Shown: positions 1 through 64,000 of the stretch, piece by piece | How positions within the stretch are numbered: the first letter of the stretch is position 1 | How the letters are laid out: every line of letters begins with the position of its first letter | Source of the DNA: Amphiscolops sp. MND2022 | Lineage: Eukaryota | Length of the DNA stretch: 64,000 nucleotides | Assembly (NCBI GenBank): GCA_964187785.1 | Contig: OZ076409.1 | Location: forward strand, 16,184,001 to 16,248,000 | Reading direction: 5' to 3' | Notes under the pieces: model-generated | The model's input: the letters and a program-made list of their open reading frames with translations, nothing else | Told to the model about the DNA's origin: nothing | The model's database searches: none | Position numbers and translations under genes: made by a program

Positions 1-75
1 CACGAGCTGAAAACATGCCAGTCTTCGTTGAGTGAAGCTCTGGAAAAACATGCACGGACCAAAAAAGAGCTCGAG
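1..75 (+). CDS. Coiled-coil host gene, internal exon (5' end outside window)
   Basis: Frame 1 open (HELKTCQSSLSEALEKHARTKKELE), then GAG|GTAAGA donor at 76; phase 0 matches next exon. Confidence 0.75.
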
Positions 76-641
76 GTAAGATTTCCTAATGATACATCAT
101 AAAACATTATAAAAGCTATTTTTATAACTAATTATAAAAATCAAATCATCTTTCATTGAACAAGAGAAATGATCGTTTTTTTTGCATTTGCTCATTGGTA
201 CCCTGTTTCCGGGAAAAAATCATATAGGCAGTTTCTGAAAAAAGCAATTGGTTCATTGAAATGGCTAAAATTAAACCAGTATGCTAGTATTAAGAAACAT
301 GATCCCAGTGGCAGCGCAATATTTTTTTTGTCACTTTGCAATTTAAAATACGGGGAAACTCTGGGACTTCTTGCCCTGAAATTTTCCACAAAAATGCTCT
401 ATTTAAGCAGTCTTCATATAAAAAAATTGAAATTAATTCTCATTTTCAATAAAAAAATTAATTGTTTGACAAGGCGGCGCTTTCAAATCAGAGAATGTTT
501 CGTTCATTCTTAAAGACAGGTTTTTTCGCTTTTTTGATAACAAAAAAACGAAGTGAAGTTGAAACTGGTGTCTTACACGGTACTGAAACTCTCATCTCAA
601 ACCAAACCCGAATCCTTAAAACCAAGAAAATCTGTTCTTAG

Positions 642-957
642 GGAGATCGCGATTTGCTGAAAAAAGAACTTCTGGAAGTGAAAGAAGAGAAAGACCGAGA
701 TCTGGAGAGAAAGCAAAACGAGATAGAAGATCTCTGCACTGAGATTGGCAATATTCGAGCTGAGAAAGCGAAATCAATCGAACTGCTGCAGAAACAATGT
801 GAACAAAACATTATAGAGTCGAAAGAAATAGTGAACAGACTTCAAGATGAGATCAAGTCCGCTTTGGACAACGTGAACGCTCTCAAAAGCGAAAACTCAG
901 ATCTGAGAAGGAAGTACCAACAAGATTTGGACAAATTGAGAGGAGAAATTGATAAAG
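642..957 (+). CDS. Coiled-coil host gene exon
   Basis: TTCTTAG| acceptor at 641; E/K/L-rich heptad-like ORF (track 654..1019); AAAG|GTGAGA donor at 958, phase 1. Confidence 0.8.
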
Positions 958-3117
958 GTGAGAAAGGTGATCACGCAATTAACACGCGGAGTTCAAAATT
1001 GCAGTTATTAAAATTCTAATTGAAACGTGAGGAGTTTCAAGTTACAAAACGCCCGCTGAGCACGGCGTTTATCTTGTTTGTTTCCGCCGATTATCTTGGC
1101 CGAAAAACTTAAGCCAACAAAAAACATCGAAGATTGCTCAAAAAAAGTTCAGAAAAATTTAAATATTGACACTTCTGGGCCGTTTTAGGCTCTTATGAAA
1201 AATAAGATTTCTTCATTATGGAATCAATTGCTTTGTCGTGGAAGTTTGGAACTACCAATTGAAGTGAGAACAGCCACCTTTACCATTGTGGTAGTTTCAA
1301 TTTTAGGTTTCATTTTTTTCTCTATTAAAAGTTATGCTAAGGAGTTGATTTTTTGTTGTTGAGCTTAATGGATATTCAACCCGACAATCATTCGAAAATC
1401 ATGAAAAGTTTGTATAAAAACAACGAAAAATGTGTGGGAAGTATCCAAAATGGCACTTTTTAATTTTGGGAACTTTTTGTAAAAAAAAGTTCAGATTACT
1501 ATAAAAGTCCGAAAGCTGCGAATCTTTCTCTGTTGTTTAATTTTGTGGAAAAATCCAGTTTTTCAAGACAATTTAGTCTATGGCAAGAATGTATAAAAAA
1601 CCCGCTGACAAAGATTTGGCATATGAGCGGAAAATCAGTTATGGACATAGATTGAAAAAATCCTTGAGAACTGTGTATTTGACATCTATATGTCATTCGA
1701 AAAAGAACTCTGAACAAAAACAGAGGATGATCAGCTTTTGGTTGTGGACGTAAAGGGCACTTTTTACAGTCATTGCTGTGAGAAATAACAAATGGGTTCC
1801 ACCTTCAATTTTTTCTATTTTGCAAAAGAATGGATGTTCAAAAACTCCCAAAGTTTTTACATTTTTCGGCACTATGCGACTTACCGGAGACCAAAAAAAT
1901 TTGACAAAAATTCCGAAAAACTTCGGAATTTTTTTTAAAATTTTATCTTAATGCGGGTACTGTAGACGAGAACACTTGACACTTTGAAGTCCTTTTGCTA
2001 TTTTTGAGCCCAAGATATGGCGCTGACTTGGGCCGTTCCCGGCTTGTTACTCTTTGAAAGAGATTTGTTCGCAAATGAAATTATTTTTCTGATGCTGGTT
2101 TTGATCTGTACTGCTTTTTTATTAACAAAAAATATGTCAGCGACGCCTGTTCAACTTCTTCTGACCAAAGGAACATTCAACAAGCCGGGAACAGCATAAG
2201 TTGGCGTCATATATAAGGCTCGAAAATAGCAGAAGGACTCCAAAGTGTCAAGCATTTTCTTCCACAGTACCTGAAAATCCCAAAGCGCCATCGAACTGGC
2301 GTGCAAAAAGGGGGACCCTTTGGTAGTTTTAACATCCATTCTATTGCAAATTATCAAAAAATTGAAGAGGGGACCCTTTGGTGCAACCAAAAAACTTTCC
2401 CTTTGGAAATGACAGACAATGATTCTTAGGAGACATTAAAAACTTTTCGAAAAAAAGTCTGACAATGCCGAAAAAAAACAGAACGGGGACCTTTTAGTCA
2501 CGTCCGGTATTGGATGCTACGCTGAAAAAAGGAACAACCTTCATAGTTTTGTTCCCTGGGCCAAATGGTCCTTAATATTTCGTGGAACTTTGCAGAACTT
2601 CTTTGGTCAGTTTGTGTGGATTTTAAAAAAGAGTCACTAGTATAGTCGCGTTTGACTTCATCAATGTTTTTAATGGAATCCAACGAAAGCAAAATTCCAT
2701 ACACGATTTGTACAATTTTCTAGTTTTGTGATGGTAGCAATATCCATAGAGCTCAATGGCAAAACGATAATATACTTTGAAATCTTTTAATTAGAAAAAT
2801 CTGGTTTTCAAATTGGAATGAAGTGCCTAATATGAACAATATAATGCCAAAACCGATTGCATTAGATTGTGAAAAATGTAAAAACTCAACAGTTTTCTTT
2901 ATTAATGCAAGTTTCGAACGCTTAGTTAATATTTGTTCAGTTAAACCCGGTCCTCAAAATGCTAAATATGTTTTTCAGGTCTCCTATTTTCTAGTTTTTC
3001 ATTTAAAAAAATAAAACAAAGGTAAATTGATACTCGTTCTTCCTTGATTAACGATTGGATCATCGTTAAAATCTATCGCAAGATGGAATAATTTTGTACC
3101 CGTTTTGCTCTTTCCAG

Positions 3118-4589
3118 GCAAAGAAACGATGGCCAATGAGAGACGCCAGCTTTTGGAGGAAATCAAAAACGCCAGAGAAGAAGATAGAAAAAACACAGAA
3201 AGGTTGAACGAACAGCTTAGAGACGCAGGACGTGAAATTGCGGGTCTCAAGGAAGACAACGAACGAGACAAAGAACAGCTGAATTCCGAGATTTCTCAGT
3301 TAAGAAATGAATACCATAGGTTGGAAGATTCGAGATTAGAAGAACAGAAAAGATTCAAAAGTGAAATGCAGGAAATAAAAGACGCAGCTGAAGGTAGAGT
3401 GAAACAATACCAAAACGAAGTCGCCCAAGTTAAGAAAGATTTGCAGGTTTTGGCGAAAGACAAACACGACCAGGAAATGGCGCTAAATAAGGAGATAAAC
3501 GACTTGCGAGACGACAATCGTGCCGAACGCGATAAGCTGATTGATTCTCACGAACGACAACGAGAGAGCATGCAAAATCAAATTGACGGGCTGCAGAAAG
3601 AAGTCGAAAACGTCAGAGATCATACAGCCAATGAAATTGCAGAAAAAGCAAACGAGTTGCGCCATCTGAAAAACGATTTACAAAATGAGCGAGATTCGTG
3701 TAAATACAGAGTGGATGAACTTTCGAAAGAAAACGGAACTTTGAAAAAAGAAATCGATCAAATTACGAAAGATCGTTCGGAGATGATCAATCAATTGACT
3801 GATCAAATTGAAAGAGAAAGAAACGAGTTTTCAAAGATGTCCGGCGAAAAGTCGGACTTGATTCAAAATTTGAAACAAGAAGTCGGAGCGTTGAAAGCGG
3901 ACCTTCAGGAATCCCGCGACAGGTTTGAAAAAACAGTTGTCGATAACGCGGAGGAATTGACAAAGGCTAAACAAGAAGCCGATATGGCCAAAAAAGAACT
4001 GAGTCAAGACAACGCGGAGTTGAAACGAGACTTCCAAAACTATAAGGACGAAGCCAGTCGAGAAATTCACAACAAAACTCAAGAGCTTGAGATGCTTGTG
4101 GAAGAAATGCAGAATGCCAGAAAAGATATTGCGCAACAAAGGGGAGATTTGGACGACTTACGGACTGCTAAGGCCAGACTTGAGGCGCAATTGGCGAATG
4201 AGCGGGAAAAACTGGTGGCCGAAATGGATGGAATGAAGATGCAATACTCGCGACAGCTTGATTCGCTCATGACCGAATTGGATAACCAAAAAGAGGACAA
4301 TAAGTTGATTAAAAAAGAGCGCCAAATGGAAGGTGAGAGGTTGAGAGAAGATTTAAAACGAGTGAAAGAAGACAGCATTGATGCGATGCAGAAACTTCGT
4401 GAACAACTCGAAGACAGTCGTGACGAAACTAGAAAAACGAAACTGGACAGTGAACAAAACCTGAAGCACTTGAAAGATGAATTCGAGAAGTACAAGTTCG
4501 AGAAAGATCGGGATAATTTGGAATTGAAAAAGGCACTGCAGCAACAAAGAGACGAGGCTGACAAAACCAATGACAGGCTACATCAACAG
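3118..4589 (+). CDS. Coiled-coil host gene, large exon (long myosin-tail/rootletin-like coiled coil; family not assignable)
   Basis: TTTCCAG| acceptor at 3117, phase 1 consistent; ~490 codons of E/K/Q/L-rich coiled coil; 3' boundary inferred at a non-canonical donor. Confidence 0.8.
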
Positions 4590-4910
4590 GGATGAACTTT
4601 TATATTAAAAAAACAACCAAAAAAATCCGGAAAACTTTGACTTTTTAGCTTCTGATTGATTTTTTTTGGAAATGCAAAAACAATTTGAGGTATCCATTCG
4701 ATTCCTATAGACGAATAGTAAAGCCATCTTTCAATATTGTGTTTGATTTTTGTTTCGAGAAAATATTGCAGCAGGTAAAAAATTACGGCATGACTCAGTC
4801 TCAAAGTTTTTGAATTGTTATGGGTTCATAAAAAATTTCATCAAAAAAGAGATCCTATCTATTTTTTCAAAGTAGCTGCAATAAAGGTTACAACCTACCT
4901 TTCACCCCTG
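4587..4910. mobile_element. Putative hAT-type MITE that nearly coincides with an intron (4590-4921)
   Basis: Ends CAGGGATGAA / TTCACCCCTG (9/10 inverted match); flanking 8-mers TACATCAA (4579-4586) and TTCATCAA (4911-4918). Confidence 0.55.
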
Positions 4911-4921
4911 TTCATCAACAG

Positions 4922-5187
4922 AATAAAGAGGTGAACAACAAGAACTTGAAGCTAAATGACCGGATCGGCGACCTGGACAGACAAATAGATGAGCTGAAGA
5001 ATGCGTTGCGCGACGCGGACATAGTGAGGACGCAGTACGAGAAAGACTGCAAGTACAGTGCGGAGCAGATCCACGACTTCAAGGACGAGTTGGACAAGCA
5101 GTTGCACAAACTGGGGGACCTGCAGCACCACAAGTACGGTCTGGAAGAGAACAACAGGGCCCTGAGTGGAGACCTCGAGTATTTCAG
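4922..5187 (+). CDS. Coiled-coil host gene exon
   Basis: Pyrimidine tract plus CAG acceptor at 4921; in frame with track ORF 4931 (NKEVNNKNLKLNDRIGDLD...); TTCAG|GTTAAA donor at 5188, phase 2. Confidence 0.75.
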
Positions 5188-5493
5188 GTTAAACGTCCTT
5201 TCCATTTTTCCTATCTTTTCTTTTCGGGTTCGATTTTTTTCTTAGGCTAGAAACCAGGGTTGTCATGTTTTGAAAAGTGTTTTAAAACAGCATCGTGAAA
5301 AACTGTTTTAAAACAGGCGAAAAAAACAAAAAAACAGGGTAAAATGTTTTTTTTTAATATTATGAACCCCTGTCAAATTCAATATTAACATATTTTCATG
5401 AGTAAACTTACATATAAGGATAAGAAATTAGCTTGCTACCGAATGAATTGCGACACATGCAGCGCCATTAAGCGGCCATTCCATTCCCCGCAT

Positions 5494-5684
5494 TGTTGGA
5501 GGCTACTGAGAGACAATGTACGAAGGAAGAAAGAAGGGGAGATAACAATGTATTATAAACTGTATCTCGAAGTAAAGGCAACAGCAACTAAACGTAGTGT
5601 TCTGTATTTCATTCTAGCATTTTTGTGACAGGTGTTAGTAAATAATATCTTTAGTGTAACTGCTCTTTTTAGTACTCTGTCACA
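5494..5684 (-). repeat. 3' LTR of Mag-like element
   Basis: Direct repeat of 10560-10750; 7 mismatches counted by eye in 191 bp. Confidence 0.95.
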
Positions 5685-5902
5685 CTCCCGTTTTGACATA
5701 ATACCTGGGGTTTTTCATTACATGTTTATAATGTATATATAAATAATATATTTTTAATGTTATCAGACAGATAATGTTATTTTATTTCAGATTGCATGAC
5801 TGTAAGGTAATGTAATAATATGGTAAAGTATGAAATGTAATGTTTCTTCCGTTTAAGATATTTCTGACTTCGGGTTCTTTGGCTTTTTTGTTTTTATCTT
5901 CT

Positions 5903-8900
5903 TCATCGATTTTCATTTCGAATGCCGGCGGCTTTCTCTTTGTGGGGGGCCCACGACACCGAGGCCTTCACGGCCTTCTTTCCTTTTCCAGGAACTTTGT
6001 TTTCAGCCTGGTTCGCCATTTCCTGATGACTTTGCATTTCTTGGGGAATTGCCATTTCTTGGGAAATTGCTAATCCCTCGCCTTCTGTCTCATTGGCCTC
6101 AAGCCTCGACTCTCTATCTCCTTCTGACTTGGCTGTGTCGTCCACATTTTCAGTTATTGTAGTGTCCCTTGGGGTTGAGGTTGACTCCTCATCCTTGGTT
6201 TCTTCAGATACTACATATGTCTCGTCTTCCGACGACTCTTCTGTTTCATTCCATCTTGTGGACGGTCCAGCTTGTTCGTCTTTTGGGTTTTCGGTTTTTC
6301 TCTTCTTTTGCGGTTTTGTTTTCGCCACATCCCGTTTTGAGTATACAATCTCTTTTTTCCCATCTTTAGGAACGTAATGGTGTGGGCAGTTTCTTTGACG
6401 ATTTTCCCTGCTCTTTTCCTAAATTGGCTTTCCAATTTGGACCCTCGCGTCCTCTCCCTCACCATTATTGCTGAGTCTACTTCCTCCTCGAAGTCTGATG
6501 TGGAAAACTTTAGGTCTGGATCTACTTCTGAAACACCTTTAATTTTGTCAACTATGTTGCTTTTTACCGTGTTCGGTTTCCGGCCATACAATTTTTCGAA
6601 TGGCGATTTTCCGTCTGCTTTTTCTCCCATTCTTAACGCGTTTAAAATTTCCGACAACCCTGATTTTTCTTTTTTTTTCAGTACTTTGTTCTTATTCGTC
6701 CGTAGGCGTTCATTTATGGTTCGTATTAATCGTTCGATTTGCCATTTCCCCGGTGATCGCGCACTGGGCAGGTTACGTGATTTATTTTGAAGTTTCGGCA
6801 GAATGTTTTAAACTCTTCGCTAGTAAATGCTCTGCCCGGATCTGATCTAATTTGCTCCGAGATACCATACTGAGATATATAGTTTTTTAAAAATTCGATT
6901 ACCTTCTTAGTTGTCGGTTTATGTAAAAATAGGGCATCGGACCATGCTGAAAAATTATCTATGGCTACTAATAGATATTTCTTTCCGTGTTTGGCGTTTT
7001 GGAACGGACCCGCAAAATCTAGTGCTATTTCAGCGTTCGCTTTTTCCGATTTTGGGATTTTTCCGATTTGTTTCTGTTTTAGCAAAAGTTTAATGATCGC
7101 AACATTTTGCTGTCGTGACCACTTCCCGGCGTATTTTTGGCCACCAGATGACAGAAATATACCGCAACATGGTGTCTCGGCCAGGATGTCCGTAGTGGAT
7201 TGAACTCATGATCGAGGTACGTAAATTCGTTGGGATAACCAAACGTTCATCCATGTAAAGGTAATTTCTATTGTCGATACTGAATGAATTGAATTTTTCA
7301 CGCCAAGGTGCAGGTATCTAGAAATTTTTGCTCCTTTCTTGGTTTTTACCAATTGGATCACGTTTTGAATCATTTTGTTGGCCTCATAGTTTGCGGGTAA
7401 GTACGAATCGTTGATTTTGTCAATAACATTTGACGTGTGGTTTAGCATCATTTTACTCTTTTCTCGTTCGCTTACTTTGCTCATGTTTTGTACCGCACTG
7501 AAATTACGTTCGTTCCGTCGCGCGTACCTTTCTGGCGATTTCATTGGCTGATTACTTTTTCGTTCTTTTGCTTTCTCAGCGTGCTGTGCATCTTGTTCAC
7601 TTTCCGCTCCCAAACCGAATCAGGCGCGCGCGGCAGTTTCATCACTTTTGGCATCTCCAGTGGGGTTGTTTCATTCTCTGAAATAGCATTGATTTTTGAG
7701 ATGGCGTTTACTGTAAACCAGTCGTTCCATAATTTTACTGAAATTACCGCGTTTCCTTTTATTTCGCTCGGGTGTCTTGATAGATAATCTGCAAAACCTA
7801 ATACCTTACCTGGCGCATGAATGACTTCAAATTCAAATGGCAGTCGAAGTTGTATGAACCTATACACCCATCTTGTTAGGCGGCTGGAGAATGTTTTATT
7901 ACTTCTATTTGGTTTTAACACTGATGCCAGCGCTTTGTGATCCAAAATTACTTGAAATTTGAAGCCGTACAAGTAGTTTTTAAAATGCTCGATCGCCCAA
8001 ACTACCGCTAATAATTCCAATTCGTTGATTGAGTATTTAGATTCAAAGTCTGTTAGAAATCTAGACGCAAAAGAAACTGGTTTCCATTCTTGGTTACTTT
8101 GCTGTTGCTGGAGTACAGCTCCTAATCCTTGTTTGCTTGCATCGCAAATAATTCGTAGTTTTTTGTCTTTTTAAAAATGTGTCAGTTCCATTATCCTTTT
8201 TACTTCTTGGTTGACTTTTAAAAATGCCTTATCATGTTCTCGCGTCCATTTCCATTCAGCTTCTTTCTTCAGTATTGATCTAAATGGTGCACAAATGTTA
8301 GCTAAATCTGGTACAAATTTTATAGTTGGTTGACTGCTCCAAGGAATGACTTCAATTCTCTCAAATTACCTGGTCGTAATCTTTCGGTGATTCCTTGCAC
8401 TTTGCCATTTATTGGGGAAACGCCTTCCCCTGACAACTCGTAACCAAACCATTCTATCTTTGTACAAGTTTTTTTAAATTTGTCTGCTCTCAATTGCGAA
8501 TTTGCGCTGTCTAACACCTTTAAGACTTCCCGGACTTTTTGCATATGTACCCTCTTTTCACCTTTTGTAACTATCAAAATGTCGTCTATATACACAAATG
8601 TACAATCCATATTTCCAAGAGTTATGTCCATTAATTTCTGGAATTCTGTCGGCTTTATTGACAGTCCGTAGTGTCCGGTTACGAATCGAGATGTACCGGT
8701 TGATTTTCCGCCGATGATTTGGAAATTACAGTGTTTCGCCGTACTTTCATCTAATGGTACTTGACCATATGCAAATTTCATGTCGACTGAAGAGTACCAT
8801 ACTTCTCCCACTTTTCCGTCAATTTTTCCTGCAATCTTGTCCATTAGATTTTCCACTAAACATGGCATTTGGTACTTATCTTTAGCAATTGAGTTATTTA

Positions 8901-10560
8901 GCGCTCTTGCGTCCAATGCTATTTTTACAGAACGATCTTTCTTTACCGTTATCACTACCGGTTGTATATAAACTTCATCCTTTATCGTATCCACTTTCTC
9001 GATTTGTCCTTTTTCTAATAATTGTTTAATTTCTTTGTCTACTTGGTCTTGCAATTGTAGTGGGATTCTACGACCTTTCTGCTGAGTGACGCGCGTGCCA
9101 TCTTCCATGTCAATTTTATTCTTGTAATTATTTACTCTACCGCGTCTCTTAAACAAATCAGGAAACTCTTCAACTAATTGTTTTGCCTCCGGACTTAGCT
9201 TAATCTCAGGATTTCCACTCTCGCAGGAAATGCTATTGACAATATTCTCACCTCTTGTCGTAGGCTGTTCAATTTTGTATTTGAGAGCTGTGAGTCAATC
9301 ACGACCGACAATAGATTTTGCTCCCTTCTTCGCACCTTGTTTTTCCCACCTGAATGCTGACGAACATATACCCTAGCAGCGGTAGGGGCCGTCTATTGAA
9401 ATCTACATAACGTTCATCATCGATCATTTCTCTGACGACTACCCAATGTTTTCCAATGATGCGTTCCAGCTCATCTATTGCAAAGATAGACACCGGTGAG
9501 CCAGTATCGATGATAGCCTGGAATTTCTTTCCGCACATCAGGCCTTCTATCGTGAATGGTTTTGCTCCTGCACCATTCACTTGCGAAACAATTTCGTCTT
9601 CATCCCATTCCTCTGAATGTTCGGATATGTAGTTTATTCTTGCCTTTCCTCCCCGTCTGCTCTGAAGTTTCTGCTTCATCTGCTTTCTTCTTTCCGGATA
9701 TTTCTTGTTACAGCATTTTTCAAGGTGGCCGGTAATGTCACAAAATTCACATTTGTGATTGATGGCCGGGCATTTCTTTATGTGGTCTGTTGTGAAGTTC
9801 CCCACCCCACAACGAAAGCATATCCTCTCATTGACCCTTTCCACCGCACATACCGGTTCGGTCTTGATTGCCACCTTTGAACTTTCTGCCACTCCTATCC
9901 CCATGGTCTTTTGTCTTTTGACGCCTTCTTCAAAGGAAATGGCATATATCAAGGCATCTTGGGGGTCGGTAAAGGGTTCTACGCATAATTTCACCTGGAC
10001 TTTCTTGTTGTTCATATTTAAAATGAACACGTCGTGGACCAACGTTTGAGTTATTTCGCCCAGCTCACATCTTGATGCCAGCCCGTTGAGTGCGTGCCAG
10101 AATTGTTGCAGTGATTCGTTATTTTGTTGTTTTCTGGACAGAAATTTGTGCCTATCCAGAGTTCTAGTGGGTGCCACATGAAAGCAATTCCTGCATCTCT
10201 CGATCATATCCCGGACTCCCAGTGTCCAGACTGACAGATCCGGGTGTTTGTCTTTGAACATTTTCTTGGCGGGTTCCCCCACCGAAAGGAATTGCCAAGT
10301 TACGACTTTTTCTCCGCCGCTTCTTCTGCCATATCCCCAATAAGTGCATTTATCCTGGCACTATTCGCATGCGTGGTTCTTGTCAACTCCTCAATAGAGA
10401 TTGAATATTTTGCCATAACTGCTACAGCAAACAATTCGAACCATCGCTCCCATTCCATTAGCGGGGATCTTGTGGTATATGACCAGAACATCGGCAGGCC
10501 GGGTAACAAAGACGGGTTTTCTTTTTCTATTGACTCAGTAGAAGTTTTTCGCAGCGCCAT
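5903..10560 (-). pseudogene. Fragmented gag-pol of Mag-like element
   Basis: Two Zn knuckles (CFRC..H..C, CEFC..GH..C), protease IIDTGS, RT YIDD, RNase H ELLAVVWA...DHKAL, integrase DFAGP/SDPG; many stops and frameshifts. Confidence 0.92.
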
Positions 10561-10750
10561 GTTGGAGGCTACTGAGAGACAATGTACGAAGAAAGAATGA
10601 AGGGGAGATAACAATGTATTATGAATTGTATCTCGAAGTAAAGGCAACAGCAACTAAACGTAGTGTTCTGTATTTCATTGTAGCATTTTTGTGACAGGTG
10701 TTAGTAAATATTATCTTTAGTGTAATTGCTCTTTTTAGTACTCTGTCACA
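10560..10750 (-). repeat. 5' LTR of Mag-like element
   Basis: Direct repeat of 5494-5684. Confidence 0.95.
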
Positions 10751-11069
10751 CGCATTGTTGCAACTGATGCGTTTACGTGAATTGGCTTCTTATTTCCGCG
10801 TTTCATCATGGATTCGTTGAACATTACTCTTATATTTTATGACCAATGCATCTCAAGGCATTGAAAAAGAGTATACCAAACATGCCAGAAATATACAAAA
10901 TAATCTAACTTTTGTATCTTTTACTCAACTTTGGTCTGAGAGGCATTCGATCCGACACTTAGTGATTTTTGTATGTCATTTTGTTCGAGATACTAAATGA
11001 CTGTAAATTCATAATGTACCGATTCCAAACTAACAAAATATGAATTTTGATGTATGAATTCTGTTGCAG

Positions 11070-11232
11070 GTATCAAACCGAGATGCTTCAAAAGATGAAC
11101 AAGGAATTAGAAGAAAACCTGCACGTTTGTCTCACCCTGCTGAAACTTGTCCGTGGATCAGTTCTCAATCAAGAAGACGAATATGAATCTTCCGGAGAAC
11201 ACTACAGGCCACTAGAGGCCATTGAATATTGA
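11070..11232 (+). CDS. Coiled-coil host gene, probable terminal coding exon
   Basis: TGTTGCAG| acceptor at 11069; phase 2 joins AG+G=Arg, then YQTEMLQKMNKELEENL...; TGA at 11230-11232. Confidence 0.7.
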
Positions 11233-12335
11233 AACGATTGAAAATGATATCAATTGTAATACAACTTCTCCTTATCGTCACAATACCATTTATTGTTTAG
11301 AGTTTAACTCACCTTTTTCCGATATTCCAATGGCTTATCTGCTAGTATCGAACTCTGGGCCCAGCATAGTAGCATATGGAGATTGAAAACCATTAATCGC
11401 CCAAAATGCAGACATTTATTGAATAAATTGCAACAAACACGTGACCAAGGCTTACAACAGAAATCCTTGACCTACAAAATTGGTTTGAATCTTTATGCTC
11501 ACAGTACAACTGAAAGTTTTTTTGATTGTTCAATTGACAACACCCCGTCATTCAATAGAATACACTTCAAAGCGAAATTAGTGGCTTTGAATTCCTATTC
11601 AACTAAGAAGATTGCATTTCGACCGATCAGAACAAAAAGCAAGTTGATTGCACCTTGAAACTGAAAACTGTTTGGTGTCCACCAAAAAATGTTCAGATGG
11701 AAAGGCCTAATTATTCGATTTAGTTTTTCCAGTTAGTTATCCTTAAAGTTCTGCGACACACTTCCGATTATGGTAAACGTGAGCCGATTTTCCAGCGTTG
11801 AGAATAGAGTCTTGCAGTTTTAGTTCCAAATGGCAAGATCTTTTGTGGATTCAAAAATAACTACTTCATGAAACTTCTACGAAATAGCTCCCATATGCCA
11901 AAACCATTGGAGCTTGAATGATGCAGGCAAAAGTAGCGTTACACTCAATTAAAGATGCAAGATTCGATGTTAACTTTTAACAACACAATATGAAAACTGG
12001 CAAAAATCACTCGATCTGGAAATAGCCGGTAAGATAACCGTTATTGCTTTCAGGTTTCGTTTTTCCTCAGTAGTGTACTTTTGAGAACTGACATTTTTGA
12101 GGCTTTGTCAGCTGGCAGAGAGGCTTAGCAACGATTGATTCTGAAAAGATTTTGTCCAGTAATTTCACATTTGATGAGATTGTTTTGGTCATTGTTCCAA
12201 AGTGTTTTGCCATTGGGTTAGTTTTTGTCATTAGGCTTTTGAAGACTTTAATTAATACTGAGATTTTGAAAGTAGAATGATAATGAGGTATTTTATCCAG
12301 TTTCATAGTATTTATGACTTGACCTCGGAGATTAA

Positions 12336-12604
12336 TGTACTGACCTACATTAATAACCAATAGTATTTAGATGTTTATAGAATGTTCTAGAATGTACATT
12401 TATTTGTTATTGAATGATTGTAAATCTCTACTCCCTCAGAGAGAGAAAACTAATAATCAGTATTTGGTTGACTTCCTTTTGGTTCTGCTTTTACCACCTC
12501 GAACTAGTTGTAGTAAAGTTAGCTAGCTAGCCTGTCTCTTAGCCGCTTTTAGTAGTTGTGAATAAGACCATCCAAAGAAGTAACCAACCATTAAAAGCAG
12601 CACA
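12336..12604 (+). repeat. 5' LTR of giant element
   Basis: Direct repeat of 30389-30657; about 12 mismatches counted by eye. Confidence 0.95.
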
Positions 12605-14439
12605 ATTTGGTGCGACTTGTAAAATTTCATGCCTTTTCTCCTGGATGATTTCTCTTCTCTCAACAATCATACAAATACCACTCTCCATATTTGAAATTCT
12701 CTGGAATTGCAGTGAAATCTTTCTAGAATTCCTTGAAAGTTTAGTCTGTGACTTTCTGAATTTCATCAATAAATACATCATCGTTCGAAACACAATTTCT
12801 CCACTACAAAAATCAATTTAAATATAACAAATTTTCTTCACTACCGGTTTATCACGTTTTCTAACACGTTGACACGGTTCTTCTTCCTGTTCTTTTGCCA
12901 TACCGGTTTATCACGTTTTCCAATACGTTGAAACGGTTTCATTTCGGACTGATTTATCCAAAGTGACACAGTTTTGTTCTCTATACTGATTTATCACAGC
13001 TAATCCGGAAGCTTGTTGAAACAGTTCTTTGACGTTTGTCTGGTTGATCAAGGTTTTCTAACACCTTTGACACAGCAACTTTCTTCAATCCTGCTATCTT
13101 GAACGTCAGGTGGACTCGTGGTGTAATAGTTGATTGAGTTCATGTCCAGCTCCGCTCACCTATAAGCACATACGTCTCAAGATCAACTTCGTGTTGGCAG
13201 AAAACCTGGATTTTCTACTTTTACGTTTCGGATCCGTTTTCTACGAAAAATTCCTCCAACTAGTTTTCAGAAATAGACTCTGAATACAAAAAAAGGCAAC
13301 CAAGAATATCTACAACAAACAATCAGGCACTATTCCATTTCTTTTCTAATTGTCGACATCCAATACAAATAATTTCACATAAATTTAAACAATACAAATA
13401 ACTTCAAAACCTAAATACAACAATAATAACAACACAATATACACTTAACCTTATATCTAGTACTTCCAATAGTAATAATTTTAACATAATCCTACAAATC
13501 AATTATTTTAACAAAATACCACATACAATTCTCACAACTCTTTTGCTTTAAAACATAAAATAAGGCATGTAAATAACACAAACACAGTAAAGTTAGTTTT
13601 CTACTTTCAGGCACCCACAATTCCTATCCCCTCCCGTAAGTCTTAGCCAATCAGACAGCCTCACCAGCTTACTCTCATTCTAAGACTGACTAAAAACCTT
13701 AGTTAAGTGTAAACGTCTTTAAGGAGAATCGAGAAGACACCGAACTACGTTCGAATCTTCAAAATTCTCAGAAAGTAAAAGTAAAAGTAAAAGAAACAAA
13801 GATCAAACTTTGATCTTGATCAGTATTGATCAGACTTTGGATAGTGGACGTTGATTGTTCAGAGTTCCACTCCCTTAGTCTTAAAACACACAACCCACTT
13901 AAAATTAAAACAATCTTAGTTTTTCTGGACGTGTCAGTAACCTTATGTTAGACACCTTAAAGTGATCCAGACTTAAAACAACATTTAGTTTCTGTTAGCA
14001 ATCCTTTGAGGTTGAATACAGATCCTACTGCATCCGCTTCTTTTCTCTAACCAAAACTATTAACTTCTCAAACAACATCAAATTATAATACAAATTATAT
14101 GAACCCTAACATATACAACCAAGCAATTTATCCTTTCAACTTTTACATTCCGCCAATTAGCTCCCTTCAAAACCCTACAGCAAACGATTTTGAAAGATTA
14201 ATTGAACGATATCAACAATATTTTTTCTTTATCATAAATCAACAACGACATTACCCAAGAGCTCCAACTTAGAAAATATCTATAAAAATCAATTGCAACG
14301 TTCTCACCTTCACATTATAACATGTGGGAAAAGGTTACCACAGTAGTACTCATTACAACATACACGTTTTGTGTCTTATTTATAGTTTGTGTTCTTCTTG
14401 AAAAAATACTTACGGTGATAAGAGACAAACTTTAGAAAA

Positions 14440-15225
14440 ATGTCCTTAACAACAACCTATTTACCTTTTCAAACCCCCATCATTAAAAATGCAAAAGTTG
14501 TAAAATTAGAACTAAACCCATTCCTACAAAACATTATTTCACATTATACACAATCACTCCCATTTGAAAATGAACAACACACAATTGAAACAATCACTCT
14601 TATTAGAGAACATTTGGACACATACCTTTTCTATAATAGATACAAAGTTTTAACAATCACCGAAGAATACCCAACTTTTCAAATCTCTTTTCTTCAACAA
14701 AGACTTAACTCATCTCATATATACAGAAGAACAATAAACCCAATAAACCTTCAAGTTCCTATTAAACAAGTTTTTCATGCTTTACTAAACAATGTAAAAG
14801 ACCACAACTTAGCACAGGAAATTCCAAAATTTAGTCCAAATGCACTCGACGACCTTCAACGATACATAGACAATTTCGACGTAGAAATTATTGAAAGATT
14901 AGTTATTCCTGAAGACAATCCCCATCATTGGTTACAAGCTGATATATTACGAATTCAAAATTTCATCTACCATTACTTGAAAGACTTAACATTAAGTGAC
15001 CAAACAATTCCTCAGATCAAAGTAATATCTTTATTTCTCAGTAAATACTTCAGATTTAATTATCAACTACTATGGTCACAACAAGATCAATCTGCTTTTA
15101 CAGCATTTCCAAATCATTTTACATTAGAAGAATGTTTACCATTCATCATCAGTGAACAAAATGAACATCCTTACTTTCATAAACCACAATCAATTACAAC
15201 AAACCTTAGATTACATACGTTTTGA
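14440..15225 (+). CDS. Unknown ORF upstream of gag core (extra ORF or piece of a long Gag N-terminus)
   Basis: 261-codon ORF, same strand and A/C-rich composition as the element; no motif recognised. Confidence 0.5.
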   Translation: MSLTTTYLPFQTPIIKNAKVVKLELNPFLQNIISHYTQSLPFENEQHTIETITLIREHLDTYLFYNRYKVLTITEEYPTFQISFLQQRLNSSHIYRRTINPINLQVPIKQVFHALLNNVKDHNLAQEIPKFSPNALDDLQRYIDNFDVEIIERLVIPEDNPHHWLQADILRIQNFIYHYLKDLTLSDQTIPQIKVISLFLSKYFRFNYQLLWSQQDQSAFTAFPNHFTLEECLPFIISEQNEHPYFHKPQSITTNLRLHTF

Positions 15226-16093
15226 TCCTCTATTAATTACAGAAAATGATCTATTTGCAGACAATAGACCTTACCACTAAAAACAAAATTCTCAAGATCA
15301 ACAAAATTTACATTTTAACACTAACAATTTAACTGAAGATGATAACACCGATCAGGAAAATACAACCCAACAACAGAATCAACCTGAAAACTATAACGAT
15401 AATGAGTTTACTACCCAAGAATCTACAATTTCAACACATAATCCATCACAAACAGGGACATCAACATCAGTACATACTCAATCTTTTAGAGTTCCCACTA
15501 GAGTTGTAAACCAAAGACAAACTACACATAGTCCTCAATCTCACTTAGCTACATCTCCAAACCGTAATATAACTTTTAACCTTCCACATACAGATGACAC
15601 ACACGATGAAACCCATGATACATTACAGGATGATATTCTGACTACATCTAGTGCTCAGAATACTTCTGTTAATGTTGCATCTCCAACAAGAACTAATCCT
15701 GATTATACAAGATACATCACTCGACCTAGATATGATCCTCCATCAATTCCCTCCGCCTTTCGCTCAAACAGATCGACCTCTTCCAACAACAATTTTAATG
15801 ATAATCCCCAAACTTCCAATTGATATTACGATCCATTTAATTATAACTTTTATCCTCCATCAAATACAACTAACAATACAAATACCAACCAACATCACTC
15901 TCAAATTAATACAACTTCAACTACACAAAACCCCTTCATACAATTATCAAATACCAATACTTCACAGAATATATATTCTCAAAATCAAAGAACCTCGTAT
16001 ACTTCCACTTCTTTTTCTAATATCACAAAGGATTCTCAAAGAAGACTTCATAATCCTCCACTTACACATATACCAACTGATCCTCTGTATCAG

Positions 16094-17510
16094 ATGCATC
16101 CAAATCCAAATCCTAACCCTAATCCTAATCCATTACCACCAAATACAATCCAACATATACCTCCTCAACTCACACAACAATTAGCCCCTCCACCCCAATA
16201 TTTACAAATGCCACAAGATACCTTTATAAACATGTCCGCTTCAATACCAGAACCTATGAAACCTTTTGATGGTTTGGACCATTCTTATACCCCTGAAGAA
16301 TATCTACAACAAGTCGAAGCAAGATTAACCTTCGCCATAGGTGAAGAACCTCAAAATAATCCTATAAAACACAAATCTTGGCATAACAGACGCATGGCTT
16401 ACATACAATGTTCATTAACAGGAACAGCTCTCGATTGGTACACTAACCTCCATATATCATATAAACAACAATGGAATTCTTTTGTACAATTATTCAAAAT
16501 ACAATTCTCATCTCAAAAAACTGCTTACTACGCTCAAGTAGAAGCCATGTCACTCATGAAAAAGGATAATGAAACAGTTCGCCATTTCGCCCTTAGAGTA
16601 CAACAATTAGTTAAAAAGGGATGGTGTAATGAAAATGCAGCTACCATAAATCTCAAAAATAATGAAATCTTTACAAAAGGGTTACCAAAAAAGTTAAAAG
16701 ACTTTGGCCATAAACGACAAGTTAAACATGTATCAACATTACTTGAACCTTCAATACCTTTTCACACACTTGTTAGACATGTCGATTCTGGAGATATTGC
16801 TAATGAAAAAATTAGAACTAACGACTTAGCTCTAGAAATAAACAAAGTATCGCTTGAAGATGATACTAACAAAAAAGAATTTGAACATGAAGATCAGATA
16901 ATGGTTACTCAATCTGGAGACCCAAATAACAAAAGCAAACCAGCGTATAGAAAATATTGTTCCTATTGTCACAAAAATAATCATAGTATTTCAAATTGTT
17001 ATCAAAAACAACGTGATGACGAATACCAGAAATACAATAACCAAAGATCACGAACTCCTCAACAATCCTTTGTACAATATTTTCGCAGTAAACCTAATAA
17101 TCCTCAAAAAAATCGAAATGACAATACAAATCCTTATTCCTCAGATAATGATTGTAATAAATATAATCAAAATTACTATAATGATAGATACAGAAACAAT
17201 GATAGATATCGTAGCAATAGTAGAGAATAATCGCAAAACAACTATAGATCAAACTCTCGACAAAGATATTATAAACGATCCCGAAGTCCGTATAGATCTC
17301 GATTTGATAATTATTATCAAAGAAGAACTCCATCTAGATCTCCATATAGATCTCCATACAGAAATAACTCAAATTACAGATATAATTCTCGCTCAAGATA
17401 CAGATCTCGTTCTCAATCACAAGGAAACTCCTTTGAACGATATAAGTATCCATATAGATCTCCATCAAGAGCTAGAGATTTTAGATCAAGATCTAGAATA
17501 CCCTCAAGAA
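16094..17510 (+). pseudogene. gag: Gag (capsid-like region, CCHC knuckle, RS-rich tail)
   Basis: PFDG...LTGTALDWY...F capsid-like pattern; CSYCHKNNHSISNC knuckle; frame continues past the stop at 17230 into RSRSPYRS repeats. Confidence 0.85.
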
Positions 17511-20500
17511 ACACAACAAAACAGAATAAATCAAGTAGACGTTAAATCTGCAAGAGAAAATGATAGTACAAAATTTGAAATCCACACCTGTCAAATAACT
17601 GAAATAGCTAAGACAATCACTCCTTATAGTTGGTTTTATCCACTATATATTCACGCTTCTGAAACAAATGATAACATATTACCTTCAAAATTAGAAATCT
17701 TATTCCTCTTAGATACTGGAGCATCCATATCTGTTTTGAATTTACCAACATTTCATGTAATTTCCAAACAATTAAACATCAATGTTCCAACTAACCTCCA
17801 AAACAAAAGAGCCAAAACTCTTACAGTTGCAAACCAAACTGAAGTACCAATAATACATTATATTTCGATGACCTGTTTCACTGAAGTAAATCACAAAACA
17901 CGATCCTTCAATATCGATTTCGCCGTAGCAAATATCAAATACAACATTCTTGGAACACACTTTTTCAAAAAACACATCCAAAATATTGATTTTTAACAAA
18001 AAATTATGACGTACATAGAACAACATCCAAAGCTTCCAACAAAAAGAACATTTTCCACATTTACTGAAAAAGATTACCCATATATTTCTTACATTTATAC
18101 TATTAAATGTTAGGAACCAATTCACTTTAAACCAAGGTCAGGAAAAACCATACATTTCCCAATTAAAAACTATTCAAATCTACATTTTGAACTTGAAGAT
18201 AATCCAAAATTCTATCCAACAAACCCATATACATATTTCTTACAAAAATTCAAAAATATCTTTCATTTCTTAGATATGATAGTCAATGAAAAAAGCAAAG
18301 ACTGATGTGCAACCATAATTCAAAACTTTACATCTTACCCAGCTACATTACCACGAGGAATTATTGGATATATAGAAATACCTATTACTCAAACAACTCC
18401 TCCTCACTACAGAGTCAACGATGTAAATTCACTTATTCACTCTGTAATACATGCGTATCACCCTGATACCACAACTCCGATTAAACAAAATCCTTATGTA
18501 GATATGAACTTATGTACTAGGGTAACACCCCATTCCCTATTAGAAATTAACAAGATAGAAATCAACGACAAAACACTTCAACTTCCTATACCTTCTGTTA
18601 CTGGAAACCTTCGACCCTCAGACAAAATTCGGAAAGATTTCCCTCCATTACCCTATTCTACAGAAAATCAACAATTCATAAAGAAGTTCAATTTTTAATA
18701 CTCAGATTTAACCGATACAGAATATGTAAACCTCTGCAATATTCTGATTGATAACCAAAATTGTTACGCCAAACATGAGAACGACGTAGGAAAGATTTCT
18801 ACTCCCTTTCGAATTAGAATAAAAGATAATTGTAAACTTCACACACAAAGACCTTCTAAAGTACCTATTCACTATAGAGATAGACTAAATAAACTTTTAT
18901 TAGAACTTGAAAAATACAACATCATAAAACAAATTGGTTCAACAACAGATAAAAAACATACTATTGGAACAACATTTTTAAACCCTTTAATTATTATCCC
19001 AAAAGGAGACGCAATAAAAGTTGTTTTAGACGCAAGACATCTAAACTCAAACACTAACCAAGAACTTGAGTCTTGGCCTATTGAACCTGTAGCTCCTCAA
19101 TTAGCTAGAGCCAATAAAAAATACAAATCAACTATTGATCTAATGTATGCATATGCTCATACACCATTAGACGAAGAAACATTTAAACTTACAGGATTTT
19201 CATCCGGTGACAAATTATACGCCTTTATCCGTGGATTTTATGGAATAAAAGGACTTCCAATCTTTTTTACAAAACAAATGCCAACTTTCTTTAGATCGCT
19301 TTTAGACAAACGTTCTGCGTTAGTTTATATCGATGATATTTTTTTACTCGCAAACGAAAAACAATAAATGTTTGAACTTATAAAAGAATTACATACAATA
19401 GCATCTCGAGAAAATCTAAAACGTGCACCTGAAAAATCATTCTACATGTTACTCAAAGTAAAATTCCTTGGACATGAAAATGGTAACAACACAATTCAAC
19501 CAATTTCATCCAAAATTGAAGCTATTAAAAGAATTCCATCACCAAAAGAAACGAAAGATGTTATGCAATTTCTTGGCAGTGTTAACTTTTATTCAAAATT
19601 CATTGAAAAACTTCATATAAACCTTAAACCATTGTATACATTACTACATGATGATGTTAAATTTCAATGGACACCTGAATTAGAAAAAATATTTCAAAAT
19701 GTTAAAAATACAATGACAGCAAACACTGAATTAACAATACCCAACACCACGCATCCATTTTTCTTAACAGTAGATGCTTCGTTAGTAGGTTTAGGCCCAG
19801 TCTTATTCCAAATGAACGAAGAAAATAAGATGAAAGTAATCTCTTATAACTCCAGAATTCTTAACACACAAGAACAAAAACTTTCAACTTTAGATAGAGA
19901 ACTTCTTGCAATAGTTTACGCATTGCAAATATATGAATTTTTGATCATTGGATCTCCTCATCCTATATACCTCTTCACAGATCACAAGCCTTTACTACAT
20001 TGTTTGGCAAAGAAAGGAAAACTTAGTCCTAGATTCTATAGAGCACAAATGCAACTAACCAAATTCTCCAAACTAAAAATCATTCATACCCCTGGAAAAA
20101 ATTTAACTGTAGCAGATATGCTTTCACGAACCTTTACAAAAGAACAGCTACAAGTAGACCAATTACGACACAAACAATTACCACCTCAAATAGATTTCTC
20201 TATCAAGAAAGATAATCAACTCAAACCAGTACATTATTTAGTAAAACATGAAGAAATAAAATATAATCAAAAGAATGATTGTCATCCTATCCTTGCTGAC
20301 TACGGAGACGACCAATTCTCTATCCGTATAAAAAACAAAGGAGAAGAAATACACATCAAGTCTTTAGATTCCTTCTCCTTTCAATCTATTGTTCCACTCG
20401 AATCAAAATATAAAAAGCCTACAAAAAACCAAGCAAAATCTCTTTTACAACAATCGACAATTCTTAATGATACTGACATTCTTAGTGATGAAGATGAAAT

Positions 20501-22060
20501 AACTCAATCAAATAATATCCAACAACAAAACTCAGACATAGTAAAAGAACACACCCTTGCTATACAAAATCCTACCAAATCCGACTATTGTAAACAACAA
20601 GTTTCATTTTTTGATCCATCGTTTTTCAAATACAAAAAATATTTTAACTACTTCTTCCTACCAGAAAATACACAAATAACCATTGAAACAATAAAAGCTC
20701 AACAAAACCAAGATACTGTTTTACAAAAGGTTTACCAATGGATACTTAATAATGAAAGACCCTTACAAATAGACCCAACAATTGCAGCTAATTCTTTCTT
20801 ATTAGTATATTACAAAATCTTCAACCAATCATATATTAATCATGATACAAAAATTATCCACATAGATTATCCTAATCTTCACGATTCCAACCCGAATCAA
20901 AGAGACAAAATATGTCTACCTTTTAAACTTTTCCACGCAGCTTTTAACAAACTTCATGCTCATGGACATACAGGAATAAAAATATCCATCAAAGCTTTCA
21001 ACCAATTTTACTTCATACCGTACTTGAATAAATGGATGTCAATATTCATCCATAATTGCATTGAATGCCAACAAAATAAACATATTTACCAAAAATTACA
21101 AACTGCATCTATACAAACCTTCTCAGAAAATGCTTCATATTTTAATTACCGAATATCAATGGATACAAAAGGACCTATAAACCCACCATCAAATCGAAAT
21201 TCATACATTCATGTTACAGTAGACACTTTTAGTCACTTTGTAGTAACAGTACCTATAAAACAAAATAATGCTCAAAACGCTGTTAACTCATTACTACATC
21301 ATTGGATAACAAAATTTGGACCTCCTGTATATCTAGTTACCGACCGTGGAACATCATACATTAATTCAGAATTTGCAAATCTTTGTACCACAATGGGAAT
21401 TAGACATTCACCAAGAACTCTTTATGCACCATGGACAAATGGTTTAGTTGAAAATCAAAAAAGAAATCTTGGAACTCATCTCAGACTTTTCTTACATAAC
21501 ACTCCAGAAAATTGGTCAACTCAAGTTCATATGTATGCTTATGCACATAATTCACAACCACTTTCTGAATTAAACTTATCTCCATATGAAATAGTATTCC
21601 ATACTATACCCAGAATTCCAATCAACTTTGAACTCAATCTCCAAAGAGATACATATAGAATTTGTACTTCTCAATATTGTCAAGAATTACCACTTCATAC
21701 ACACTATGACAAATCAAATCTAAACCCTTTCTTTCATAAAATTTTATCTAAATCAATTCCACAATGGATCTTAGCTACTGAAACTGCTATGATACAGATA
21801 TACCATACAGTATATGAAAACACAAAAAGAAAGATTAATTCCTATGCTTATTTTACAAAACATATCACAATCCAAGACCCTTAGATATTGGTACATTTGT
21901 ACTAAAAAGAAATTTTCTCCATGTTCAATTTTCCGATAAATTAAAACCTCTCACAATTGGCCCATTCAAAATTATTAACAAAATCTCCGACATAACATAT
22001 GAAATTGTTAATAAAGATGGTTATACATCGCAGATACATAGAAATCATTTAATTCCTTAT
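17510..22060 (+). pseudogene. pol: Pol (protease, RT, RNase H, integrase), interrupted
   Basis: LLDTGAS; VYIDD; TVDAS, DRELLA, TDHKPL, ADMLSR; HAHGH...CIEC, MDTKGP, TDRG, GLVE; IGPFKI (GPY/F-like); in-frame stops at 17996, 18698, 19367; boundaries approximate. Confidence 0.93.
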
Positions 22061-23201
22061 CATCCAAAAGAACCAGTTATTTTTCCTTTCCTACAACAAT
22101 ATAATCCTCATTTATTTAATGACTGTCATTCAAATATAAACGATCAAATAATTAACTCTGATGAAGACAAATTTTTTGACGAAGAACAATTTCCTTCCAC
22201 AACATCAAATAAAGAAACAGATATACCATTCACGATTGACTTACAATCAGAGTCATTTAGCCAAATTTTCTTCATTTCCATATAAACAAAAAGAACAAAT
22301 TTCTCAAAATACCTACCTGGATAACCAATCAGATATTCATGACTATGATAATTTTATTAATCCCCGAAGACACTCCTATAATAGATACAATTTCCGCCCA
22401 CAACCAAGAAAAGACTACCGACTTTTCCTTGGTGAAAACGATATAATTTCACTTTCTCAAAAATCCTGCTGAAATACGGAATACAGAAAAAAGCACACAA
22501 AGTAAATCTGAAAGAAAAGCAAAAGTTTGAAGCTTACTGTGAAACTGAATGAAAAATATTTCACAAGTGATAATAAACGAAAGAAATCGATATGAAACTA
22601 TAACTATTTTATAAATTGAGACAAACTACCTTAATACAAAGATTTCAAAATTGATAGACATATTCACTCGCCATCATCAACCACAAATAACTCTTCTTCT
22701 AGTTCAACACATTCACTCCAAAGATTACCTGAATATACAGCATATTTAAACTCAGATACAGACATACTGGATTCCTCATCCTCAAATCCCAGTCCATCCG
22801 CTCCATATACTCCTGATAGAGTACCAACAACACCCACCAATACACCAATAACCCAAACTCAAACATTAATATTAACAACTCAATCACAACCTATTTCACG
22901 AAATCTAACGTTTGTAGAAACAAATTCACCACTTTCTGACTCTAATGATGAAACACCTACAATACCAAATACACAAGATACTTCAAATATTTTAAATAGA
23001 CCTCCTCTTCCACCGATCACTACCACTCGTTCTATTCATATCCCTGATCCTAGCTCAGTCCTACAATACATAAGTTCTTGTCCACATAAAGTACCAACCG
23101 CAACGAAAACAAAAAGAAAAACTCCTTTACCTACATTACCACAAAATCTTGATTTACCATCATCAAGTAATACTCCAATAACATTTTTACCAGAACCTTC
23201 A

Positions 23202-24104
23202 TTGAAATCACCAACGAAGAAAACACAACAACACCCAACTCCTTCACCATCTGAACTAAGTTCATTCACATTTTCTCAAATATATCCCAAGCTTGAATTA
23301 CAACGTGTACATTCAACCACCACCTCTTCTTTAACAGATTTATATCATAAAGATAAAGATTCTGACTCAACTGCTAGTACTAGAGTACCAAGACATAATT
23401 ATAACCTTCGATCTCAACAACAAAGAAATTCTCAAGAAATACAATCTTTAACTAGTTCAAGTATAAACTCAAGACTACTTCGACAGCACGCCCAACCCAG
23501 ATTGGACACTTCTTCTCTTTCATCATCTCAACCCACTATACCATCTTCTCTATCACTACCATTTCAAATCACATCAGGATTTGAAACAGCTTCTCTTCTT
23601 TCTGAAGAGCCAGTAACTATATCAGATAGCGCAGCTAGTTTTTCACGAGTTTACTCACCTAGTTCAATAGCATCAAACTCTTCCATACAATTACCTGAAT
23701 ATTTTTTAGAAGATGTCTCAAGACCTCCATCACCAAATCCTCACGAATATCCTACTCGTGTTAATTCAAAAATTGTTCGCACGCTTAACGAAGATCCTCG
23801 ATACACGTACTTACCTGCAAGATTTATAAACAACAGTTCACTCTCAACTCAAAGAAAACAAAGAGAACTACGAAGATTACAAGAACAACAACTCACATTA
23901 AAATTTGAAGTAGAAGTCACATTCAACTCGCTAGGACCTCATCCATTCTCTCTTTCAACAAGAGTAGCACACAAAACAACCCCATCACCATTCATAGTCA
24001 CATCCATTTCTTACCTTTGTGACGCAGATTTACCTGAGATTAGAACAGGACATATAAACTTTTTTAATCCCTACTCCGGACTCAATTATAGATCAATATT
24101 TTAA
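23202..24104 (+). CDS. Ser/Thr/Pro-rich accessory ORF between pol and env
   Basis: 300 open codons; similar coding-like sequence extends upstream to about 22.7 kb; no known motif. Confidence 0.5.
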   Translation: MKSPTKKTQQHPTPSPSELSSFTFSQIYPKLELQRVHSTTTSSLTDLYHKDKDSDSTASTRVPRHNYNLRSQQQRNSQEIQSLTSSSINSRLLRQHAQPRLDTSSLSSSQPTIPSSLSLPFQITSGFETASLLSEEPVTISDSAASFSRVYSPSSIASNSSIQLPEYFLEDVSRPPSPNPHEYPTRVNSKIVRTLNEDPRYTYLPARFINNSSLSTQRKQRELRRLQEQQLTLKFEVEVTFNSLGPHPFSLSTRVAHKTTPSPFIVTSISYLCDADLPEIRTGHINFFNPYSGLNYRSIF

Positions 24105-24106
24105 CC

Positions 24107-26682
24107 ATGAACCAAAACACCTTTACCCTATATTTAATATACATAATACAAGTTGTTAAATACACATATATAATACACATAGTCCACTCTTTAGTTCACC
24201 CTTCAACTGTTCCTAAAGTTGACACCACCAATTCTGAAAATCATATTTCAGACCAAGATCCTAACATTTTAAACTTGATGGTATCTCATTATGATTGTGC
24301 AAAACAAAACAACTTAAGACAATTCAGTTTATTAAATGTAGAACCATGTAAACAAGCACCCTCAGATATACAACACACAAAAACCCAAGCAACAGTTTAT
24401 GTTACAGCAAAAGCTAAAAGAATAAAAGCCTTTAAATGCGAAGCATATATAAAGACTGAGAAAGTCTGGTGTTCACAAACATTCACATCTAGTAGACGAT
24501 ATGATCGTTTACAATGGGGACAAAACACATTAGAACTTCCAAAAATATTGGACCCTATTGAATGCAAAAATATGATCAGATATTTAAACGCGACTGATAG
24601 CGAAGAACTAAACAACTACAATATACAAAGCTCTTTCTCATTGTTCGACGATAGTAATTATCAAAACACAATTTAACGAATTCAGACACCATTTAGAGTA
24701 AAAAAATTAAATACATGGCATATTGGAACCTTCGTATTTGATGAAAATTATCCAGACTGGATAGTTAATGTTACACAAAATACAAACTCCAGATGTCGAT
24801 CAGACCGAGAACATTTAATTACCCGACAAAGTTGGAAACTCAGAATTGTTAACACCGCAATAGATTATGACGATAAAAACAATCAATTAATACATGACGG
24901 ACACATATTACCATGTTATCATTCAGACGGATTTTGTAAACCAACGACCAAAACTCCATATACATTAACATGGTTTGATGAAAAATTTTGCCTCATATTT
25001 CAACTTCAAGAATTCATTGGTAGAATGACACGAATCAAAGATAGATACTGGATAGAAACCGATACCTTCATTGAAACTTCAAACATCACACAAAAACTTC
25101 AAACCGAAGGAATACAAGGAACAAGATATCCTAATGTAAAAACACCACAATCAAAAGTAAGCAATCCAAGCCTTTCTCGATTTGAAATATACCCAATTGC
25201 ACAAACCTCTGTGGAAAACCTGAATCATTATTTTCAAAACAATATGATGACATCTTTGTTACATACTTAGATGGTTTTGATATGAACACAGGATTACCAA
25301 AACCACACTCAATAATTGACCAAACAATTAGTGGAAATATAATATAAGATGATTCAAACAAAAGGCATATATTCCCTGCATTGAATATATCAAACAATTT
25401 CGCCACTTTAGATTATGATGCCCACATTAATACAAAAATTGATTTCACAATAAATCATGTATTTAAATCCATGAAAGTACAAGAACTAAACACTCTTCAT
25501 ACAATATGTGAACTGGAAAGAACTCAACTAATAACGATCTTAGCTATGTCAGTTAAAAATCCTCAATTAGCCGGTTTTCTTTTAACTGGAAATCGTAGTA
25601 ACTTTCTCTACGTTGAAGGATCTACAGCATGGCTGTATGATTGCCCTCATTTTATATCACCACTATACAAGGCAGACAAATGCTTTGATAGAATTCCTAT
25701 ACACTACAGAGAAACGATAATGTATGTTGACCCAATAACAAGACAAACTTTTAACTATGCAACACCAATTGAATGTGGAAATAACCCACAAAATATAATA
25801 GAATTAGATCCAGATTCTAACGACGGAGATTTTTATGTGTTAACACCAGAACCACTTAAACGAGAAGCACCACAAATGTTTAAACCTACCCAAATTAAAA
25901 CAACAATCACTCCTAATACATTTACCGCCCAAGATGCCGGTATATACTCAAATGCAGAATTAGATCAATTCTGGAATAGAGTACTATTTGCTAAACATTC
26001 TGACACAACTCTCCAATTACTTGGAAAATCATTAAGCTATGATTTCATCTCAATGCATAATGATAAACACTCATACTCAGGACATAATCCCTATAATCAA
26101 TAAGGATTGGAGTACATGACCACTTGTTAAACCTTTTACCACTTTTTAACCCTGACTGGTTCAGTCAAGCATTCATTAATTTCTTTGGATATCCATGTTA
26201 TGTTTTAACTCAATGTGGAAATTATTTTTCAACATTTCTTTTCATTAGAGAAGTTTTAACATTTTTACTCAAATTCTACAGAACAATTAGCATAAAATAT
26301 AATCTCCAAAGCAAACATTTCCATTTTGAGTTCAATAGCCCATGGATTTTTTAATATAGTTACATCGGAAATGGTAACCGATTTAAACAATACAGGAAAA
26401 CGAAAACGGATATATACTGAACACAAAATTCCAACAAGTGAAAATGATAATATCCTATTGCCGGAAAAAGAATTAAACAATAAACGAAGACACTCTGATA
26501 CTGACTCCCCTTATTTACCTCTTAAATATTCCAGTAAGAATTCAACATTTCAATCACCGCAAAAGACACACCCAACTAATGTAAACGATATTAATTCTCA
26601 GGACTATGACCCAATAATGTCAAATGTAATAGCTGTACCGGAAAGTCCTGCTAAAGTTTTTTTAAAATTCAATCCCTCCTAG
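24107..26682 (+). pseudogene. env: Envelope-like glycoprotein, class III fusion protein type (chuvirus G / herpes gB-like), interrupted
   Basis: Hydrophobic N-terminus; HYDC..FSLLNVEPC..AFKC; LYDC..KCFDRIPI..VDPITR..PIEC; AGIYS..LDQF; hydrophobic segment about 26.17-26.28 kb; split over track ORFs 24107, 25025, 25381, 26124, 26326. Confidence 0.75.
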
Positions 26683-27123
26683 CTGAGAAGCAATAACTTA
26701 AAAAACAAATTAACCTCAGTAAAAGTTCAAAAAATTATCAACTAAATTCTTCTCAGTAATAACTTTCATTCAAACCCAGATTCTCACTCGGACCGGTCTC
26801 TCCTTTTCAACTCAACAACAAATTCACTTGCCCACCACAACTCAACTCTCAACCAGAAGACTTCAACTGGATTTTCAGTCCATCTAAAAGACCGAAATCA
26901 CAGAAGTTTCTATTCCTGGAATAGATGTCACTGTGATTGTTGATGTTTTCAACCCATCATTGACTCAGTATTCCCATATTGTAAGTACAATTTAAACTTT
27001 AATTTTACCAAACAATTTAATGGATAAAAAAGATATAACGAAATTTTTCCTTATTATTAGAAATAAGATAATCAAACGTTATAATCATTATTTTAGCTCT
27101 ACAAAAACACGCAAGTTTAAATA

Positions 27124-28417
27124 ATGGAATCCTTGCCCGAAATGGATGTAGTTAACCGTAATCCCTCTGATATGCTTGCATCCCCTTTGATTATAACTAT
27201 TCAACAAAATGTTAACGAAGATAATAACTCTTCCTCCAACTCTCAACACCCCATAGAAACTATTCCTATTGAACAAGTAGATCATGTTAACGCAAGATCT
27301 CAAAAAAGAAAGTACCCAGATATAACTGCAGACAAACCTTTTATGGAATCTGGCGCTTGCCCTCCTTTCATAAAACCAATTAAACAAGATGAAGATAGAG
27401 ATTGTGAATTAGTTCCTATTCTCTCGTCAAAACACTTCACCTTTCAATCTCAGTTAACTTCGTTATACATGATTCCAACAAAATACAAATTCATCATCAG
27501 AGAATTTAAAAATGATTATCATACATCAATTGCTTCAAAATTGATTACCCCATATGATTGGTGGTTAAACAATAAAATGAAAATTTTCTCACTCCAATAC
27601 AACTTCCTCAGACCATCTCCATATGAACTTCGAACCGAAGAAAATGATGCAAACTTTTTGCCATACCAAATCAAAAAGGCTCACCACATGACTTATCAAG
27701 AAGTTTCTTCAATATAAAGAGCCCGATAATTATATATTCTTCAATTCCAAATATACATCGCCATTCACTTTCAACTCAGAATATTTAATAGATCATACCA
27801 AAACAAAAGGAAAACTTAGAAATTATGACCCGCTGAAACAAAGTTTACTCTTCCTTCCAAATGATAACCCAAAAAGACCAATCATTGTACCACAAGAATA
27901 CCTCATTCTGAACGACGATTCGTTACTACAAGAAGATATACCTCAACATATATCTGATCCTCTTCCTCCACTTCAACATATAGCCTCTCAACCTTTGGGA
28001 GACTGTGAAAAATCTTATTTTCACGCAATGACCAAAAAGGGATATTCGAATATTGAATTAATTTTCAATATTTCTCATCTGCTTTCACTTCTTACAAATG
28101 GAAATCACAAAGAATATAAAAAAGCAAAACAAAAATCGCCTAAGAAAACCAAAAATGATATTCCCCAACCACAAAGTTTTCGCCCAACAGACGAATTACA
28201 GAAATATACAGAAATTCTGAATGTCATAAAACCGTATCATCATCCGAACCGAGATATTCCTATAACAATCGCTGAAATCGTAAATACCCTTGAACAAGCT
28301 CGAAGCATAATACAAAATATCGTATTTGATACGACAAGAATTAGCCAATCAGCTTTGTGCATTCGCACATCTTTAGACGAATTCAACTACACTATTGAAA
28401 AAATGCATCGACCTTAA
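27124..28417 (+). pseudogene. Accessory ORF(s) downstream of env, unknown function
   Basis: Track ORFs 27124..27717 and 27995..28417 on the element sense strand; probably one broken ORF. Confidence 0.45.
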
Positions 28418-28915
28418 CTGGTAATTATGGGATAATCACTTTAAAATTGTTAACACTTACCACTTAATCTCCTAACAACCTGTCAAAATTAATTGAGTCT
28501 ACACGTATATGCCTGATATGCACGATTATAATACATGCTTGATGTTAAAATACTCTTTTAAAATAAAATAACATAAAAAAATTCAATCACGACTTAAAAA
28601 TTTTCAACAAAATTCCTCAATTGCTCCTCCTTTTAATGGACCGAATTCAACAAATAAGTACTTATATGAAAGATATTTAAATACCCTTCAAAAGACTTCC
28701 AAAATACAACAACTTAATTCTTAAAATTAAAAAGTTATAATATCACAAAGTTCAATAACAAAATGTCAACTACGAAATTCTATTTTCAAAGAAACTTTAT
28801 TGTAAACAAACTAATCTATTTTAGGTGAATATCGTCACAACTGCTTCTTCAGCATTCTTTCCTCCTCGACATAGACTGCCCGATAGCTCCTCTTCTTTCA
28901 ATTTCTTCAGCTCGA

Positions 28916-29323
28916 TTGCGATCCTTGATCCAGAAAAAGCATTTAACGACATTAAATGCGCAGCTTAGAACAGACAAAAAGGCAGGCCCACATCTTACAA
29001 GGATGATATTGCTTAATATGTTCCAAATATTCCAAATAACAAGAATAAATTTCGACCAATATCTCCATATTCATAAACATCCTGACACTTATTCAACCCA
29101 ACGAGACGCCACTACCCAAACAGAACATACTACTATCAAGCCCAAACGTTTAGTACGAAATCTATCCAATAGAATGCGTTCTGAAATGGAAAAACAACGT
29201 CTAAATTCTTATTGGCCTTCAGACGATAACGATGATACTGACGAAGAACTTCAAAAAGACCCTCCAGAAGCACTTATAGATGATAATTATCCGCACAAAA
29301 CATATACTTACGTTTCTTTCTAA
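28916..29323 (+). pseudogene. Further accessory ORF fragment in giant element
   Basis: 135 open codons with acidic C-terminus; sense strand. Confidence 0.3.
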
Positions 29324-30388
29324 TATTAACAGACGCCATCAACAACACCCGTCCACTCCCATCTTCGAATCCCACATCTTCAACGATTGATCGTCGCAGA
29401 TCAGCACCCATCTTCAACTTCATCGCCGCCCAACAGTTGCCCATCTTCATTCATCTGCTGACCCTTCTTCATCCATCTTCCAATCTTCAATCGTCACCCA
29501 TCCAATTCTCAGCCGAAGATGATCGATAATTAATAATAAAGAAAACTCAAAGAAAAAACATTGTGCATGATAACATTTCGAAAAGTTTCAAACTCATCTA
29601 ATATTTAAAGAATTCAAACTCTTATCGAAAATATTCACTATGTAGTTATTATTTCAAATTTCATCCCCACCCACATTTATTTGCCCAAAAATCCTTTATT
29701 CACACCCGTACCGATATTTATTTGCTTTATTTTTAAAGAATAATTAGTAATAATTATTATTTTTCGGTGCTATCCTCTCCAAAAAATTAACAAATATTAT
29801 CAACAAATCTTTTCAAATTTCAACAAAACCAGCTCAAAATTAAATCAATCACATTGTTCAAATCAAATTCGAATAATGACAAACCCAAATTCTCGACGTT
29901 TTCAACATTTGTTACATAACAAACCCGCCAAAGTTAATCACAACCTGAAATCTTTTCAGACAAATTTCACACTCGATGGAAAAATTTTCTCTTCTCAACG
30001 ATATTATTTCAATGACTCTTTGACCTTTAACTCGTATGATGTTTGCTCACGTTTGTTCAATGCGAAGTTCTTTCAAAAACTTCAACAGAAGCATAAAATT
30101 GAGCATCTACCAGTTCAAAAAACAAGCCGACGAAAGCATAGTGAAAAAGAACACTTTGACGTTTTTTGAACTGTAGTCGCACCTACGAGGTGTCAATCAA
30201 AATTTTGACAATTCGAGGTACACCAATGAGTCGAACTTACACCACTCTTAACGAGACTTATGCCAATCATCCATCTAATGAAAAATGTTAACTAGCTGAA
30301 ACGCTAAGAACATTTAAACAAAAAATTTTCTTCATTTCAATTAATGATGCTACTTTAAAATTTTATTTTATTTAAAAACCGGGATGGA

Positions 30389-30657
30389 TGTACTGACCTA
30401 CACTAATAACCAATAGTATTTAGATGTTTATAGAATGTTCTAGAATGTACATTTATTTGTTATTGAATGATTGTAAATCTCTAAACCCTCAGAGAGAGAA
30501 AACTAATAATCAGTATTCAGTTGACTTCCTTTTTGTTCTGCTTCTAACACCTCGAACTAGTTGTAATAAAGTAAGCTAGCTAGCCTGTCTCTCAGCCGCT
30601 TTTAGTAGTTGTGAATAAGACCATCCAAAGAAGTAACCAACCATTGAAAGCAGCACA
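30389..30657 (+). repeat. 3' LTR of giant element
   Basis: Direct repeat of 12336-12604. Confidence 0.95.
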
Positions 30658-30770
30658 TTAACAAAGAAAATTTTCTTGGATTTACGATTGATGAATACAT
30701 CAGATTTTGTTTAATTTTGGCAAAGTGATCGTATGTCCTAATAATAGCACCATTATAGCAAAATTCGAAA

Positions 30771-31423
30771 GCACCATTGGAAAGAGCGTCCAAGAAAACC
30801 TCCATGCTGAAGTTTTTGCTGCCATCAATTGAATTTTCATTGAGTTATGTCATTTTTACATTTTTCACAAAATGTGGTTCAACTTCGGTGACAGTTTTGC
30901 AAAATGTGTGAAATTGAAAAGATAGCAGAAAACGGACAACGCCATTAGAAAGAGCGTCCAAAAAACCCCCATGCTGAAATTTTCGCCGCCATCACTTGAT
31001 TTTTCATTGAGTTATGTCATTTTTACATTTTTCACAAAATGTGGTTTAACTTCGGTGACAGTTTTGCAGAAGGGGTCAAAATGAACAGATAGCAACAAAC
31101 GGACAACGGCATTGGAAAGAGGGCCCAAAATTACCCCTAAAACGTGTTTTTTACACTCCTGAGTCGACTTTTGATAATACATGAAATTTCATTTTTAAGC
31201 ATACTAATTTATGCTTTTCAGCATACATTTTCGTAATAGAGTCAAAAGTTTGCTTTTTTACAGATTTTCTAAAATTTTTTAGTTTCATTAGATGTCAAAA
31301 ACCTAAAACGTTGTCTTTTTATGAGAATTTCCCCTCAAAACAAGTTGCTGGCTGGTAATGGTAAGTCCGTACTGCAGATAGGAGTCTCGCGCTCAAAAAA
31401 TTGACTCTTTGCTTTTAGCCGAA
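30771..31423 (+). repeat. Orphan diverged copy of the 5S/SL spacer, ending 6 nt into the SL sequence
   Basis: Colinear with the array spacer (168-bp subrepeats, GAGGGCCCAAAATTACCCC, CTGGTAATGGTAAGTCCGTAC, TTGACTCTTTGCTTTTAGCC); stops at GCCGAA. Confidence 0.9.
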
Positions 31424-31452
31424 CTAGCAAACCCGCTGCCGCCTACGGCGGC
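31424..31452 (-). mobile_element. Helitron-type 3' terminus
   Basis: Minus strand reads GCCGCCGTAGGCGGC (hairpin), 10 nt, CTAG, then host T. Confidence 0.65.
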
Positions 31453-31679
31453 TAATTAAAGAGGTTTAATGGATATGAGGTATCAAAAAGTGAATGATAA
31501 AACTCCCAACTGTTATCCCTGATAGTGGACGCCTCTTTTCCGAAAACATCCGGATTGGAAACATCCGGTATCTAACAGCATTCAGAGTCTTGACGTTTGA
31601 GTAATCCAGAGAAGGAAAGGCCGAAGTCCAAAGGAATTTTTGGTATTCACGCCGACAATTTTTGAAAGTTAAAAATCGA

Positions 31680-34060
31680 GAGATGGGATCGATCTCTAGA
31701 CACTGGAAAGAGAGCATAGCACACAACCTCTACGCTATTGGTTATTGATTCGAACTCCGTGAATGTGGACGCCTCTTCTTCGAACACACGCAGATTTTGA
31801 AAAATAATTGCCTGTATAAATTCTTTGCAAAACAAAAGTTAATTAAAAGTTTTGAACTCAAGCGATTGTTATGAGAGCCTAGTACGCAACCTCTACGCTA
31901 TCGGTCGTTGATTCGCGATCCGTGGTAGTGCACGTCTCTTCTTCGAATACACGCAGATTTTGAATTCTAATTGCCTGTATAAATACTTTTCAATACAAAC
32001 GTTGACTGATGGTTTCGAACTCGAGCGATTGGTATAAGAATTTAGCACACGAACTCTACGCCTTCCACTGTTGATTGGAGCTATGTGATAGTGAACACAG
32101 AACAGGTTCAGCGTCGGAGCAGTGTTGCCAATATAGTAAAGTTGAAAAAATGGAAGAAATTGAACAACAACGTTAGAGAGACCGTCCACCAAAACTCCCA
32201 CGCTGTTGTAACGTTTTTGTCGAGAAACGTGGTTTAACTCTGTTGACAGTTTTGCAAAATGAAAAAAATGGAGAACATAATTGGAAAAATCGTTAAAAAA
32301 CCCCACGGTAAAAATTTTGCTGCGTTCCTTGGAAAGTTCACTGACTTATACATTAGTTCATTTTGTCAATCTTCAGTGACAGTGCTGCAAAATAGGTAAA
32401 ATTGAAAAATTGGTGAAAATAGACATTGCCATTGAAATGGGTGTCCACAAAACCTTCCATGCTGTAATTTTTGTGCCTTCCAATGAGTGTTAACGGCGTT
32501 TTTGTTGAATAATTTTGTCATAATTTTGCGGTATTTTGACTTTTCCAAAAAACGTTGTTTAATTTCGGTGACAATGTTGCAGAATCACGATCGCATTCTT
32601 TGCAAAACAAAAAAACTATGAGTTTTGAACTCATGGGATTGTTATGAGAACCTAGTACACGACCTCTGCACCATCCACTGTTGATAGCAGCTATGTGATA
32701 GTGTATTTAGCACAGGTAAAAAGAAGATGGAATTTGAAAAACATTGTTGATAGACGGAATCGAACTCAAGCCATTGGAAAAAAAATCTGATGCGCAACCT
32801 CTACGCTATCGGTTGTTGACTCAAACTCCGTGTCTGTTGACGCCTTTTGTTCCGAAAACAGCGGTATTTTGGTTTCTAAAAGCCCTTAAAGCCTTGACGT
32901 TTGGGCAATTCAGAAAAAAAAGGTCAAAGTCCAAAAGAACTTTTGCTTATGGTATTCAATAATTCAACAACTTTTGCGCTATCCGATACATGTCAATTTA
33001 AACAACCAAGTTGGGTGAAAGGAAAACCAAACTATCAACTCAAGTGCGAATCCAAGTCCAACTCGGGGATCGAACCCAATGCTACCAGAACAACACTCTA
33101 ACGAACCTTTTCACTAACGTAATCTCTAGGCCACGAGATTTTGCAAAACAGTGGTTGTAAGCGATCCACAAAGGGAAAAGAAAGACCCCAGTGCTAATGA
33201 AAGACTGTTCACGCCGATAATTTTTTTCCATAAGATCGATAGGAGGAATCGATTTCAAGACATTGGAAACAGAGTCCGATACCCAACTTCTTCGATATCG
33301 GTTGTTTATTCAAGCTCCGTTTGAACTCGCGCGACTGTTATGAGAGCCTAGTAAACAACCTCTGTACCATCCACTGTTGATTGCAGCTATGTCCTAGTGA
33401 ATCTAGCATTGGAAAATTTGAATTAAAAATTGAAAAACAATGTTGATAGAGGGAAGCGAACTCAAGGCATTGGAATGAGAATCTGATATGCAACCTCTAC
33501 GCTATCGATTGTTGATTGAAACTCCGTGATAGTCGACGCCTCTTTTGCAAAAACACCCGGACTATGATTTCTAAAAGCATTTAGAGTCTTGACGTTTGAG
33601 TGATCCAGAAGAAGGAAGGGTAAAGTGCAAAGAACTTCTGGTGTTCAAGTTTTCACAATTTTTGCCTTATATGATTAATGTCAAATTAAATAACCATGTT
33701 GGGTGAAAAGAAAACCAAATATCAACACAAGTGCGGATGCAATCCACCCCGGGGATCGAATACAAAGCTACCAGAACAACACTCTAACAAAAACATCCAC
33801 CAACGTAACCTTTAGGCCACGATATCTAGACACACCGTGGTTATAAGAGAATCACTACGAGAAAAGAGTAGTCTTTTGAAAACAGTACTTTTGAAAGACT
33901 GCTGACGACGACAATGTTTAAAACTAAAAGATCGAAAGAGGGGATCGAACTGAAGACATTGGTGGCAGAGTTTGATACGCCACCTCTACGCTATCGGCTG
34001 TTTATTCAAGCTCCGATAGGTTAACGCCTGCGCCATAACGAACTTGCATCGCCGAGCACA
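31680..34060. repeat. Degenerate, irregular relatives of the 445-bp satellite modules
   Basis: Recurrent GGAATCGAACTCAAG..CATTGGAA..GCAACCTCTACGCTATCG and CGGGGATCGAA..CCAGAACAACACTCT motifs. Confidence 0.75.
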
Positions 34061-34084
34061 GACTTTACGTACGCAGATATTTTG

Positions 34085-37000
34085 CTCTGTCCACGATGTT
34101 TTGCGAAACAGTTGTTTTAGGCGCACCATTAAGGGAAAAAATAATCCAGTGTTTTTGAAAGACTGTCCACGCTGACAACGTTTTTAAAAAATTGGTTAAG
34201 GGAATCGAACTCAAGACATTGGAATGGAAATCTAACACGCAACCACTACGCCATTGACGGTTGAAAAGATAGGAAAAAATGGACAACGTTATTGGAAAGA
34301 GTCCAAAAATCCCTATGTTGAAAATTTTGCCGCTTCCAAAGTAAGCATTCCAATTCAAATTTTAGACGAATTCAGAATGCTATATTCGGTATGTGTAGAA
34401 TTAAACAACCACGTTGGTGTAGGCAATAACACTCTATCAATTCAAGTGCGGAACAATTTCCATCCCCGGGGACCGAACCCAAAGATACCAGAACAACGCT
34501 ATACCAAACCTAAAAACCACCAACGCAACATCTAGGCCACGATATTTTGCGAAACAGTGGTTTTAGGCGCACCATTAAGGGAAAGAATAATCCAGTGTTT
34601 TTGAAAGACTGTCCACGCTGACAACGTTTTTAAAAAAATCGTTAAGGGAATCGAAATTAAGACATTGGAATGGAAATCTAACACGCAACCACTACGCCAT
34701 TGACTGTTGAAAAGATAGGAAAAAAGGGACAAAGTTATAGGAAAGAGTCCAAAAATCCCTATGTTGAAATTTTTGCCGCTTCCAAAGTAAGCATTCCAAT
34801 TCAAATTTTGGACGAATTCAGAATGTTATATTCGGAATGTGTCGAATGAAACAACCACGTTGGGTGTAAGCAATACCACTCTATCAATTCAAGTGCGGAA
34901 CAAATTCCATCATCGGGGTCCGAACCAAAAGATACCAGAACAACGCTATACCAAACCTAAAAACCACCAACGCAACCTCTAGGCCACGATATGTTGCGAA
35001 ACAGTAGATTTAAGAGCACCACTAGGGGAAAAGAATAATCCAGTGCTTTTGAAAGACTGTGTGCACGCTGACAACGTTTTAAAAAATTATGATTGGGGGA
35101 ATCGATTTCAAGACATTGGAATGAAAATCTAACTCGCAACTACTACGCCATTGACTGTTGAAAAGATGCGAAAAAATGGACAACGTTATTGGAAAGAGTC
35201 CAAAAATCCCCATGTTGAAAACTTTGCCGCTTCCAAAGAAAGCATTCCAATTCAAATTTTGGACGAATTTAGAAAGCTATATTAGGTATGTGTCGAATTA
35301 AATAACCACGTTGGGTGTAAGCAATAAAAATCTATCAGTTAAAGTGCGGAACAAATCCATCCCCGGGGACCGAACCCAAAGATACCAGAACAACGCTATA
35401 CCAAACCTAACCACCAACGCAACCTCTAGGCCACGATATCTTGCGAAACAGTAGTTTTAGGCGCACCACCAAGGGAAAAGAATAATCCAGTGCTTTTGAA
35501 AGACTGTGCACGCTGACAAAGTTTTTTTTTTAAAAAAAATTATGATTGAGGGAATCGAACTCAAGACATTGGAATGGAAATCTAACACGCAACCACTACG
35601 TCATTCACTGTTGAAAAGATGTGAAAAAAGTTACAACGTTATTGGAAAGAGTCTAAAAATCCCTATGTTGAAAATTTCGCCGCTTCCAAAGTAAGCATTC
35701 CAATTCAAATTTTAGACGAATTCAGATTGCTATATTCGGTATGTGTCAAATTAAACAATCACGTTGGATGCAAGCAAAAAAACTCTATTAATTCAAGTGC
35801 GGAACAACTTCCATCCCCGGGGACCCAACCCAAAGCCCAAAGGTACCAGAACAACGCTATGCCAAACCACCAACGCAACCTCTAGGCTACGATATCTTGC
35901 GAACCAGTGGTTTTGGGCGCACCACTAAGGGAAGAGAATAATCCTGTGCTTTTGAAAGACTGTCCACGCTGACAACGTTTTTAAAAAAATCGTTAAGGGA
36001 ATCGAAATTAAGACATTGGAATGGAAATCTAACACGCAACCACTACGCCATTGACTGTTGAAAAGATAGGAAAAAAGGGACAAAGTTATAGGAAAGAGTC
36101 CAAAAATCCCTATGTTGAAATTTTTGCCGCTTCCAAAGTAAGCATTCCAATTCAAATTTTGGACGAATTCAGAATGTTATATTCGGAATGTGTCGAATGA
36201 AACAACCACGTTGGGTGTAAGCAATACCACTCTATCAATTCAAGTGCGGAACAAATTCCATCATCGGGGTCCGAACCAAAAGATACCAGAACAACGCTAT
36301 ACCAAACCTAAAAACCACCAACGCAACCTCTAGGCCACGATATGTTGCGAAACAGTAGATTTAAGAGCACCACTAGGGGAAAAGAATAATCCAGTGCTTT
36401 TGAAAGACTGTGTGCACGCTGACAACGTTTTAAAAAATTATGATTGGGGGAATCGATTTCAAGACATTGGAATGAAAATCTAACTCGCAACTACTACGCC
36501 ATTGACTGTTGAAAAGATGCGAAAAAATGGACAACGTTATTGGAAAGAGTCCAAAAATCCCCATGTTGAAAACTTTGCCGCTTCCAAAGAAAGCATTCCA
36601 ATTCAAATTTTGGACGAATTTAGAAAGCTATATTAGGTATGTGTCGAATTAAATAACCACGTTGGGTGTAAGCAATAAAAATCTATCAGTTAAAGTGCGG
36701 AACAAATCCATCCCCGGGGACCGAACCCAAAGATACCAGAACAACGCTATACCAAACCTAACCACCAACGCAACCTCTAGGCCACGATATCTTGCGAAAC
36801 AGTAGTTTTAGGCGCACCACCAAGGGAAAAGAATAATCCAGTGCTTTTGAAAGACTGTGCACGCTGACAAAGTTTTTTTTTTAAAAAAAATTATGATTGA
36901 GGGAATCGAACTCAAGACATTGGAATGGAAATCTAACACGCAACCACTACGTCATTCACTGTTGAAAAGATGTGAAAAAAGTTACAACGTTATTGGAAAG

Positions 37001-40000
37001 AGTCTAAAAATCCCTATGTTGAAAATTTCGCCGCTTCCAAAGTAAGCATTCCAATTCAAATTTTAGACGAATTCAGAAAGCTATATTCGGTATGAGTCGA
37101 ATTAAACAACCACGTTGGATGTGAGCAATAAATCTCCATCAGTTCAAGAGCGGAACAAATACATCCCCTGGGACCGAACCCAAAAGATACCAGAACAACG
37201 TTATACCAAATCTAACCACCAACGCAACCTCTAGGCCACAATATCTTGCAAGACAGTGGTTTTAGACGCACCACTAAGGGAAAAGAAGAATCCAGTGCTG
37301 TTGAAAAACTGTGCACGCTGACAAAGTTTTTAAAAAATTATGATTGAGGGAATCGAACTCAAGACATTGGAATGGAAATCGAACACGCAACCACTACGCC
37401 ATTGACTGTTGAAAAGACGTGAAAAAAGTAACAACGTTATTGGAAAGAGTCCAAAAATCTCTATGTTGAAAATTTTGCCGCTTCCAAAGTAAGGATTTCA
37501 ATTCAAATTTTGGACGAATTCAGATTGCTATATTCGGTATGTGTCAAATTGAACAATCACGTTGGATGCAAGCAAAAAAACTCTATTAATTCAAGTGCGG
37601 AACAACTTCCATCCCCGGGGACCCAACCCAAAGGTACCAGAACAACGCTATGCCAAACCACCAACGCAACCTCTAGGCTACGATATCTTGCGAACCAGTG
37701 GTTTTGGGCGCACCACTAAGGGAAAAGAATAATCCAGTGCTTTCGAAAGACTGTGCACGCTGACAGTTTTTTAAAAAAAATAATGATTGAGGGAATCGAA
37801 CTCAAGACATTGGAATGGATGAAATCTAACACGCAACCACTACGCCATTGACTGTTGAAAAGACGTGAAAAAAGTAACAACGTTATTGGAAAGAGTCCAA
37901 AAATCTCTATGTTGAAAATTTTGCCGCTTCCAAAGTAAGCATTTCTATTCAAATTTTGGACGAATTCAGAATGCTATATTCGTTATGTGTCGAATTGAAC
38001 AACCATGTTGGGTGTAAGCAATAAAACTCTATCAATTCAAGTGCTGAACAAATTTCCCGGGGACCAAACCCAAAGATGCCCGAACAACGCTATACCAAAC
38101 CTAACCACCAACGCAACCTCTAGGCCACGATTTCTTGCGAAACAATGGTTTTAGGCGCACCACTAAAGTAAAAGAATATTCCAGTGCTTTTGAAAAACTG
38201 TACACGCTGACTAAGTTTTTAATAAATTTTTTATTTAGGGAATTGAACTCAAGACATTGTAATGGAAATCTAACACGCAACCACTACGCCATTGACTGTT
38301 GAAAAGATGTTAAAAAATGGACGACGTTATTGGAAAGAGTCCAAATATCCCTTTGTTGGAAATTTTGCTGTTCCAAAATAAGCATTCCAATTCAAATATT
38401 GGACAAGTTCAGAATGCTATAATCGGTATGTGTCGAATTAAACAACCAAGTTGGGTGCAATACCACTCTATCAATTAAAATGTTGAACAAATTCCATCCC
38501 CGGGGACCGAACCCAAAGATACCAGAACAACGCTATACCAAACCTAATCACCAACGCAACCTCTAGGCCACGATATCTTGCGAAACAGTGGTTTTAGGCG
38601 CACCACTAAGAGAAAAGAATAATCCTGTGCTTTTGAAAGACTGTGCACGCTGACAGTTTTTTTAAGCAAATAATAATCGAGGGAATCGAACTCAAGACAT
38701 TGGAATGGAGGAAATCTAACACGCAACCACTACGCCATTGACTGTTGCAAAGAAGTGAAAAAACGGAAAACGTTATTGGAAAGAGTCCAAAAATCCCTAT
38801 GTTGAAAATTTTGCCGCTTCCAAAGTAAGCATTCCAATTCAAATTTTGGACGAATTCAGTATGCTATATTCGGTATGTGTCAAATTAAACAACCTAGTTG
38901 GGTGTAAGCAATAACTCTTTAACAATTCAAGTGCGGAACAAATTTCATCCCCGGGGACCGAACCCAAAGTTATCAGAACAACGCTATACCAATCCTAACC
39001 ACCAACGCAACCTCTAGGCCACAATATCTTGCAAGACAGTGGTTTTAGACGCACCACTAAGGGAAAAGAAGAATCCAGTGCTGTTGAAAAACTGTGCACG
39101 CTGACAAAGTTTTTGAAAAAATTATGATTGAGGGAATCGAACTCAAGACATTGGAATGGAAATCTAACACGCAACCACTACGCCATTGACTGTTGAAAAG
39201 ATGTGAAAAAATGGACAACGTTATTGGAAAGAGTCCAAAAATCCCTATGTTGAAACTTTTGCCGCTTCCAAAGTAAGCATTCCAATTCAAATATTGGACG
39301 AATTCAGAACGCTAAATTCCGTATGTGTCGAATTGAACAACCAAACTGGTTGTAAACAATAACACTCTATCAATTCAAGTGCTGAACAAATTCCCCGGGG
39401 ACCGACCCCAAAGATACCAGTACAACGCTATACAAAACCTAACCACCAACGCAACCTCTAGGCCACGATATCTTGCGAAACAGTGGTTTTAGACGCACCA
39501 CTAATTGAAAAGAAGAATCCAGTGCTGTTGAAAAACTGTGCACGCTGACAAAGGTTTTAAAAAAATTATGATTGAGGGAATCGAACTCAAGACATTGGAA
39601 TGGAAATCTAACACGCAACCACTACGCCATTGACTGTTGAAAAGATGTGAAAAAATGGACAACGTTATTGGAAAGAGTCCAAAAATCCCTATGTTGAAAA
39701 TTTTGCCGCATCCAAAGTAAGCATTCCATTTCAAATGTTGGACGAATTCAGAATGCTATTTTCGGTATGTGTCGAATTAAATAACCACGTTGGGTGTAAG
39801 CAATAAAAATCTATCAGTTCAAGTGCGGAACAAATCCATCCCCGGGGACCGAACCCAAAGATACCAGAACAACGCTATACCAAACCTAACCACCAACGCA
39901 ACCTCTAGGCCACGATATCTTGCGAAACAGTAGTTTTAGGCGCACCACTAAGAAAAAAGAATAATCCAGTGCTTTTGAAAGACTGTGCACGCTGACGAAG

Positions 40001-43000
40001 TTTTTTTGAAAAAAAATTTTGATTGAGGGAATCGATGTCAAGACATTGGAATGGAAATCTAACACGCAACCACTACGCCATTGACTGTTGAAAAGACGTG
40101 AAAAAAGTAACAACGTTATTCGAAAGAGTCCAAAAATATCTATGTTGAAAATTTTGCCGCTTCCAAAGTAAGCATTTCAATTCAAATTTTGGACGAATTC
40201 AGATTGCTATATTCGGTATGTGTCAAATTAAACAATCACGTTGGATGCAAGCAAAAAAACTCTATTAATTCAAGTGCGGAACAACTTCCATCCCCGGGGA
40301 CCCAACCCAAAGCCCAAAGGTACCAGAACAACGCTATGCCAAACCACCAACGCAACCTCTAGGCTACGATATCTTGCGAACCAGTGGTTTTGGGCGCACC
40401 ACTAAGGGAAGAGAATAATCCTGTGCTTTTGAAAGACTGTGCACGCTGACAGTTTTTTTTGAACAAATAATGATCGAGGGAATCGAACTCAAGACATTGG
40501 AATGGAGGAAATCTAACACGCAACCACTACGCCATTGACTGTTGCAAAGAAGTGAAAAAATGGACAACGTTATTGGAAAGAGTCCAAAAATCCATATGTT
40601 GAAAATTTTGCCGCTTCCAAAGTAAGCATTCCAATTCAAATTTTGGACGAATTCAGTATGCTATATTCGGTATGTGTCAAATTAAACAACCTAGTTGGGT
40701 GTAAGCAATAACTTTTTAACAATTCAAGTGCGGAACAAATTTCATCCCCGGGGACCGAACCCAAAGATATCAGAACAACGCTATACCAATCCTAACCACC
40801 AACGCAACCTCTAGGCCACAATATCTTGCAAGACAGTGGTTTTAGACGCACCACTAAGGGAAAAGAAGAATCCAGTGCTGTTGAAAAACTGTGCACGCTG
40901 ACAAAGTTTTTAAAAAAATTATGATTGAGGGAATCGAACTCAAGACATTGGAATGGAAATCTAACACGCAACCACTACGCCATTGACTATTGAAAAGATG
41001 TGAAAAAATGGACAACGTTATTGGAAAGAGTCCAAAAATCCCTATGTTGAAACTTTTGCCGCTTCCAAAGTAAGCATTCCAATTCAAATATTGGACGAAT
41101 TCAGAACGCTAAATTCCGTATGTGTCGAATTGAACAACCAAATTGGTTGTAAACAATAACACTCTATCAATTCAAGTGCTGAACAAATTCCCCGGGGACC
41201 GAACCCAAAGATACCAGTACAACGCTATACCAAACCTAACCACCAACGCAACCTCTAGGCCACGATATCTTGCGAAACAGTGGTTTTAGACGCACCACTA
41301 ATTGAAAAGAAGAATCCAGTGCTGTTGAAAAACTGTGCACGCTGACAAAGTTTTTAAAAAAAATTATGATTGAGGGAATCGAACTCAAGCCATTGGAATG
41401 GAAATCTAACACGCAACCACTACGCCATTGACTGTTGAAAAAATGTGAAAAAAAGGACAACGTTATTGGAAAAAGTCCAAAAATCCCTATGTTGAAAATT
41501 TTGCCGCATCCAAAGTAAGCATTCCAATTCAAATGTTGGACGAATTCAGAAGGCTATTTTCGGTATGTGTCGAATTGAACAACCAAATTGGTTGTAAACA
41601 ATAACACTCTATCAATTCAAGTGCTGAACAAATTCCCCGGGGACCGAACCCAAAGATACCAGAACAACGCTATACCAAACCTAACCACCAGCGCAACCTC
41701 TAGACCACAATTTCTTGCGAAACAATTGTTTTAGGGGCACCACTAAGGAAAAAGAATATTCCAGTGCTTTTGAAAAACTGTCCACGCCGACAGTTTTTTT
41801 GAAAAAATATTGATTGAGGGAATCGAACTCAAGACATTGGAATGGAGGAAATGTAACACGCAACCACTACGCCATTGAATGTTGAAAAGATGTTAAAAAA
41901 AGGACAACTTTATTGGAAAGAGTCCAAAAATCCCTATGTTGGAATTTTTGCCGCTTCCAAAGTAAGCATTCCACTTCAAATATTGGACGAGTTCAGAACG
42001 CTATATTCGGTATGTGTCGAATTAAACAAATTCCATCCCCGGGGACCGAACCCAAAGATACCAGAACAACGCTATACCAAACCTAACCACCAACGCAACC
42101 TCTACGCCACGATATCTTGCAAAACAGTGATTTTAGGCGCACCACTAGGGGAAAAGAAAAATCCTGTGCTTTTGAAAGACTGTCCACGCTGACTAAGTTA
42201 TTTAAAAAACTTTGATTGAGGGAATCGAACTCAAGACATTGGAATGGAAATCTAACACGCAACCACTACGCCATTGAACGTTGAAAAGATGTTAAAAAAT
42301 GGACAACGTTATTGGAAAGAGTCCAAAAATCCCTATGTTGAAAGATTTGCCGCTTCCAAAGTAAGCATTACAATTCAAAGTTTGGACGAATTCAGAATGC
42401 TATATTCGGTATGTGTCAAATTAAACAACCAAGTTGGGTGCAATAACACTCTATCATTACAAGTGCTGAACAATATCCATCCCCGGGGACCGAACCCAAA
42501 GATACCAGAACAACGCTATACGAAACCTAACCACCAACGCAACCTCTACGACACGATATCTTTCGCAACAATGGTTTTAGGCGCACCACTAAGGGAAAAG
42601 AATATTCCAGTGCTTTTGAAAAACTATCCACGCTGACTTAGTTTTTTAAAAATTTTTGATTGAGGGAATCGAACTTAAGACATTGTAATGGAAATCTAAC
42701 ACGCAACCACTACGCCATTGACTGTTGAAAAGATGTTAAAAATTGGACAACGTTATTGGAAAGAGTCCAAAAATCCCTATGTTGAAAATTTTGCCGCTTC
42801 CAAAGTAAGCATTCCAATTCAAATATTGGACGAGTTCAGAATGCTATATTCGGTATGTGTCGAATTAAACAACCAAGTTGGGTGCAACACCACTCAATCA
42901 ATTAAAATGTTGAACAAATTCCATCTCCGGGGACCGAACCCAAAGATACCAGAACAACGCTATACCAAACCTAACCACCAACGCAACCTCTACGCCACGA

Positions 43001-43743
43001 TTACTTGCGTAACAGTGGTTTTAGGCGCACCACTAAGGGAAAAGATTATTCCAGTGCTTTTGAAAGACTGTCCACGCTGACTAAGTTATTTAAAAAAGTC
43101 TGATTGAGGGAATCGAACTCAAGACATTGGAATGGAAATCTAACACGCAACCACTACGCCATTGAATGTTGAAAAGATGTTAAAAATGGACCACGTTATT
43201 AGAAAGAGTCCAAAAATCCCTATGTTGAAAGATTTGCCGCCCTCCAAGGTAAGCATTTCAAATCAAAAATTGGACGAATTCAGAATGCTATGTTCGGTAT
43301 GTGTCAAATTAAACAACCAAGTTGGGTGCAATAACACTCTATCAATTCAAGTGCTGAACAAATTCCATCCCCGGGGACCGAACCCAAAGATACCAGAACA
43401 ACGCTATACCAAATCTAACCACCAACGCAACCTCTACGCCACGATATCTTGCGAAACAGTGGTTTTAGGCGCACCACTAAGGGAAAGATTATTCCAGTGC
43501 TTTTGAAAGACTGTCCCTGTTGACTAAGATATTAGAAAATTTTTGATTGAGGGAGTCCAACTCAAGACATTGGAATAGAAATCTAACACGCAACCACTTG
43601 GCCATTGATTGTTGAAAAGATGTGTAAAAATGGACAACGTTATTGGAAAGAGTCCAAAAATCCCTGTGTTGAAAGATTTGCCGCTTCCAAAGTAAGCATT
43701 CAAATTCAAATTTTAGACGAAATCAGAATGCTTTATTCGGTAT
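34085..43743. repeat. Tandem satellite, ~445-bp monomer, ~21-22 copies
   Basis: Recurring track ORFs at 444-448 bp spacing (42274, 42718, 43162; ends 38842, 39290, 39734). Confidence 0.97.
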
Positions 43744-44022
43744 AGTGTTTTTTCACACTCCTGAGTCGACTTTTGATAATACATGAAATTTCATATTTAA
43801 GCATACTAATTTATGCTTTTCAGCAAACATTTCCGTTATAGAGTCAAAATTTTGCTTTTTTTTTACAGATTTTCTAAAATAATTTGGTTTCATCGGATGT
43901 CAAAAACATGAAACTTTGTCTTTTTCTGGAAATTTCCCGCCAAAACAAGTTGTTGGCTGGTAATGGTAAGTCAGTACCGCAGATAGGGATCTCGCGCTCC
44001 AAAAATTGACTCTTTGCTTTTA

Positions 44023-44156
44023 GACTAATTGTTGTGATAAACCTATTAAATAGGTAAGTATTCCAACCCTATTGATAAGTTTTATTTGAAAGCAGACTGC
44101 GAAAGTGGTCTGCTGCCCAGTTTTTGAACAAGGAACAAGCTAGTCTGCACTAACTT
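44023..44156 (+). ncRNA. Putative SL RNA gene, variant copy
   Basis: 31-nt leader ending AAATAG|GTAAGT; substitutions in leader (GACTAA, AACCT) and Sm site (AGTTTTTG). Confidence 0.65.
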
Positions 44157-44248
44157 AAAAGTTACGCGTATTTCGACCGAAAAAATTTTCGTATCATTGT
44201 ACGTAATTTTGTTGTTAAGCATATAAAGCTATTGATTCTACAATGATC

Positions 44249-44367
44249 GGCTACGACCATACCATGTTGAATGCACCGGTTCTCGTCCGCTCACCGAAGT
44301 TAAACAACATAGGGCCTGGTTAGTACTTGGATGGGAGACCGCTTGGGAACACCAGGTGTTGTAGCCT
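44249..44367 (+). rRNA. 5S rRNA
   Basis: GGCTACGACCATACC...TAGTACTTGGATGGGAGACC...GTTGTAGCC then T-run; a few variants versus other copies. Confidence 0.97.
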
Positions 44368-45094
44368 TTTTTGTCAGAAATGTGGTTTAACTTCGGCGAC
44401 AGTTTTGCGAAAGGGGTCGAATTGAAAAGATAGCAAAAAACGGACAACGCCATTAGAAAGAGCGTCCAAAAAAACCCCCATGCTGAAATTTTCGCCGCCA
44501 TCACTTGAATTTTCATTGAGTTATGTCATTTTTACTATTTTCACAAAATGTGGTTTAACTTCGGTGACAGTTTTGCAAAAGGGGTAAAATTGAAAAGACA
44601 GCAAAAAACGGACAACGCCATTAGAAAGAGCGTCCAAAAAAACCCCCATGCTGAAATTTTCGCCGCCATCACTTGAATTTTCATTGAGTTATGTCATTTT
44701 TACTATTTTCACAAAATGTGGTTTAACTTCGGTGACAGTTTTGCAAAAGGGGTCAAAATGAACAGATTGCAAAAAACGGACAACGGCATTGGAAAGAGGG
44801 CCCAAAATTACCCCTAAAACGTGTTTTTCACACTCCTGAGTCGACTTTTGATAATACATGGAATTTCATTTTTAAGCTCACTAATTTATGCTTTTCAGCA
44901 TACATTTTCGTAATAGAGTCAAAATTTTGCTTTCTCACAATTTTTCTGGAATATTTTTGTTTCATCAGATGTCAATAACTTGAAACGTCGTCTTTTCATG
45001 AGAATTTCTCTTCAAAACAAGTTGTTGGCTGGTAATGGTAAGTCCGTACCGCAGATAGGACTATCGCGCTCCAAAAATTGACTCTTTGCTTTTA

Positions 45095-45228
45095 GCCTAA
45101 TTGTTGTGATAAACTTATTAAATAGGTAACTATTCCAACCCTATTGATAAGTTTTATTTGAAAGCAGACTGCGAAAGTGGTCTGAGGCCCAATTTTTGAA
45201 CAAGGAACAAGCTAGTCTGCACTAACTT
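45095..45228 (+). ncRNA. Putative SL RNA gene, variant copy
   Basis: Consensus leader; donor GTAACT; second hairpin altered (TCTGAGG); Sm site AATTTTTGA. Confidence 0.7.
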
Positions 45229-45320
45229 AAAAGTTACGCGTATTTTGACCGAGAAAATTTTCGTATCATTGTACGTAATTTTGTTGTTAAGCATATAAAG
45301 CTATTGATTCTACAATGATC

Positions 45321-45439
45321 GGCTACGACCATACCATGTTGAATGCACCGGTTCTCGTCCGATCACCGAAGTTAAACAACATAGGGCCTGGTTAGTACTT
45401 GGATGGGAGACCGTTTGGGAACACCAGGTGTTGTAGCCT
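45321..45439 (+). rRNA. 5S rRNA
   Basis: Canonical eukaryotic 5S sequence, T6 terminator. Confidence 0.98.
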
Positions 45440-46237
45440 TTTTTGTCAGAAATGTGGTTTAACTTCGGTGACAGTTTTGCAAAAGGGATCAAATTGAAAA
45501 GATAGCAAAAAACGGACAACGCCATTAGAAAGAGCGTCCAAAAAAACCCCCATGCTGAAATTTTCGCCGCCATCACTTGAATTTTCATTGAGTTATGTCA
45601 TTTTTACTATTTTCACAAAATGTGGTTTAACTTCGGTGACAGTTTTGAAAAAGGGGTCAAAATGAACAGATAGAAAAAAACGGACAACGGCATTGGAAAG
45701 AGGGCCCAAAATTACCCCTAAAACGTGTTTTTCACACTCCTGAGTCGACTTTTGATAATACATGGAATTTCATTTTTAAGCTTACTAATTTATGCTTTTC
45801 AGCATACATTTTCGTAATAGAGTCAAAATTTTGCTTTCTCACAATTTTTCTGGAATATTTTTGTTTCATCAGATGTCAATAACTTGAAACGTCGTCTTTT
45901 CATGAGAATTTCTCCTCAAAACAAGTTGTTGGCTGGTAATGGTAAGTCCGTACCGCAGATAGGACTCTCGCGCTCCAAAAATTGACTCTTTGCTTTTAGC
46001 CTAATTGTTGTGATATCCACGAGGCGTTACTCTGCCAAAATTGGAAATCTCTCATTTCTGAGTTAAATTAACTCAGCGAAACTGTCTTAAATTGTTTCTC
46101 TTCTTCAAACAACGTACCATTCTTACAAGCAATTTTATTGTACTGTATTAGAAAAACTACTGTTTTTCGAAACGTTACTTTAACTTTCTGGGCATTTTGC
46201 TCCTCATTGCCGACAAGGCAAACAATAATCCAACCTC

Positions 46238-48397
46238 ATGGATGAAACACCAACTCACGACAGTCAAAAGCCTTCGAAAACCTTGGATAATTCTCCACGA
46301 AATATTCGAAAAAACCAAGGTCAAAATTTCTTAGAAAATTCATTGGTTACAACAGGAGAAATTTCAAATACTTCGCCCAAATGTAGCAAAAAATTCTCGC
46401 CTTACAAATCACCGGCAGGCCATCCTAAAGAGGCGTCAATCTACACTTCGGATGGCAAATTTCAAGGCAGGGCTCCCCCTCAAAGCCCGAAAGACTCAAA
46501 GCGTAAAAACGCAAAAAACTTTACATCAAAAATTATCAACTCTCAGGAAACTATAAATGCCACAAACTTACCAAATTATCAACAACAACAGCCACAGTTA
46601 CCATTTACAACTCATCGATTGCCTCAAGACCCTAGCAAAAGAGTCAAAATGGTGGATTTCAACGAAGAAAATTTTACATGCAATTCTGGCCCAGAAATTA
46701 CGATAACGTATTCCGGCAACACACTGCAAAATAATATTACACCCACTTACACCAATGCAAAGCCAGCTCATCCTTCTACAACTGGCAACTCAAACTACAA
46801 CCCAAGGGAGGACTCTGGGCCAAATATCGCTCCAAACAACCCACCCAATGTGGAGAACGACCACAAAAACAAGAAAAATCCACTTCAAGAAAGTCAGGTA
46901 GAAAGCTATATTCCTACAACCCAAAACAACAAAAACTCTGAAGCTATTACTGTTGCGACCCAAATGCAACGTACTACGCTTCTCAATTTGCTAAATACAG
47001 GCCGATACGTTTCTCCTGAAGAACGTAGACGTATCCACAATGCTATTGAGGCAATAGCTAACGAAAGTTCCAGTAATGCCTTTAGTGAAATCTTTCCTGA
47101 ACTCTCTGCCCAGAATCAGCAAAAACAAACAAATGCTGATGACAGCAGTCATGCTACAAAACAACCAGCTTCCAACTACAATTCAAGAGCACTAGAACAA
47201 GCAATCGCTGCCACAATTAACGCCATAAACCCACCAGCTGAGGAACTATACACACAAACAATCAGAAATAGCGGATCCCCAAATGAATCAAAGAACAGCC
47301 ACCCACAATCCTACTCTCAGGCAACCTTTTCAAGGTCTCCTACCACGCAAGTGGTAAGCAAAATCCACAAGCTAAGAATAGTGCCTCCCTTGAGAAAAGA
47401 ACATTTCTCCAATAACAACACGTTGGAAGCCGAAATTACAAGAGCATACAAAGATATCCTAACAGCCTTCTCGCCAAATATACGAAATTTGATAACGATA
47501 TCACGAACCAACGTCAAAGTGGCAAACAAAACATACCAAGTCCTCCAGGTAATTGCTCCAGAAAGCGCTGAGCCAGACATTACCAGAATGAAACTGAATG
47601 GTCTAACGATCATGGGCAGAACTGTCTTTCCGACATCTGAGGACTTCTGGCAGGTCCGGAATTCATTCTACCCAAAAACACCGACCATACGAATCAGCAA
47701 TGTCCCAGTGCTATGCGATGACGATGCTCTAATTGAAGCTCTACAATTCCCATCATTCCTTGAATTTGGTCTAAAAGAAAGGGAAACAAAACAGACAGAA
47801 ATTGGCCCAGTTCATACTGGGAAAACTGCTATACAAATAAAGATAAACTCTGAAGATGAAGAAGCCGAGATGCGATCCTGGTCCTTTCATAAAGCCTACA
47901 CTTGCCCAGCAGAATGGCTAGGAGTCGAAATTCCAGCCAGCATACCGAAACTCCACATATGCAAGAAATGCAAAGAAGAAAAGATATCTCAATTCCGAGG
48001 CCACGAAGAGGAATGGTGCAGAATACGCAGAACCCCTCTCACTCCTCCAGTATCCGAAATCACAGAAGGGGCATCCACTAGCGTCATGCCTGAAGAAAGA
48101 AACAAAGCACAACTTCAATCAGTAGAAGCCCCAGGAGCCGAAAACATTCGGTCCGAAGATAGGCAGATCGACAGCGACAACCCAGATGAAGACGACTCTT
48201 CAGATAATCAAGATGACAACTGGCAAACAGTACAGAAGAAAGGACAGAAGAGAACCAAAAAGCAACCCTCAGAAGCTTCCAAAAACTCTCGAAACAGCAG
48301 CCCTGTGAAAGAACCCACCGCAAAGCAAGCAGCTCTACAACCAATCTGTATCAACAACAAACCCAACCCTCAAAAAACGGTAAATAATGATACTTAA
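46238..48397 (+). CDS. ORF1 protein (low-complexity N-terminus, RRM-like region, CCHC knuckle), 719 aa
   Basis: YPKTPTIRISNVP...HTGKTAIQI...CKKC-x10-H-x4-C; DNWQTVQKK basic tail as in L1/Tx1 ORF1. Confidence 0.9.
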   Translation: MDETPTHDSQKPSKTLDNSPRNIRKNQGQNFLENSLVTTGEISNTSPKCSKKFSPYKSPAGHPKEASIYTSDGKFQGRAPPQSPKDSKRKNAKNFTSKIINSQETINATNLPNYQQQQPQLPFTTHRLPQDPSKRVKMVDFNEENFTCNSGPEITITYSGNTLQNNITPTYTNAKPAHPSTTGNSNYNPREDSGPNIAPNNPPNVENDHKNKKNPLQESQVESYIPTTQNNKNSEAITVATQMQRTTLLNLLNTGRYVSPEERRRIHNAIEAIANESSSNAFSEIFPELSAQNQQKQTNADDSSHATKQPASNYNSRALEQAIAATINAINPPAEELYTQTIRNSGSPNESKNSHPQSYSQATFSRSPTTQVVSKIHKLRIVPPLRKEHFSNNNTLEAEITRAYKDILTAFSPNIRNLITISRTNVKVANKTYQVLQVIAPESAEPDITRMKLNGLTIMGRTVFPTSEDFWQVRNSFYPKTPTIRISNVPVLCDDDALIEALQFPSFLEFGLKERETKQTEIGPVHTGKTAIQIKINSEDEEAEMRSWSFHKAYTCPAEWLGVEIPASIPKLHICKKCKEEKISQFRGHEEEWCRIRRTPLTPPVSEITEGASTSVMPEERNKAQLQSVEAPGAENIRSEDRQIDSDNPDEDDSSDNQDDNWQTVQKKGQKRTKKQPSEASKNSRNSSPVKEPTAKQAALQPICINNKPNPQKTVNNDT

Positions 48398-51300
48398 TCT
48401 TGTTAATCTTGTATGTGTGAACATCAGAGGCCTTGCTAACCCAGCAAAGCTTCTCGAAATCTGTGAAAAAAGTAAAACCTTAGATAAAAACCAACAGTCA
48501 TGTATTTTCATACAAGAAACAAAATTAACCAAAATGAAGGAGGAACATATACGAATCTTAGAAAAATATAAACTAAAGAGTAAAGAGGTTCCTGCTACAG
48601 GAAACTCAGGGGGGCTTCTAACACTCATTCCAAAAAACATTGATCATCAAATACTCATGAAAAGCCTTAGCTGCCTTGCAGTGAAAATAATTAGAAATAA
48701 TTGTGAAATGGTCCTCGTTAACACATATATCAACCCCAAAGATTTCAAAGCTAGAAATTTCTGTGCGTCTATTCAGGAGCCAAACCTAAACCCATCCCAA
48801 AACATCCTCGTAGCAGGGGATTTGAATGCAATAGATGCTGAAGACATAGGAAAAACTAAAGAACTTTGCTACCCTATTAAAAACAACGATATCAGAGTAA
48901 TTCGTCATAAAATAATACAGTCTCATTCGAACTCTTTACTGTTAAAGGACATGGCAAAGGAACAAAATGAAATTTTACCGACACATTTCGATCGTAGAAC
49001 AAAAAAATTCAGCAGAATTGACTATGTCTTCAGCAACTATACGAATCAGAATCAGAAAATCGAAATTGTCAATTTCACGTCATCGGATCATAAGTGCCTC
49101 TTTTTAAAAAACCAGGAAGAAAACACCAATAATTCTCCCTCCTACTGGAAACTAAATGACTCTGTGCTGGACGATAGTAATCGCATTAATGAAATCCTGA
49201 AAACCTCAATTTCAAAGCTTCAGAACAAAAGCATGCTAACTGAAACATACGATGAATTTAAAGCAAGTATTAGAGATGACCTTCGGCAATTATGCATTGA
49301 AAAAAGAAATGCTGAAAACATTGTTGAAAAACAACTCAAAAATAACCTAAGACAACTTGAACTTAAACTTTCAGAGAGTGCAAATTCAATGGAATTAATT
49401 GCAAAAATCCAACAAGAAGTTGATCGAAAAAATGACGAGTTGGGCGTACTACTGGACAAACGCAACCAACAAGAACTGAAAAAAATAAAAAATTTCTTTA
49501 ACGAAGCCTTTGAAGGCAATCCTAAACATGTTAAACAATTAGTATCAGCCCTCCGTCTGAGCACAAGAATTTCAAAATTGGAAAAAGACAGCGGTGAAAA
49601 AATTCAATCTCAAAATGATATAGTTGCGGAACTAACCTCATTCTATAAAAAACTTTATCAGTACAATGCTCCTGGAAATCGAAGCACAACTGGGTCCTCC
49701 ATACAACAGAAGAAATACCTCGAGAAATACTTGAAAAGAATTGAGAATAGGCTTGCTACCTATGATAGGACGAATATAAATGAAGATGAAATCTTAGAAT
49801 ACGAAGTTGAAAAAGCAATTCTAAAACTGAATAAAAACAGTGCCCCAGGACCGGATGGTCTCACCGCTGGCCTTTTCCAAAATCAAATAAAATTCTTTGT
49901 GCCTTTGCTTACAGACCTATTTAATGAAATTTTAACTAAAAACCGGCCTCCTCCTTCATTTACTCTTGCAATAATCAAACTACTCCCGGAAAAATCTAAC
50001 ACAATAAAAAAAGCCTCTGATCTTAGGCCAATAAGTCTAATAAACACAGACCAAAAAATACTATCACACGTGCTAGCTAATCGAATCAAACCACTTTTTG
50101 ACACAATAATAGGACAACATCAATATGCTCATCTTACAGAACGAAATATCCACACTGCAATAACGAAAATTAGACAATATTCAACGTGCCTGAAGAAAAA
50201 CGACAGCTTATGCGCTCTAGATTTTACAAAAGCATTTGACTGCGTCAACAGGGACTTCCTAATTGCCATATTGAAACAACTACCAATATCAGAAACAACT
50301 ATAAAACTAATCGAGCAAGTATATAAAAACACAACATCCATCATTGACATCAACTCTGAATTCTCCGAACCAATAATTATTACAAAAGGGGTAAGACAAG
50401 GATGCCCCCTCTCTGCATTGCTCTTCATCCTAGTTATAGAACCTCTACTTGAAAAAATACAACGATCAAAAAAATTAAAAACACCAAATCATCAAAAAAT
50501 CATTGCCTTTGCAGATGATATAACAGTGTCCATCAAAAACAACTCAATAAACAATTTAATTAAAATCCTTGACGAGTTTGAAAATGTCTCTGGTCTCGCT
50601 ATTAATTACGAAAAGTCAGAGCTTCTAACCAAAAATCAAAAAATTTTATTCACAAACCCAGAAAAAAACTGAAAATTGTCAATCGAGTCAAAATCCTTGG
50701 AGTGTTCATAACAACAAAATCAAGTATAGACAGTGAAACAAAAAACAAGATCGACACAATTGTTAACCAATCAACAAAGTTCACCTCTCAAAACATGAGT
50801 TTCAGAGCCAGAGCTATTAACCTAGAAACATTCATTCTATCCAAAATATTCTACCAATTACGACACTTCGCGAAAAACAAATCATATATGAAAAAATTAA
50901 ACTCCAAAATAGTGGACCAGTTCTGGAATCATAAGAAACACAACGTTAATCAAGAAATTTTACATACCAGTAGACAAGAAAGCGGAATAGGACTAAAGAA
51001 TCTGAACAAAGCCGTAACAATAGCAAAAATCATGAATTTGAAAGTTTCCCTCCAAGGTAAAAACAATCAAAATAATCACAACGATTTCCAAGTTTCAAAC
51101 TGGTACAAGCAAATTGCAAAAGACCTGAAAAACGAAAACATTGAGATAATAGAAGTATCCAATGATACTCTAAAGATACAACACCTCTTTCAACCCATTG
51201 AAATAACCAGAAACACAAAATCGAGCGAAATTCTCTCAATAATACAAAAATCAACAATCAATATTGCATGCATCCCCCGTGTTGCAAAAACGGCCATGAA

Positions 51301-51706
51301 ACAAGGAATAACCATGGACTGTGTCCAGGGGGTTCTGGCAAAACTATGGAACAGAAAAAATCTACGATCATTTGATAAAAATTACATATACTGTTTCATG
51401 ATGAACGCCTACCTAGATAAACAAGAGAATTGGGGAAAAAACCTTGTTCCTCATCCTCTCTGCTTCCAATGCGGAACTCATTTCGAAACATTCAGTCATT
51501 TAATGTTTGACTGTCCACAAACACAGAACTTGAAAACAAAACTCAAATACACAAATTGGGATCAAGTCTGGAACGATAAAACAGGCAAATCACAAAAACT
51601 ACTAGTCGCCTTTATCCTATCGTCATGGTCGGAAGAAGAAGGGTCGTACCTAAAGTTTTTTCGAAACACGTATACTTCCAACTACCAACCACCTCAAGAA
51701 ACCTAA
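48387..51706 (+). CDS. ORF2 protein (AP endonuclease, RT, C-terminal Zn finger) with one frameshift near 50662-50668
   Basis: NIRGL, IQETK, AGDLN, SRIDY, SDH; APGPDG, RPISLIN, DFTKAFD, GVRQGCPLS, FADD; resumes in another frame as VKILGVF; CFQC..ETFSHLMFDC. Confidence 0.93.
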
Positions 51707-51970
51707 ACAGAGCCAACCGACACCCAAGCCGAAACACCCAAAACAACATAAAAAAACAAAAAAAAACTTCAAAAAAAAAACGAAAAAGTAATCCAGTTCA
51801 CACATACATCCTGAAGCATTTATATTATACTTATGTTACTCTCAGATTTTGTTGTACCATTTATTGTACCTTTTGTTACTTTTATTACCTATGTGGTTTT
51901 GTTGTACTTCCATTAGACTAAAGTTTGTAACATTTTTGTTAGCGTAAAGTTTACAATAAAGTCTTCAAAA

Positions 51971-52103
51971 GCCTACTTGTTGTGATAAACTTATTAAATA
52001 GGTAAGTATTCCAACCTATTGATAAGTTTTATTTGAAAGCAGACTGCGAAAGTGGTCTGCTGCCCAATTTTCGAACAAGGAACAAGCTAGTCTGCACTAA
52101 CTT
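51971..52103 (+). ncRNA. Putative SL RNA sequence regenerated downstream of the LINE
   Basis: TSD restores the leader (one substitution); donor, hairpins and Sm site present; separated from upstream spacer. Confidence 0.65.
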
Positions 52104-52195
52104 AAAAGTTACGCGTATTTTGACCGAGAAAATTTTCGTATCCTTGTACGTAATTTTGTTGTTAAGCATATAAAGCTATTGATTCTACAATGATC

Positions 52196-52314
52196 GGCTA
52201 CGACCATACCATGTTGAATGCACCGGTTCTCGTCCGATCACCGAAGTTAAACAACATAGGGCCTGGTTAGTACTTGGATGGGAGACCGCTTGGGAACACC
52301 AGGTGTTGTAGCCT
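52196..52314 (+). rRNA. 5S rRNA
   Basis: Canonical 5S, T6 terminator. Confidence 0.98.
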
Positions 52315-52873
52315 TTTTTGTCAGAAATGTGGTTTAACTTCGGATACAGTTTTGCAAAAGGTGTCAAATTGAAAAGATAGCAAAAAACGGACAACGCCAT
52401 TAGAAAGAACGTCCAAAAAAACCCCCATGCTGAAATTTTCGCCGCCATCACTTGAATTTTCATTGAGTTATGTCATTTTTACTATTTTCACAAAATGTGG
52501 TTTAACTTCGGTGACAGTTTTGCAAAAGGGGTCAAAATGAACAGATAGCAAAAAACGGACAACGGCACTGGAAAGAGGGCCCAAAATTACCCCTAAAACG
52601 TGTTTTTCACACTCCTGAGTCGACTTTTGATAATACATGGAATTTCATTTTTAAGCTTACTAATTTATGCTTTTCAGCATACATTTTCGTAATAGAGTCA
52701 AAATTTTGCTTTCTCACAATTTTTCTGGAATATTTTTGTTTCATCAGATGTCAATAACTTGAAACGTCGTCTTTTCATGAGAATTTCTCCTCAAAACAAG
52801 TTGTTGGCTGGTAATGGTAAGTCCGTACCGCAGATAGGACTCTCGCGCTCCAAAAATTGACTCTTTGCTTTTA

Positions 52874-53007
52874 GCCTAATTGTTGTGATAAACTTATTAA
52901 ATAGGTAAGTATTCCAACCCTATTGATAAGTTTTATTTGAAAGCAGACTGCGAAAGTGGTCTGCTGCCCAATTTTTGAACAAGGAACAAGCTAGTCTGCA
53001 CTAACTT
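52874..53007 (+). ncRNA. Putative SL RNA gene, intact consensus copy
   Basis: Leader GCCTAATTGTTGTGATAAACTTATTAAATAG|GTAAGT; stem ATAAACTTATTAAATAGG/CCTATTGATAAGTTTTAT; GAAA-loop hairpin AGCAGAC..GTCTGCT; Sm site AATTTTTGA; 3' hairpin; ends approximate. Confidence 0.8.
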
Positions 53008-53099
53008 AAAAGTTACGCGTATTTTGACCGAGAAAATTTTCGTATCATTGTACGTAATTTTGTTGTTAAGCATATAAAGCTATTGATTCTACAATGATC

Positions 53100-53218
53100 G
53101 GCTACGACCATACCATGTTGAATGCACCGGTTCTCGTCCGATCACCGAAGTTAAACAACATAGGGCCTGGTTAGTACTTGGATGGGAGACCGCTTGGGAA
53201 CACCAGGTGTTGTAGCCT
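53100..53218 (+). rRNA. 5S rRNA
   Basis: Canonical 5S, T6 terminator; TATAAA about 27 nt upstream. Confidence 0.98.
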
Positions 53219-53794
53219 TTTTTGTCAGAAATGTGGTTTAACTTCGGTGACAGTTTTGCAAAAGGGGTAAAATTGAAAAGATAGCAAAAAACGGACAACG
53301 CCATTAGAAAGAGCGTCCAAAAAAACCCCCATGCTGAAATTTTCGCCGCCATCACTTGAATTTTCATTGAGTTATGTCATTTTTACTATTTTCACAAAAT
53401 GTGGTTTAACTTCAATGACAGTTTTGCAAAAGGAGTCAAAATGACCAGATAGCAAAAAACGGACAACGGCATTGGAAAGAGGGCCCAAAATTACCCCTAA
53501 AACGTGTTTTTCACACTCCTGAGTCGACTTTTGATAATACATGGAATTTCATTTTTAAGCTTACTAATTTATGCTTTTCAGCATACATTTTCGTAATAGA
53601 GTCAAAATTTTGCTTTCTCGCAATTTTTCTGGAATAAGTTTGTTTCATCAGATGTCAATAACTTGAAACGTCGTCTTTTCATGAGAATTTCTCCTCAAAA
53701 CAAGTTGTTGGCTGGTAATGGTAAGTCCGTACCGCAGATAGGACTCTCGCGCTCCAAAAATTGACTCTTTGCTTTTAGCCTAATTGTTGTGATA

Positions 53795-55777
53795 CGGCGT
53801 TACTCTGTCAGCCTGCAAACTTTGTTTGCACAGCGCCATCTTGCAAATTTTGCAGCAAAAGTTGCAAAAGTAATGACTAATTTGAACACGAGTGAGCTTG
53901 ATCAACATCATAATGAAAATGTTGAGCAAAATTGTTACAAAAATGCAGTTATTTCCTTGTCGAAATCGAACTCAAATATGGACAAATTACCAATTATTAT
54001 CAACTTTGCCTTACCACTGACATCTGAAATGTTCAAAAACAGCAAATTACTGGATTCAATGTTTGTGGAAGCTGTTATGGCCGTCAAAAACCGACTTAAC
54101 TCCAATGAAATTACCATCTTCAAAACTACAATTTTACGCAACAAAGGCAATTTGAAGTGTATTACTGTGATCATTCCTTAAAAACTTGAAAATGCAGCTT
54201 CCTCTCTTATTCACGAGGGCATTACTCTTCGCAATCGGAAAATACGGCCTTATTCTGTCAATTATTCCAACCCGAACAACAATGTCTATCCAAAAAGATT
54301 ACCAATATCTTTCCGAAACCTACCACACTTTCTGACGGATGAGGATATTTTGAGTAGCTGTGGTCTTCAAAACTTCAAATTTAGTAGCAAAATTTTTCAT
54401 CAACAACGACGACTTCCTGATAGCAGCCTTTTTTATACAGGAGAGGCAAGAATTACAGTTTTAATTGACAATGAGAATGAGGAAAGTTTACTACAAAACT
54501 GGGCCAATAATGCATATGACAAAATGTTTAGTTCCAGTGGCATTTTTTTCAAATGTTGCTGTATCCCACTCCTCGAATGCTCTTTATGCGTCAATGAGAA
54601 CCTTCCCAGTGCTCATCAACAATCAAGATGCCCAAAACAACTATCAGACGAACAGCAAATACAGAAAAACAGTGAATCTCAGAACCAGAAGTTAACAACT
54701 GACTACGTTATGGAAACTGCAGAAACAGAGCCAATGTCTAATGAACCTGAACTGTCAGATTCAGATGATGCTGAACCAATCTCAAAGGCACCAAAGCAGA
54801 CCGATGATGGTACTGAAACCGAATGCAACAACAACGTGGCAGAAACTGAACAACCATGCATTAACAACTCAAAGAAAGATACCATTCCTATGCAAAAACC
54901 TAAACTAATGCATCGCTCAACTGAATGGAAATCCTCAACAGACCTTGCCCGAAATCAAGCAGATGACCAACAGTCAACGGCAAAGCATGGATATCATGAA
55001 TACCCATTCTTTTTGGAAAAGAAACAAAACAAAATACTGGCACCCGAAACTATTTTCAACGAAATACCTCCTATAAAAGAACATGTGATCAAAACCCAAC
55101 AAACTTCTGGCTACATCAATACACTAGACAAGGAAAAGAAAATTCAAAGGACCTTTTCACTCGTACAACCACTGAAGAAAGAAAAACTCGAAGATCTTTT
55201 ATCTGAATCAAACTGGAAACATTCTGACTCTAACACTATTTTAACTTCTCATTTGGAATTTTACTCATTGATCCGGAAGTTTGATCCATTCTATGATGCT
55301 ACAAACCACCAAATTTACACTATTAATCTGGAGAATAAAATTGTACAAGTTTTCACTGCAGTTGAAAACTTATACAATGAAAACAAAAACTAAACTGAAA
55401 AATTTCGGACCTTTTCGACTGGAACTTTAAAGTTCTAAATCTCTACAATACCATCATCAATCAACCCAATTCCCAATTCTTTTCGAGCACTAGTTGTTCG
55501 CAACCTGTATGCAAAAAACGGGTTTTGAAAACAAACTCCTTCCAGGAGCAAACATCTTTTTTCATACATTCTCCAAACTACATTATACTAACTTCATACC
55601 TAAAAAAAAAACATTCCCATTTTGGCGCTTTCTCAAAAATGCCATAACCAAGCATCTTCATCTACATACTTCAGCTTTTTCAACACTTCAGTTACTCATA
55701 TACTCATTTTATACCTATACCTTAGACTTCATTACTTTTTACTTGTAAATTCTCAGTTTTCAATAAATTCTTTAAAA
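53795..55777 (+). mobile_element. Non-autonomous ORF1-only retroelement, family A copy 1
   Basis: Perfect 17-bp TSD 53778-53794 and 55778-55794; no RT or endonuclease; AATAAA..TTTAAAA end. Confidence 0.9.
53873..55393 (+). pseudogene. Family A ORF1-like gene with one premature stop
   Basis: TAA at 54179-54181 where copy 2 has TAC; otherwise colinear with 60578-62098. Confidence 0.88.
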
Positions 55778-55914
55778 GCCTAATTGTTGTGATAAACTTA
55801 TTAAATAGGTAAGTATTCCAACCCTATTGATAAGTTTTATTATTTGAAAGCAGACTGCGAAAGTGGTCTGCTGCCCAATTTTTGAACAAGGAACAAGCTA
55901 GTCTGCACTAACTT
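55778..55914 (+). ncRNA. Putative SL RNA sequence downstream of insertion
   Basis: Consensus with 3-nt insertion (TTATTATTTG). Confidence 0.65.
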
Positions 55915-56006
55915 AAAAGTTACGCGTATTTTGACCGAGAAAATTTTCGTATCATTGTACGTAATTTTGTTGTTAAGCATATAAAGCTATTGATTCTACA
56001 ATGATC

Positions 56007-56125
56007 GGCTACGACCATACCATGTTGAATGCACCGGTTCTCGTCCGATCACCGAAGTTAAACAACATAGGGCCTGGTTAGTACTTGGATGGGAGACCGC
56101 TTGGGAACACCAGGTGTTGTAGCCT
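56007..56125 (+). rRNA. 5S rRNA
   Basis: Canonical 5S. Confidence 0.98.
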
Positions 56126-56701
56126 TTTTTGTCAGAAATGTGGTTTAACTTCGGTGACAGTTTTGCAAAAGGGGTCAAATTGAAAAGATAGCAAAAAACG
56201 GACAACGCCATTAGAAAGAGCGTCCAAAAAAACCCCCATGCTGAAATTTTCGCCGCCCTCACTTGAATTTTCATTGAGTTATGTCATTTTTACTATTTTC
56301 ACAAAATGTGGTTTAACTTCGGTGACAGTTTTGCAAAAGGGGTCAAAATGAACAGATAGCAAAAAACGGACAACGGCATTGGAAAGAGGGCCCAAAATTA
56401 CCCCTAAAACGTGTTTTTCACACTCCTGAGTCGACTTTTGATAATACATGGAATTTCATTTTTAAGCTTACTAATTTATGCTTTTCAGCATACATTTTCG
56501 TAATAGAGTCAAAATTTTGCTTTCTCGCAATTTTTCTGGAATATTTTTGTTTCATCAGATGTCAATAACTTGAAACGTCGTCTTTTCATGAGAATTTCTC
56601 CTCAAAACAAGTTGTTGGCTGGTAATGGTAAGTCCGTACCGCAGATAGGACTCTCGCGCTCCAAAAATTGACTCTTTGCTTTTAGCCTAATTGTTGTGAT
56701 A

Positions 56702-58132
56702 CTGCGGTAGCAGCAATTATTTGACCAAATTCATTCTCTCTCGCATCTGCTGAGGCAGGGACGATTATCTCACTTGAAAGAATGCCTAATTTCCTTACAT
56801 TGGACTTTATAATACCTTACTCCAAAGAAGAAATTACTAATCCTTCTCTAAAGCTTGTTACTTACAAAAGCTTTCTTTGCTCGTTACTTAAATGTTTACC
56901 TAGTGACGCTGTTAAACGCGTGACCTGCATGAAATCGCACGTGTACAAACATGCGCCGCACGAAAAGAAACTTGAGAGCGTCAAAGTTATCGGTCCAATT
57001 TCATTACAAAACGAGTTTAATTCCATTATTTCTGATGGAATTTTGTTCAAAACTCGCAAGATTTATGCTCTACAAAACCATGATGTTACGTCCAATGCTT
57101 ACCCCAAGCAATTTACGATCAAATTTCGTAATTTACCACACTTCTTTTCTGATACCGATGTTATTTCGGCTTGCAATTTGAAAGATTTCAAACTTTCAAA
57201 GTTACGACACCAATTAGAGAAACTTTCTGAGGAAATTGAAACCTACACAGGCATTTGTTATGCGGATGTGGAAATCCAGGACGAAGCCCAATTACAACAG
57301 CTCATTTCATGGAATGAAACCAGCTTTTTGAACAAATACTATCTAGAAGAAATTCCATTTAAATGCCAAATTCAAATATTACTACAATGCGATTTCTGCA
57401 AACAAAAGAAGCTCCAGTTTTTGGGGCACCATGTACGCCAATGCAAAGCCAAAAAGACACAATTAGAACCAGAATCTGAGGAAGATAGCATCTCAACTAC
57501 GAAAACAAATGAAGAAAAAGAACTAGAAGCCACAGATGCAAACAAGAATAACCCAGAACATACTTTCTATATTGATTTAGAAAAATGCCAAATTCGAAAC
57601 ATACATGACATGGACGAACTCCATAAAGGATTTAGCAAGCTTCTTGCTTTACAGGAATGCAAGCCTGTGAATGTCTTGAATGACAACAATATAGTGATAA
57701 ACCAACTACGACATGTGAAGAATATTACTGAAGAAAAACAGCGGAAGCTTTTCAAACAACAAAACATATGGGGAAGTCCTTCATCAGACGTCCCAATCAA
57801 GAACTTCTCAGAGTTTTGTGAACTCCGGGGAAAGCTAGATGTGTTCTACGACTCAACAAAAGGCGAAGAAACCCTTTACCTGATGAACCTATCCAAGAAA
57901 GTGACCCACATTTTCAAAAAGAAACAACAACCAAACTAACAAAACTACATTATACTAATTTTCAAACTTTGATTTCCATGTTAAATCAAAACTCTCATAT
58001 TATACAATCATCACCAAGTCTTTCATTTACTTAATACTATAAGTATGCTAAGTTATTCATACTCAACACTTTAGTATTAATGTAAAGACTATTTGATTTA
58101 TAAAGGCAAATTTCCAAATACATTCTTTAAAA
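56702..58132 (+). mobile_element. Non-autonomous ORF1-only retroelement, family B copy 1
   Basis: TSD 56685-56701 and 58133-58149; single ORF; TTCTTTAAAA end. Confidence 0.9.
56782..57939 (+). CDS. Family B ORF1-like protein, 385 aa
   Basis: YPKQFTIKFRNLPHF, YTGICYADV, CDFC-x9-H-x4-C, plus C-terminal domain shared with family A. Confidence 0.88.
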   Translation: MPNFLTLDFIIPYSKEEITNPSLKLVTYKSFLCSLLKCLPSDAVKRVTCMKSHVYKHAPHEKKLESVKVIGPISLQNEFNSIISDGILFKTRKIYALQNHDVTSNAYPKQFTIKFRNLPHFFSDTDVISACNLKDFKLSKLRHQLEKLSEEIETYTGICYADVEIQDEAQLQQLISWNETSFLNKYYLEEIPFKCQIQILLQCDFCKQKKLQFLGHHVRQCKAKKTQLEPESEEDSISTTKTNEEKELEATDANKNNPEHTFYIDLEKCQIRNIHDMDELHKGFSKLLALQECKPVNVLNDNNIVINQLRHVKNITEEKQRKLFKQQNIWGSPSSDVPIKNFSEFCELRGKLDVFYDSTKGEETLYLMNLSKKVTHIFKKKQQPN

Positions 58133-58149
58133 GCCTAATTGTTGTGATA

Positions 58150-59579
58150 CTGCGGTAGCAGCAATTATTTGACCAAATTATTCTCTCTCGCATCTGCTGA
58201 GGCAGGGACGATTATCTCACTTGAAAGAATGCCTAATTTCCTTACATTGGACTTTATAATACCTTACTCCAAAGAAGAAATTACTAATCCTTCTCTAAAG
58301 CTTGTTACTTACAAAAGCTTTCTTTGCTCGTTACTTAATTGTTTACCTAGTGACGCTGTTAAACGCGTGACCTGCATGAAATCGCACGTGTACAAACATG
58401 CGCCGTACGAAAAGAAACTTGAGAGCGTCAAAGTTATCGGTCCAATTTCATTACAAAACCAGTTTAATTCCATTATTTCTGATGGAATTTTGTTCAAAAA
58501 TCGCAAGATTTATGCTCTACAAAACCATGATGTTACGTCCAATGCTTACCCCAAGCAATTTACGATCAAATTTCGTAATTTACCACACTTCTTTCCTGAT
58601 ACCGATGTTATTTCGGCTTGCAATTTGAAAGATTTCAAACTTTCAAAGTTACGACACCAATTAGAGAAACTTTCTGAGGAAATTGAAACCTACACAGGCA
58701 TTTGTTATGCGGATGTGGAAATCCAGGACGAAGCCCAATTACAACAGCTCATTTCATGGAATGAAACCAGCTTTTTGAACAAATACTATCTAGAAGAAAT
58801 TCCATTTAAATGCCAAATTCAAACATTACTACAATGCGATTTCTGCAGACAAAAGAAGCTCCAGTTTTTGGGGCACCATGTACGCCAATGCAAAGCCAAA
58901 AAGACACAATTAGAACCAGAATCTGAGGAAGATAGCATCTCAACCACGAAAACAAATGAAGAAAAAGAACTAGAAGCCACAGATGCAAACAAGAATAACA
59001 CAGAACATACTTTCTATATTGATTTAGAAAAATGCCAAATTCGAAACATACATGACATGGACGAACTCCATAAAGGATTTAGCAAGCTTCTTGCTTTACA
59101 GGAATGCAAGCCTGTGAATGTCTTGAATGACAACAATGTAGTGATAAACCAACTACGACATGTGAAGAATATTACTGAAGAAAAACAGCGGAAGCTTTTC
59201 AAACAACAAAACAGATGGGGAAGTCCTTCATCAGACGTCCCAATCAAGAACTTCTCAGAGTTTTGTGAACTCCGGGGAAAGCTAGATGTGTTCTACGACT
59301 CAACAAAAGGCGAAGAAACCCTTTACCTGATGAACCTATCCAAGAAAGTGACCCACATTTTCAAAAAGAAACAACAACCAAACTAACAAAACTACATTAT
59401 ACTAATTTTCAAACTTTGATTTCCATGTTAAATCAAAACTCTCATATTATACAATCATCACCAAGTCTTTCATTTACTCAATACTATAAGTATGCTAAGT
59501 TATTCATACTCAACACTTTAGTATTAATGTAAAGACTATTTGATTTATAAAGGCAAATTTCCAAATACATTCTTTAAAA
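58150..59579 (+). mobile_element. Non-autonomous ORF1-only retroelement, family B copy 2 (tandem)
   Basis: TSD 58133-58149 and 59580-59596; near-identical to copy 1. Confidence 0.9.
58229..59386 (+). CDS. Family B ORF1-like protein, 385 aa
   Basis: First ATG at 58229 (track starts at an upstream TTG); 10 aa differences from copy 1. Confidence 0.88.
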   Translation: MPNFLTLDFIIPYSKEEITNPSLKLVTYKSFLCSLLNCLPSDAVKRVTCMKSHVYKHAPYEKKLESVKVIGPISLQNQFNSIISDGILFKNRKIYALQNHDVTSNAYPKQFTIKFRNLPHFFPDTDVISACNLKDFKLSKLRHQLEKLSEEIETYTGICYADVEIQDEAQLQQLISWNETSFLNKYYLEEIPFKCQIQTLLQCDFCRQKKLQFLGHHVRQCKAKKTQLEPESEEDSISTTKTNEEKELEATDANKNNTEHTFYIDLEKCQIRNIHDMDELHKGFSKLLALQECKPVNVLNDNNVVINQLRHVKNITEEKQRKLFKQQNRWGSPSSDVPIKNFSEFCELRGKLDVFYDSTKGEETLYLMNLSKKVTHIFKKKQQPN

Positions 59580-59713
59580 GCCTAATTGTTGTGATAAACT
59601 TATTAAATTGGTAAGTATTCCAACCCTATTGATAAGTTTTATTTGAAAGCAGACTGCGAAAGTGGTCTGCTGCCCAATTTTTGAACAAGGAACAAGCTAG
59701 TCTGCACTAACTT
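59580..59713 (+). ncRNA. Putative SL RNA sequence downstream of insertion
   Basis: Leader ends AAATTG|GTAAGT (variant); hairpins and Sm site intact. Confidence 0.65.
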
Positions 59714-59805
59714 AAAAGTTACGCGTATTTTGACCGAGAAAATTTTCGTATCATTGTACGTAATTTTGTTGTTAAGCATATAAAGCTATTGATTCTACAA
59801 TGATC

Positions 59806-59924
59806 GGCTACGACCATACCATGTTGAATGCACCGGTTCTCGTCCGATCACCGAAGTTAAACAACATAGGGCCTGGTTAGTACTTGGATGGGAGACCGCT
59901 TGGGAACACCAGGTGTTGTAGCCT
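59806..59924 (+). rRNA. 5S rRNA
   Basis: Canonical 5S. Confidence 0.98.
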
Positions 59925-60499
59925 TTTTTGTCAGAAATGTGGTTTAACTTCGGTGACAGTTTTGCAAAAGGGGTCAAATTGAAAAGATAGCAAAAAACGG
60001 ACAACGCCATTAGAAAGAGCGTCCAAAAAAACCCCCATGCTGAAATTTTCGCCGCCATCACTTGAATTTTCATTGAGTTATGTCATTTTTACTATTTTCA
60101 CAAAATGTGGTTTAACTTCGGTGACAGTTTTGCAAAAGGGGTCAAAATGAACAGATAGCAAAAAACGGACAACGGCATTGGAAAGAGGGCCCAAAATTAC
60201 CCCTAAAACGTGTTTTTCACACTCCTGAGTCGACTTTTGATAATACATGGAATTTCATTTTAAGCTTACTAATTTATGCTTTTCAGCATACATTTTCGTA
60301 ATAGAGTCAAAATTTTGCTTTCTCGCAATTTTTCTGGAATATTTTTGTTTCATCAGATGTCAATAACTTGAAACGTCGTCTTTTCATGAGAATTTCTCCT
60401 CAAAACAAGTTGTTGGCTGGTAATGGTAAGTCCGTACCGCAGATAGGACTCTCGCGCTCCAAAAATTGACTCTTTGCTTTTAGCCTAATTGTTGTGATA

Positions 60500-62480
60500 C
60501 GGCGTTACTCTGTCAGCCTGCAAACTTTGTTTGCACAGCGCCATCTTGCAAATTTTGCAGCAAAAGTTGCAAAAGTAATGACTAATTTGAACACGAGTGA
60601 GCTTGATCAACATCATAATGAAAATGTTGAGCAAAATTGTTACAAAAATGCAGTTATTTCCTTGTCGAAATCGAACTCAAATATGGACAAATTACCAATT
60701 ATTATCAACTTTGCCTTACCACTGACATCTGAAATGTTCAAAAACAGCAAATTACTGGATTCAATGTTTGTGGAAGCTGTTATGGCTGTCAAAAACCGAC
60801 TTAACTCCAATGAAATTACCATCTTCAAAACTACAATTTTACGCAACAAAGGCAATTTGAAGTGTATTACTGTGATCATTCCTTACAAACTTGAAAATGC
60901 AGCTTCCTCTCTTATTCACGAGGGCATTACTCTTCGCAATCGGAAAATACGGCCTTATTCTGTCAATTATTCCAACCCGAACAACAATGTCTATCCAAAA
61001 AGATTACCAATATCTTTCCGAAACCTACCACACTTTCTGACGGATGAGGAAATTTTGAGTAGCTGTGGTCTTCAAAACTTCAAATTTAGTAGCAAAATTT
61101 TTCATCAACAACGACGACTTCCTGATAGCAGCCTTTTTTATACAGGAGAGGCAAGAATTACAGTTTTAATTGACAATGAGAATGAGGAAAGTTTACTACA
61201 AAACTGGGCCAATAATGCATATGACAAAATGTTTAGTTCCAGTGGCATTTTTTTCAAATGTTGCTGTATCCCACTCCTCGAATGCTCTTTATGCGTCAAT
61301 GAGAACCTTCCCAGTGCTCATCAACAATCAAGATGCCCAAAACAACTATCAGACGAACAGCAAATACAGAAAAACAGTGAATCTCAGAACCAGAAGTTAA
61401 CAACTGACTACGTTATGGAAACTGCAGAAACAGAGCCAATGTCTAATGAACCTGAACTGTCAGATTCAGATGATGCTGAACCAATCTCAAAGGCGCCAAA
61501 GCAGACCGATGATGGTACTGAAACCGAATGCAATAACAACGTGGCAGAAACTGAACAACCATGCATTAACAACTCAAAGAAAGATACCATTCCTATGCAA
61601 AAACCTAAACTAATGCATCGCTCAACTGAATGGGAATCCTCAACAGACCTTGCCCGAAATCAAGCAGATGACCAACAGTCAACGGCAAAGCATGGATATC
61701 ATGAATACCCATTCTTTTTGGAAAAGAAACAAAACAAAATACTGGCACCCGAAACTATTTTCAACGAAATACCTCCTATAAAAGAACATGTGATCAAAAC
61801 CCAACAAACTTCTGGCTACATCAATACACTAGACAAGGAAAAGAAAATTGAAAGGACCTTTTCACTCGTACAACCACTGAAGAAAGAAAAACTCGAAGAT
61901 CTTTTATCTGAATCAAACTGGAAACATTCTGACTCTAACACTATTTTAACTTCTCATTTTGAATTTTACTCATTGATCCGGAAGTTTGACCCATTCTATG
62001 ATGCTAAAAACCACCAAATTTACACTATTAATCTGGAGAATAAAACTGTACAAGTTTTCACTGCAGTTGAAAACTTATACAATGAAAACGAAAACTAAAC
62101 TGAAAAAATTCGGACCTTTTTGACTGGAACTTTAAAGTTCTAAATCTCTACAATACCATCATCAATCAACCCAATTCCCAATTCTTTTCGAGCACTAGTT
62201 GTTCGCAACCTGTATGCAAAAAACGGGTTTTGAGAACAAACTCCTTCCAGGAGCAAACATCTTTTTTCATACATTCTCCAAACTACATTATACTAACTTC
62301 ATACCAAAAAAAAACATTCCCATTTTGGCGCTTTCTCAAAAATGCCATAACCAAGCATCTTCATCTACATACTTAAGTTTTTTCAACACTTCAGTTACTC
62401 ATATACTCATTTTATACATATACCTTAGACTTCATTACTTTTTACTTGTAAATTCTCAGTTTTCAATAAATTCTTTAAAA
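60500..62480 (+). mobile_element. Non-autonomous ORF1-only retroelement, family A copy 2
   Basis: Perfect TSD 60483-60499 and 62481-62497. Confidence 0.9.
60578..62098 (+). CDS. Family A ORF1-like protein, 506 aa from first ATG
   Basis: YPKRLPISFRNLPHF, YTGEARITV, CSLC-x8-H-x4-C, acidic linker, C-terminal domain; track start GTG lies inside the TSD. Confidence 0.88.
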   Translation: MTNLNTSELDQHHNENVEQNCYKNAVISLSKSNSNMDKLPIIINFALPLTSEMFKNSKLLDSMFVEAVMAVKNRLNSNEITIFKTTILRNKGNLKCITVIIPYKLENAASSLIHEGITLRNRKIRPYSVNYSNPNNNVYPKRLPISFRNLPHFLTDEEILSSCGLQNFKFSSKIFHQQRRLPDSSLFYTGEARITVLIDNENEESLLQNWANNAYDKMFSSSGIFFKCCCIPLLECSLCVNENLPSAHQQSRCPKQLSDEQQIQKNSESQNQKLTTDYVMETAETEPMSNEPELSDSDDAEPISKAPKQTDDGTETECNNNVAETEQPCINNSKKDTIPMQKPKLMHRSTEWESSTDLARNQADDQQSTAKHGYHEYPFFLEKKQNKILAPETIFNEIPPIKEHVIKTQQTSGYINTLDKEKKIERTFSLVQPLKKEKLEDLLSESNWKHSDSNTILTSHFEFYSLIRKFDPFYDAKNHQIYTINLENKTVQVFTAVENLYNENEN

Positions 62481-62614
62481 GCCTAATTGTTGTGATAAAC
62501 TTATTAAATAGGTAAGTATTCCAACCCTATTGATAAGTTTTATTTGAAAGCAGACTGCGAAAGTGGTCTGCTGCCCAATTTTTGAACAAGGAACAAGCTA
62601 GTCTGCACTAACTT
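62481..62614 (+). ncRNA. Putative SL RNA sequence downstream of insertion
   Basis: Consensus leader, donor, hairpins, Sm site. Confidence 0.65.
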
Positions 62615-62706
62615 AAAAGTTACGCGTATTTTGACCGAGAAAATTTTCGTATCATTGTACGTAATTTTGTTGTTAAGCATATAAAGCTATTGATTCTACA
62701 ATGATC

Positions 62707-62825
62707 GGCTACGACCATACCATGTTGAATGCACCGGTTCTCGTCCGATCACCGAAGTTAAACAACATAGGGCCTGGTTAGTACTTGGATGGGAGACCGC
62801 TTGGGAACACCAGGTGTTGTAGCCT
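62707..62825 (+). rRNA. 5S rRNA
   Basis: Canonical 5S. Confidence 0.98.
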
Positions 62826-63401
62826 TTTTTGTCAGAAATGTGGTTTAACTTCGGTGACAGTTTTGCAAAAGGGGTCAAATTGAAAAGATAGCAAAAAACG
62901 AACAACGCCATTAGAAAGAGCGTCCAAAAAAACCCCCATGCTGAAATTTTCGCCGCCATCACTTGAATTTTCATTGAGTTATGTCATTTTTACTATTTTC
63001 ACAAAATGTGGTTTAACTTCGGTGACAGTTTTGCAAAAGGGGTCAAAATGAACAGATAGCAAAAAACGGACAACGGCACTGGAAAGAGGGCCCAAAATTA
63101 CCCCTAAAACGTGTTTTTCACACTCCTGAGTCGACTTTTGATAATACATGGAATTTCATTTTTAAGCTTACTAATTTATGCTTTTCAGCATACATTTTCG
63201 TAATAGAGTCAAAATTTTGCTTTCTCGCAATTTTTCTGGAATATTTTTGTTTCATCAGATGTCAATAACTTGAAACGTCGTCTTTTCATGAGAATTTCTC
63301 CTCAAAACAAGTTGTTGGCTGGTAATGGTAAGTCCGTACCGCAGATAGGACTCTCGCGCTCCAAAAATTGACTCTTTGCTTTTAGCCTAATTGTTGTGAT
63401 A

Positions 63402-64000
63402 CTGCGTGTGTCAGCAATTATTTGCTAACTCTACTCTCACTGCTGCGGCAGAGAAGACGAAAATTACCTGAACAATGCCTTTATTGACAGCAGAATTCAT
63501 CATTCCTTACACAAAAGAAGAAATTACCAGCCCAAACATAAAGCAAGCTGTTTACAAAGAATTCCTTTGCAAGCTTTTACATGCTTTATCGCCTACTCAT
63601 ATTGACAGCGTGACATGCATTAAATCGTATGTGTCCAAACATGCGCCAGCGCATGAGCATGAAAAGAAGCTTGAATGCATCAAAATTATTGCTCCAAACT
63701 CGATAGAAAACGACTTCAAAAACCTACTTCTTAAAGGAATTCCTTACAAAAACCGGATAATTTATGCATTCCAAAACAGTGATGTTTATTCTAACTCCTA
63801 CCCAAAGCAATTCACTTTGAAATTCCGCAATTTACCACACTTTTTAGAAGATGGAGAGATCGTGGAGGCTTGTAATCTGCAAGAGTACAAAATTTCCAAA
63901 TTACGCCACCAAAGAGTAAGAATTTCTGACGACATCGAAGCCTTTACTGGAATCTGTTATGCTGAAATAGAGATTGCCAATCAATGCCAATTAGAAAACA
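63402..64000 (+). mobile_element. Family C insertion (related to B), truncated by window end
   Basis: Starts right after GCCTAATTGTTGTGATA (63385-63401); 5' end CTGCG..CAGCAATTATTTG resembles family B. Confidence 0.85.
63475..64000 (+). CDS. Family C ORF1-like protein, partial (absent from ORF track)
   Basis: Hand translation MPLLTAEFIIPYTKEEITSP...YPKQFTLKFRNLPHFL...FTGICYAEI, open to window end; colinear with family B. Confidence 0.85.
   Translation, partial: MPLLTAEFIIPYTKEEITSPNIKQAVYKEFLCKLLHALSPTHIDSVTCIKSYVSKHAPAHEHEKKLECIKIIAPNSIENDFKNLLLKGIPYKNRIIYAFQNSDVYSNSYPKQFTLKFRNLPHFLEDGEIVEACNLQEYKISKLRHQRVRISDDIEAFTGICYAEIEIANQCQLEN

Follow-up and report, generated by a model that had tools for sequence, protein, structure and literature searches.

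The last ~20 kb of the window (the 64,000-nucleotide stretch of Amphiscolops sp. MND2022 contig OZ076409.1 analysed here) raises the question of how elements that encode no reverse transcriptase (RT) come to occupy a single nucleotide position of a small RNA gene. We consider it likely that they belong to a guild resident in spliced leader (SL) genes, in which RT-less families move by a cycle, set out below, that depends on autonomous LINEs.

The locus is the edge of a tandem array that continues for several hundred kb past the window (traced as far as 16.45 Mb on C1), with a spacing of 903–907 bp between 17-mers across empty units. Within a unit the SL exon is followed by GTAAGT and then by the Sm site AATTTTTGA, and Rfam detected 5S rRNA in 7/7 uninterrupted units of the window (Table 1). 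The SL is identical, letter for letter, to that published for the acoel Symsagittifera roscoffensis, and dispersed SL-headed retrocopies begin at the exon start of the example gene, preceded by A in 8/8 cases. The interrupted target is a genuine SL RNA gene, and genome-wide there are 1225 SL genes with the native upstream flank (1133 uninterrupted, 92 interrupted).

Table 1. Features of the SL/5S array edge and its insertions, in window coordinates.
Feature	Position	Strand	Basis or remark
Tandem array edge, ~904-bp units (SL RNA gene + 5S rRNA gene)	44022..64000	+	17-mer spacing, 5S x7
Upstream target-site duplication (TSD) copy, 17 bp, SL nt 1-17	45999..46015	+	truncated copies elsewhere keep it
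Further TSD copies	51971, 53778, 55778, 56685, 58133, 59580, 60483, 62481, 63385	+	
LINE1, L1/Tx1-like, defective copy, 5955 bp	46016..51970	+	ORFs, Pfam
LINE1 ORF1, 719 aa	46238..48397	+	ORF calling, homology
LINE1 ORF2 overall	48387..51706	+	Pfam, motifs, comparison with intact copy
LINE1 ORF2, APE endonuclease + RT part, 761 aa	48387-50672	+	
LINE1 ORF2, C-terminal part, 303 aa, other frame	50795-51706	+	
Uninterrupted SL RNA gene (example)	52873..52985	+	sequence, fold; gene 3′ end provisional
SL exon, A + 31 nt	52873-52904	+	donor GTAAGT adjoining
Sm site AATTTTTGA of example gene	52970-52978	+	sequence and fold
5S rRNA gene, 1 of 7 in window	53100..53218	+	Rfam RF00001, 117.5 bits
Family A, broken ORF (102 aa + 289 aa)	53795..55777	+	
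Family B copy 1; ORF 56782-57939, 385 aa	56702..58132	+	
Family B copy 2; ORF 58229-59386	58150..59579	+	head to tail with copy 1, 17-mer between
Family A, intact copy; ORF 60578-62098, 506 aa	60500..62480	+	
Terminal motif TTCTTTAAAA, joined straight to target GCC	62471..62480	+	element comparison
Family C, 5′ part	63402..64000	+	element end at 65005, past window

The 17-mer GCCTAATTGTTGTGATA occurs 13 times on the + strand of the window (11 exact copies and two with one mismatch), where 100 shuffles of the window gave an expectation of 0. Six insertions share one orientation and each begins directly 3′ of a 17-mer, and the coordinates of the earlier note proved right to the base; as it also reported, each of the five complete insertions has ...AAAA at its end and then a further 17-mer, with one mismatch in the copy 3′ of the LINE. 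The AAAA end itself is present, but as part of a conserved terminal motif and not as a poly(A) tail. Genome-wide, 120 3′ junctions join TCTTYAAAA to the 17-mer; of the first 100 of these listed, 99 fall within the SL arrays of C1, C12 and C13, and the exception belongs to a mini-cluster of two SL/5S units on C2. The A-type head junction lies within arrays at 46 of 49 sites, and the arrays with insertions include three different flank variants. The upstream 17-mer is kept in 5′-truncated copies (a 1748-bp LINE1 piece and fragments of 65 and 27 bp) and therefore comes from the target, whilst head-to-tail insertions have only the 17-mer between them (B-B, D-B, A-A-A and C-LINE1 piece-A). Family E, a LINE, is joined to the target after just 11 or 14 nt of the 17-mer, thus the top-strand position is not fixed in every family.

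It is highly improbable that the 5′ SL sequence arose by copying of SL trans-spliced mRNAs, instead of by target duplication or from SL-promoter transcripts. SL-headed LINEs exist in dinoflagellates and euglenids, and many retrocopies in this genome start with the whole SL, but the elements have SL nt 1–17 of 31–32 and not the exon up to the donor, the 17-mer also stands upstream of 5′-truncated copies, and it repeats 3′ of each element, where the remainder of an SL gene adjoins it. Equally, assembling long tandem arrays is difficult, and the order or number of copies may be wrong, yet an artefact in both array and insertions is scarcely credible: several chromosomes and unplaced contigs show these junctions again, with sequence variants, the ORFs are coherent, and related proteins are present in independent public assemblies.

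Which members could supply the enzymes? Pfam found APE endonuclease and RT in the LINE alone among the window insertions, as had been claimed, and a tblastn search with six LINE ORF2 proteins as queries revealed no EN/RT remnant in seven RT-less elements (best E = 0.09). LINE members have a Type-I ORF1 (RRM plus CCHC knuckle) and an ORF2 with N-terminal APE endonuclease and RT; in LINE1, ORF2 matches RVT_1 (2.8e-32) and Exo_endo_phos (4e-4) and contains the catalytic motifs QETK, GDLN, RIDY, SDH and FADD. The best solved relative is human L1 ORF2p (E 1e-56, versus 5e-21 for R2). The window LINE, earlier taken as the RT source, does encode APE and RT, but this copy is defective, its ORF2 being frameshifted relative to an intact copy (761 aa and 303 aa in different frames), and intact LINE1 and E copies lie elsewhere. 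LINE1 has three full-length genome copies and one truncated, the copy on C12 having both ORFs intact (ORF1 719 aa, ORF2 1106 aa), a relative of LINE1 at ~70% has six copies, and family E has 19 full or nearly full copies plus one truncated, all E copies being in arrays or unplaced array contigs (36/36 candidates scored), with ORF1 and ORF2 intact in two of six sampled. The first count of one LINE plus three families was too low, as there are at least five diverged L1/Tx1-like LINE lineages with APE and RT (intact copies in two, LINE1 and E) and at least seven RT-less families.

The RT-less families form two groups, A/D/J/M and B/C/K, each family with a single ORF that is a diverged homologue of LINE ORF1 (RRMs plus zinc knuckle). 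These ORFs are 21–29% identical to co-resident LINE ORF1s, with homology over ~230 aa, and in LINE1 ORF1 the homologous core (aa ~373–625) carries a CX2CX10HX4C knuckle. The A, B and C proteins match the window LINE ORF1 with BLASTP E-values of 1e-12 to 1e-13, in line with the earlier description of them as long-diverged ORF1-only families. A conserved C-terminal domain absent from LINE ORF1s occurs in the proteins of A, B, C and M, and an AlphaFold model of the B protein predicts tandem RRMs, the knuckle and this domain. ORFs are intact in 26 of 33 A, 7/7 B and 5/5 C copies. Copy numbers are at least 46 for A, ~19 for C and 8 for B, compared with 19–20 for E, 3–4 for LINE1 and 6 for its ~70% relative. 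In several arrays, spread over three chromosomes, families A, B and C occupy one and the same nucleotide position. For A, 42/42 long matches are full length and within arrays. Family M lies mostly outside arrays, with no copy seen inside an SL gene.

In the ORF1 tree, families A–D, those with intact array ORFs, form one clade, on one side of a 100/100 branch opposite five LINE ORF1s. This contradicts recent internal deletion, the origin that the earlier note had weighed against its own reading for A, B and C, and indicates that none of A, B and C is a recent deletion derivative. Between families, pN is 0.34–0.45 against a saturated pS of 0.72–0.81, hence dN/dS is ~0.2; within families pN/pS is 0.51, 0.59 and 0.26, values computed on intact copies only and biased downward. 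These comparisons indicate purifying selection on the A–D ORFs in the pairs tested. The public protein set holds seven B/C-type lineages (381–403 aa, 45–59% identity), of which one (P0123) is not encoded in this genome, where its best match is 59%.

The RT-less families might be immobile relics of LINEs that entered the array once and were spread by unequal crossing-over, gene conversion and inter-array exchange. Higher-order duplication is real, with sister A copies 36.2 kb apart and one 7-kb stretch 99.87% identical, and insertions are concentrated at array edges, the interior of the C1 array consisting of pure 904-bp units. Array duplication, not separate insertion, produced many copies, therefore independent insertions are well below copy number. 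As a full account, however, immobility is very unlikely. Stray M copies at three sites in non-SL DNA have the 17-mer at their start, and GCC comes next in 4/4 M tails examined (GCCG, GCCT, GCCT, GCCA). RT-less copies are found 5′-truncated or head to tail just 17 bp apart, the same families cross three flank variants and three chromosomes, the tree of A copies is star-like, and purifying selection holds ORFs open among lineages at 45–59% identity. The common tail, the 5′ truncations and the SL leader plus GCC in strays together argue, at the sequence level, that RT-less elements do retrotranspose.

The tail also bears on whose RT is used. TCTTYAAAA is terminal in 11 of 13 elements compared, with 3′ UTRs otherwise unrelated. 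Cellular or repeat RNAs have left ~900 SL-headed retrocopies in the genome, which means that other RNAs are copied in trans by some LINE, and an RT from outside the SL-resident LINEs, for example from another LINE clade, could have moved the RT-less families. We regard this as unlikely, given that target nucleotide, 17-bp duplication and terminal motif all match the SL LINEs, that the final 43 nt of C are identical to the LINE1 3′ end, that GCCT comes directly after a stray LINE1-like copy on C8, making the AAAA|GCC junction common to stray M and LINE1-like copies (5/5), and that the poly(A) tail typical of L1-type processed retrocopies is absent from the elements. ORF2p borrowed from SL-resident LINEs remains our preferred source and probably serves the RT-less elements; the trans-mobilisation itself we infer. 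The tail motif is near-uniform over all lineages, with T/C variation inside family M, so tails cannot pair an RT-less family with a specific LINE.

In the cycle we propose, indirect support suggests that an inserted element is transcribed by the promoter of the interrupted SL gene, so that its RNA would start with SL nt 1–17. SLACS is transcribed from the SL promoter, and the RT-less elements here are probably copied from SL-promoter transcripts, whose start and 3′ end we infer. The RNA would be bound by its own ORF1-type protein and, in RT-less families, also by ORF2p translated from LINE RNA. At the first base of the SL gene (...A|GCC), where the junctions fall, ORF2p would nick the bottom strand and presumably prime there; reverse transcription may start at the conserved tail ...TCTTYAAAA without poly(A), perhaps assisted by read-through SL sequence. 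A top-strand cut 17 nt downstream would give the 17-bp duplication seen at the insertions, exact full-length 5′ joins may be favoured because the cDNA template has the SL leader at its 5′ end, matching the duplicated target, and array-level duplication, as observed, would then add copies.

ORF1-only proteins might also hinder the LINEs, either as dominant-negative or competing ORF1p, in the manner of defective interfering particles, or as a brake kept by the host. RT-less copies are more numerous than RT-encoding ones, and their private conserved C-terminal domain and long-term purifying selection would suit such a role. We find it doubtful nonetheless, as the data fit helping and hindering alike, and all cis features of mobile copies are kept and family M has stray insertions, hence the RT-less elements still act as parasites of the machinery. 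The acoel SL-gene guild would be a natural system in which to study parasites of parasites.

By analogy, counterparts are known both for the target (SLACS/NeSL) and for Gag-only partners (HeT-A/TART and HAL1). SLACS, CZAR, CRE1 and CRE2 of trypanosomatids and NeSL-1 of Caenorhabditis are likewise non-LTR retrotransposons that target one SL exon position in tandem SL RNA genes (PMC4640811, PMC8869645), and they encode a restriction-like endonuclease, as described for the early-branching target-specific group (PMC4640811). In contrast, the acoel LINEs have an N-terminal APE endonuclease and an RT nearest L1, pointing to an independent, convergent capture of the SL target; the literature searched held no SL-gene-specific LINE in this animal phylum. 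We know of no ORF1-only partners of SLACS or NeSL. Closer in enzyme type, Tx1L, Keno (U2 snRNA genes), Mutsu (5S rRNA genes), Kibi, Koshi and Dewa of the Tx1 clade are described as APE-type, L1-group LINEs with sequence-specific insertion in small-RNA genes or repeats (PMC4640811), and the Type-I ORF1p (RRM + CCHC) is described as consistent with Tx1 in non-mammalian animals (PMC5203782). The SL RNA gene is a new target relative to this clade, as far as the literature searched extends. To our knowledge, no multi-family ORF1-only retinue has been described for Tx1-clade LINEs.

The earlier view that no comparable target-specific system had been described overlooked the Drosophila telomere, where HeT-A is listed as a non-autonomous LINE with ORF1 present, its protein likely forming multimers with that of the autonomous partner (PMC5786205). 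Together with TART and TAHRE it forms a target-specific guild whose most abundant member, HeT-A, is Gag/ORF1-only and takes RT from related elements. However, those belong to the Jockey clade, target the chromosome end and act as host telomeres, whereas the acoel LINEs are of the L1 group, their site is internal and endonuclease-cut, and their guild includes many RT-less lineages, which fall into two deep groups, and shows a TSD and no apparent host benefit. HAL1, the mammalian half-L1, and the CR1-derived Ag-Sponge of mosquitoes are non-autonomous LINE derivatives that have ORF1 alone (PMC5786205). These are dispersed and described as internal deletions of the autonomous partner, in contrast to the acoel RT-less ORFs, which are diverged from LINE ORF1s, form their own clade within site-specific elements and, in A, B, C and M, encode an extra domain. 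R2 and R1 are site-specific rDNA LINEs co-transcribed with the host gene, and SIDEs have the same 3′ end. They resemble the acoel system in that site-specific LINEs occupy a tandem, multicopy RNA gene and have non-autonomous partners with a 3′ end in common, but SIDEs are short and non-coding and the R2 endonuclease is restriction-like. R2 is among the clades that gave bipartite non-autonomous LINEs (PMC5786205).

No stable 3′ hairpin was found at the element ends (z between -1.7 and +1.5). Short 5′ motifs are common to A and LINE1, and to D and E. Between two A subfamilies, 5 of the final 25 nt differ, versus 33 of 1958 in the remainder (Fisher p = 8e-5), with one tail resembling the E end and the other the LINE1 end, a 'tail switch' that may reflect drift plus selection.

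The 17-mer GCCTAATTGTTGTGATA, which corresponds to nt 1–17 of the spliced leader (SL) and forms the target-site duplication, occurs 13 times in the window, on the + strand only (11 exact copies and two with one mismatch), and was found zero times in 100 shuffles of the window. Judged by their flanks, these copies mark two kinds of site, uninterrupted and interrupted by foreign DNA. At uninterrupted sites the 17-mer is followed by AACTTATTAAATAG and then by a GTAAGT splice donor, with a Sm-type site (AATTTTTGA) ~65 nt beyond the donor and a 5S rRNA gene 225 nt downstream (seven Rfam matches in the window, 113–117 bits), in a repeating unit of 903–907 bp. The stretch from 17-mer to donor is identical to the SL of the acoel Symsagittifera roscoffensis as given in the relevant part of the published work (bioRxiv 10.1101/2022.08.27.505549, PMC9911081), hence the target is a real SL RNA gene. 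Across the 1.07 Gb assembly, in which the window occupies C1:16184001-16248000, the 17-mer is present 2297 times, in 1225 cases behind the native upstream flank; in 1133 of these the SL is uninterrupted, and 92 SL genes (7.5%) are interrupted at the 5′ side. The interior of the array on chromosome C1 consists of pure 904-bp units, with insertions concentrated at the edges.

Six sites in the window are interrupted, and all five complete inserts end in AAAA, followed by a second 17-mer and the remainder of the unit. The six insertions described in the earlier note were reproduced exactly, to the coordinate, from the 17-mer flanks.

Insertions, repeats and other features of the window, in window positions
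Feature	Position	Strand	Remark
17-mer copies	44023-63401	+	13 copies
LINE1 insertion	46016-51970	+	17-mer flanks
LINE1 nt 559-1041	46574-47056		ORF1 N-terminal extension
Family A insertion	53795-55777	+	17-mer flanks
Family B insertion	56702-58132	+	17-mer flanks
Family B insertion	58150-59579	+	17-mer flanks
Family A insertion	60500-62480	+	17-mer flanks
Family C insertion	from 63402	+	17-mer upstream
447-bp satellite	34091-43748		~21 copies
167-bp repeat	30774-31130		two copies
Ty3/gypsy-like LTR retrotransposon genes	~14400-21900	+	gag PF03732
RT-RNaseH and integrase ORF	19368-21884	+	838 aa
Separate RT fragment	8320-9108	-	
Strong negative GC skew	14-30 kb		

The 3′ junction TCTTYAAAA plus 17-mer occurs 120 times genome-wide. 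Among the first 100 junctions listed, 99 lie in SL arrays on three chromosomes (C1 15.41–15.47 Mb and 16.24–16.67 Mb, C12 56.09–56.49 Mb and C13 13.12–13.22 Mb), and the remaining one in a two-unit mini-cluster on C2. Our array census comprises ~300 kb of array together with whole-genome pattern counts. When the 130 kb that follow the window, together with pieces of other arrays, were cut at the 17-mer, 139 segments resulted: 78 plain units, 33 copies of A, seven of B, five of C, one of D, six units followed by E, one each of LINE1, F, G, J and K, one 5′-truncated C, one 5′-truncated LINE1 and two fragments of 65 and 27 bp. LINE1, E, F, G and a further LINE, I (cut by the locus end), encode reverse transcriptase (RT), and A, B, C, D, J, K and M are RT-less families with an ORF1-type frame; together we refer to them as the guild. 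Genome-wide, with 40 of 96 candidates scored, A gave at least 42 full-length matches, and its head junction occurs in arrays at 46 sites; E has 19 full or nearly full copies plus one truncated, at 99–100% identity (36 of 36 candidates scored). LINE1 has three full copies and one truncated, with a ~70% identical relative present in six array copies; B has eight copies, with an open frame in 8/8, C has 19, open in 18, and D has one. Many guild copies are intact and recent (98–100% identity). Some of the copies stem from array duplication: sister copies of A occur in four pairs with a spacing of 36.2 kb, and the two repeats are 99.87% identical over a 7-kb stretch.

The feature is real and its first reading was largely right. 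That reading placed every element at one shared nucleotide position in a single orientation, which most copies obey, with a fixed 17-bp duplication; E, stray copies of M and one LINE1-like piece are the exceptions. The existence of RT-less protein-coding families also held, but the proposed count of one LINE and three such families was too low, as more members were found in the arrays. Extra members are known from junctions or matches alone (among others at loci L061, C1:15.317 Mb, and L070, C12:56.617 Mb, and at C1:16641386). One is an A-like family, in another array, whose head is variant; one, inserted in an SL gene, combines a D-like ORF with a LINE1-like head; and one is a LINE family ~70% identical to LINE1.

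Among the LINEs, E is 4927 bp long with an ORF1 of 443 aa and an ORF2 of 1083 aa; ORF1 was intact in 6/6 and ORF2 in 2/6 sampled copies. The LINE1 copy in the window has an ORF2 broken into 761 and 303 aa in different frames; a copy on C12 carries an ORF1 of 719 aa and an ORF2 of 1106 aa, with the 17-mer on each side. F and G are degenerate. The ORF2s share 33–54% identity and match Pfam RVT_1 at 102–114 bits, and their endonuclease is of the N-terminal APE type, with the catalytic motifs QETK, GD(F/L)N, R(I/L)DY and SDH present, as is (Y/F)ADD; Exo_endo_phos scored 30.1 bits in E, above the cut-off of 24.5, and 19–20 bits in LINE1, below it. A candidate zf-RVT zinc-binding motif (PF13966) at the ORF2 C-terminus scored 19.5–21.7 bits, below its cut-off of 27.5. 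The best solved relative of the RT is human L1 ORF2p (E 1.2e-56), with R2 proteins at 5e-21 or weaker, a match among solved structures that places it in the L1 group and no more narrowly; the named database matches are unclassified ‘reverse transcriptase’ entries. A Pfam search of ORF1 found no domain, yet the LINE ORF1s have a CX2CX10HX4C knuckle, and RRMs are predicted through the AlphaFold model of the homologous B protein, both features of Type-I ORF1p. Taken together, APE, RT and Type-I ORF1 fit the L1 group, and the habit of these LINEs would suit the Tx1 clade. A segment of the LINE1 ORF1 N-terminal extension (see table) is 73–75% identical to a ~480-bp repeat on all chromosomes (571 first-look candidates), and is a module shared with, or captured from, another repeat.

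Each RT-less family has one long ORF (A 506 aa, B 385, C 387, D 395). No trace of endonuclease or RT was found in A–D by Pfam, and the best tblastn match had an E-value of 0.09. The RT-less ORFs align to the LINE ORF1 core over ~230 residues, with the motifs IPP..KE, VIAP, YPK, NLP and TG and a CX2C...H...C knuckle that is lost in D, and outside this ORF homology only short head and tail modules are common to both. By BLASTP they match the LINE ORF1s at E-values of 1e-5 to 1e-19 with 20–29% identity; to co-resident LINE ORF1s the identity is 21–29%, and these are 30–52% identical among themselves. A and D share 49% and B and C 45%. In a maximum-likelihood tree of ORF1 (nine rows, unrooted, J and K being omitted as broken and M found later), a 100/100 branch separates A, B, C and D from the five LINE ORF1s. 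The check raised in the earlier note, that A, B and C might be recent internal deletions of RT-encoding elements, came out against deletion, and for A–D a recent origin of this kind from a resident LINE is ruled out by the ORF identity, the 100/100 branch and the lack of an EN/RT remnant.

An AlphaFold model of B, built on a nine-sequence alignment, has a mean pLDDT of 77. Its predicted parts are a pair of RRM-like domains, the knuckle, an acidic linker that is disordered and, at residues ~262–381, a C-terminal domain modelled with confidence. Foldseek gave tandem-RRM proteins as best matches (HuD 1fxl, E 2e-4), and VIA-align placed an RRM at residues 98–204 (Z 7.0, rmsd 2.4 Å over 78 residues). 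The C-terminal domain has a pLDDT of 83–89 in the whole-protein model; the matches listed in the two fold searches fell on the RRM part, and an ESM Atlas search returned no usable match. This domain is conserved in B, C, A, M and five further database proteins, and absent from the LINE ORF1s. Intact ORFs were found in 26/33 sampled copies of A, 7/7 of B and 5/5 of C, and pN/pS within families, computed on intact copies only, is 0.51 (A), 0.59 (B) and 0.26 (C). Between families pS is saturated at 0.72–0.81 and pN is 0.34–0.45, with dN/dS ~0.2 where computable. Among public proteins there are seven lineages of B/C type, 381–403 aa long and at 45–59% identity; one of these, P0123, finds no match in this genome better than 59% and so comes from another genome. 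These lineages, and the foreign origin of P0123, indicate that the RT-less lineage is old and has been kept as protein.

Mobilisation of the RT-less families in trans by a LINE ORF2p is putative, and the shared ends bear on which partner would serve. C and LINE1 are identical in their last 43/43 nt, and the terminal TCTTYAAAA is present in 11/13 elements compared, the rest of the 3′ UTRs being unalike; A, B and D show no wider 3′ UTR similarity to the LINEs. Two subfamilies of A differ at five of the last 25 positions vs. 33 of 1958 elsewhere (p = 8e-5), one ending like E and the other like LINE1; each subfamily is present on C12 as well as C13. At the 5′ end, the motif GGCGTTACTCTG is common to A and LINE1, and GACTTCTGA repeats are common to D and E. 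Tail class (TTCTTT vs. GTCTTC) is accordingly suggestive of a partner for C and the A subfamilies, an assignment from sequence that is not firm because J, K and M have intermediate tails and M varies. No element carries a long poly(A). Folds of the 3′-terminal 100 nt of LINE1, A, B, C, D and E were no better than those of shuffles (z −1.7 to +1.5) and do not support a stem-loop recognition signal.

That these elements move by retrotransposition is seen in several marks. Copies truncated at the 5′ end (LINE1, 1748 bp; C; the fragments of 65 and 27 bp) keep an exact 3′ junction and the upstream 17-mer, and 5′ truncation with an intact 3′ junction is what target-primed reverse transcription leaves. 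Head-to-tail copies with only a 17-mer between them occur in the window (B-B) and elsewhere (D-B, A-A-A, C-LINE1 piece-A), the same families are found in arrays of three flank variants on three chromosomes, and the tree of A copies is star-like. In family M the ORF is D-like (45%) and the 5′ UTR is of A type; its copies sit in ordinary DNA of C6, C10 and C3. Three M copies start with the SL 17-mer, and the four M tails examined are followed by GCCG, GCCT, GCCT and GCCA; GCCT also follows a stray 3′ piece on C8 that is old and LINE1-like, so that 5/5 off-target junctions show the GCC with which the SL target starts. These junctions indicate that RT-less RNA is reverse transcribed and integrated, and the GCC at both M and LINE1-like strays indicates that RT-less and RT-encoding members use the same integration chemistry. 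The leaders of stray M imply that the template carried SL nt 1–17, as expected for a transcript from the promoter of an interrupted SL gene. A trans-spliced mRNA as the source of the element leader was rejected, since only 17 of the 31–32 SL nt are present.

Given a target duplication, its left boundary marks the first nick, in the bottom strand, and coincides with the first base of the SL gene (...TTTTA|GCC); SL nt 17 and 18 flank the top-strand cut. An inserted element has the SL promoter and SL nt 1–17 ahead of it and a complete, promoter-less SL gene behind it. Full-length RNA started at SL +1 would yield a cDNA ending in a copy of the duplicated target, which, we propose, favours exact, full-length 5′ joins; among long A matches 42/42 are full length (40 of 96 candidates scored). 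In E the join to the target falls after just 11 or 14 nt, at one or the other of two GTT repeats, and both variants occur across three flank types. An inherited leader as the cause of this short 5′ junction was rejected on that ground; the spread of the two variants instead favours joining by microhomology at the GTT repeats, in several independent events. In J, an extra AGCCTAATTGTTG follows the 17-mer, as if the leader had been copied in as well.

SL-exon-specific LINEs are known from trypanosomatids (SLACS, CZAR, CRE) and nematodes (NeSL-1) and belong to the restriction-endonuclease group, as outlined in sections of two papers (PMC4640811, PMC8869645). The guild likewise inserts into the SL exon of SL RNA genes; however, the PD-(D/E)xK endonuclease of those LINEs lies downstream of the RT, whereas that of the guild is N-terminal and of APE type, so the guild is not a CRE/NeSL member but an analogue in target choice only. 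APE-type site-specific LINEs of the Tx1 clade insert into U2, 5S and repeats, according to a section of the former paper (PMC4640811), and a Type-I ORF1p is described as consistent with Tx1 in a passage of PMC5203782. ORF1-only non-autonomous LINEs are represented by HeT-A, HAL1 and Ag-Sponge in the pertinent part of PMC5786205, and HeT-A with TART/TAHRE is a target-specific guild of the same sort. Like this type, the RT-less families encode an ORF1p homologue, lack EN/RT and share a 3′ end with an autonomous partner, but they differ in that a recent internal-deletion origin from the partner LINE does not apply. The literature searched (Repbase and Dfam lay outside its scope) held no APE-type SL-targeting LINE and no work on transposons in acoel SL genes; non-LTR elements go unmentioned (zero occurrences) in the acoel genome paper.

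Two things here appear new: an L1/Tx1-like APE LINE radiation on SL genes, in Acoela, and an ORF1-only clade that is diversified, long-lived and under selection and has a domain of its own. The former would be the first APE-type (L1/Tx1-like) LINE group specialised on SL RNA genes, convergent with the restriction-endonuclease LINEs of trypanosomes and nematodes, in a phylum with almost no transposon biology. With several autonomous and many ORF1-only lineages on one target, one 10-nt tail and short exchangeable heads, the guild is a compact natural system for the open question of how RT-less RNAs win ORF2p despite cis-preference, and the fixed target and defined 17-bp duplication allow simple biochemical tests of both nicks. 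A further reading, which we offer tentatively and consider on balance doubtful, is that the RT-less elements are an old, self-sustaining, protein-coding hyperparasite lineage that diversified beside several LINEs across species, with a private C-terminal domain that captures foreign ORF2p or displaces LINE ORF1p; the guild would then exploit the SL gene twice, as a safe multicopy target and for the strong snRNA-type promoter and 17-nt SL leader that it supplies, possibly making its RNAs resemble trans-spliced mRNAs to the cap/translation machinery. For acoel annotation, the guild explains the ~7.5% interrupted SL genes and abundant unnamed ORFs in public protein sets.

Beyond the 1225 17-mers with native flank and the 120 at element junctions, ~900 are dispersed outside SL genes. 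All eight of those sampled consist of the whole SL joined to unrelated sequence and are preceded by A, hence the SL RNA probably starts one base before the 17-mer. These dispersed whole-SL copies are retrocopies of trans-spliced RNAs, and such retroposition is common in this genome. One dispersed repeat family, found at 15 of 20 sampled sites (loci L046–L060, on C1–C6), starts with a variant SL, in which G replaces A at nt 18 and sometimes at 19, 23 and 26, and continues with CTTCAGAGATGGCAATG. This family is a repeat that was SL-trans-spliced and then retroposed, and either a second SL gene type or RNA editing may account for its variant SL. On C5 (70.35–70.42 Mb), a cluster of degenerate LINE1-, D- and B/C-like pieces with many stops could be what is left of an old SL array, or else a transposon graveyard. 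Within the window, the 447-bp satellite (88–90% matches) lies directly upstream of the SL/5S array, and the 167-bp repeat, which also lies inside the SL/5S unit, represents array spacer that has strayed to a place 13 kb upstream of where the array begins. Further upstream lie the genes of the Ty3/gypsy-like LTR retrotransposon and, on the opposite strand, the separate RT fragment, and the strong negative GC skew spans the Ty3/gypsy-like region.

What the first reader, a model, noticed from the sequence alone, without database searches (positions are those of the whole stretch)
45999..51987. AP-endonuclease (L1/Tx1-type) element specific for an SL exon
Known: the classic SL-targeting retrotransposons (SLACS/CRE/CZAR in trypanosomatids, NeSL-1 in C. 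elegans) use a C-terminal restriction-like endonuclease. Tx1-clade APE elements are known to target U2 snRNA, tRNA arrays and 5S. Seen: an N-terminal APE domain and an SL target. Inference: independent, convergent evolution of SL targeting.
Basis: partly seen in the sequence, partly recalled or inferred. Interest (0 to 1): 0.75.

Follow-up and report, generated by a model that had tools for sequence, protein, structure and literature searches.

The report
L1-type retrotransposons targeting acoel spliced leader
In an acoel worm's spliced-leader/5S gene array, a LINE-1-like retrotransposon and several smaller passenger elements have all inserted at one nucleotide of the spliced-leader exon, a target otherwise described for retrotransposons that use a different kind of DNA-cutting enzyme.

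Summary
Confirmed and extended. 46,015-51,970 is a two-ORF L1-group element (APE-RT-CCHC; one frameshift in this copy, intact 98% relatives exist) with a 16-18 bp target duplication inside an SL exon. The target is a real SL: it matches the published acoel (Symsagittifera roscoffensis) leader and heads 8 housekeeping-gene contigs. Specificity is shown by independent insertions at the same nucleotide: five ORF1-only (HAL1-like) copies of three further families in the same array, and two ORF2-coding relatives (41% identical) in metagenome contigs whose SL genes differ from the window's. All 7 complete 3' ends share one terminal motif and exactly four A's, no poly(A) tail. No restriction-like endonuclease is present, so SL targeting arose independently of CRE/SLACS and NeSL. 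The lineage forms its own clade; Tx1 membership is unresolved. The ORF1-only proteins carry tandem RRMs plus a C-terminal domain with no clear fold match. Limits: no genome-wide flank survey, no reads, no Repbase; one ORF1-only family looks dispersed. No APE-type SL-targeting element was found in six literature searches.

The parts
45992..46014 (+). 5' part of the interrupted SL exon (most likely +1 at 45,992; could start up to 7 nt earlier), still behind the SL gene's upstream flank
   Evidence: flank 98% identical to an intact unit; conservation with L014 and 3 of 8 leader-headed contigs begin here
45999..46014 (+). left target-site duplication (16 bp; 17-18 with ambiguous A's)
46015..51970 (+). 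autonomous-type L1-group element, family A, 5,956 bp
46238..48397 (+). ORF1, 719 aa: long low-complexity N-terminus, RRM-RRM-like core and CCHC knuckle
   Evidence: homology to the ORF1-only proteins, whose model is tandem RRM; exact sequence in a 10-member cluster
48387..51706 (+). ORF2: APE endonuclease, RT, C-terminal CCHC; this copy frameshifted at the A-run 50,662-50,668; overlaps ORF1 by 11 nt
   Evidence: intact 1,106-aa relatives P0121, P0133 at 98%
51955..51970 (+). 3' terminal motif AATA(A/C)A-(T/G)TCTT(C/T)-AAAA shared by all complete 3' ends
   Evidence: 7 of 7 complete ends
51971..52067 (+). right duplication plus the rest of the SL gene (exon end 52,001, donor, Sm-like site, last stem-loop), without promoter or first 7 exon nt
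52196..52314 (+). 5S rRNA gene of the same unit
   Evidence: Rfam RF00001, 117.5 bits
52867..52971 (+). intact SL RNA gene (empty target site), about 105 nt
   Evidence: conserved block against L014; fold z -3.16; published leader
53794..55777 (+). ORF1-only element, family B copy 1 (ORF 53,873-55,393 with a premature stop at 54,179-54,181), same site and duplication
56701..58132 (+). ORF1-only element, family C copy 1 (ORF 56,782-57,939)
58149..59579 (+). ORF1-only element, family C copy 2, in tandem with copy 1 across one 16-bp target copy (ORF 58,229-59,386; tandem RRM, CCHC-like knuckle, C-terminal domain 59,000-59,383)
60499..62480 (+). ORF1-only element, family B copy 2 (ORF 60,578-62,098)
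   Evidence: cluster of 77 members
63401..64000 (+). 5' part of family D element (68% DNA identity to C); runs off the window, so ORF1-only status is inferred from its likeness to C
12010..12340 (-). decayed relic outside the array: 3' end of a P0206-like ORF1-only element, the terminal motif, 7 nt of the SL target, then a piece of another ORF1-only ORF

Best explanation
An acoel lineage of L1-group non-LTR retrotransposons with an N-terminal AP-type endonuclease inserts site-specifically into the exon of SL RNA genes, and mobilises ORF1-only satellites into the same site. SHOWN: anatomy, SL identity, fixed insertion nucleotide in at least six sequence families, same orientation as the SL gene, 16-18 bp duplication, common 3' motif with exactly four A's, no 5'-truncated copy among the 6 in the array. 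INFERRED: ORF2p nicks the bottom strand opposite exon nt 6-8 (a T|A step before an A-run, the step human L1 endonuclease cuts; recalled) and the top strand after nt 23-24, and primes reverse transcription there. INFERRED, weaker (about 0.55): the RNA is made from the SL promoter, begins with the first 23-24 SL nucleotides and reads through a few nucleotides into the downstream SL copy, so base pairing with the target fixes both junctions; this explains the constant A4 and full-length 5' ends. INFERRED: families B, C and D, lacking RT, use ORF2p of an autonomous family in trans through the shared 3' motif. The origin is independent of the RLE-type SL elements.
For: All 13 matches (up to 2 substitutions) to the 16-mer lie on the + strand within the SL/5S array; 5 of 8 promoter-bearing SL units are interrupted, by 6 copies of 4 families, at one position. 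A shares no blastn match with B, C or D beyond the terminal 33-40 nt, so these are separate events. 2 of 19 metagenome loci with the leader motif are ORF2-coding relatives (41% to P0121, 68% to P0004, 71% to each other) ending at the same junction in SL genes whose downstream sequence differs from the window's. The smallest clade holding them and the window element has 8 rows, SH-aLRT 95, and its families share contig-length labels far above chance (49 pair sharings against means of 1.3-12.6; 0 of 2,000 simulations each). Best PDB match human L1 ORF2p over residues 7-873, E 4.9e-55; R2 only over the RT, E 8.5e-27. No PD-(D/E)xK pattern after residue 880 in 9 of 9 ORF2s, with only 53-66 residues behind the CCHC.
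Against: No genome-wide flank survey: flanks were read for 8 copies plus a relic, against clusters of 17 (ORF2), 10 (ORF1) and 77 (family B) members. The metagenome scan selected for the SL motif, so it could not show off-target copies. ORF1-only family P0205 shares only 1 of 7 contig labels, and ORF2 families 8, 9, 10 share 1 of 3, 2 of 13 and 0 of 6: parts of the wider lineage look dispersed or aim elsewhere. One relic lies 32 kb outside the array. L009 and L011 lack 5' ends, so their duplication is untested. No RNA data support the promoter and read-through steps. The APE hit of this copy is under Pfam's cut-off.
Confidence: 0.85

Rival explanations
1. Specificity comes mainly from RNA-DNA homology or tethering, not from the endonuclease: a fairly relaxed APE nicks T|A steps, and only nicks that can pair with the SL nucleotides carried at the RNA's ends (or that lie where snRNA-gene transcription factors tether the complex) are used.
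For: Constant A4 and no poly(A) at 7 of 7 ends; identical 5' ends within families; the relic outside the array keeps exactly 7 target nucleotides behind its 3' end, as a copied read-through would.
Against: Passages read state that target choice of non-LTR elements is mainly set by the endonuclease (PMC4494074); the duplication length is fixed across families, which needs a defined second nick; the relic is equally a rearranged array fragment.
Confidence: 0.3
2. One chance insertion spread by array homogenisation; no true target specificity.
For: The units are 96-100% alike; B1/B2 and C1/C2 are 99% identical and could be array duplicates.
Against: Four families with different sequence and length in one array, a tandem insertion, and two further families in SL genes with different downstream sequence, all at one nucleotide.
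Confidence: 0.03
3. It is an ordinary Tx1-clade family that switched target, as Keno (U2) and Mutsu (5S) did; new target, no new lineage.
For: Site specificity in small-RNA gene arrays is typical of Tx1 (PMC4494074); one FastTree run put the lineage in an 87-support group with Tx1-like rows; union with the broad Tx1-like set is not rejected, p 0.33.
Against: In some searches the lineage lies outside the Tx1-like and vertebrate L1 rows; union with the 9 core Tx1-like rows is weakly rejected, p 0.033, for a group named after seeing trees.
Confidence: 0.35
4. The SL sequence at the 5' end was added by trans-splicing of the element's RNA and then retrotransposed.
For: This does happen to other LINEs in these hosts: 8 of 19 loci show a whole leader before other retroelement-like ORFs.
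Against: Here the left flank is the genomic SL upstream region with only part of the exon, and the right flank carries the exon end, donor, intron and 5S gene.
Confidence: 0.01

Closest known systems
Tx1-clade site-specific elements (Tx1L, Keno in U2, Mutsu in 5S, Kibi/Koshi in microsatellites, Tx1-Mar)
   Same: APE-type L1-group elements of animals with a fixed site in a multicopy sequence (passages of PMC4494074, PMC4640811, PMC10946416); two ORFs; target duplication.
   Different: None of the targets named in the passages read is an SL exon; RT forms a separate long clade with unresolved attachment; ORF2 is about 1,070-1,110 aa against about 1,300 in the vertebrate Tx1-like rows; site shared with ORF1-only families.
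CRE clade (CRE1, SLACS, CZAR) and NeSL-1
   Same: Insertion into the SL exon; CRE elements make target duplications (passages of PMC3636483).
   Different: These are R2-group, single-ORF elements with a C-terminal PD-(D/E)xK endonuclease; here ORF1 plus ORF2, N-terminal APE, no RLE motif; NeSL makes target deletions; hosts are trypanosomatids and nematodes.
HAL1 (half-L1)
   Same: Non-autonomous L1 derivative coding only ORF1p (passage of PMC5753468).
   Different: Described from mammals; here site-specific, only 20-27% identical to the autonomous ORF1 of the window, diversified into at least five families, and with an extra C-terminal domain of about 125 aa absent from the autonomous ORF1.
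Human LINE-1
   Same: Best solved-structure match over APE and RT; RRM of the ORF1-only model matches L1 ORF1p RRM at Z 5.9 among many RRMs.
   Different: L1 is dispersed, mostly 5'-truncated and poly(A)-tailed (recalled); these copies are full length, tail-less and site-specific.

Membership tests
L1 group of non-LTR retrotransposons | APE domain N-terminal to RT in ORF2 | tested here: met
L1 group of non-LTR retrotransposons | RT closest to L1-type RTs | tested here: met
   PDB L1 ORF2p E 4.9e-55 against R2 8.5e-27; inside the 60-row ingroup, 99 support, against a 3-row outgroup
L1 group of non-LTR retrotransposons | separate ORF1 (RRM, CCHC) and C-terminal CCHC in ORF2; target duplication | tested here: met
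L1 clade proper (vertebrate-type LINE-1) | RT groups with vertebrate L1; variable poly(A) tail | tested here: not met
   vertebrate L1 rows form a 99-support clade without it (label); exactly four A's at 7 of 7 ends
Tx1 clade | RT groups with Tx1L, Keno, Mutsu, Dewa | tested here: inconclusive
   only proxy rows (one named YTX2); AU p 0.033 (core) and 0.33 (broad); placement differs
Tx1 clade | target-sequence preference in a multicopy sequence of an animal | tested here: met
CRE / NeSL clades | C-terminal restriction-like endonuclease | tested here: not met
   0 of 9 ORF2s with the pattern; 53-66 aa behind the CCHC
CRE / NeSL clades | single ORF, no APE | tested here: not met
CRE / NeSL clades | RT groups with CRE or NeSL | not testable with these tools
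   no CRE or NeSL protein was among the stored sequences; R2 used as stand-in
HAL1-like elements (families B, C) | codes only an ORF1 homologue, no RT, bounded by target duplications | tested here: met
HAL1-like elements (families B, C) | mobilised in trans by the partner's ORF2p | not testable with these tools
   inferred from shared site, duplication and 3' motif
SL RNA gene (target) | exon found joined at its donor to unrelated mRNAs | tested here: met
   8 of 19 loci, 8 of 8 with housekeeping Pfam domains; published leader
SL RNA gene (target) | donor in a stem-loop, single-stranded Sm-like site, 3' stem-loop | tested here: met
   fold z -3.16, 2 of 200 shuffles as good; the Sm assignment is by eye; no Rfam SL family matches
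SL RNA gene (target) | trimethyl cap and exact start | not testable with these tools
   exon 38 nt most likely, 38-45 possible; published form is 31 nt plus one A

The most novel reading that the evidence does not exclude
A third, independent origin of SL-exon targeting and the first with an AP endonuclease: an old acoel radiation whose RNA borrows the SL promoter and carries SL nucleotides at both ends so that RNA-target pairing fixes both junctions without a poly(A) tail, parasitised in turn by an ancient line of ORF1-only elements whose extra C-terminal domain (no clear match to any solved fold) is an adaptor for capturing ORF2p; together they fill most SL genes in parts of the array and could limit trans-splicing capacity.
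Probability: 0.3. Interest if true: 0.82.

Novelty: new variant of a known kind. Interest (0 to 1): 0.62.

Why it matters
It shows that SL genes were found as a safe harbour by a second endonuclease class, in a third host lineage, which makes convergence on this target a testable pattern. It supplies a set of diverged APE domains (40-66% ORF2 identity) that appear to share one site, next to sister families that do not co-locate, a natural series for finding what sets APE specificity, of use for site-specific RNA-templated insertion tools. It also shows site-specific ORF1-only parasites with an unassigned domain, and that 5 of 8 SL units in this stretch are interrupted in an animal reported to trans-splice about 30% of its genes.

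Tried and rejected
No whole genome was held and no sequencing run was listed, so no flank survey or read test. The 17-nt scan of viral contigs gave 10 loci, none with SL context: chance matches. The prokaryote-genome scan gave 9 distant RTs of 21-28% identity, uninformative. Rfam found no SL family or ribozyme in 45,900-64,000 even at E 5. ORF1 and the ORF1-only proteins have no Pfam family and no PDB sequence match. The C-terminal domain (pLDDT 84) gave no clear fold match: best Z 4.7, Foldseek E at least 0.1; this does not show a new fold. The Atlas gave no result. The complex prediction of ORF2 (1-868) with that domain gave no answer, run without alignments. A first fold from 52,860 suggested a 45-nt exon and an Sm site after the last stem-loop; rejected because neither is conserved in L014, L009 or L011. 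5S as target (Mutsu-like) rejected: the site is about 200 nt upstream, in the SL exon. Earlier notes of this scan held nothing.
Full report
Observation. The stretch 45,999-51,987 is a 5,956-bp element (46,015-51,970, + strand) with its two target duplications, 45,999-46,014 and 51,971-51,986, which differ at 1 of 16 bases; an A on each side is ambiguous, so the duplication is 16-18 bp. It has ORF1 (46,238-48,397, 719 aa) and ORF2 (from 48,387), the latter frameshifted at an A-run at 50,662-50,668; intact 1,106-aa relatives at 98% identity exist (P0121, P0133), and one other 98% copy ends at the same place. ORF2 hits RVT_1 (E 2.9e-32), Exo_endo_phos at residues 13-236 (E 4.3e-4, below the cut-off) and zf-RVT (E 1.7e-3). 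The APE motifs are present and align with human L1 ORF2p, the best solved match (residues 7-873, E 4.9e-55); R2 proteins match only over the RT (best E 8.5e-27). In 9 of 9 full-length lineage ORF2s the CCHC finger is followed by 53-66 residues and no PD-(D/E)xK pattern.

The target is an SL gene. It lies in a 904-bp repeat with a 5S gene. A full-text search with 25 nt of it returned 2 papers, both versions of the Symsagittifera roscoffensis genome paper; the passages read give the same sequence as the predominant leader and 30.2% of genes as trans-spliced (bioRxiv 10.1101/2022.08.27.505549; PMC9911081). I infer an acoel host, this species or a close relative. Independently, a metagenome scan gave 19 loci. 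In 8 of 19 the leader stands within 26 nt of the contig end and is joined at its donor to unrelated ORFs, all 8 with housekeeping Pfam domains (kinase, thioredoxin/PITH, epimerase-type, UEV, mitochondrial carrier, CCDC96, nucleoplasmin-like, DnaJ). L014 is an intact SL gene with 5S and a different spacer; it delimits a conserved block, 52,867-52,971 in the window, that folds with the donor in a stem-loop, an open U-rich stretch and a final hairpin (z -3.16). Three of the 8 contigs begin exactly at the start of that block, four begin inside it and one (L001) matches 4 nt further upstream, so the exon is most likely 38 nt, longer than the published 31. The duplication is then exon nt 8-23.

Specificity. 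All 13 matches to the 16-mer with up to 2 substitutions lie on the + strand in the array. Of 8 SL units that keep their upstream flank, 5 are interrupted, by 6 copies of 4 families, at the same nucleotide and in the same orientation: A (this element), B (53,794-55,777; 60,499-62,480), C (56,701-58,132 and 58,149-59,579, in tandem across one target copy) and D (from 63,401, cut by the window end). Of the 3 empty units one is perfect, one has two exon changes and one a change at donor +5. A has no DNA similarity to B, C or D beyond the last 33-40 nt; C and D are 68% alike. Two of the 19 metagenome loci, L009 and L011, code for ORF2s of the same lineage (41% to P0121, 68% to P0004, 71% to each other; L011 has two in-frame stops) and end at the same junction, in SL genes whose intron and downstream sequence differ from the window's and from L014; their 5' ends are missing. 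All 7 complete 3' ends share one motif and exactly four A's; the junction 14-mer occurs 6 times in the window, 0.00 expected. The sixth is a decayed relic at 12,010-12,340 (-), outside the array, that still keeps 7 target nucleotides.

Wider, indirect evidence. Ten ORF2 clusters at 32-98% identity stand far above all other hits. Using contig length as a label (at most 15 members listed per cluster: 15 of 17, 15 of 24, 15 of 43 and 15 of 77 for the four largest), 15 families share labels 49 times, against means of 12.6, 5.1 and 1.3 for 200, 500 and 2,000 equally likely contigs (0 of 2,000 simulations each). Sharing is high in the families of the 8-row clade that holds the window element, L009 and L011 (5 of 6, 5 of 6, 1 of 1, 3 of 5, 5 of 7, 3 of 5 labels) and in ORF1-only B (6 of 8) and P0206 (5 of 5), and low in families 8, 9, 10 (1 of 3, 2 of 13, 0 of 6), family 7 (0 of 1) and ORF1-only P0205 (1 of 7). 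This fits clustering in a few arrays but shows no flank; the low values mean SL specificity should not be extended to the whole lineage.

The ORF1-only elements. B, C and D proteins match the core of ORF1 at 20-27% identity (E 3e-15 to 2e-8); no RT is found in B or C. The model of C (pLDDT 74, 8 sequences) matches tandem-RRM proteins (best E 1.3e-4). B, C, P0205 and P0206 share a C-terminal domain of about 125 aa that the autonomous ORF1 lacks; it folds confidently alone (pLDDT 84). They therefore look like one old, separately evolving line, not fresh deletions of A. They work like HAL1 (definition from a passage of PMC5753468).

Phylogeny. In an IQ-TREE quick tree of 63 chosen RT rows (of 315) the 16 lineage rows form one clade (98), with two unnamed rows as sister (93), apart from vertebrate L1 (99; labelled through P0011, E 3.5e-203 to human ORF2p), named plant L1s and vertebrate Tx1-like rows (labelled through one protein named YTX2 and named fish and turtle neighbours). 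FastTree placements disagreed. AU tests: union with 9 core Tx1-like rows p 0.033, with 20 broad rows plus the two sisters p 0.33; both groups were named after seeing trees. No authentic Tx1L, Keno, Mutsu, CRE or NeSL sequence was in the tree. So it is an L1-group lineage; Tx1 membership is open.

Mechanism. Shown: site, orientation, duplication, shared 3' motif, full-length 5' ends in 6 of 6 array copies. Inferred from established target-primed reverse transcription: a bottom-strand nick opposite exon nt 6-8, which can be a T|A step as for human L1 (recalled), and a top-strand nick after nt 23-24. Inferred with less support: transcription from the SL promoter and short read-through into the downstream copy, so that RNA ends pair with the target; priming on a poly(A) tail should give variable A-runs, and none varies. 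Each insertion leaves a promoter with a cut exon and a promoterless rest, so the SL gene is probably lost, and both target copies remain usable, which explains the tandem. The satellites probably borrow ORF2p through the shared 3' motif.

Comparison and novelty. Passages read place SL-targeting CRE and NeSL in the single-ORF, RLE-bearing R2 group (PMC3636483; PMC4640811) and list Tx1 targets as transposons, U2, U5, 5S, satellites and microsatellites (PMC4494074; Mutsu in PMC10946416; PMC8869645). Six searches (listings and abstract starts seen, the papers named above read as passages only) showed no APE-type SL-targeting element and no note of one in acoels. The library lacks most subscription papers and Repbase; the supplement of PMC4494074 could not be read, and the text held of the supplement of PMC9911081 is short and shows no Tx1 entry, its repeat table perhaps being a picture. 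An unseen Repbase entry remains possible.

Verdict. Interest 0.62.

Noticed in passing
L004, L007, L008, L010, L013, L015, L016, L018: 8 of 19 loci carry a whole leader directly before other retroelement-like ORFs (six related to each other by tblastx; L007 has an RT; APE-like motifs read by eye), with no SL intron behind: probably genomic retrocopies of trans-spliced LINE RNAs, i.e. LINEs that use trans-splicing for their 5' end.
   Followed up: partly
window 12,010-12,340 (-): Decayed tandem relic of two ORF1-only elements with 7 nt of SL target between them, 32 kb from the array.
   Followed up: partly
window about 31,410-43,700: A ninth SL gene is cut about 10 nt into the exon by a sequence that starts like the reverse of a Helitron 3' end (hairpin plus CTAG; recalled motif), followed by a 447-bp tandem satellite with short similarity to the SL/5S spacer.
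   Followed up: no
window 14,400-28,400 (+): Broken LTR retroelement with gag, RT, RNase H, integrase and a Monjiviricetes-type fusion glycoprotein domain; a second LTR-type fragment lies at about 7,500-10,400 (-).
   Followed up: no
window 59,000-59,383 and 61,700-62,095: C-terminal domain of the ORF1-only proteins: folds confidently, no Pfam family and no clear structural match.
   Followed up: yes
window 52,867-52,904: The leader seems at least 7 nt longer at its 5' end than the published 31-nt form; SL and 5S genes are linked in a 904-bp unit here and also in L014.
   Followed up: partly
window 50,662-50,668: The same ORF2 frameshift end is seen in a second, 98% identical copy (P0001), so either recurrent homopolymer slippage or a defective subfamily moved in trans.
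   Followed up: no
5' UTRs of B, C, D (53,794; 56,701; 63,401 onward): Each has a pyrimidine-rich stretch ending in AG before the start codon, a possible trans-splice acceptor for translation; read by eye only.
   Followed up: no

Follow-up and report, generated by a model that had tools for sequence, protein, structure and literature searches.

An acoel spliced-leader RNA gene linked to 5S rDNA as apparent base-exact target of an L1-group LINE and of ORF1-only elements

Acoel trans-splicing of a spliced leader (SL) is already in print. The genome paper of Symsagittifera roscoffensis (PMC9911081; preprint bioRxiv 10.1101/2022.08.27.505549) reports, in its accessible text, 10,433 trans-spliced genes (30.2%) and a leader that consists of the 31 nt of the gene described below plus one A. 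SL RNA and 5S rRNA genes within one repeat unit are described from C. elegans and from copepods (PMC4664967), and the accessible part of a review calls such linkage infrequent. SL genes have also been recognized as insertion targets: CRE-clade retrotransposons (SLACS of trypanosomes) and NeSL of nematodes insert in them and carry a restriction-like endonuclease (PMC1635306, PMC4640811). Target-specific elements with an AP-type endonuclease are placed in Tx1 and R1, and the portions of these accounts at hand list no SL target for either clade. Tx1L and Keno are Tx1-clade LINEs, of which Keno inserts in U2 snRNA genes; Mutsu, which targets 5S in zebrafish, we take to be a further member of the Tx1 clade. 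Finally, HAL1 (half-L1) is described as a non-autonomous L1 derivative encoding only ORF1p (PMC5753468).

Here we analyse a 64-kb stretch of acoel DNA (in the following "the window", always at its full length) in which these themes meet. We are confident in reading it as follows: an acoel SL RNA gene, whose leader is used on many 5' ends, lies in a tandem unit with 5S rDNA, and this leader is the exact insertion site of an L1-group LINE and of three ORF1-only families likely borrowing its reverse transcriptase (RT). A first-pass annotation of this DNA had proposed the SL gene and its linkage to 5S in a 904-bp unit and had overlooked that site-specific retrotransposons flank this unit on either side.

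The SL exon occupies positions 52873-52904 on the plus strand and measures 31 nt if counted from G52874, or 32 nt if counted from A52873. As the first-pass annotation had described, the 31 nt of 52874-52904 are devoid of ATG and end in AG, followed by GTAAGT. This splice donor (52905-52910, plus strand) is recognized by its sequence, and transcript-like contigs part from the genomic sequence exactly there; GTAAGT also follows the leader in the outside contigs L047 and L065, and GCAAG in L030. The last 20 nt of the leader occur seven times in the window at no more than two mismatches, compared to zero times in 100 shuffles, and a search of public metagenome contigs with this 20-mer yielded at least 120 loci (about 120 estimated in all). 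Of the 120 listed loci, 104 have the 20-mer no more than 45 nt from the 5' end of the contig, and these 104 continue after the predicted AG with 104 distinct 20-mers, none of which begins with the genomic GTAAG. Where at least 900 nt follow (69 of these loci), the longer ORF lies on the sense strand in 68 cases, and a sense ORF of at least 150 aa is present in 67. All five leader-headed loci scanned for protein families returned one (kinase, thioredoxin, UEV, carrier, epimerase). Ten downstream proteins were looked up and nine found; five share a 90% cluster with a RefSeq protein from S. roscoffensis or Convolutriloba macropyga, and no other species is named in the clusters. These contigs, which are called transcript-like by their form, derive from acoels, perhaps not from the species of the window. 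The leader is joined at the AG (junction at 52904) to the 5' ends of many different, unrelated coding sequences, the gene in the window is an SL RNA gene, and the trans-splicing that had been proposed from its layout is supported by the presence of the leader on the 5' ends of transcript-like contigs.

The leader, which acoels share, marks the window as acoel DNA, and in the literature text searched its 20-mer occurs only in the preprint and the journal version of the S. roscoffensis genome. The printed leader has an extra 3' A, which in the window lies outside the exon and which is explained by A being the commonest first base past the junction (A 76, G 17 and T 11 among the 104 loci). No viral contig matched the leader pattern. 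Two bacterial genome contigs did, L121, to which we return below, and L122, which looks like a chance match; L048 and L051, with no match beyond the 20-mer, were likewise treated as chance.

The SL RNA probably starts at A52873 rather than at G52874, judging from where sequence identity sets in: in 11 metagenome loci that embed the leader in longer DNA, the stretch exactly matching the window begins between 52870 and 52879, in three of them at 52873. Against this, seven transcript-like contigs reach 1-10 nt farther upstream than 52873, as expected from bridging during assembly or from a longer leader. Farther upstream, a block at 52841-52858 (plus strand) has 16 of 18 bases in common with L065 between diverging flanks and may be a promoter element of snRNA type. 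In the window, L065 and L003 alike, the bases just upstream of the leader (52855-52874) resemble a 3' splice site, with a motif similar to a branch point, a run of pyrimidines and AG, and GCTTTTAG is identical among the three. Three transcript-like contigs begin exactly at 52867.

Six inserts, which belong to four families (A, B, C and D), interrupt the array, each situated right after nucleotide 17 of a leader. The 17-nt leader pieces in front of them start at 45999, 53778, 56685, 58133, 60483 and 63385, and behind each of the five complete inserts the leader begins anew from nucleotide 1. Accordingly, all five show a target duplication of 17 bp, or 18 bp if a shared A is included, with one mismatch in the duplication that follows element A. 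Their 3' ends are alike as well: each reads CTTYAAAA and has AATAAA or AATACA 15 nt ahead of it, and the tails comprise only 3-4 A. Elsewhere in the 64-kb window no match to any of the inserts was found. Two outside contigs, L030 and L047, encode ORF2 C-termini 42-49% identical to that of element A, and both elements stop, with the same tail, at nucleotide +1 of the leader in an SL gene. Insertion specificity is seen in one window and in these two contigs, which were found through the leader itself and therefore are mute on how often the family inserts elsewhere. The copies B1 and B2 (99.0% identical) and C1 and C2 (99.1%) may be array duplications, leaving four independent insertions. C2 sits in the leader rebuilt behind C1, the two being separated by a single 17-bp leader piece (58133-58149), which suggests that the native upstream DNA is not needed for targeting.

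In the mechanism that we propose, an AP-type endonuclease would nick at two points, leader +1 on the bottom strand and +17/18 on the top strand, and the duplication of 17-18 bp would then arise through target-primed reverse transcription. Each element would thereby come to lie directly downstream of the SL promoter and be transcribed from it, and the SL gene rebuilt behind the insert would be complete, cut off from its native upstream DNA and likely silent. The duplication could also have another source, which we regard as possible without favouring it: element RNA started at the SL promoter would carry leader nucleotides 1-17/18, and its cDNA would anneal to the target, so that the 5' leader piece would be copied from RNA and not generated by staggered cuts. 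All six 5' junctions are precise, the length of the duplication is constant across four families, and the duplication begins at the inferred transcription start, as such copying would have it. However, a sequence-specific endonuclease with two fixed cuts also yields a duplication of fixed length; the same pattern is expected from both processes, and both may act together.

Regarding the SL RNA itself, a predicted stem-loop I (52890-52933, plus strand) pairs the leader with the intron and places the donor at the end of its 5' arm, and a predicted GAAA-capped hairpin II (52942-52965, plus strand) is identical in L065, L030 and L047. Both are present in every fold that includes them, so that the long stem-loop around the donor and the GAAA-capped hairpin of the first-pass annotation stand as predictions. 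The fold of 52874-53007 has a z-score of -2.3, a level that four of 200 shuffles attain. Eight near-identical aligned SL genes show a two-sided (compensatory) change in none of 28 consensus pairs, so the structure is a predicted one.

Two segments, at about even odds, are candidates for the Sm site. The first, AGTTTTATTTGA (52929-52940, plus strand), is invariant in six of six aligned genes and agrees in 10 of 12 bases with the Sm site given for Schistosoma mansoni (PMC7986045); its 5' half is paired in the minimum free energy (MFE) fold and takes 3.9 kcal/mol to open. The second, AATTTTTGA (52970-52978, plus strand), was the one originally claimed; it is indeed present, fits AT{4,6}G and has a mean unpaired probability of 0.73, and it now shares the claim to an Sm role with the first. 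Its middle bases differ in L065 and L030, with the purine ends kept, and in these two it fits only the looser purine-pyrimidine-purine pattern of copepod SL RNAs.

Three of the 16 listed leader loci that do not lie at contig 5' ends are SL genes (L065, L030 and L047). L065 is identical to the window over 52867-52972 and 78% identical over 513 bp; past 52972, L065 and L030 diverge from the window and keep only TGAACA. The final hairpin that had been claimed (~52989-53007) is missing from the MFE in three of four long folds and is not kept in L065 and L030, and for this reason the claimed RNA of ~134 nt is probably too long. A length of ~100-110 nt is probable from these comparisons, and the accessible text of the S. 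roscoffensis preprint (bioRxiv 10.1101/2022.08.27.505549) describes a conserved SL region of ~100 bp. An RNA of 134 nt with three hairpins and with its Sm site at 52970-52978 would be in keeping with a site that fits AT{4,6}G, is mostly unpaired and still conforms to the looser copepod pattern in L065 and L030, but we consider it unlikely, given the end of L065 identity at 52972, the third hairpin not being kept, the ~100 bp of the preprint and a distance of ~65 nt between donor and Sm site, outside the SLIDR default of 20-60. For the shorter RNA preferred here, Pol II would transcribe a capped molecule (~100-110 nt) from an upstream promoter of snRNA type, Sm proteins would bind it and the spliceosome would transfer the leader.

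None of the Rfam models for SL RNAs, U snRNAs or snoRNAs reaches its cut-off in the window, and a U snRNA or snoRNA identity of the gene, which the first-pass annotation had named as a possible refutation, is rejected on these grounds; over 52320-53099, five matches at E <=10 score 12-20 bits as against cut-offs of 38-53. ARAGORN found no tRNA, and a scan for bacterial promoters, which is not applicable to this DNA, found nothing.

The 5S rRNA gene downstream (53100-53218, plus strand) scores 117.5 bits with Rfam RF00001 (cut-off 38) and is followed by a T run, likely a Pol III terminator; Pol III would transcribe it independently, from an internal promoter. It starts 226 bp after the leader start at 52874 on the same strand, exactly as first annotated. 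The window holds seven full-length 5S copies (RF00001, 113.7-117.5 bits), and no other Rfam family attains its cut-off there. The 904-bp unit of 5S, spacer and SL gene (52196-53099, plus strand), whose spacer includes two 168-bp subrepeats, is the sole uninterrupted one. Its spacing from 52196 to 53100 is real, but a regular array of 904-bp units is not: the six distances from 5S to 5S are 1072, 6875, 904, 2907, 3799 and 2901 bp. Two more SL-5S units with native upstream DNA (44023-45439, plus strand) have mutated SL genes, the one at 44023 with changes in the leader and in the second Sm candidate, the one at 45094 with a GTAACT donor and a changed hairpin II. Behind the inserts, SL genes are regenerated with a 5S gene of their own at 55777-56125 (plus strand) and likewise at 51970, 59579 and 62480, none of them with native upstream DNA. 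Native upstream DNA is present in three of the seven SL copies of the window, and among these three only the copy at 52874 is unchanged. Counting SL genes by leader match would thus overstate the working genes, since one of seven copies here is both unchanged and behind native upstream DNA.

In L065, too, a 5S gene of the same orientation follows ~207 bp from the start of the leader, and the linkage therefore recurs in a relative (78% identical). The SL-5S linkage is real and represents another case of a known arrangement, which we did not find in print for acoels: our literature search returned none, the main texts of the S. roscoffensis paper and preprint do not contain '5S rRNA', and '5S rDNA' gave no hit for this work in the literature search, while a figure or the supplements may show flanking 5S genes or the ends of the RNA.

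Other repeats of the window are related to this array. The spacer at 44368-45094 has a third 168-bp subrepeat, which makes a 1072-bp unit. A tandem array at 34091-43748 consists of ~22 copies of ~447 bp, none with an Rfam or tRNA match, and each repeat holds ~75 bp that are 74-82% similar to the 168-bp subrepeat of the SL-5S spacer. Finally, an orphan copy of the SL upstream spacer (30755-31423, ~92% identical) stops at leader nucleotide 3 and gives way to unrelated DNA.

The inserts could also be untargeted, i.e. ordinary dispersed LINEs that hit the array on one or two occasions and were then multiplied by unequal crossing-over, next to an SL gene that is nonetheless real. The 99% identity of B1 to B2 and of C1 to C2 and the alignment of 52873-57266 with 59579-63965 at 95% would agree with such a history. 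We hold it to be very improbable, since the ORF1s of A, B, C and D are only 23-56% identical and therefore do not stem from one insertion, yet share a junction equal to the base, and two further divergent elements (L030 and L047) stop at the same base in other DNA.

Element A (46016-51970, plus strand) has two ORFs. Its ORF1 measures 719 aa from the first Met; ORF2, whose frame is broken once, comprises an N-terminal AP-type endonuclease, an RT and a C-terminal zinc finger (Pfam RVT_1, E 3e-32; Exo_endo_phos, E 4e-4; zf-RVT, E 2e-3), where the endonuclease and zinc-finger scores fall under the curated cut-offs and the endonuclease is covered by the alignment to human ORF2p. The best solved relative is this human LINE-1 ORF2p (E 5e-51, residues 11-748), while similarity to R2 proteins is confined to the RT (E 8e-25). 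By its ORF1, AP endonuclease, RT, zinc finger and target duplication, element A classifies as an L1-group (L1/Tx1) LINE. The broken ORF2 frame means that this copy cannot be the active donor, unless the break is a sequencing error. An RT search found 488 relatives, the nearest of them unnamed, and a search among longer proteins returned only distant ones (<=33%). The proteins of L030 and L047 correspond to P0040 (98.9%) and P0041 (100%), which in a quick RT tree fall with element A in a branch of 13 rows (SH-aLRT 99), itself inside a branch of 37 rows without named elements (SH-aLRT 96). This tree, which retained 80 of 145 rows after thinning (five of 149 proteins having been dropped as short) and includes no curated Tx1 reference, does not separate a Tx1 from an L1 placement of element A and gives no support for the sister of the 37-row branch.

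The remaining inserts encode an ORF1 only. B1 (53795-55777, plus strand, 1983 bp) contains one in-frame stop; B2 (60500-62480, plus strand, 1981 bp) has an intact ORF of 506 aa. C1 and C2, in tandem at 56702-59579 (plus strand), measure 1431 and 1430 bp and encode 385 aa each. Of D, the 5' part only (63402-64000, plus strand) precedes the end of the window; it is ORF1-like, with 56% amino-acid identity to C. No trace of ORF2 was detected in B and C (tblastn, E 1), nor in D in the part before the window ends, and none of the three families matches element A in nucleotides. Their ORFs align to the ORF1 of A at 23-27% (E 6e-8 to 5e-12) and are 28-56% identical to one another. A C-x2-C...H-x4-C motif is kept in B and in C, D ending before it, and B and C have a C-terminal region in common that is absent from the ORF1 of A. 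No Pfam family is matched by any of the five B, C and D ORFs. The model of the element C protein (mean pLDDT 77.9, pTM 0.38) matches tandem RRM proteins (best E 4e-4). The ORF1 profile gave no match to a frog LINE polyprotein with ZCCHC3-type domains (P0004; hhalign probability 0.2%), and in the Atlas ORF1 has leads at 0.87-0.90, some of them CCHC and ZCCHC3-type clusters, with a recognition value below threshold. Element C has eight homologues (44-97% identity, 321-403 aa), three of them encoded by contigs that, at 1372-1648 nt, match element C in length. Over its 175 residues D equals the 387-aa proteins of a cluster with 36 members.

As B, C and D are without an RT, they likely borrow that of element A or of a relative. 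Each would coat its RNA with the ORF1 protein that it encodes and obtain ORF2 in trans by way of the common 3' tail (CTTYAAAA with AATAAA or AATACA 15 nt ahead of it). That they are immobile instead, either genes kept by the host or old deletion remnants of element A, as the five ORFs without a Pfam match and the C-terminal region of B and C missing in A's ORF1 might intimate, is very improbable, for each complete ORF1-only insert comes with a target duplication of its own and ends in the common 3' tail, none of the families is similar to A in nucleotides, and close copies are many (clusters of 36 and 13 members).

The window contains mobile elements of other types as well. A degenerate gypsy-type LTR element (14422-30600, plus strand) has gag, RT, RNase H and integrase, and its broken frames match the viral fusion glycoprotein family PF24664 (E 6e-21 and 2e-5); a second, fragmented one (5903-10360, minus strand) has RT, RNase H and integrase.

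In the metagenome contigs the leader appears in yet another association. In 12 loci (L017, L026, L027, L038, L058, L068, L084, L087, L089, L093, L099 and L121) a whole or nearly whole leader lies inside longer DNA and is joined at AG to ORFs. Families of AP endonucleases are matched by four of 11 scanned loci (L017, L026, L068 and L121), a set that includes L043 and omits L093 and L099, and two of the four also match a PHD finger. These leader-headed loci have the appearance of trans-spliced LINEs, copied back with the leader still on their 5' end. L121, a leader-headed, LINE-like contig, was binned with a bacterial genome (Poribacteria) and likely represents animal contamination of this bin.

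Neither an SL-targeting element with an AP-type endonuclease nor trans-spliced LINEs were found in the literature searched, with Repbase and most subscription journals outside the search, and on balance we expect that the targeted LINE and the ORF1-only families are undescribed in the form stated here. The broader picture, towards which we lean with some reserve, is that acoels harbour a third, independent SL-targeting lineage, which would be the first to use an AP-type endonuclease: a radiation of the L1 group, cutting at the SL transcription start, taking over the SL promoter and supporting old ORF1-only satellites at the same base, while other acoel LINEs apparently are trans-spliced and copied back with the leader. 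If this is true, the SL system has been exploited in two ways, as an insertion target and via trans-spliced LINEs, and SL genes have become a target for the third time, here of another enzyme class. The insertions would moreover provide an AP-type endonuclease from nature whose site, within a short known sequence, is exact to the base, a case relevant to how such enzymes gain specificity, and ORF1-only elements that keep this specificity would allow a test of whether ORF1 or the 3' tail decides trans-mobilisation. In the SL part the 5S linkage and the corrected gene model are what is added to the published trans-splicing; the insertions matter more.

Compared with the described systems, the SL gene itself is closest to that of S. 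roscoffensis, which, in the accessible text, has the same 31-nt leader, multiple genes and a conserved region of ~100 bp. The SL-5S units of C. elegans and of copepods, as far as their accounts are accessible, have the same layout of SL and 5S genes in a repeat unit; however, they belong to other phyla, and their leaders are unrelated to that of the window. CRE/SLACS and NeSL, in the portions available, resemble element A in their target, the SL genes of a multicopy array, but carry a restriction-like endonuclease downstream of the RT, whereas element A has an AP-type endonuclease upstream of the RT and a separate ORF1. We therefore reject element A as a member of the CRE/NeSL type; its endonuclease is of another kind and its nearest relative among solved structures is L1, so that the SL target was reached independently. 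Tx1-clade LINEs, as represented in the same partial sources, agree with element A in the AP-type endonuclease, in belonging to the L1 group and in a fixed site within a multicopy gene for a small RNA. HAL1, a dispersed element, is comparable to B and C, in what its description makes available, in encoding an ORF1 homologue while lacking ORF2. The families B, C and D depart from it in being three, 28-56% identical to each other and 23-27% identical to the ORF1 of the neighbouring LINE, that have one base-exact target.

Follow-up and report, generated by a model that had tools for sequence, protein, structure and literature searches.

Non-autonomous LINEs in which ORF1 is present are a described class, represented by HAL1, HeT-A, and Ag-Sponge (PMC5786205, PMC5753468). 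Ten ORF1-only families of this known kind occur in the spliced-leader (SL) and 5S rRNA gene arrays of the acoel Amphiscolops sp. MND2022, and their SL-site variant with an extra domain was not found in print in searches of the open literature. The same searches turned up no account of a retroelement in the SL genes of an acoel. Three of the ten families, A, B, and C, lie in the window analysed here, a 64-kb stretch of contig OZ076409.1 (assembly GCA_964187785.1, positions 16,184,001-16,248,000). Judged from genome sequence, these ORF1-only retroelements of the SL site probably use the SL promoter for their transcription, are probably packaged by the protein that they encode, and are probably copied by an ORF2 borrowed from LINEs at the same site.

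The window contains SL+5S repeat units of 904 bp, and all features given below are on the forward strand (+). An uninterrupted SL RNA gene, the empty form of the target, is found at 52873..52985 (3′ end approximate) and comprises a 31-nt exon from 52874, a GT donor, two stem-loops, and a U-rich site of the Sm type. All 31 nt of the exon are identical to the SL in PMC9911081, the match being Symsagittifera roscoffensis. A 5S rRNA gene lies at 53100..53218 (Rfam RF00001, 117.5 bits), with more copies at 56007-56125, 59806-59924, and 62707-62825. The 18-bp target duplication consists of A plus SL nt 1-17, with its left copy at 53777..53794 and its right copy at 55777-55794. A census of 774 kb of arrays counts 257 uninterrupted SL genes and 383 5S genes. 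Copies of the elements lie in four arrays on three large contigs. One exact SL-gene site with the 18-bp duplication is common to ORF1-only elements and LINEs. This site 1 holds 69 ORF1-only insertions (2 of which include non-element flank), 37 LINE insertions, and 4 short ones. It is used by eight LINE families, and a second SL site is used by a ninth. The second site has 24 insertions, and a coding-free 113-bp element moves there (17 short insertions).

Copy 1 of family A is 1982 bp long (53795..55776). Its ORF begins at ATG 53873 and the frame runs on to 55393, with a TAA stop at 54179-54181 where the second A copy has TAC. Copy 2 (60500..62479, 1980 bp) has an intact ORF of 506 aa at 60578-62098. 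The two copies of family B are in tandem with a single duplication copy between them: copy 1 (56702..58131, 1430 bp) has an ORF of 385 aa at 56782-57939, and copy 2 (58150..59578) has its ORF at 58229-59386. Only the 5′ part of the family C element (63402..64000, ORF from 63475, 387 aa) is contained in the window; the whole element is 1603 bp and extends beyond the window end. Among the array copies, the ORF is intact in 30 of 36 near-full-length A elements, 8 of 8 B elements, and 13 of 15 C elements. The frames had been described as staying open, which holds for most array copies and fails for A copy 1 with its stop. Neither endonuclease nor reverse transcriptase coding was found in elements of the A, B, and C type, which carry an ORF1 homolog only, and the ORF1-only elements have no poly(A) tail.

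The preliminary description had proposed that the three families encode homologs of the LINE ORF1 protein, and profile comparison confirms this. Seven ORF1-only cores aligned by hhalign to eight SL-site LINE cores give a probability of 99.7 (E 1.3e-25, 214 columns), and five column-shuffled controls reach 4.8 at the highest. With the LINE core as the phmmer query, C (E 3e-10) and A (E 1e-9) are recovered from the 1.07-Gb genome. The colinear motifs reported for these proteins are present in the given order in the LINE ORF1 at 46238-48397, in A at 60578-62098, in both B ORFs, and in C. The coding DNA is indeed not alignable with the LINE, as BLASTN against 11 LINE representatives gives no coding match and its sole matches are 34-48 nt at the 3′ ends. 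At the protein level, the cores are 20-31% identical to LINE ORF1.

The predicted structure of the 385-aa B protein bears out the suggested fold, with two RRMs (residues ~4-99 and ~109-199) and a zinc knuckle (~202-222). These are followed by a disordered linker (235-254) and an extra C-terminal domain (~260-385). The knuckle behind RRM2 in A, B, and C has the form C-x2-C-x8/9-H-x4-C, with a loop longer than that of the gag knuckle, and is lost in families A3, D, and E. In type I ORF1, a CCHC knuckle is immediately preceded by one or more RRMs (PMC4120745), and this arrangement is present in A, B, and C. The L1-type arrangement of coiled coil, single RRM, and CTD (Pfam Transposase_22) is not that of the B model, which has no coiled coil and in which two tandem RRM-like domains begin at residue 4. 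No Pfam family is above cut-off for any ORF1, one of 55 proteins being assigned to one unrelated family, and the core profile finds a single weak unrelated match (E 0.02) among sequences of solved structures.

The C-terminal domain comprises about 125 aa, is encoded at 57547..57936 in B copy 1, and is confidently predicted as an alpha/beta fold (pLDDT 89, pTM 0.83). A profile built from six ORF1-only families detects it in 65 of 70 ORF1-only frames and 0 of 71 LINE ORF1 frames, the copies searched being partly redundant. In the genome, the strong ones among the 85 matches listed are ORF1-only copies, and a few weak ones are dispersed. The domain also occurs in 11 of 168 database proteins, every one closest to ORF1-only cores; most of the homologs P0015, P0018, P0019, P0021, P0038, and P0048 are on contigs of 1.4-1.7 kb. 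In family D the domain is cut short, and together with the knuckle loss in A3, D, and E this indicates that neither part is always needed. Foldseek gives no match at E 0.001 against the PDB and a viral library, the best VIA Z is 4.1 (rmsd 4.4, 89 aligned), and Atlas scores are under 0.9. These structure searches are compatible with a known fold as well as with a new one. Derivation from ORF2 is unsupported, as the profile matched no ORF2 among 215 long frames. Complex prediction of the C-terminal domain of family C with La ORF2 residues 1-868, run without alignments, gives an uninformative score of 0.00.

Long-term purifying selection had been suggested for these proteins, and the B versus C comparison agrees with a core dN/dS of 0.25. 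The A3-E value is 0.16, the linker interval includes 1, and the ORF1 core of the LINEs La and Lb has a pN/pS of 0.14-0.25. The implied divergence from the neighbouring LINE is, in contrast, not upheld by the ORF1 phylogeny. The ORF1-only proteins form one clade (support 96/96 in a 23-row tree and 99/93 in a 59-row tree), whose sister in the 59-row tree (100/98) is Lx, a dispersed and decaying LINE lineage. Grouping with the window LINE is rejected by an AU test (p 2e-6); midpoint rooting was used for the trees, and the group put to the AU test was picked once the first tree had been seen. All 14 extra loci for A- or B-like matches are ORF1-only or belong to the distant Lx (~30%).

The window LINE, La (46016..51969), is inserted at the same SL site and contains ORF1 at 46238-48397 and an ORF2 split by a frameshift (48387-50672 and 50606-51706). 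The ORF2 of the partner LINEs has RVT_1 above the Pfam cut-off, Exo_endo_phos and zf-RVT below it, and an N-terminal APE-type endonuclease domain. It matches human L1 ORF2p at E 1e-55 (residues 7-873) and R2 at E 2e-27. By sequence, the partners belong to the L1 group, with L1 ORF2p as the closest solved structure; their reverse transcriptases form their own 100/100 group of 29 rows in a tree without named Tx1 references.

The ends of the ORF1-only elements resemble those of several LINEs. The last 42 nt of C are identical to La, which is likely its partner family, and an A variant shares 25 nt of tail with Lb. Head matches are found for F/Lb (20 nt), D/Lh (14 nt), E/Le (13 nt), and A/La (12 nt), the shuffled control having a 95th percentile of 8 nt and a maximum of 11 nt. 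The heads of B, C, G, and H and the tails of A2, A3, B, E, G, and H have no LINE match beyond 7-10 nt. A 3′ motif of ~15 nt is common to all site-1 families. The Lb-tailed A subfamily accounts for 7 of 37 A copies in three arrays, and separates in a tree of the body alone with weak support (69). The hallmarks of retrotransposition are present: target duplications, 5′-truncated copies, and occurrence at several loci. Nine junctions outside SL genes, eight of them clear and one in a rearranged tandem, begin with an SL piece that comes without its promoter, and the likely start of the RNA is therefore the start of the SL gene. One Lc 5′ end (L023/L024) is an exception without the SL piece. The left junction of Ld has 16 nt in 7 of 7 full-length copies, and 18 and 19 nt in 5′-truncated ones. 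AGCC continues 6 of 6 off-array 3′ junctions, and the break in 3 of 3 3′-truncated copies lies just ahead of an internal AGC. Trans-splicing is rejected as the source of the SL piece, since it predicts the whole 31-nt exon, yet 14-18 nt are seen.

In the proposed cycle, RNA polymerase would begin at the SL start and give an RNA of 14-18 nt of SL, the element, and the downstream SL copy. The RNA of SLACS starts at the start of the SL gene that it interrupts. The ORF1-only protein would be translated and cover its own RNA through the two RRMs. Such a benefit in cis would explain selection in an element without ORF2 and is the best inference; it is deduced from selection, and the data fit ORF2 capture too. 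ORF2 is likely provided in trans by a LINE, as the shared site and shared tails suggest. It would recognise the ~15-nt 3′ motif of the site-1 families, nick the SL gene, and start synthesis where AGCC of the RNA anneals to the nicked strand. Pairing of the target with the SL sequence that begins the RNA would then produce the precise left junction. Occasional template switches would supply a new LINE tail or head, whereby the clade could swap partners and outlive its LINE of origin. The C-terminal domain likely helps the particle to reach ORF2 or the SL locus, which is the weakest step. The movement of the coding-free 113-bp element at the second SL site implies that not every mobile element of the SL genes requires an ORF1 of its own. 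A wider scenario is put forward tentatively: a self-standing lineage of protein-coding parasitic retroelements would have outlived its parent LINE, run on the host's SL promoter and cap, gained a new folded domain to dock onto foreign ORF2 or SL machinery, and moved between eight or more unrelated LINE partners through exchange of its ends and even of the C-terminal domain.

Mutual dependence of the HeT-A/TART kind, in which the ORF1-only protein co-assembles and helps to deliver LINE particles to SL genes while the LINE gives reverse transcriptase, is unlikely. It is favoured by the excess of ORF1-only over LINE insertions at the shared site (69 versus 37), by retention of the extra domain across families, and by precedent (PMC2173066, PMC5786205). 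Nevertheless, the LINEs have a selected ORF1 and an endonuclease domain of their own, the cores are only 20-31% identical to LINE ORF1, and none of the 24 site-2 insertions is an ORF1-only element that could accompany the LINE of that site. A competitor or host-tolerated suppressor, whose protein sequesters ORF2 or makes LINE particles defective, limits SL damage, and is kept partly for the host, would fit the many ORF1-only copies beside few intact LINEs, and the new domain could serve as an ORF2-binding module. A dominant-negative role is also discussed for the ORF1-derived gene L1TD1 (PMC4161310). This explanation is quite improbable, as the elements themselves disrupt SL genes and go on inserting, broken copies exist (A 6/36, C 2/15), none of the copies examined is fixed at a single locus, and selection at the element level suffices for open frames.

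HAL1-type elements usually originate as deletion derivatives of autonomous LINEs (PMC5753468, PMC5786205). A recent origin of this sort from unsampled LINEs, with the deep divergence being that of the parents, is favoured by genome searches that score the best 150 candidates and by an assembly that may be incomplete. It is very improbable here, as it would require ten separate deletions and ten unseen parents, whereas the 14 extra loci are ORF1-only or distant Lx and the strong domain matches (85 listed) are at ORF1-only copies. In the C1 array, a block of ~35 kb is duplicated and yields near-identical copy pairs, so part of the copy number is array duplication. A history in which retrotransposition has ceased and old insertions multiply solely as the SL+5S array undergoes unequal crossing-over and gene conversion is barely credible. 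A, B, and C have array-specific promoter flanks, and the same families are found in arrays with different promoter variants; there are also tandems with unrelated families, copies outside arrays, and 5′-truncated copies with junctions of their own.

About 30% of the worm's genes are SL trans-spliced (PMC9911081), so the number of insertions that its SL arrays carry is of consequence for the host. The findings point to an APE-type LINE group aimed at SL genes. The role of ORF1 for LINEs, and access to ORF2 despite cis preference, are questions that this system addresses. Its ten families with ORF1 only, together with eight partner LINEs and a single 18-bp target, are a matched natural set that could test the fit of tail and ORF2, the cis action of ORF1, and the binding partner of the added domain. 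Site-specific LINEs with target sequence at both RNA ends are of interest as precise insertion tools.

The elements resemble HAL1 in having ORF1 only, an L1-group origin, and a probable need for ORF2 in trans. HAL1, by its class descriptions, arises from several internal L1 deletions, whereas here ten families have one origin, the present partner is not the source of their ORF1, and the ends come from several LINE families. An ORF1 clade that is sister to Lx and has ends from several LINEs is thus not an internal deletion derivative of the HAL1 type. Two RRMs with a knuckle, the added domain, site-specific insertion, and the lack of a poly(A) tail are further differences. Like HeT-A, the elements encode ORF1/Gag only, outnumber the partner at a shared target, and form tandem copies (PMC2173066). 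HeT-A belongs to the Jockey clade and chromosome ends, in contrast to the internal SL+5S arrays and L1-group partners here, and the Gag proteins of HeT-A and TART are very similar (PMC2173066), unlike the 20-31% identity between partner ORF1s in this case. LINE-tailed SINEs also have a 3′ end that is common to partner LINEs and swapped among them (PMC5786205), but the present elements are protein-coding and have no small-RNA head besides the SL piece. SLACS/CRE of trypanosomatids and NeSL of nematodes likewise insert in SL genes (PMC4640811), with a restriction-like endonuclease in place of the N-terminal APE domain and L1 ORF2p-like protein found here. Keno (U2 snRNA), Kibi, and Koshi of the Tx1 clade are APE-type L1-group LINEs with a fixed site in a multicopy repeat (PMC4494074), as are the partners described here. 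The latter differ in that their target is the SL RNA gene, in which eight LINE families use one site and the ninth family a second.

The window (G000:C1:16184001-16248000, in a genome of 1.07 Gb) contains, from about 44 kb on, an array of 904-bp tandem units comprising a 5S rRNA gene (7 Rfam matches) and a spliced-leader (SL) RNA gene. The 31-nt SL exon is identical to the published SL of the acoel Symsagittifera roscoffensis (PMC9911081), and two stem-loops form in the SL RNA gene sequence, with a U-rich Sm-type site downstream of them. One identical SL-gene position, site 1, holds the LINE La (window 46016-51969), two A copies, two tandem B copies, and one C copy, flanked by an 18-bp duplication (an A plus SL nucleotides 1-17). 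A diverged tandem repeat of ~445 bp (33000-43750) has one stretch in common with the SL+5S spacer, and a truncated SL promoter junction beside it, at 31417, marks a decayed array edge. Broken gag-, protease-, RT-, and integrase-like frames belong to LTR-retrotransposon-like elements at 14400-29300 (+), which also has env-like frames and marked C-over-G skew, and at 5900-10360 (-). The coiled-coil-rich 515-aa frame at 3048-4595 is probably a host gene exon.

The 774 kb parsed, comprising the window and 710 kb of arrays on the large contigs C1, C12, and C13, represent part of the arrays only. They contain 383 5S genes, 257 SL genes that have a promoter and carry no insertion, and 134 insertions in SL genes. 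Site 1 has 69 ORF1-only elements (two including non-element flank), 37 LINEs, and 4 short pieces. Eight LINE families (La-Lh) use it, with ORF1 cores 31-71% identical to La. The ORF1-only families at site 1 in these arrays are A, A2, B, C, and D; A3, E, F, G, and H came from 14 further loci, among which F, G, and H occur as decayed copies only. The exon/intron border of the SL gene is a second site, with 7 LINEs of a separate family with a 397-aa ORF1 (e.g. G000:C1:16612186) and 17 non-coding elements of 79-113 bp (L031:8664-8776, at G000:C1:16256664, and 16 similar). The two have similar 3' ends, and the short element is a SINE-like passenger without an ORF. A 1050-bp DNA transposon-like insertion with inverted ends lies inside a 5S gene (G000:C13:13143586-13144635). 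Outside the SL arrays, seven stretches (L128-L131, L133-L135) contain more autonomous LINE families, some locally clustered, with ORF1 29-39% identical to La.

The ORF1 homology proposed in the preliminary description is real, and richer than first stated. Its colinear motifs are found in LINE ORF1, A, B, and C, and a profile-profile comparison of 7 ORF1-only cores with 8 SL-site LINE cores gives a match probability of 99.7% (E 1.3e-25), 5 column-shuffled controls reaching at most 4.8%. The coding DNA aligns with none of 11 LINE representatives. The zinc-knuckle and RRM architecture is supported by an AlphaFold2 model of B (55 sequences, mean pLDDT 89.7), which has two RRM-like domains before a knuckle region, followed by a linker that is disordered and a C-terminal domain that is folded; the knuckle is absent from A3, D, and E. 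The top Foldseek matches are the tandem-RRM proteins HuD, HuR, and Sex-lethal (E 1e-4 to 7e-4). VIA places RRMs at Z 6-7; at Z 5.8 (rmsd 2.9, 81 aligned) the human L1 ORF1p RRM is ordinary among them. The modelled architecture fits the definition of type I ORF1 (PMC4120745). The C-terminal domain of ~125 aa (modelled alone, pLDDT 89, pTM 0.83) is present in 65 of 70 ORF1-only frames and in none of 71 LINE ORF1 frames. It also occurs in 11 of 168 database proteins, each closest to ORF1-only cores. One of them, P0038, combines a C-like core with an A2-like C-terminal domain (100/100), which suggests exchange of domains between subclades.

Long-term selection on the frames is upheld by a Nei-Gojobori core dN/dS of 0.25 for B against C (218 codons; pN/pS interval 0.33-0.56), which is not near 1, and of 0.16 for A3 against E. 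The remaining ten core pairs have saturated synonymous sites, and their pN/pS intervals all stay below 0.8. For B against C the interval includes 1 in the linker and is 0.37-0.60 in the C-terminal domain. The frames were described as open; the first A copy in the window has a premature stop. Within-family pN/pS is 0.56 (A), 0.61 (B), and 0.31 (C), and copies within families are ~99% identical, so amplification is recent. ORF2 of La is frameshifted in the window and is a single 1106-aa frame in the C12 copy.

In midpoint-rooted trees the ORF1-only families form one group. All ten lie on one side of a branch in a 23-row tree (96/96), and in a 59-row tree that includes homologs from the database and excludes partial sequences and near-duplicates, they form a clade (99/93) with Lx as sister group (100/98). 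Lx is a LINE lineage with ORF2 that is dispersed, present in few copies, and for the most part decayed; the stretches examined showed no SL site at its copies. Grouping of the ORF1-only set with La and Lb, a group picked after the first tree, is rejected (p-AU 1.9e-6). The neighbouring LINE is therefore a distant cousin and not the parent; it is likely a service provider.

The element ends point to exchange with LINEs. All site-1 families have a similar ~15-nt 3' motif and no poly(A), and an AATAAA-like hexamer lies 8-9 nt before the 3' junction, except in Ld, which has none even at one mismatch. The last 42 nt of C are those of La. The last 25 nt of Lb occur on 7 of 37 A copies, in three arrays, with the switch point within a short stretch common to both; on body sequence alone these copies form a separate, weakly supported group. 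Head matches of 12-20 nt join A, A2, A3, D, E, and F to La/Lf, Lh, Le, and Lb (shuffling gives 11 at most); B, C, G, and H lack such a match in the same comparison. Two arrays with different promoter variants contain the same composite of 3'-shortened C, SL duplication, and 26-nt Le tail (G000:C12:56233067-56234687 and C13:13152942-13154559), possibly a tail capture caught midway. 5' ends are also swapped among families: La and Lf have a common 5' end and cores 42% identical, the Lf2 head being different (G000:C12:56298446 vs C12:56388749 and C13:13186508), and A, A2, and A3 have ~95 nt of 5' end in common with cores 38-46% identical (window A vs L058, L102).

At nine junctions outside SL genes (Lc, Ld, Lf2, A3), an SL piece without promoter comes first (8/9 clear); the piece is missing from one Lc 5' end that lies in decayed sequence. 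The element RNA thus likely starts at the SL start. The left junction is family-specific in full-length copies (Ld 16 nt in 7/7; Lg 14 or 12) and lies at 18-19 in 5'-truncated Ld, Lb, and A copies and at 10 in one truncated C, as copying of the junction through the RNA would predict. AGCC follows the element in 6/6 off-array 3' junctions, and 3'-truncated copies break directly before an internal AGC in 3/3 (two possibly one event). In the off-array insertions L102, L103, L109, and L113 the duplications seem to be very long (~50, 185, and 305 bp) and not 18 bp, as though lack of SL homology left the second junction loosely defined; local tandem repeats are another possible cause.

A, B, and C are probably selfish ORF1-only elements, whose protein would form a particle with its own RNA on which ORF2 from a site-1 LINE would act. 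The benefit would be in cis, because a frame without one would decay, yet these have persisted over divergences at which synonymous sites are saturated. Mutual help in targeting between ORF1-only elements and LINEs is rather unlikely, and suppression of LINEs by ORF1-only elements is unlikely. Autonomous but unseen parents of A, B, and C are very improbable, and passive spread of the copies with the array is scarcely credible.

Non-autonomous LINEs with ORF1 are a named class, comprising HeT-A, HAL1, and Ag-Sponge (PMC5786205, PMC5753468, PMC2173066), and A, B, and C probably work in the same way. HAL1 is derived by deletion from its partner, a derivation that A, B, and C do not show, and its ORF1 type differs from theirs. 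R2 is co-transcribed with its target gene, which is noted to strengthen site-specific integration (PMC4494074). The likely partner LINE belongs to the L1 group. The SL-targeting elements named in PMC4640811 have a restriction-like endonuclease. The literature searched contained no report of this system, Repbase and subscription journals lying outside the search. What is new here is that the elements derive once from another LINE and radiated into ten families, that they have an extra domain, that they probably switch partners by capturing ends, and that they exploit the SL gene.

Follow-up and report, generated by a model that had tools for sequence, protein, structure and literature searches.

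The window analysed here (64,000 nt; G000:C1:16184001-16248000 of a 1.07-Gb genome) is filled from 44 kb onward by a tandem array in which seven 5S rRNA genes were detected (Rfam RF00001), one of them at 59806..59924 on the forward strand. Each unit of this array associates a 5S gene with an exon of 32 nt, which is accompanied by a GTAAG donor and an Sm-like site. The exon is the spliced leader that was reported (PMC9911081) for Symsagittifera roscoffensis, an acoel, which makes this species or one closely related to it the likely host. The copy at 59579..59610 (forward strand), followed by its GTAAG donor and by an Sm-like site at 59676, differs by one base from the leader given in that source, and a 22-nt piece of the leader has 1948 exact matches genome-wide.

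Three types of short elements, hereafter A, B and C, are retroelements inserted in the spliced-leader (SL) exon of this 5S/SL array. The 18-nt duplicated target is the start of the exon 59579..59610, and other copies of it begin at 45998, 51970, 53777, 55777, 56684, 58132, 60482, 62480 and 63384. A neighbouring L1-group LINE (W1), the two copies each of A and B, and C all start directly after leader nt 18, and every element copy of the window with both ends visible carries an 18-bp target duplication. All lie on the forward strand. Element B is present at 56702..58131 (copy 1; ORF 56782-57939, ORF1 only), flanked by leader duplications at 56684-56701 and 58132-58149, and at 58150..59578 (copy 2; ORF 58229-59386). 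Element A is intact at 60500..62479 (ORF 60578-62098), and its first copy (53795..55776) has a premature in-frame stop at 54179-54181. Element C starts at 63402 and runs to the last position, 64000, its 3′ part lying past the window end. LINE W1 (46016..51969) encodes an ORF1 (46238-48397) and an ORF2, frameshifted near 50610-50670, in which Pfam recognized APE, RT and C-terminal zinc finger domains, the APE and the zinc finger below curated cut-offs.

The ORF1 proteins of A, B and C share one layout, i.e. a tandem RRM core, a knuckle (at 61283 in A and 58835 in B copy 2), a linker (about 100 unstructured residues in A, short and acidic in B) and a C-terminal domain. No ORF2 was found between the flanking duplications of A-, B- and C-type elements at the loci examined. 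The N-terminal cores of A and B both match the ORF1 of W1 (0 of 500 shuffles as high for each), and the core of A resembles tandem-RRM proteins in Foldseek at E of about 1e-5, with 119 matches reaching E <= 0.001. The ORF1 of B and C begins right at the RRM core, autonomous ORF1s carrying 40-450 aa before it.

The first-pass annotation had proposed that A and B end in a common domain that the autonomous ORF1 lacks, and both parts of this proposal stand. The alignment of the last 120 aa of A and B scores 84, a value reached in 0 of 2000 shuffles (mean 31.0, maximum 59), so its significance survived the shuffling by which it might have been refuted. By the same approach, the tails of A and B show no match to the ORF1 of W1, scores as high being obtained in 116 and 374 of 500 shuffles; the last 110 aa of that ORF1 are 13% hydrophobic versus 33-35% in A, B and C. 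The extent first given was, on the other hand, too short: the true start lies about 40 aa upstream of the quoted segment, for a length of about 120 aa. Accordingly, the domain spans 57562..57915 and 59009..59362 in the two copies of B (starting TFYID, about 118 aa in copy 2), and 61706..62062 in intact A (starting YPFFL, about 119 aa) and 55001..55357 in the first A copy, whose parent ORF contains the stop mentioned above. Its presence in C, left as a question at first, was established just past the window (G000:C1:16248372-16248614; 40% identity, E 1.6e-12).

The sequence pattern suggested initially was retained in part: the N-L pair near the end alone is invariant (12/12 rows covering it), whereas the tryptophan is kept in only 6/14 rows. 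In a 15-row alignment, conservation is hydrophobic, with the addition of N52, Q65, K/R96 and the invariant N-L, and identity to the domain of B ranges from 13 to 71% across families. Since no acidic, His or Cys residue is invariant and net charge varies from -7 to +7, an enzymatic role, or one as a basic nucleic-acid-binding protein, is disfavoured.

This shared tail is predicted to be an independently folding domain of about 120 residues. The B domain was modelled with AlphaFold (7 sequences) at pLDDT 84.7 and pTM 0.78; in the A model, for which an alignment of 31 rows, some of them common to that of B, was used, the same 12 secondary-structure elements follow one another in the same order at residues 341-460, in blocks of pLDDT 87-97, behind a 99-residue linker below pLDDT 50. 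The pTM of 0.46 of the A model fits two unlinked modules. None of the library and database searches run gave a name to the fold or family; the N-terminal half might resemble the RNase H1 hybrid-binding/Cauli_VI domain. A search of 1.84 billion representatives returned 12 matches at E <= 0.001, of which 11 are proteins or fragments of A/B/C-type families and the remaining one (P0012), in which a domain like that of family J follows an unrelated start and whose contig measures 900 nt, is likely a chimera; the 10 that were looked up are all unnamed proteins. An origin as an ORF2 fragment was considered and is argued against at sequence level, as profile-profile comparison of the domain with ORF2 and with autonomous ORF1 alignments yielded a probability of only 0.1%, and the domain profile scored no higher than 3.8 bits across 120 ORF2 proteins. 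Five single-domain genome searches for a host donor gene gave no convincing non-element match among those examined, and three further matches at E 0.5-0.7.

Genome searches, which score the best candidates only and may therefore miss further families, extended the set of A, B and C by families D through K and by some relatives that are broken, so that about a dozen ORF1-only families carry the domain. We then compared a single representative for each family or type of copy, drawn from the loci retrieved, namely 21 ORF1s followed by an ORF2 and 12 ORF1-only rows (10 from this genome and two database proteins, P0002 and P0005, labelled without genomic context). None of the 21 ORF2-bearing representatives carries the domain (best 5.8 bits on the domain profile), and hydrophobic residues make up only 9-25% of the autonomous ORF1 tails. 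The profile scores high in seven full-length ORF1-only rows (six families of this genome plus the database) and partially in truncated rows, these high scores being partly circular since the profile was built from ORF1-only families. In the midpoint-rooted ORF1 tree, all 12 ORF1-only rows group on a single branch (support 97/96), which joins four autonomous rows, designated clade X (100/100); clade X elements start and end in sequence matching adjoining U5 snRNA genes (Rfam). Descent of A and B from the adjoining W1 was therefore rejected, their ORF1 being nearest to this U5-targeting clade. These results agree with the earlier suggestion that the non-autonomous lineage acquired a module, and do not make the domain a routine part of related autonomous ORF1s. 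It was likely gained once, as the lineage lost ORF2; both its reality as a domain and its restriction to the ORF1-only lineage are in our view very probable.

A census of 259 overlapping and redundant loci is in line with this distribution, as, of 79 cores followed by an endonuclease, two had the domain in between, both from one deletion junction. After 245 domain ends, the next feature is a leader duplication in 201 cases, an ORF2 in two (this same junction) and neither in 42. The junction, at C12:~55,999,650, had been a candidate autonomous element with the domain and proved to join an F copy to a 432-type LINE. Similarly, family D was once thought to hold half a domain only; the remainder is present after an in-frame stop.

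Selection on the domain differs with the time scale. Between families, dN/dS is 0.29 (B/G), 0.33 (I/K) and 0.25 (C/E), three more pairs being saturated, compared with 0.24 for the B/C core and 0.91 for the linker (28 codons). Close pairs, in turn, give 0.47, 1.40 and 1.01 for the domain. Among 26 A copies, domain variants comprise five synonymous and 21 non-synonymous changes, for a ratio of 1.07 versus 0.49 in the core; the corresponding within-family domain ratios are 0.37 for B (seven copies) and 0.65 for C (14 copies), all from small counts. These ratios speak clearly for constraint over the long term, but not for recent constraint; the neutral-looking A variants may be post-insertion changes. 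Moreover, the best-kept copy of family D has its stop in mid-domain, yet is full-length and duplication-flanked.

The 3′ ends point to other partners than the ORF1 tree. The last 42 nt of C are identical to the W1 tail (42/42), and W1 is likely, on this sequence identity, the helper family of C. The 3′ ends of A, H and J match those of the SL-targeting LINEs 725/749 at 85-92% over about 40 nt (for A at 60500..62479, 35/40 over the last 40 nt, 87.5%), the D tail matches the same family over 16 nt, and B has only the common terminal motif of about 15 nt. The core of these candidate helper ORF1s is about 18-30% identical to the cores of A and B. With an ORF1 that groups with clade X and tails that group with SL LINEs, A, B and C were not retained as simple internal-deletion derivatives of their own helper. 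Eight or more autonomous families insert at the SL-exon site and lack the domain, and elements also occur in this genome at U5, at U1 and beside tRNA genes. Helper ORF2 has L1 ORF2p as best PDB match (E 7.6e-127); in an RT tree that includes no named Tx1 row, the helpers stand apart from vertebrate L1-like rows (99). They have in common with the Tx1 clade, of which they are candidate members, APE, RT, zinc finger and membership in the L1 group, as well as a multicopy target, the SL exon.

Taken together, these observations lead us to propose, with a probability of roughly 0.4, that the domain is a protein adaptor letting the RNA particle of the element use the ORF2p of unrelated helper LINEs. 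In such a cycle, the element would be transcribed from the SL promoter, as suggested by off-array copies (family H at C6 and C10, and the autonomous elements 813 at C8 and 432 at C7) which still start with the first bases of the leader, from base 1. Its own ORF1p, with tandem RRM and knuckle, would coat the element RNA in cis; helper ORF2p would recognize the borrowed tail of about 40 nt, and the helper endonuclease would cut the SL exon. Lastly, and this is the least certain step, the tethered domain might supply the contact to helper ORF2p or to its particle, a contact that would be needed because element ORF1p is only about 18-30% identical to helper ORF1p. In Dictyostelium, an ORF1p acting in cis is described as a strong aid to an element lacking ORF2, and one of foreign origin, 25% identical, as not working (PMC3159450). 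Retention of ORF1 would itself follow from the requirement of Pol II transcripts for ORF1p in their mobilisation, as reported in PMC2666806, and from its better action in cis (PMC3159450). As foreign ORF1p fails elsewhere and the domain is the one thing that all families added, an adaptor role is favoured. However, the link between the domain and the loss of ORF2 is a single evolutionary event, and thereby does not separate this role from others. The full-length D copy with a mid-domain stop and the neutral-looking A variants also speak against it, as does the case of many SINEs, for which a shared 3′ tail alone is enough. Co-folding of the A domain with residues 250-1093 of a 725-family ORF2, run without alignments and with an uncertain partner fold, scored 0.00 and speaks neither for nor against this role. 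The more elaborate scenario of a satellite lineage, in which an ORF1p departed from a U5-targeting LINE, acquired a domain with a new fold and captures through it the ORF2p of several unrelated SL LINEs, appears unlikely as a whole.

Other roles would account for part of the same data. A self-association module, building or stabilizing the ribonucleoprotein particle of the element itself, would suit both the mostly hydrophobic conservation and the start of B and C at the RRM core where autonomous ORF1s have 40-450 aa before it, and such ORF1 proteins have been suggested to act by multimerising (PMC5786205); we regard it as rather improbable, the monomer being already modelled with confidence (pTM 0.78) and short autonomous ORF1s (396-447 aa) doing without the domain. 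A similarly low likelihood is given to the binding of a host factor, either to counter small-RNA or chromatin silencing, or to rescue the SL-promoter transcript from snRNA-type processing for export and translation. Fast divergence on a kept fold (13-71% identity to B) would fit this role, and an RNA starting like SL RNA is suggested by the off-array copies that begin at leader base 1, but autonomous LINEs at the SL site, which lack the domain, have the same promoter and silencing to contend with.

The presence at the SL site of at least eight autonomous families without the domain also makes a targeting function, one of those first envisaged, very unlikely. Such a function, comparable to that described for TRE5-A ORF1p via TFIIIB (PMC3159450), could have explained how a lineage whose nearest autonomous relatives sit in U5 changed target; however, H copies with an intact domain are found outside arrays, and target choice is attributed mainly to the endonuclease (PMC4494074). 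That the domain is baggage, either an ORF2 remnant or a captured host domain, seems more doubtful still: ORF1-only elements are described as usually arising by internal deletion (PMC5786205), and the stop in D and the A variants fit weak constraint, but neither the ORF2 comparisons nor the genome searches detailed above revealed a source, and selection between families is purifying. Finally, interference of the protein with helper LINEs, limiting damage to the SL array, is hardly to be expected. In 131 kb of array (44 repeat units), ORF1-only inserts do exceed autonomous ones 27 to 8, but duplication of array blocks has inflated these counts, and simple parasitism predicts an equal excess.

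ORF1-only elements are a known class, and A, B and C show its marks, i.e. an ORF1 homologue, no ORF2, 18-bp duplications and defined ends; a 3′ tail shared with an autonomous LINE is found for C with W1 and for A with 725/749, and for B over about 15 nt only. Mammalian L1 ORF1p comprises a coiled coil, one RRM and a CTD; A/B/C-type ORF1 has no L1 ORF1 Pfam match and tandem RRMs in its model, and is thus not HAL1 in the strict sense. Like HAL1 (half-L1), HeT-A and Ag-Sponge, described as ORF1-only non-autonomous LINEs (PMC5753468, PMC5786205), A, B and C encode one ORF1-type protein and no RT, and probably depend on helpers. They differ from these by a tandem RRM-knuckle ORF1 of an L1-group lineage, by an extra domain absent from all sampled helpers, and by an ORF1 whose closest clade inserts at a different target from the tail-sharing LINEs. 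Dictyostelium TRE5-A.2 is likewise site-specific and ORF1-only, and is reported to be mobilized in trans, with help from its own ORF1p in cis and an essential 3′ end; it is, however, a deletion derivative of its own helper, for which the accessible text of the source mentions no added domain (PMC3159450). A, B and C, in turn, are part of a lineage that has diversified into about a dozen families and whose ORF1 is foreign.

CRE/SLACS elements of trypanosomes insert in spliced-leader exons. So does NeSL in nematodes (PMC4640811), and both encode a restriction-like endonuclease, whereas the helpers carry an APE domain. In this respect they resemble the APE-type LINEs of the Tx1 clade, which insert in multicopy small-RNA genes (Keno at U2, and families targeting U5 and 5S; PMC4494074), no APE-type family at an SL exon being mentioned in the accessible text of the literature covered. 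We found no published description of this lineage or of its domain in a search to which Repbase, subscription journals and supplements were external, and this domain-bearing branch of an otherwise known class (HAL1, HeT-A, TRE5-A.2) is apparently undescribed.

These elements add APE-type LINEs targeting the spliced-leader exon, and a compact domain without a name, to the known diversity of retroelements, in one host lineage and with a function of the domain that we infer. They bear on why some non-autonomous LINEs keep ORF1 and on how they obtain the ORF2p of a helper, and they offer a clean test system, with about a dozen families, helpers identified by their tails, one insertion site and one small domain that can be deleted. 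Should the satellite scenario hold true, the domain would be a LINE counterpart of the hijacking factors of phage satellites, and would offer a way of studying how cis preference comes to be broken.

In the SL/5S arrays of the Amphiscolops genome (G000, contigs C1, C12, C13, C938 and C917), one leader site is used by at least eight families of autonomous, ORF2-bearing LINEs and by about a dozen ORF1-only families, and the two kinds of element compete for this single site. Stacked insertions were retrieved in these arrays, pairing B with B, D with B, and C with 725 (an SL-targeting autonomous family). At one locus (L170, G000:C610:90001-100000), four short array units hold only the last approximately 50 codons of C and its tail, this remnant having been fused into the array spacer and amplified in tandem.

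Two motifs were identified in the 3' UTRs of the ORF1-only families: a short hairpin-like one common to A, C, H and J (window positions 55536 and 62241), and one of 16 nt, found in B as well (55577, 57944, 59391 and 62282). Neither was present in the ten autonomous elements compared, and both could possibly act as private RNA signals.

Upstream of the array, the window displays several other features. A satellite of approximately 447 bp, in about 21 copies, and 167-bp repeats resembling those of the array spacer lie just before it (34091-43748 and 30774-31130). Two broken elements, at 5903-10360 (minus strand) and 14422-29323 (plus strand), appear from their motifs to be LTR-retrotransposon-like, with candidate frames resembling gag, RT, RNase H and integrase; the second has extra ORFs downstream, possibly env-like. 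An open reading frame at 3048-4595 (plus strand), 515 aa in length and resembling a long coiled coil, is likely to be a host exon.

Among related autonomous LINEs, those of clade X are inserted in U5 snRNA sequence (L219, L166, L216 and L167), at some loci in tandem. In the L216 copy (L216:3157-5832), which differs in this from L166, the ORF1 tail continues in frame into ORF2, forming an 892-aa frame that may reflect either a natural fusion or an indel. Next to a U1 snRNA gene, autonomous LINEs from the wider group are arranged in tandem (L215:2739-7427; G000:C3, approx. 17.10-17.12 Mb), and the junction contains sequence from the 5' end of U1. Two related LINEs start at most approximately 100 nt from tRNA genes, in opposite orientation (L210:1747-1819 and L212:1341-1413). 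Since the U1 and tRNA-adjacent LINEs add to those targeting SL and U5, a single LINE radiation spans at least four small-RNA targets: SL, U5, U1 and the neighbourhood of tRNA genes.
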